Assembly (NCBI GenBank): GCA_000388065.2 | Contig: KB932211.1 | Direction: 5' to 3' (one strand) | Length of the DNA stretch: 19,898 bases | Source of the DNA: Fonticula alba ATCC 38817 | Taxonomy: Eukaryota; Protista; Nucleariida | The notes under the pieces: model-generated | The model's input: only the letters and a program-made list of their open reading frames with translations | What the model was told of the DNA's origin: nothing | The model's database searches: none | Position numbers and translations under genes: made by a program | Part shown: positions 1-19,898 of the stretch, one piece after another | Layout: the number at the start of each line of letters is the position of its first letter | How positions within the stretch are numbered: position 1 is the first letter of the stretch

Positions 1-89
1 TGTGTGCGTGTGTGTGCGTGTGCGTGTGTGCGTGTGTGCGTGTGCGTGTGTGCGTGTGTGCGTGTGCGTGTGTGCGTGTGTGCGTGTGC
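1..89. repeat. Interrupted (TG)n microsatellite built from TGTGTGCG/TGTGCG units, inside an intron
   Basis: Bases 1-89 are an unbroken pyrimidine/purine alternation of TG and CG steps; the 5' end is cut by the window edge. Confidence 0.97.
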
Positions 90-171
90 CCGCATCCACG
101 CATGCCCCGGGGGGGCAAGGTCCCTGGTTGGGCGGACTTCTGACGCCCGCTCCTTTGCCGCGGGGCACCAG
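1..171 (+). other. 3' part of a spliceosomal intron of kinase gene 1
   Basis: Branch-point CTGAC at 140-144 and acceptor CAG at 169-171 (27 nt apart, like the other introns here). The downstream frame begins VLLSF, the residues expected right after the APE motif (gene 2: GPE-VLAAF). Confidence 0.7.
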
Positions 172-593
172 GTGCTGCTGTCCTTCCAGAGCCGCACCGC
201 CATGGCCGGGGATTTGTTCCTGCCTTCGGACATGTTCAGCGCCGGGAACATGCTGTGGGCATGCTTGACCCGGAGTTCCCCGTGGAAGGGTGCGTTGCCT
301 GGGGGCCCTTGTCTTGCGAGGCTTTTTTTTGTGCACCGCCCGGCCCGACTCGCCTAACACCCCCCCCCCCCCCCCGATCACCAGGTCGCACCCTGGCGGA
401 CATTGTACTTCTCGTCCTGGATGGCCAGCGGCCGTCCCTGCGGAAGATCCCCGAGCCGATGGCCGCCGCCGCGGGGGCCCCGCTGTTGGACTTCCTCCAG
501 GCGGCCTGGAGCCCCGAGCCCCAGGACCGGCCCTCGGCCGCGGCCCTGCGCCAGGCGTGCGCCGCGGCGGCGGCCCCCGACCAGCCCGAGTGA
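172..593 (+). CDS. Gene 1 (5'-truncated): last two exons (172-289, 385-593) of a TKL-type protein kinase C-lobe, subdomains IX-XI
   Basis: Spliced translation VLLSFQSRTAMAGDLFLPSDMFSAGNMLWACLTRSSPWK-G-RTLADIVLLVLDGQRP...FLQAAWSPEPQDRPSAAALRQ*. It matches the kinase SDxxSxGxxLW...PW...RP...W...RP pattern and aligns with the gene 2 tail. TGA at 591-593. Confidence 0.85.
290..384 (+). other. Phase-1 intron (95 nt) in gene 1 at the PWxG position
   Basis: Donor GTGCGT at 290, branch CTAAC at 354-358, C16 tract at 360-375, acceptor CAG at 382-384. Splicing restores the frame, and gene 2 has an intron at the same position and phase. Confidence 0.9.
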
Positions 594-654
594 CGGACAC
601 ACGGCAAGCGGGGTGCGGGGGGGGGGGGAGCCCCCTTCCCGGCCTGTGTGAAGC

Positions 655-663
655 AATATAAAA
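655..663 (+). promoter_or_regulatory. AT-rich AATATAAAA element, possible polyadenylation signal of gene 1
   Basis: Rare AT-rich island about 60 nt after the gene 1 stop in otherwise very GC-rich DNA. Function is inferred from position only. Confidence 0.25.
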
Positions 664-1909
664 TGCGCCCATTTGCTGCGCGAACGTGCGGGCGCCACCA
701 GGACAGCCTCCGGTCCGTTGGGACCCGGATCGCGGCTACGGCAATGGGCCGGCGGGGAAAAACATCCGCGCGGCCTGTGTGTGTGTTGGTATGTTCCGAA
801 ATATGGTGCCACATGTGTCAAATTGCACGCCGGCCGGCCGCAGCGCGGGGCCCCCTGCGGCGCCCCCTCGGCGGGGGCCCTGGCCAGGCGCGTGTGCTGA
901 TGTGTTCGCCCCGGGGCGGGTGTTGCGCCTCCTGCCTGTTTTCATTGTCCGGTCATGTCGCGCATTTCCCGGCCGTGTTTCAAATGATCCATCGGCCAGC
1001 GCCTGGCTATTGTGTTGTTGTTTTTTTTTGGGCCTCACCGCGCGTGGCCGGCCGGGATTACGCCATCGCTCGCGCGGGCGCGACCGCGGCCGGAACAAAT
1101 CCCCGGCACATCCGCGGGGGCGCGAGCCTGGGGCGCGTTTGTGCCACCGCCGCCGGAGCGTCGTCCTCGAAGGCGCCGCCGACGGGGGACAATCTGGGGA
1201 GCCTGGGGGGGGGGGGCACGATGCTTGGGCGGGGCGTCGGTTTGTTATTCTTTTCGCCCCGCCAGGGGCCCGTCCCCGGGGGACTCGGCCACCCCCCCTC
1301 GGAGCCAAAAGTCCTCAGGAGCGGGCCGGCGCCCAGCCCGCCGCGGCCGTTTGTCTGCTTGCTGGTGGAGGGCCTGTTTGCGAGCGCATACACACGCGCG
1401 CCCGGTGTCCCGGCCACCGGGAGGCAAGCGCCCACTCAGATGACACACGGAGGCCAATATGGCCAGGAATGCGGGCCCATCAAGCGTGGCGCCCCGGAGG
1501 CCTCGCCCCGCGGCAGAGCGGATGATTGGCATCTTCCCCAGACACTGCCTCCGGCCCGTGGTGTGCATCCTCCCGTCGTTCCCTCCTCCCGCGCGTGTGG
1601 GCCCGCTCGCGGCCTCTTCCCTCCCCGGGCGGGGTGCGCCGCCACGCGCCTGTCGGGCGCCAGCGCCTCCCGACCGGGCGGGCAAAAGGGCCCCTGCTGA
1701 GGGCCCGGGTGGGCTGCGCGCAGTTCCGGCCAAACGCGCCCCTGTGCTCCCGCCGCTTGCCCGCCTGTAGGCCGTGCTCTGCGTGCTTTTGCTCCCCCCC
1801 CCCTCTCTCTCCCCGCCCCTGCCGCCTGCTCCGCCGGCTGTCCGCGGCCAGGTTGCCCGGCCGCGGGCCCGCCCCTTCCCCTCTTCCTCCCCCGCTCCCC
1901 TGCCCGCCC

Positions 1910-4900
1910 ATGGTGATGGCGAAGCTCGGCAGGCTGGGCGCCGCGCCGTGGCGGCCCTGGCTGCCGCTGTGCGTGGCCCTGGTGCTGTCGGTGCTCGGGG
2001 GCCTGGCGTGGCTGCCGAGCTGGACCCGGGCGGCCATCCTGGCCGACCCGGACGCCGACATGCCGGAGCTCCAGCCCCAGAGGTCGGCCTACGACGTGGG
2101 GTCCATGTACGCCTCGGCCTTCGGGCGCCTGGACCCGGCCGGCCGGCTGGTGAGCTACTCCCTGGAGGGCGGGCGCTACTTCTCGCACCGGGAGGCCACC
2201 CAGCAGGCCCTCCTGGCGGACATGCGGCTGGGGGCCTTCTTCTCGAGTGCCCTCTCCGAGGAGGTCACCTTTGCCGGGTTTTCGCCGGGGGCCGCCCCGG
2301 CGATGGTGGGAGTGGCCGGCCCCGGGGCCGCGCCGCTGTTCGCCTGGCAGGACGGCCAGGCGGTGGGCTTCTCCTCGGCCGAGCAGCGGTACCCGGCGCC
2401 GTACGGCTTCGAGTCGCCGCCGCGACTGCTGGCGGCCTTCGCCACCGGGGCCCAGGCCGGCCAGGTGCTGGTCGGGGCCGGCGGCCTGGCGGCCGTCCTG
2501 ACCCTCGAGGCCGGCAGCTGGGTGGCGAAGGCCGCGTGGCCGGTGGCGGGGACCTCCGGCGCGGCCGGCCTGGCCGGGCACTTCTTCCTGGCCACGCCGA
2601 CCGGGTGGGTGTGGCTGCGGCCGGACCGGTCGGAGCACGCGGTGGGCCTCGGCGCGCCGGTCCTGGACCTGGCGGCCACGCGCTACCTCACGGCCGACCC
2701 GCGGCGCTTTGACCTGGTCGTCGCCACGGCCACCGAGCTGCTGATCTACCTCGGCCTGGGGGATGACGGTGCCTGGCGGGATGTGGTCATCGATCGGCTG
2801 CCGGCCGCGCGGAACAGCCTGTCCCTGTCGCCGGTGCCGCGGGTGCCGCTCATCACGGCCCCCACCGGGTTCCTGCATGTCATCCAGGCCGGGAAGGTCC
2901 TGTGGCGCGCGAATCACCACCCGGCCCGGCCGCTGTGGCAGCGCATGCGCTCCTCCGGCGGCATGGACCTGTCCAAGATGCAGGCGCTGCCGGTCCTGAT
3001 GGATGGCGTGCCCGGGCACCGCCCCGAGCAGTGGGCCCTCGCGGCCTCCGGCCAGGTGTTCCTCCTGGAGGGGCAATTCGGCTGCCATGGGGATGACCCG
3101 TCGATCGTGTGCAAGCCGAGCCCCTCGCTGTGGGCCTGTGCCCCGGGGCGGGCCTTCTCGCCGCTGCTTTCCTCGAGGGAGCTGTGCGCCGGCTGCGCCG
3201 ACGGCTACCATCAAGTCCCCCTGTCGGGGCAGCGGTGTGCGCACTTGCCGGCTGGGCACCTCTTTTCTCCGGGCCTGCCGCATTCTTCTTGCGGGTTATG
3301 TTTAGGGGGGTTGTCTTCTTGGCGGTCTCCTCGGCTCGTCCCTGGTCGATGCTCCACCCGGCGTCCTGCCCACTGACTCACTCCTTGCGTCTTCCTCGCG
3401 GCTTCCTGGCGGTGTCTTCTTGTTTTCCTCGCGGCGTCCTGGTGGCTTCTACATGGCTTCTACATGGCTTCTACATGGCTTCTACATGGCTTCCTCACGG
3501 CTTCTACATGGCTTCTACATGGCTTCTACATGACTTCCTCACCGCTTCCTCGCGGCTTCCTCGCCCCCACCTCGCCCCCACCTCGCCCCCACCCCCCCCC
3601 CACCCCCCGCCCACCGCGGCTCCTCCCCGCCCTCGGACGAAAGACGAGTGTCGTCCCTGCCCCGGGGAACATTGCCGAGCCTGCTTGGCCGGGGTGTGCA
3701 CCGCCTGCAGCGCGGGGTTCCTGCTGCAGCCGGCCGCGGTGGCCGGCGCACCGTCGGCCACCTGCGTGGCCGAGTGCGCCCCGGGGTTCCAGCCCCAGGG
3801 CGAGGCCTGTGTGCCGCTGAGCGTCCCCTCGGTAGCGACGCACTTTGCACAGCTGCCGGCCACGTCCACCGGGCAGACCATCCTCTCGATGGCGCGGACC
3901 CGGGCCTTCCTGAAGGGCGACCGGCTGTATGTGTCGAATGCTTCGCTCTCGGCGCCGGAGCCCGTGAACGTGCTGGTATGGCTGAGTGACAATACCTTCG
4001 GCCTGCTGGACATGCCGGTGCTGATGAGCACCCTGCCGAATGCCGTGCTGTCGGTGAGGCCGATCGTCGGGCTCCTGCCTCCTGTGGCCCCGCAATTCCA
4101 GCACATGGCGGAGCTGGGCCCGGTCAGGCAGCCCGAGCACACGGCTCACCTGGCCCTGGTGGCCATTTCCACCATGGCGTGGGGCTACTCGCGAATGGGT
4201 TGCACACTGCCCGGGCCGGGCCCGACCGACGAGTGCATGCTCGCGTTCCAGCCGGGGGAGGTGCCCCTGCCGAGCTTCACCGCCTTCGGGCCGCTGCATG
4301 TGCTCTCGCCGACGGTCCTGGTCCTGGGCCGGCACTATGTCATGCTCGGGCCGCAGGGGGATGTCGAGGTTGCTGCCGACCCGCACCTCCGGGCCTGGGA
4401 CCGGCCAGCCATGGCGACCCATGTACACCCGGCCACCGGGCAGCCGGCCTCCTGGATCTACCGGTATGACACCCACTCCAGGAGCCTGGTGGCCCAGCCG
4501 TGGGATCTGGTCCGCCTGGGGGACAGTCGGCTGAGGCTGTCTCGGCCGAATATGGCCATCCCCGCCGGCTCGGCGTCCGGCCAGGTGGCCCGGGCCCCGG
4601 TGGGCGGGATCGCGCCGGCTCGCGCCGATGTCGCCGGCAGCAACCCCGGCCACGGCGGTGGCGCCCACCTCGTCATCGAACCGGGCAGCGCCTGGGCGAT
4701 GGTGTCCATGCCGCCGGGGGACACCCGGGCCCGGGTGTCGCCGGGGTCCGAGTATGTCCTGCTGATGGGCCTGCTGAGCCACGGCGACAAGTGGTACTGG
4801 GGCATGGTCGGCCATGCGGGGCTGGAGGCCCAGGGCCGCACCCGGTCCATGAGCGGGACATCGTACCTGCTGGCCGAGCTGCCGGGCCTGTCGGAGCAGG

Positions 4901-7900
4901 GCGGCCTGGCGGCCTTCCACTGGCTGGTCCTACATCTGGAAGGGGTCCCCGACCATACGTCGGCCCTGGTGCTGCTTCACCCGGACTTTGTGGGGATCAT
5001 GCTGCTGCACTGCCCGTCCGGGGAGTTCGCCTGCCGGCCCGGGGCGCGGGGCATTGCCCCGTACCCGGCCTCCCTCGGCCGGCTGGACTACAGCTCGCTC
5101 GGGGTGGTGTCCTTGCCGCGTGGCGGGGCCCTGCCCGCCGGCCGGGATGCATCGGCCGCCTTCCTGCTGGTGTCGCGCCAGGCCCCGGCCACGGGGTTCG
5201 TGGTGCAGGTGGCCCCGGCCGAGTGTCCGGCTCGGACGCATGGCCCGCAGTGCGCGCCCTGCCACCACTCCTGCGAGACGTGCACCGGGCCGCTTGCCGG
5301 GGACTGTGTGCTTCCCGTGTGCCCGGTGTCGGTGGCCTCGCATCCGGGCACCTGCCTGAGTGCCTGCCCGGCCGGGCTACAGATCGACCAGCGGGGGCAC
5401 TGCGCGTGCGACAGCTCGTGCGCGGCCTGCGCCAGCCCGGGCCCGGGGGAGGCCTTCGTGTGCACGGCCTGCCCCGGTGGCATGGCCGTGGAGGTGGCGG
5501 CCGAGGCCCCGGCCACCCGGTGCCTGCCCTGCCACGGGACCTGCCGGGAGTGCTCGGCGCCGGGCCGGGCGGCGGCCTGCACCGCGTGCCGCGACCCGGG
5601 GGCCCTCCTGCGGCCGGATGGCACCTGCGTGGTGGGGCCCTGCCCGGGTGGGACCTGGCCGGATGCCCGGTCGGGCGAGTGCGTCCGCTGCACGGGCGGC
5701 TGCGCGGAATGCGCCGGGCCCGAGCGGTGTACCTCCTGCCGGGCGGGCTTCCTCCATGAGGCCACCATGGGCGTGTGTCTGGCCTGCGCCCCGGAGTGCG
5801 GCTCATGCAGCGCCAGCACCACCGAGTGCGATGCCTGCGGGCCGGGCTACCGCCGGGCGGATGGGCCCCCGCCGGGGGGGACCCCCTCGGCCGGCCGGTG
5901 CGTGGCCTGTCCGGCCGGTTGCGCTCGGTGCGATGACGGGGGCCGGTGCTTGGCGTGCCGGCCGGGCCAGCTGCTGACCCCGTCAGGCACCTGTGTGTCG
6001 ATGTGCCTGGGGGGGCTGGCGCCGAACGCCGACATGACCGCCTGCGAGGCATGCCACCCGGCGTGCGACTGGTGCCAGGCGCCGGGGCTGGCGACCGCCT
6101 GCTTGTCCTGCTCGCCGGGGCTGCACTTGCAGCCCGCCCCCGGGGCCGCGGGGGGGCCGGGATCGTGCGTGGCCGCCTGCCAGGAGGGCTTCTGGTCGTC
6201 GGCCGGCGTGTGCGTCGTCTGTGGCGATGGGTGCCAGGCTTGCGCGGACCGGCAGTCGTGCGACCGGTGCCGCGCGCGGCACTTCCCCGCCGGCGATGGG
6301 ACATGCGGCCTGTGCGATGGGACATGTGCCTCGTGCAGCGAGCCGCTGGCGTGCGACACATGCGCCCCGGGGCGCCATTTCCCGAGCGCCGACCCGCTGG
6401 TCCGGAGCCTGTGCACGGAGGTGTGCCCGGCCGGGGAGTTTTTCGACGCCCAGGACCACCGGTGCCGGGGCTGCGCCGGGACCTGCGCCACGTGCCTCGG
6501 TGTGGCCGACTGCACGGCCTGCGTCTCGGGGCACGGGTGGGCGGCCGGCTCGTCGGTCAAGTGCGCCCTCTGCCCGGCCGGGTGCCGGGCCTGCCTCCGG
6601 GCGGCCGCGTGCGACGAATGCGAGGCCGGGCTCTTCGTGACGCCGGGGGGCGGCTGCGCGGCCGCCTGCCCGGGGGGGACCTTTGCCGATGTGGCGACCG
6701 GCCGGTGCGCCACATGCCAGGCCACCTGCGCCGAGTGCGCGGATGCCTCCTCCTGCACCGTGTGCCAGGGGGGCCTGGTCTTCCTGGAGGCCGGGCCCGG
6801 GGCGCTGTGCACCGGGGCCTGCCCGCCGGGGACCTTTGTCGGGGCCGACCGGTGCATGGCGTGCGACCGGTCGTGCAGCCTGTGCACCGGGCTGGCCGAC
6901 CGGTGCGAGGCCTGCGCGCCGGGCTTCCGCCGGGCCGATGATGCGCCCGGGGCCGGGGCCGGGGCCGGGGCCGGCGAGTGCGTGGCCTGCCCGGGCGGCT
7001 GCACCGGCTGCACCCGGGACATGTGCATCGGCTGCGAGGAGGGGCTCCTCCTGACGCATGGGGGCGCCTGTGTGGCGGCCTGCCCGGAGGGCACCTTCGG
7101 CGAGGCGACCTCGGCCACGTGCCAGCCATGCGCCCTGGAGTGTGGGGCATGTGTCGGCCCGGGCGCCGACCAGTGTACATCCTGCGCGCGGGGGATGGAC
7201 GCCTGGCCGGCGGCCGGCGACCAGCTCTTTGCCTGTGTGCCGTCCTGCCCGGCGGGGGAATATCGCCCGGGCGAGGAGCACACCTGCCTGCCCTGCCATG
7301 AGTCGTGCTCGGCCTGCAACGGCCCGACCGATGGCGACTGCTGGCGATGCCAGGAAGAGGGGCAGGTCCTGCAGGATGGCATGTGCCAGATTGAATGCGC
7401 GCCGGGGTTCACCTCGGTCCATGACCGGTGCGTGCCTTGCCATGCGTCGTGCGGCGCGTGCGCCGGGCCGCGGGTGGACCAGTGCACCGTCTGCCGGGGG
7501 GGGCTGCTGGCCCTGCCGGCCGGTGCGCCGACCGGCCGGTGCGTGAACTCCTGCCCGATGGGCAGCGGGCGCACGGCGGCCGGCTGTGCCGACTGCGCGG
7601 AGCATTGCAGCAGCTGCCCGGGCGGGGCGGGCGCCTGCGCGGTGTGTGCACGCGGGTGGCTCCTGGCCGGGGCCGGCTGCGTGGCCAGCTGCCCGGCGCG
7701 GAGCTTCGACTATGGCGGCAAGTGCGAGGCGTGCCACGGGGACTGTGCCACATGCGGCCGGCATGGGCCGACCGGCTGCACCGCCTGCCCGGGGCCGAGC
7801 CCCTGGCTGCAGGGGGGCCAATGCCTGGCCACCTGCCCGGGGGACACCTTCCCGGAGGGGGGCCAATGTCTGCCCTGTCATCCGGCCTGTGCGGCGTGCG

Positions 7901-10243
7901 CCGGGCCGCAGGCCGCCCAGTGCATGGCCTGCCATGGCGGGGCCTTCCTCTATGGGGGGACCTGCCTGGCGGCCTGCCCGGGGGGCTACTTCGCCGGGGC
8001 CGACCAACGGTGCCAGCCATGCCATGGCCGGTGCCTGACCTGCCACGGGCCCGAGCAAGACCGGTGCCTGTCCTGCCCGGGCCTGGGGCTGCTGCACCGG
8101 GGCCAGTGTGTGGACGCCTGCCCGGCCGGCAGCTTCGCCTGCATGGGATCGTGCGAAATGTGCGACCCGCACTGTGCCCGGTGCACGCCGGTGGCCGCCG
8201 GGCCCGGGGCGGGCGCCTGCGCGTCCTCGTGCGATGCCTGCGAGCCGGGCTTCCTCCGGGCCTTCGCGACCGGCGCGTGTGGGCCGGCCTGCCCGGCCGG
8301 CGAGTACTCGGCCGGTGCGGGCGCCTGCGCGCCGTGCGCCGGGGCCTGTCGCACGTGCGTCGACCGGGCCACCGTCTGTACCTCGTGCCACGACGCGGCG
8401 GCCTGGCTGCGCGTGGACACCGGCGCCTGTGTGGCCAGCTGCCCGGAGGAGGGCCTGGCCCGGGCGGAGCTGGCCTCGGTGCCGGGGCGCGTGTGCCTGC
8501 CCTGTCCCCGGGGGTGCCTTCGGTGCGCCCATGCCGGGGCCGGGGGCTGCGCCATCCTGCCGGCCGGGCCGCTGTCCTGCCCGGTGGTCGAGGCGTGCGC
8601 CTGGTGCGAGGAAGGGCTCCTGCTGAGCGCCGGCGGCCAGTGTGTGGCCGAATGCCCGGAGGCCGGGTACTTCGCCGACTGGGCGGCCGCGCCGCCGGGC
8701 TGCACCGCGTGCCACGCCCAGTGCAAGGCCTGCATCGGGCCCGAGCCCGGGGATTGCCTCGGCCGTGGCTCCCCCGGCCGGCGGCTTGGTATGTGTCTTT
8801 TGGCCGAGGGGGGGGGGAAGGGGGGGCTTCTTGCGCTTTCGCTCCGGCCGCCGGGCGGCGTGTGTGCTGACGGCCATGGCTGCCGGCCACCTTGCTGTGC
8901 AGCGCTCATCCTGGGCATCAGCCTGGGGCTGCTGCTGCTGCTGCTCATGTTGCTGGTCCTGCTGTGGGTGCTGCTGTTTGTGCGCCGGCGGCGGCAGCAT
9001 GCCCTGGACAAGGTGCGCGGCTTCGGCCCCTTTGTGGGCTGCCTCTTGCTCCATGCCGGCGCCCTGGGCTGTCCGGTACAGGGACCGGGGGGGGGGGCGC
9101 GCGTCGGACGTGTGACTGACTGTGGGCATGCTCGGCGCGGTCGGCCCGGCACGCGCGCGCAGGACCCGGCAGCGGGCGCGGACGACGAGCATTCCACCGT
9201 GATGAACACCATCGTGGAGCTGTCGCTCCCGGGGCGCATCCTGGTGAATGTGGCGCAGGACTTTGCCCCGGTCGGGGGGGACCCGCTCGGGGCCGGGACC
9301 CAGGCGTCGGTGTTCGTGGCGCGGGCCGTCAGGGCCGGCATCGGCCGGCGGCTGGGCTGCCCGGACGTGGTGGCCATCAAGCAGATGAAGGCGGCCCAGC
9401 TGCGGCCGGCCCAGTATGCCCTCTTCCAGGGGGAGGTGGCGCTGATGTGGCTGCTGCGCGAGGCGCCGAATGTGGTCCGGCTGTATGGGTACAGCGAGCA
9501 GCCGCCGGCCATCGTGATGGAGTGCTTCGAGACGGATCTCCGGGCGCTGCTGCACTCGGACGTGCCCCTGGCCCAGGGCACCATCTTGGACATCTGCCAG
9601 CAGTGGGCCTCCGGGCTGGAGGCCATGCACCTGGCCGGGGTGGCGCACTGCGACCTGAAGCCGGGCAATGTGTTTGTCAGCCATGCCCCCGGGGCCGGGT
9701 GGCGGGCGGCCCTCGGGGACCTGGGCACCAGCCGGAGCCTGAATGCCGACCGGTCGTCGGCCCTGGTGAACCGGGCCCCGGAGCTGAATGCGCTGACCGC
9801 GCGGTACGCCGGGCCGGAGGTCCTGGCGGCCTTCCGCCAGAAGCGCTCCCTGGACCCGGAGCTCCACCTGATGGCGGATGTCTACAGCGCGGCCATCATG
9901 CTGTGGGAGTGCCTGGCTCGTCGGCTGCCATGGGCCGGTGCGTGTGGGCATGCCTTGCTCCTTTGGCCATGGGCGGGGGGGACGTGCATCGGTTGCCGAA
10001 TTCTGACACGCCTGCGTGTGGGCCCTGTGTCGGGCTGCGTGCGTGCGCGCGGTCTCAGACATGGGCTTCGAGGATATTGCCTCGGCCGTGCTGGGGGGCC
10101 AGCGCCCGGAGATCGCCTTCTCCGGCCCCCTGGCGGACCTGCTGCCGCTGGCGTGGGACACCGAGCCGTTTGCCCGGCCCCCGGTGATGGCCTTCCGGCA
10201 GAAGCTCACCATGGCCTGGATGGCGGCCGCGGCCGCGGAGTAG
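1910..10243 (+). CDS. Gene 2: complete furin-like-repeat, single-pass receptor TKL-type Ser/Thr kinase; exons 1910-3236, 3644-8788, 8903-9012, 9163-9937, 10059-10243 (7542 nt, 2513 aa)
   Basis: ATG at 1910 followed by a hydrophobic signal peptide (WLPLCVALVLSVLGGLAW). 26 CxxCxxxCxxC-type cores counted by eye. TM helix at 8905-8982 followed by RRRR. Kinase motifs LGAGTQASV, VAIK (9370-9381), GEV, HCDLKPGN (9646-9669), DLG (9718-9726), GPE, ADVYS. All four GT-AG introns keep phase and the exon sum is divisible by 3. TAG at 10241-10243. Confidence 0.88.
3237..3643 (+). other. Gene 2 intron 1 (407 nt, phase 1)
   Basis: Donor GTGCGC at 3237, acceptor AAG at 3641-3643; the joint reads GQR-Y-ECRPC. 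Gene 4 has a phase-1 intron at nearly the same position. The exact donor is less certain than for the other introns. Confidence 0.72.
3389..3597. repeat. 11-bp minisatellite (core GGCTTCTACAT), about 19 units, inside intron 1
   Basis: Seven exact GGCTTCTACAT units between 3444 and 3531, with in-register variants (GGCTTCCTCAC, GGCTTCCTCGC, CCCCACCTCGC) within and on both sides. Confidence 0.92.
5221..8760 (+). repeat. Coding array of about 25 furin-like (growth-factor-receptor Cys-rich) repeats in gene 2
   Basis: Recurrent C-x2-C-x3-C-x2-C...C-x2-C...C-x3-C-P-x-G-x-[FYW] units, e.g. CLPCHPACAACAGPQAAQCMACHGGAFLYGGTCLAACPGGYF. Confidence 0.92.
8789..8902 (+). other. Gene 2 intron 2 (114 nt, phase 1)
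   Basis: Donor GTATGT at 8789, branch CTGAC at 8867-8871, acceptor CAG at 8900-8902; immediately precedes the TM exon. Confidence 0.85.
9013..9162 (+). other. Gene 2 intron 3 (150 nt, phase 0)
   Basis: AAG|GTGCGC donor at 9013, branch CTGAC at 9116-9120, first downstream AG at 9161-9162. Confidence 0.85.
9938..10058 (+). other. Gene 2 intron 4 (121 nt, phase 1) at the PWxG position
   Basis: Donor GTGCGT at 9938, branch CTGAC at 10003-10007, acceptor CAG at 10056-10058. Splicing is required to reach the subdomain X-XI frame (DMGFEDIASAVLGGQRP...AWDTEPFARP). Confidence 0.92.
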
Positions 10244-10560
10244 GCTTGGCCCCGCCATCCGCGGGCCCCTCGGCGTGTGGGTGCTGTGCCCTCCCCCGGC
10301 CGGTGACCCTCTGTGTTGTGGGCTCCTGCGCGGCGGCGGGCGGCTCGCCGTCCGGTCGAGGGGCCGTGCGGCGACGCGCTCCGGAGGCGGTGCACCCGGG
10401 CCCTCCTGGCAGGGGCTTCGTCGCCTCTTGTACATCTCCCCCTCTTTTGTTGGTATACACACTGTTCCTCCGCCGACCATTTCGTCCCAGCCGGCGGGCC
10501 GCGCCGCTGTGCTGGCGCTGCCGCCCTGTCGCTGGCCGCGCGGGGGCGTATGGCGCCTCG

Positions 10561-10563
<3 letters not shown>

Positions 10564-10617
<54 letters not shown>
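10564..10617. repeat. G54 homopolymer
   Basis: 54 consecutive G, about 320 nt downstream of the gene 2 stop. The exact length may be affected by sequencing error. Confidence 0.93.
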
Positions 10618-11079
10618 CGGTGCAGCGGGTCACTTCTCTTTTTTTTTTTGACTCTCGCTGTGCCGTCGGGTCAGCCCCATGCGCCCGGTCGTCGGCCCGT
10701 CCGCCAGACACACTGGCACGCCATGCCTCGCTCTGGCGCCCCTGATGCCTGGCACGGGTCCCGGCGTGCTGGGGCTTTTTTTTTCGTGCGGCGAGCGTCC
10801 CTCAGCGCCTGCTCCCCGCCGCCAGGGGGCTCCCACCACCCGTGGCTCCAGGCATGGCACTATGTTGGGTACCCCCCAGCCGGAGCCCACTGCCGGGGCG
10901 CCTTTCCGGGTCCCGGCACTACGGCGCTCGTGCCGGTCGGATGGGCCTCGGGCAATTGGCGGCCGGCTCCGCGCCGACGTCGCGGCCATGCGATGGGTGC
11001 CGCAGCATGTGGGGAGCGGGCCCGACACAGACGTCCCGTCGTAGCATGGCCGGGACGTCTTTCCCCAACCACCATCCAG

Positions 11080-11922
11080 TGGGCTTGCGTGGTGCGGATC
11101 CGGGCCCGGCTGCTTCGGCTCCGACCCGAGCCGCAGGACCCGGTCGACGAAGAGCAGTCCCGGCTTTTTCCCGGCTGACGGTCCCTTTGGGTGGCTTCTC
11201 ATCGGGCGGGCCTGGCGCACCGCCACGGGCGGCCACTCGTGGCAAGGCCGCAGCTCGGGCCCCGGGGCCTCCCAGCGGGGCGAAGGGGCTCCATGCCGCC
11301 GCGACGCCCGGTTCAGGAGGGCGGAAGGCAGCTGGGCCTACCATCTGGGCATGTAACTGGACCATCGGGGCCGCGCATTCCGAGCGTAGGGGGCGAGGGG
11401 ACTGTGGCGTGTCGTGTTGGGCTGGCTCCACGCGACTGAGCCACATCGCCGACCTGGGCGATCTGCCGGCGGGGCCCGGCCTGCCAGGCACACATGCGTC
11501 CTCGCGCGGGCGGGCAAACGCCATGGCCGGCCGGCCTGCCCGGGTGCCCTTTCGCCCGGACCAGTGACCTTGCTGGCAGCTCGGGACCATCCTGGCCAAC
11601 AGACCATCACGTTGCGGGCAGGACGACCAGGGTCCCTGCTGCACCTAATGCAGTGGCTGGGTGATGTATATATATGTGTGGGGGGGGTGGGGGCAGCTGG
11701 CTGTCCATCCACCCCTCCGCGGGTGAATGTAAGACATGCCCGGCATCGGCTCCGGGCACGACGTTCTCACCTTTGTGTGGGCGCCATGGCTGCCGCTGGG
11801 AGGAGGCGCCAGTGCGGCGCATTGATGACATCCCCGCCATTACGGGCCCTCGCCCGGGCGAGCATGAGACGCGAACCTCGGGCCGGTGGTTCCTTCCTTC
11901 CGGCGGAGCGGGGCGTGTCTAG
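11080..11922 (+). pseudogene. Fragment A: highly decayed juxtamembrane and kinase domain of a paralog
   Basis: Colinear motif ghosts across several frames versus gene 2: DPVDEEQS (DPAAGADDEHS), stop at 11176-11178, SLWVASHRAGLAHRHGRPLVA (SVFVARAVRAGIGRRLGCPDVVA), AHSE...IADLG (AHCD...LGDLG), NAM (NAL), LHLM..DVY (LHLMADVY), WEEAPVRRI...GPRP (PWADMGFEDI...GQRP). Confidence 0.62.
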
Positions 11923-11944
11923 GGGCCCTCGGGGGCCTGGGAAC

Positions 11945-12760
11945 CGGCACTGGGGGGGGGTGTGTTCGGGGCAGGCGCCCGCGGCCTTTGTGCTCTGGTG
12001 AAAGCCGCGCTCACATGCCCCTTGGTCAGTGGGCCGTCTGCCGGGCTCTTGTCCCGGCCAGGACCAGCTTCCGGATGGCAACCACCCGGGTGCGGGGATG
12101 CGGCCCGGCGCCTGGCAGGCCCGCCAGAGGCCCCGAGGCGTGGCACAGCGTACGCGTCTTCCTGGCGCTCGAGACGCGCCCCTGCCCCGGCCAGGGAGGG
12201 GGCAAGTGGCGAGACAGCTTCCTGGCGCAGGATGGGCTGCAAGAAGCGCCGGGGCGCCACCCCTGCGACAGGAGCGCGCCATCGAGACGCGATGTGCGGC
12301 CGGGCGCGCGTCGCAGGCCCGATCCGAGGGGGAAAGGATCCATTGCCGCCGACGAGGGAGCAGGAATCGTGAAACACAGGCGCGGCAGTCCCCCTCGCTG
12401 GGCCGAACTCTGGCCAAGAATACAAAGGGGTGACCCGGTGCGCAGCCCCCGGGTTGGGTCCTCCGGCGGCTGCCGCCGTATGGGAGCCCGGCTAACGCTG
12501 CATGCCTCCCGTCCCCCCGGCGCCTGCCCGTGGTGTGTGAGGCCTGGCGTGCTGTCCGCACCGGGGGGCCACTGCTTCCGGCGCCGGCCTGGCTGCCCTC
12601 CTGGGCCTTGCCTGACGGCCGTTGGACCAGCTCGACCCCATGGGCGACAGTGCTCGGTGGGCGCCGGCATGCACGGCTGGCGAACGGGTGCGCTTCAAAC
12701 ATGCGCACCCACCCCACAGCCTTCCAGGCTCGTGTGCTTTGGCAGCTGCCCCGCCGGGCG
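11945..12760 (+). pseudogene. Fragment C: decayed ectodomain piece (end of domain 2 plus furin-like repeat remnants)
   Basis: FGAGARGLCALVKA..SAGLL vs gene 4 FCADGAAGPCVLRPA..DAGLW; VFLALETRPCPG vs gene 4 VFALAMECPG; ACPWCVRPGVLSAPGGHCF (12522-12578) vs gene 2 ACAWCEEGLLLSAGGQCV; LVCFGSCPAG (12729-12758). Confidence 0.5.
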
Positions 12761-13044
12761 TTGTGGAGGCAGGAGCCGGCCAGGCTTCCTTCCCCGGTCG
12801 CCCGGTGCCGTGTGGGAATCACGGCACCGGCTGGGAGGTGAGGCAGATGGCGTATGTGTCCCGGCAGCGGGCGATCCCCCGAGCCCCGGGCAGTGCCAGT
12901 GGCACGCCTCGCCTGGCACATTGGGCAGCTTTCCCCCTTTTCCTGGCCCCCTGTCCCCCTCCCCGCCGCCGGTCCCGCCGCTTGCTGGGACATACACAAA
13001 CAGACAAGCGCGCAGGTGCGCTCTCCTTCGCGGCCAGGGCAGCG

Positions 13045-15617
13045 GCGGCCCCCCGCTCGACGGGTGCTTTTCCCTGGACCCCTGGTCTTGATCTTTCTTA
13101 CACCGGTGCTGCGGTGGGGCGCCCCTTCTCGCCGGGGCAGGATGTCTTTCTGCATGTGGAACAGCTTCGCATCGCGACGCACGCGGGGCCGGCCATCCTC
13201 TCCACCGGACCAGAGTCCCGACCCGTGGCCCGCGCCATTCGGGTGCCCGAGCTCATGGGGAGCTTGGCGCGGGACGGCCTCCAGCGCGCGAGGCCCGGTG
13301 GGGGGCTTCCTCGGGGCCTCTCGGGCGAGCCGTGGGCCCGCTAGGAGACCCCGCTGGCCGGCGCGGAGCCGCCGCTGCACCTTCCCCGGGGCGATCACCA
13401 GGCGCCCTGGGTCGTGGAGCACGGCCGGTCGAGGGCGAGGTTCTTCACGCCGGCCCTTGGGCAGCCGCTGCCCAAGGGCCGGAGACCAGGATCCCGGCCG
13501 GGGTGGGACCGGCACACGCCGGGGTCCCTCGGGTGGGGCAGGCCGGCTTGGCGAACCAGCTGCCCCTGGTCTGCATAGTCCGTCAGGGCCGGTGTCGGCC
13601 GCGCTGCCGGGCGTCGGGGATTCCTTCCACCTGGCCGAGGGCAGGCGACCGTGGCAGGTGGCGCTGGTGGCCGGGTCGCCGGTGGTGTGTGGCCTGTCGC
13701 CGAACCTGCCGGCCGACATCCTGGCCCCATGGCCGGGACGCGGGCAGACTCCCCGGTCGGTGAATGCCCCCTCCGGGGGTGGATGTGGCGCTCCGGCTGG
13801 CCGAAGGCCGGCCGACCGCGGGGCCTCGCCTCGACCCGGGCCCCTCGGGGAGCTGCATGTTGGCGGATGTGCCGGCCGGGGTCGAGGGGTCCGGAGCCCG
13901 GCTCCTGGCGGCCCCGGCTGCAGCCATCCTCCCCGGCCTCCGGCCGGTGCATGCGCTCCTGCCGCCATCGGCGGCCGAGGTGGGCACGCCGCAGCGAGCT
14001 CGGCTGAACGGCGGCCCCGGCGGCGGCGGCTTCGGGACGTGGACTTGGGTGTCCGGTCGCAGGGCGCTGCTCGACCGGAAGACCTTCGGCTGCCCCATGA
14101 CCGGCACCATCCGGTGCATGTCTGCCAAGCCGACCGGCAAGCGGGCCAGCGCCTTGGCCTTGTGTCCCGGGCCATGCCCCCTTCGGCGCATGTGGCGGCC
14201 GGCCGGCTGGGCGTCAAGTGTGAGGGCGGCTGGTGGCCTTCAGCAGCATGGTTGGCCCCGAGTGGATAGTTGCCCGGGCGCCGGGGGGGGACGTGCAGCC
14301 GACTGCCCGGTCCATGGACCACCGGTTTGGCCGCCGGACGCCGGGGACCTCTTCCCCATGCTGCTGGGCCCACCCCCCGCCCGGGCCAGTGAGAGGCCCT
14401 CGTCCCAGGGAGTGGAGCTGCCGTCTGGCGTCCCGGCCCGCCCGGGCGCGCTGCCGATGCGGGCGCGCACTTCCATCGGCGTGTCGGTCTCTGTCGTGCC
14501 ACCTGCCCGGGAGGCGTGCCTGCCATGCCGTCCGGCATGTGCTGTTCCGGGCCGAGCCCGGGCCAGAGCACGATCTGCCCGGTGATGGCTTTTTCCCGGA
14601 GGGGGGTGCCTGTCGCGTGTGCCTGGACGCCGGTGCCGCGTGCACCGATGGCAGTGCCTGTACGCGGTGCAAGGACCAGGCCTTGGTCGGGCCCGAGGGG
14701 ACTCCTTGCGCGTTGGCCTGTTGCTGGTGCTGTTGATTCTGAAGGCGCTTCTCGCTGTGCGCCGGCGCAAGAGGCAGGCCATGGAGAGAGAGTACCTGTC
14801 GACGACGGTGCTGAGCACCATCATCAAGCTGGCCCTGCCCGGGGCCATCCTGGTGGACGTGGCGGGGGACTTCCGACCGCTGGACGAGCAGCTCGGCGCC
14901 GGGACCGAAGCGAGCGTCGACGTCGCGCAGTCGGCCGGGCCCGGGATCGCGGCCCGGTTGGGCTGCCCGGAGGTGGTGGCCATCAAGAAGCTGCGGGCCG
15001 ACAAATATCCAGCCGGGGTGCCACGTCCTCTTCCGGAACACGGTGGTCCCGATATAACTACCTTCGTGGGGCTGAATGCCATGTCGGTGCCGTGTGCCGC
15101 GCCGGAGGTCCTTCCCAGCGGAGTGCCCCCCTGGACCGGGGGGCACCTCTTCCCGGCCGAGGTGTACAGCGCCTCGGTCATCCTCTTCAAGTGTCTGACG
15201 CGCATGGTCCCCTGGCCGGGGAAGAGCATCGCCGAGATCATGGCCGCGGTGTTTGACGGTTCCCGGCCGGTCGCCAACCCTCTGGCGGGCGACGTCACGA
15301 ACCTGGCGCAGGCCGGCTGGCAAAAAGGCCCCGGTCGGCGGCCCCCGGCTGGCGTCCTCCGTCAGCGGGGCGCCGCAATGCACACTGCTGCCGGCGGCCG
15401 GGCCAATCCTGCCCCCCCTCTCACAACCGCACGGTGCATCAACACCAAGCGGGGCGAGGGGGGTGAGGGAACATGGCATTGGGAGATTGGTCTTGTGTCG
15501 GACCGGGCAGCGCGGGAGGGGCTCAAGAAGAAAAGGACCTGCATGGCTCGCGGCCACACACGCACGAGGGCGGACCTGCGGGCGCCGAGCCAAGGCAAAC
15601 ACAACATCACATGGTGA
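13045..15617 (+). pseudogene. Pseudogene B: internally deleted, frameshifted paralog running from signal peptide to kinase (homology ends about 15400; final frame closes at 15617)
   Basis: Colinear matches to gene 4 or gene 2 in shifting frames: GPLVLIFLTPVL (signal), FSPGQDVFLH (LAPEQDMYLH), PGVGDSFHLAEG (PGIGRAFYLANG), WTWVSGRRALLDRKTFGC (WTLLHGQTALFESSSFGC), GPEWIVARAPG (GSDWTVLRVPG), QGVELPSG..IGVS (QGVALPAG..IGVS), about two furin cores, short TM plus RRRKRQ, LGAGTEASV, VAIK, APE, EVYS, PW..RP. No ATG at the signal peptide; in-frame TAG at 13342-13344. Confidence 0.85.
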
Positions 15618-16425
15618 TCACGGGCAGACGCCCTTCCAGGGCAAATAGGAATGGCGCTATTTCCGGTAAAGCCGGCCCTTATTTAATGTCCGATTTGTGA
15701 GATCCCTCCTGCCGTCTGGGCGTCTTGCATGTTCCCGGCAGGCAGGTGCCAGTGCATGGACACTTCAAACTTACCAGATCCACAAACAAAAGGGGGGGCC
15801 CGGGCCGCCGTAGGCGACCCGAGGCAGGGGACTGTGCGTCGGGCTGCGGCCCCTCCATCGATCTGGTCGGGCGCGCAGCTCCGCGAGGGTGGGGCGCGCT
15901 TTTGGCCCCCGGTCGTCCGGCATGCGGCCCTGGCGAGTGCGATGGCGACCGCCCTACCGGCGGCCGGGCGCCGGCCGCGCGCGGTTGCGGCTACGGGACT
16001 CGGGACCGATGCCCGCGACCGCGTCGATTCCCTGGTGTATTCTCAGCTCCGATGGGCGTGCCCGGTCCGCCGCAGCCCGGCAGCCGGCTTGCCCCAGGCC
16101 GGCGGGGATGCCTTCCCAACATGGAGGGGCAGCGGGGGGTCACATCTGTCGCAGACTCCGGCCGATGCCGGGCGCGCCCCATGTGGTGGGGCAGATGGGG
16201 ACGGGGCAGGCGCCGGCCGGGGGGCGCTGGCCCGGGGGAGATGCATCAAGTGCCGCCCCGTGTCCTGGCCCGGGCACATTTGCCACTCCCCCTCATTCTC
16301 TCCCCTTCCTTGTTGCTTTTCCCTCCTTTTTTTCCCTCTACTTCCCTCCTCTTTTCCCTCCTCTCCCCCGCCCCCGCTTCTGGCTCCCGCCTCCGCGGCT
16401 CCCCCCCCCCTTTCCCCCCTTGCAC

Positions 16426-19400
16426 ATGGCCCCTCCACGGGTGGGCCCGCTGGCGGCCCTGCTGGCGGCGGTGCTTTGCCTGCTGCCAGCGGTGTTGGGG
16501 CTGGCGCCGGAGCAGGACATGTACCTGCACGCGGCGCGGGACCCGGTCCTGCTCCTGTCCGATCCGGTGGAGATGGTGTCGCCCTCGGTTCAGTCCTCGA
16601 CGGGCGCCGTGCGGAGGAGCAATACCATCCTCGATTTGCACCTGCAAATGGACCAGGTCCATCAGCTGCCGGAGGTCCGGTGGGGCTCGTTCTTTGGGGA
16701 GTCCTTCATGGAGCTCCACTGTCCGCGGGCGGACAATCCCGGCACCTGGCCGCTGATGATTTTGCCAGTCGGCGAGGCGGCCGCCCCGACGGCAGTCGAG
16801 TACACCCAAAGCACGGTGGCCCTTTTTGGCGAGACCATGGTCTTTGATCTGCCGGCTTCGGACAGCCTCCTGCTGGCCGGAACCGCGTTTTCCACCTCGC
16901 AAGTGGACCTGCTCGGGCTCTATGGGCCGGCCGACGCCCCGCGCGATGCATTCATGGGCACCATCACGCCGGACGGCTTCGGCTGGCAGCTCCTGGAGCT
17001 GGCCCCGGTGTCCGGGGTGGCCATCGGCCAGCCCGGCATCGGGCGGGCATTCTACCTGGCCAACGGCCACCACCTGATGTGCATCATGACTTCGGACTCC
17101 AGGGTCACCGAGACCTCGACCGCCCTGATGCCGGGCGCCATCCTGGCCATGGCGGCCACGCAGCTGGCCGTGCCGGGAGGCAGTTGCCCCGGGCTCCGGG
17201 CCGATGTGCTGGTCCTGCTTGACAGCGGCCAGTTGCAGATCCACCTGTGCCTCGGGCTCGAGGGGCCCGTGGGGGTGGTCTACGGGGCGTTGCCGGCCGG
17301 GGTGTCGGCCGCCGGGGCCTGGTTCCTGACGCCGGCCGCCCCCTCGACCGCCGGGGCTCCGGCGCCCCTGTACCTGGTGCTGCCCTCGGCCGCGGATGCC
17401 CGAGACCGGCTGTGGCTGGCTCACATCCGGGAGGTGGGGCTGGCGTGGCAGCGCGTGGTCCTGCCGCCGGTGGTGACCCGGCTGTCGGACCTGCGGCTGG
17501 CCCGGCTGCGCATGGAGGACCACCGGTCCGGCCGGTGGACGCTGCTGCATGGGCAAACGGCCCTCTTCGAGTCGAGCTCCTTCGGGTGTGACTCCGACCG
17601 GAGCATCACCTGCGACGGTGGCCTGGTGTCCTCCGGCTCAGCGAGCGGGTGGGCCTGTGCCGAGGGTCATGCCGAGGCGCCGTACGTCTCGCCGGGCAAA
17701 CTGTGCGCCGGCTGCATGGATGGGTGGTTCCTGGACCGACCTGCCGGTGCGTATGCCAGGGCCGGGGCGGCGCCGCGCCGGCCCGCCTCCAGGCCCTTCC
17801 CCATGGCCCGGACGTCCGGGCCGCCACTCGCCGCTCGCTGACACATGACACTCCTCCGCCTGTCCCCGTGTCGCGGCAGATGAGGTCCCCCTGTCGGAGC
17901 CGAGCCATGTGTGCCGGCCCTGCGCGTCGGCCCACTGCCGGACATGCGATGCCCGGGACTGCCTCGTATGCGAGGAGACCCACTTCCCGGAGCCGAGCGG
18001 CCCGGCCGGGGCGACCGTCTGCGTGGCCGTCTGCTCGCGGGGCTTTGCCCTGGTGGCCGGGGCGTGCCAGCCTGCTGGCATGCCATTGGCGGTGGCCCGG
18101 CTCACGGTGCCGGAAGCCGACCCGGTCCCCGGGCTGGCGCCTGGGGACAGTGTCACCGCCGCCGGGGAGACCTGGCTGCAGGTGGACCCCGGCACCGGGC
18201 TGCCGGTGGTCCCGGCGGCGGCCGCCGATGCGGGCCCGGCCGCGGGGATGCTCCTTTTCACCGAGCAGCAAAAGGTCCTTTTCCTGCCGGCCAGCGCTGT
18301 CGGCCAGGCTGGCGGGGCCCCGCCGGCCCGGGAGGTTGTCCTGCTGGATGTGAACCTGCCAGGGCCGGTGGTGGCTTTCGCCGAGACCCGGTCCTTCTCC
18401 GAGGACAATCAGCTGCTCCTGATGCTGGCCCTGTGCTTGCGGCCCGGGACGACGTTTGTGGTGATCCTCGCGTGTCCCGCCGGGCCCGGGGGGACGGCTT
18501 GCGTGATTGCGCGGCCGGCGTCTGCCAGCCTCCTGTCGGCGGATGGCTGCCTGGCCGTGCGGCGCGTCGACTCCGGCAGCCTATTTGTGCAGAAGACCCG
18601 GACCTGGGGGCTGCTGCTTCGGCCGGATGTCACCCAGCAGAGGGTCTCGGCGGCGGTGCTCGAGGGCCACGGGCTGGTGGGCTTGCCGGTCCGATCCGGG
18701 GATCGAGCTCGGCTGGACCCGGGCCCGGGCGAGTGGTTCCTCTCGGTCAATTCGCTGGGGCTGCCGGGTGCGGCGCCGCAGTTTCTCCCCTGGTCGTGGG
18801 ATTCCCGGCTGCTGTCGCTCAGTGGGCGGCTGCTTCGGCGGCAGGCGGCGGCGGCCCTGGCGGTGGACGGCCCGTGTGTGCCGGTGTTTCTGCCCCGCGG
18901 CCCGGGGGGGGCCCCGCCGGAGCTGGTCTTCCCCCTGGGTGCCGGGTCCGACTGGACGGTTCTCCGGGTGCCCGGGGACATGCTGCCGTCCGGCCGGTCG
19001 GTCGACTTGCCCTTCAGCTGGCATGTGCTCGGGGCCCTGCCCCGGGAACTGCCGCCCAGCCGGGGGTCGTCCTCGGACGTCCTCTTTCAGGGGGTGGCCC
19101 TGCCGGCCGGGGGGGCCCGGTTCCCGAGTGCGCTGGTGTTGCTGGCGCGCCACTTCATCGGCGTGTCGCTGCTATTTTGCGCGGACGGCGCGGCCGGGCC
19201 GTGTGTCCTCCGGCCGGCGGTCTTTGTGGACCTGCCGGCCGGGATGCACTCCACGGCCGATGCCGGGCTCTGGACGCTGGCGGTGGCAGGGGGCCCGGGC
19301 CCGGGCCCGGGGCCGGTCGGGACGTTGCAGTCACCCGGCGAGGTGACCCTGGTGGCCTTTGCGCCGGATGTCGGCATGCTGGTCTTCGCCCTGGCGATGG

Positions 19401-19898
19401 AGTGCCCCGGCGGGGGGGATGCGCCGCTGTGCGCCCCCTGCCATGAGGCGTGTGCCACGTGCGACGCCCCGGGCCCGGACGGGTGCATGTCCTGTCGCCA
19501 CTGGGCGTGGACTTCGCCGGGCGAGTGTCTGGCTGCCTGCCCGGGTGGCTTGTTCGCGGAGCCCGACGGCCGGTGTGTTTGCCATCCCACGTGCGCCCAG
19601 TGCGCCCAGGCGGGTGCCAGCGGCTACACCTGCACCCGGTGCGTCGGTGGGCATGCTGTCGACCCGCATGCCGGCTCGCCGGGCCGGTGCTTCGAGTGCG
19701 CGGCCTCCTGCGGGGAGTGCTCGCGGCCTGGCGACCCGGCGGCCTGCACGGCGTGCCTGACCGGTGATTGGCTGCTTGATGGCACATGTGTCGGCGTCTG
19801 TCCGCCCGGGACCTGGTCCGACGGGGCGGGCCAAGTGTGTCAGGCCTGCCTGGCCGGCTGCACCGACTGCACCACGGCCACCGCCTGCACGGGCTGCA
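16426..19898 (+). CDS. Gene 4 (3'-truncated): paralogous receptor ectodomain; exons 16426-17746 and 17880 to beyond 19898
   Basis: ATG at 16426 with a signal peptide (GPLAALLAAVLCLLPAVLG). After the intron the frame (not in the supplied ORF track) stays open to the window end. Domain order matches gene 2, and the furin repeats are colinear with gene 2 repeat by repeat (CAPCHEAC/CAPCHHSC, GRCVCHPTC/GHCACDSSC, CPPGTWSD/CPGGTWPD). TM and kinase are presumed to lie beyond the window. Confidence 0.88.
17747..17879 (+). other. Gene 4 intron 1 (133 nt, phase 1)
   Basis: Donor GTGCGT at 17747, branch CTGAC at 17838-17842, acceptor CAG at 17877-17879; the joint reads DRPA-D-EVPLSEPSHVCRPC. Confidence 0.9.

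What the first reader, a model, noticed from the sequence alone, without database searches (positions are those of the whole stretch)
1..19898. Tandem birth-and-death array of large furin-repeat receptor kinases: candidate variable recognition locus
Seen: every recognisable coding piece in 20 kb belongs to one family on one strand: three apparently intact members (genes 1, 2, 4) and three decayed pieces (A, C, B). The ectodomains of genes 2 and 4 share domain order and a colinear Cys stalk, while their Cys-poor domains share only short motif islands. Known: clustered, fast-diverging receptors interspersed with pseudogenes typify recognition loci (plant RLK/NLR clusters; the linked polymorphic tgrB1/tgrC1 allorecognition genes of Dictyostelium are a functional analogy). 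Inference: a self/non-self, prey or pathogen sensing receptor repertoire, which would be notable if the host is the aggregative holomycotan Fonticula.
Basis: partly seen in the sequence, partly recalled or inferred. Interest (0 to 1): 0.82.

Follow-up and report, generated by a model that had tools for sequence, protein, structure and literature searches.

The report
Giant receptor-kinase gene array in Fonticula
This stretch of the slime-mould-like amoeba Fonticula alba holds part of a row of genes for huge surface receptors found only in this species, whose outer tips differ greatly between copies; what they sense, and any role in telling self from non-self, is untested.

Summary
The window is one contig of Fonticula alba scaffold KB932211.1, with assembly gaps on both sides. 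Every recognisable coding piece is on the + strand and belongs to one family.

- **Intact genes:** only gene 2 (1910-10243, 2513 aa) is complete. It is transcribed and spliced.
- **Gene 4:** an open head of 1113 codons, with RNA support, cut by a gap.
- **Gene 1:** only a ~110-codon kinase tail next to a microsatellite and a gap.
- **Relic:** one "telescoped" copy (13366-15395) has lost its catalytic core and shows no RNA of its own.

The architecture is signal peptide, beta-propeller, furin-like module, second beta-propeller, ~24 furin-like repeats, transmembrane helix, then a TKL-like Ser/Thr kinase.

A profile of the second propeller found 60 proteins among 1.84 billion. All 30 I checked are from Fonticula.

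Kinase domains are 44-82% identical to gene 2's. The propeller heads are ~20% identical between most copies. No recent duplicates were seen.

In another array of the family, neighbours have 83-90% identical kinases but heads only ~20% identical.

The best reading is a diversified ligand-sensing receptor repertoire, closest in kind to the Entamoeba transmembrane kinases. Allorecognition is untested. Earlier notes of this scan recorded family members on other DNA of this genome.

The parts
1..89 (.). (TGTGTGCG)n microsatellite at the contig start. At least 8091 N precede it in the scaffold.
157..572 (+). 'Gene 1': only a kinase C-lobe tail. It covers family profile positions 258-302 at 157-294 and 301-359 at 384-572, split by an intron-like 89-nt gap at the same profile position as gene 2's last intron. 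The APE motif is changed. A 98-aa gene is annotated here. Whether the full gene is intact cannot be judged.
1910..10243 (+). Gene 2: a complete receptor kinase (P0001, 2513 aa, named 'TKL protein kinase' in NCBI). Exons are about 1910-3236, 3634-8788, 8902-9012, 9163-9936 and 10058-10243.
   Evidence: last intron confirmed by RNA contigs
2042..3085 (+). Gene 2 domain D1: Cys-poor head with no Pfam family. It is predicted with confidence as an all-beta, 7-blade-propeller-like fold.
3068..3822 (+). Gene 2 CR1: a short furin-like Cys-rich module split by intron 1 (3237-3633). That intron holds an 11/22-nt tandem repeat.
3805..5226 (+). Gene 2 domain D2: a second Cys-poor propeller-like head with no Pfam family. 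The profile built from this domain was found only in Fonticula.
5227..8788 (+). Gene 2 stalk: 1185 aa, 16% Cys, with about 24 CxxCxxxCxxC units at a period of ~48 aa. It passes the Pfam gathering scores of GF_recep_IV, VSP, Furin-like and Furin-like_2.
8902..8982 (+). Gene 2 transmembrane helix.
9163..10243 (+). Gene 2 kinase domain, with VAIK, HCDLKPGN, DLG and GPE motifs. A 121-nt GT..AG intron at 9937-10057 is spliced out in RNA contigs of four runs. The transcript extends to at least 10471.
10560..10617 (.). A run of 58 G in gene 2's 3' flank. RNA contigs stop before it.
10472..13365 (.). About 2.9 kb with no recognisable family piece, no Pfam match and no real RNA coverage: only trace depth (about 1-2) from contigs that match a few dozen bases near 11.5 and 13.0 kb and then run on unlike the window.
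13366..15395 (+). Telescoped relic of a gene-4-type paralogue. In order it keeps D1 scraps (13366-13479, 13797-14093), a weak stalk repeat (14470-14721), the TM helix plus kinase N-lobe (14706-15008, profile 15-122) and the C-lobe (15057-15395, profile 245-363). The catalytic core (profile 123-244) is deleted in frame. A 357-aa gene is annotated at about 13857-15669. Only 30-50-nt RNA matches occur, all belonging to paralogues' contigs.
16426..19898 (+). Gene 4 head (P0057, H696_05542), open for 1113 codons. Exon 1 is 16426-17746 and carries the signal peptide, D1 (16498-17589) and the first half of CR1. The intron is 17747-17879. Exon 2 starts at 17880 and carries the rest of CR1, D2 (18059-19405) and the first stalk repeats. 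It runs into a 1345-N gap. RNA contigs hold 37-51% of its sampled words.

Best explanation
The window is part of a same-strand array of a Fonticula-restricted family of at least 60 very large type-I receptor kinases.

Each full member has, in order:
- a signal peptide;
- a beta-propeller head (D1);
- a short furin-like Cys-rich module;
- a second, unrelated beta-propeller (D2);
- a rod of about 24 furin-like repeats;
- one transmembrane helix;
- a TKL-like Ser/Thr kinase with intact catalytic motifs.

Shown here: the architecture, the restriction to Fonticula, expression and splicing of gene 2, RNA support for gene 4, the decay of two copies, and far greater divergence of the heads than of the kinases.

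Inferred: the propeller heads bind extracellular ligands, the Cys-rich rod holds them away from the membrane, and ligand-driven clustering switches on a common kinase output. On this view the family is a repertoire of many ligand specificities feeding one signalling module. It grew by tandem duplication, head divergence and occasional decay.

The likeliest ligands for a bacterivorous, aggregating amoeba are cues from prey, the environment or other cell surfaces. This is the kind of role documented for the Entamoeba transmembrane kinases.
For: - **Identity and context:**
- **Architecture:** Pfam kinase and furin-like/GF_recep_IV/VSP hits above their cut-offs. Domain boundaries are consistent in 37 members. 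AF2 models of D1 and D2 have pLDDT 88 and 85 and match only generic propellers.
- **Kinase:** the catalytic motifs are kept in 36-42 of 45 members. The nearest solved kinases are RAF and TAK1.
- **Restriction to Fonticula:** the D2 profile gave 60 hits among 1.84 billion representatives, all with E at or below 8e-17 and none weaker. All 30 hits checked are Fonticula.
- **Divergence:**
- **Expression:** the intron at 9937-10057 is spliced in four runs while 10.5-14.8 kb is silent apart from trace paralogue matches. Gene 4 is 37-51% covered.
- **Decay:**
- **Analogue:** EhTMKs have a signal peptide, a CXXC-rich ectodomain, a TM helix, a TKL-like kinase and many truncated copies, with roles in phagocytosis and serum response (PMC2880585, PMC2211552).
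Against: - No ligand, binding or phosphorylation data exist for any member.
- RNA evidence comes from small 2012 runs kept as contigs. It shows presence only and gives no information on conditions.
- A higher rate of change in ectodomains than in kinases is usual for receptor kinases and does not by itself show diversifying selection.
- Synonymous sites in the heads are saturated, so dN/dS is uninformative.
- The locus is broken by gaps and holds a 1109-nt block that is 100% duplicated beside two gaps. Gene counts and 'intact' calls are therefore uncertain.
Confidence: 0.65

Rival explanations
1. Allorecognition or kin-discrimination locus. On this view the receptors are highly polymorphic between strains and decide who may join an aggregate, like tgrB1/tgrC1 in Dictyostelium.
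For: - Fonticula aggregates.
- The family is clustered, species-restricted and head-variable.
- Pseudogene relics are interspersed among the genes.
Against: - No second isolate could be examined, so polymorphism is untested.
- Sixty or more deeply diverged paralogues fit many different ligands better than one matching pair.
- No paired ligand/receptor gene organisation was seen.
- tgr proteins have no kinase (my own knowledge).
Confidence: 0.07
2. Developmental cell-cell signalling receptors. On this view they are used during collective invasion or sorocarp formation rather than for sensing prey or the environment.
For: - Receptor kinases with furin-like ectodomains serve cell-cell signalling in animals (general knowledge).
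- Genes 2 and 4 are expressed.
Against: - The stage of the RNA samples is unknown.
- A family this large and this diverged is not needed for a simple developmental programme.
Confidence: 0.15
3. Mainly a variant surface coat or adhesion family. On this view the Cys-rich rods and heads serve adhesion or surface variation, as in Giardia VSPs, and kinase signalling is secondary.
For: - The Pfam VSP model is matched above its cut-off.
- Many D2-bearing models of 800-1700 aa have no annotated kinase.
Against: - The kinase is the best conserved part and keeps its catalytic motifs.
- Many kinase-less models are marked partial or sit on tiny scaffolds or next to gaps.
Confidence: 0.08

Closest known systems
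Entamoeba histolytica transmembrane kinases (EhTMK families A-F)
   Same: A large lineage-specific family in an amoeba. The layout is signal peptide, CXXC/VSP-like Cys-rich ectodomain, one TM helix and a cytosolic TKL-like kinase. Many copies are truncated at the 5' or 3' end; only 6 of the 35 B1 members are full length. Documented roles are in phagocytosis and serum or growth response (PMC2880585, PMC2211552).
   Different: No Entamoeba protein appeared among the kinase-region hits, so there is no sign of orthology; a direct comparison was not made. EhTMK ectodomains are about 900 aa and no propeller heads are described for them. The Fonticula proteins are about twice as long, with two novel propellers and ~24 furin-like repeats.
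Animal EGFR/ErbB and insulin-receptor families
   Same: The order is globular domain, furin-like Cys-rich region, globular domain, Cys-rich region, TM helix, kinase. Pfam GF_recep_IV and Furin-like are matched above their cut-offs.
   Different: The globular domains are predicted beta-propellers with no Recep_L_domain match. The catalytic loop is HCDLKPGN, of Ser/Thr type, not the tyrosine-kinase form. The stalk is several times longer.
MET/RON and plexin-type receptors (Sema propeller plus PSI Cys-rich module)
   Same: A 7-blade propeller head followed by Cys-rich modules on a single-pass receptor, with a kinase in MET/RON.
   Different: There is no Sema or PSI Pfam match. Structure hits are generic propellers (DDB1, EED, Nup133) at TM 0.4-0.5. 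A Sema entry appears only at TM 0.33.
Plant RLK/Pelle and NLR gene clusters
   Same: Tandem same-strand arrays with interspersed fragments. The sensing domains are variable and the TKL-related kinase is conserved.
   Different: The ectodomains are unrelated. No recent duplicates occur in this window, and no evidence ties the family to immunity.
Dictyostelium tgrB1/tgrC1
   Same: Surface proteins of an aggregative amoeba.
   Different: No shared domains were found here, the tgr proteins have no kinase, and the defining polymorphism was not testable.

Membership tests
Eukaryotic protein kinase superfamily (active kinase) | Pkinase domain with the beta3 Lys, an HxD...N catalytic loop, a DFG-type motif and an APE-type motif. 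| tested here: met
   Gene 2 scores Pkinase 91.6 bits against a cut-off of 31.7. It has VAIK, HCDLKPGN, DLG and GPE. The motifs are kept in 36-42 of 45 paralogues. Enzyme activity was not assayed.
TKL group of kinases | Closest similarity to TKL kinases (RAF, MLK/TAK1, IRAK and others). | tested here: inconclusive
   The best solved relatives are B-RAF, C-RAF and TAK1, but only at E ~1e-11. The best non-Fonticula database hits are bacterial Ser/Thr kinases at ~30% identity. NCBI's automatic name is 'TKL protein kinase'.
Receptor tyrosine kinases | Tyrosine-kinase catalytic loop (HRDLAARN or HRDLRAAN type). | tested here: not met
   The loop is HCDLKPGN or HRDLKPxN across the family.
Furin-like / growth-factor-receptor Cys-rich repeats | Pfam Furin-like, Furin-like_2 or GF_recep_IV above the gathering score. 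| tested here: met
   GF_recep_IV scores 62.7 against 29.5, Furin-like_2 28.6 against 28, Furin-like 27.3 against 26.8, and VSP 44 against 31.4.
EGFR / insulin-receptor family | Receptor L domains flanking the furin-like region. | tested here: not met
   D1 and D2 have no Pfam match. AF2 predicts all-beta propeller-like folds.
Beta-propeller fold (for D1 and D2) | About 7 four-stranded blades and structural matches to known propellers. | tested here: met
   pLDDT is 88 and 85, and pTM is 0.90 and 0.86. The models have 28-32 strands. Matches are to DDB1 BPB, EED and Nup133, with TM 0.5 for D1 and 0.35-0.42 for D2. These are predictions only, and no specific propeller family could be assigned. 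D1 and D2 show no mutual sequence similarity.
Birth-and-death multigene array | Tandem same-strand paralogues with interspersed pseudogene relics. | tested here: met
   In and just beyond the window: gene 2, the telescoped relic, gene 4, then downstream a stalk-TM-kinase gene and a further D1. Other arrays show the same pattern.
Birth-and-death multigene array | Recent duplicates (ongoing birth). | tested here: not met
   The closest long pairs are ~62% identical. Genes 2 and 4 belong to different old subfamilies. The only 100% duplicate is a 1109-nt block beside two gaps, possibly an assembly artefact.
Allorecognition locus (tgr-like) | High allelic polymorphism between isolates and matched ligand/receptor pairs. 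| not testable with these tools

The most novel reading that the evidence does not exclude
The arrays are a true recognition repertoire. In this reading, novel propeller heads are kept hypervariable, by diversifying selection or head swapping, while gene conversion keeps the kinase module near-constant within an array. That would be an innate-immunity-like or self/prey discrimination system in the aggregative sister lineage of fungi.

The strongest hint comes from the KB932210.1 array. Neighbouring genes there have kinases 83-90% identical but heads only 18-26% identical, and the identity profile along the genes is mosaic.
Probability: 0.2. Interest if true: 0.8.

Novelty: new variant of a known kind. 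Interest (0 to 1): 0.55.

Why it matters
Fungi are generally regarded as lacking receptor kinases (my own knowledge). Their amoeboid sister lineage turns out to carry at least 60 giant ones, an estimated ~1% of its genes. That estimate assumes the ~6,300 locus tags roughly equal the gene count, which I did not verify.

These receptors are built from two propeller domains seen nowhere else, set on an EGFR-like Cys-rich rod. No paper in the searched library describes the family.

It is a ready-made system for asking how an aggregative bacterivore senses prey, neighbours or surfaces. It also offers a case study of how sensing modules diversify while the signalling module stays constant.

Tried and rejected
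- **Domain shuffling in gene 2.** In the kinase tree, gene 2's kinase sits outside the clade of its head-type relatives. An AU test does not reject monophyly (p = 0.28), so I make no such claim for the window.
- **D1 and D2 as an internal duplication, like EGFR L1/L2.** hhalign gives probability 2%.
- **Decayed family pieces in 10.5-13.3 kb.** Low-identity tblastn hits appeared on both strands only with composition correction switched off. Profile and phmmer searches found nothing, so I treat those hits as compositional noise.
- **The telescoped copy as a retrocopy because it lacks the last kinase intron.** Rejected: gene-4-type kinases (P0033 and the downstream gene) also lack that intron.
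- **Per-domain dN/dS.** Head synonymous sites are saturated and GC3 is 0.89-0.97, so the measure is uninformative for selection.
- **Expression of the telescoped gene.** The only matches are 30-50-nt stretches of contigs that run on unlike the window, so they come from paralogues.
- **Literature on the family.** Four searches found nothing.


Full report
**Where the window is**

The kinase part of the long ORF matches a 2513-aa NCBI protein of Fonticula alba at 100% identity (P0001, 'TKL protein kinase'). That protein is encoded on scaffold KB932211.1 of GCA_000388065.2. By position, the window corresponds to about 587,634-607,531 of that record.

The window is one contig. At least 8091 N precede it and 1345 N follow it. 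It is very GC-rich, 68-78%, which fills all six frames with long spurious ORFs.

**What is in it**

I built family profiles for D1, CR1, D2 and TM-kinase and searched all six frames. I also ran phmmer with 45 paralogues. Every hit is on the + strand.

- *Positions 157-294 and 384-572.* These hold only the last ~110 codons of a kinase (profile positions 258-359). They are split at the same profile position as gene 2's last intron. The conserved APE motif is altered, and the piece is 40-55% identical to all paralogues. Immediately upstream lie a (TGTGTGCG)n repeat and the assembly gap. The annotation calls a 98-aa gene here. 'Gene 1' therefore cannot be called intact.
- *Gene 2 (1910-10243).* It is complete, with five exons.
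- *Positions 10472-13365.* I found no family piece, no Pfam match and no real RNA coverage, only trace paralogue matches.
- *Positions 13366-15395.* This is a 'telescoped' copy. In order it keeps scraps of D1, one weak stalk repeat, the TM helix with the kinase N-lobe (profile 15-122) and the C-lobe (profile 245-363). The catalytic core is deleted in frame. Its nearest relatives are gene-4-type members, but at lower identity than working members show.
- *Gene 4 (16426 to the end).* It is an open 1113-codon head with a GT..AG intron at 17747-17879. It equals the 1152-aa model H696_05542.

There are no tRNA or Rfam hits.

**Expression**

Four small RNA-library runs from 2012, representing two samples and kept as contigs, were laid on 9700-15699.

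- One 426-465-nt contig per run joins 9886-9936 to 10058-10471. It skips a 121-nt GT..AG intron, as in the annotation.
- 10.5-14.8 kb has no real cover (only trace depth from three short paralogue matches). This also argues against DNA contamination.
- The only matches in the telescoped copy are 30-50-nt pieces of contigs that run on unlike the window, so they come from paralogues.
- The same runs hold 37-51% of the sampled words of gene 4's head.

Genes 2 and 4 are therefore transcribed. The relic shows no transcription of its own. Contigs show presence, not absence.

**Architecture**

- *Kinase.* Pfam confirms it (91.6 bits).
- *Stalk.* It passes the cut-offs of GF_recep_IV, VSP, Furin-like and Furin-like_2. 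It is 1185 aa long with 16% Cys and about 24 units of ~48 aa.
- *D1 and D2.* Neither has a Pfam family.
- *Predicted structures.* Using alignments of 35-36 paralogues, AlphaFold2 gives confident all-beta models (pLDDT 88 and 85, pTM 0.90 and 0.86).
- *Fold matches.* Foldseek against the PDB finds only generic 7-blade propellers: DDB1 BPB, EED and Nup133, at TM 0.35-0.5. In AlphaFold DB the only good matches (TM 0.6-0.8) have A0A058... accessions, which are Fonticula proteins (accessions tied to Fonticula). The ESM Atlas gives generic propellers.
- *D1 against D2.* They show no mutual sequence similarity.
- *Catalytic motifs.* They are intact in gene 2 and in most paralogues.
- *Kinase type.* The catalytic loop is of Ser/Thr type. 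The nearest solved kinases are RAF and TAK1, at E ~1e-11.

**The family**

- The kinase region finds 45 Fonticula proteins at E below 1e-48. The next hits are bacterial kinases at ~30% identity.
- An exhaustive HMMER search with the D2 profile over 1.84 billion representatives gives exactly 60 hits. All have E at or below 8e-17 and none is weaker.
- All 30 hits that I looked up, including the weakest, are Fonticula alba.
- Locus tags and scaffolds show many clusters: H696_0538x-05418, 03229-03238, 05292-05303, 0619x, and this one around 0554x.
- Members also sit on tiny unplaced scaffolds. This suggests the family is hard to assemble.
- The 37 full-length members share the same domain boundaries.

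**Divergence**

Identity of gene 2 to its paralogues, by region:

| Region | Identity to gene 2 |
|---|---|
| Kinase | 44-82% |
| Stalk | 28-57% |
| CR1 | 30-63% |
| D1 and D2 | found by BLASTP in only about 7 members, at ~30% |

- Gene 4's head type is shared with a different set of about 10 members.
- Gene 2 against gene 4 is 20% identical in D1 and 17% in D2.
- Over 435 pairs, median identity is 19% for D1, 34% for CR1, 22% for D2 and 58% for the kinase. No pair has a head as similar as its kinase.
- In the kinase tree, gene-4-type genes form a 100/100 clade. Six of the seven gene-2-type genes form a 96/95 clade. Gene 2 and P0002 sit outside it, but an AU test does not reject joining them to it (p = 0.28).
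- The neighbours in the window are therefore old members of different subfamilies.
- No recent duplicates exist. The best long pairs are ~62% identical.

**Downstream of the window**

After the gap lies a 1109-nt block that is 100% identical to a block 5 kb further on, which ends at the next gap. This is either an assembly artefact or a very recent duplication.

Next comes a 1024-aa stalk-TM-kinase gene of gene-4 type. It is 84% identical to P0025 in the TM-kinase part and 59% identical to gene 2. It may be the missing 3' half of gene 4.

A further D1 starts about 11 kb past the window. This agrees with earlier notes of this scan.

**A family-level pattern outside the window**

On KB932210.1, at 533-585 kb, at least eight members and relics lie head to tail.

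- *Identity.* Neighbouring kinases there are 83-90% identical, yet the heads are 18-26% identical, which is the family background. In the gene-4-type clade, kinases at 62-68% go with heads at 35-42%.
- *Mosaic profile.* Identity along the genes runs: head ~25%, mid-stalk 60-75%, distal stalk 40-50%, kinase ~90%.
- *Synonymous divergence.* Kinase dS is 0.23-0.36, against 0.45-0.54 in deep pairs. Head dS is saturated. The caveats are extreme GC3 and poor head alignment.
- *Interpretation.* This fits gene conversion or recombination homogenising the 3' half, head swapping, or very strong diversifying selection on the heads.

**Interpretation**

The shown facts fit a diversified repertoire of ligand-sensing receptor kinases. 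The mechanism is inferred from how receptor kinases work in general: propeller heads bind ligands, the Cys-rich rod acts as a spacer, and clustering activates the kinase.

The closest known system in kind is the Entamoeba transmembrane kinase family. It has a CXXC-rich ectodomain, a TM helix and a TKL-like kinase, many truncated copies, and roles in phagocytosis and serum response (PMC2880585, PMC2211552). There is no sign of orthology.

The domain order resembles EGFR and the insulin receptor. However, the L-domain and tyrosine-kinase features are not met.

Allorecognition would need polymorphism data, which could not be obtained.

**Novelty**

The genes carry automatic names in GenBank. Four full-text searches found no paper describing the family. 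I rate it a new variant of a known kind, namely a lineage-specific receptor-kinase expansion with novel heads.

The same scan had already noted family members on other pieces of this genome and on this window.

Noticed in passing
L005 and L006 (KB932210.1, 533-585 kb): A dense same-strand array of the same family. Neighbouring kinases are 83-90% identical but propeller heads only 18-26%, and the identity profile is mosaic: head ~25%, mid-stalk 60-75%, distal stalk 40-50%, kinase ~90%. This suggests gene conversion of the 3' half, or head swapping.
   Followed up: partly
L004:14819-15927 and L004:20034-21142 (just downstream of the window): A 1109-nt block (kinase 3' end plus flank) is present twice at 100% identity, each copy abutting an N gap. 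It is either an assembly artefact or a very recent duplication. It makes the 1152-aa model of gene 4 end with the downstream gene's C-terminus.
   Followed up: partly
window 10560-10617: A run of 58 G in the 3' flank of gene 2. RNA contigs end before it.
   Followed up: no
window 3443-3615: Intron 1 of gene 2 holds tandem repeats: an 11/22-nt GGCTTCTACAT-type unit, then CCTCGCCCCCA units.
   Followed up: no
window 1-89: A (TGTGTGCG)n microsatellite sits exactly where the catalytic part of the gene-1 kinase should be, next to the scaffold gap.
   Followed up: partly
window, L002, L003, L004: Intron positions in the kinase region differ between paralogues. Gene 2 has introns at profile positions ~42 and ~301. 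P0029 has them at ~60 and ~139. P0033 and the downstream gene-4-type gene have none. The intron inside CR1 is shared by all four loci examined (gene 2, gene 4, P0033, P0029).
   Followed up: partly
L003:20571-27233: The gene next to P0029 is a model of at least 1833 aa with faint FG-GAP_3 and Furin-like_2 hits and no kinase on record. It may be a related Cys-rich propeller surface protein.
   Followed up: no
family-wide: Several members lie alone on tiny unplaced scaffolds of 3.5-13 kb. This suggests the family is a main cause of assembly breaks in this genome.
   Followed up: no
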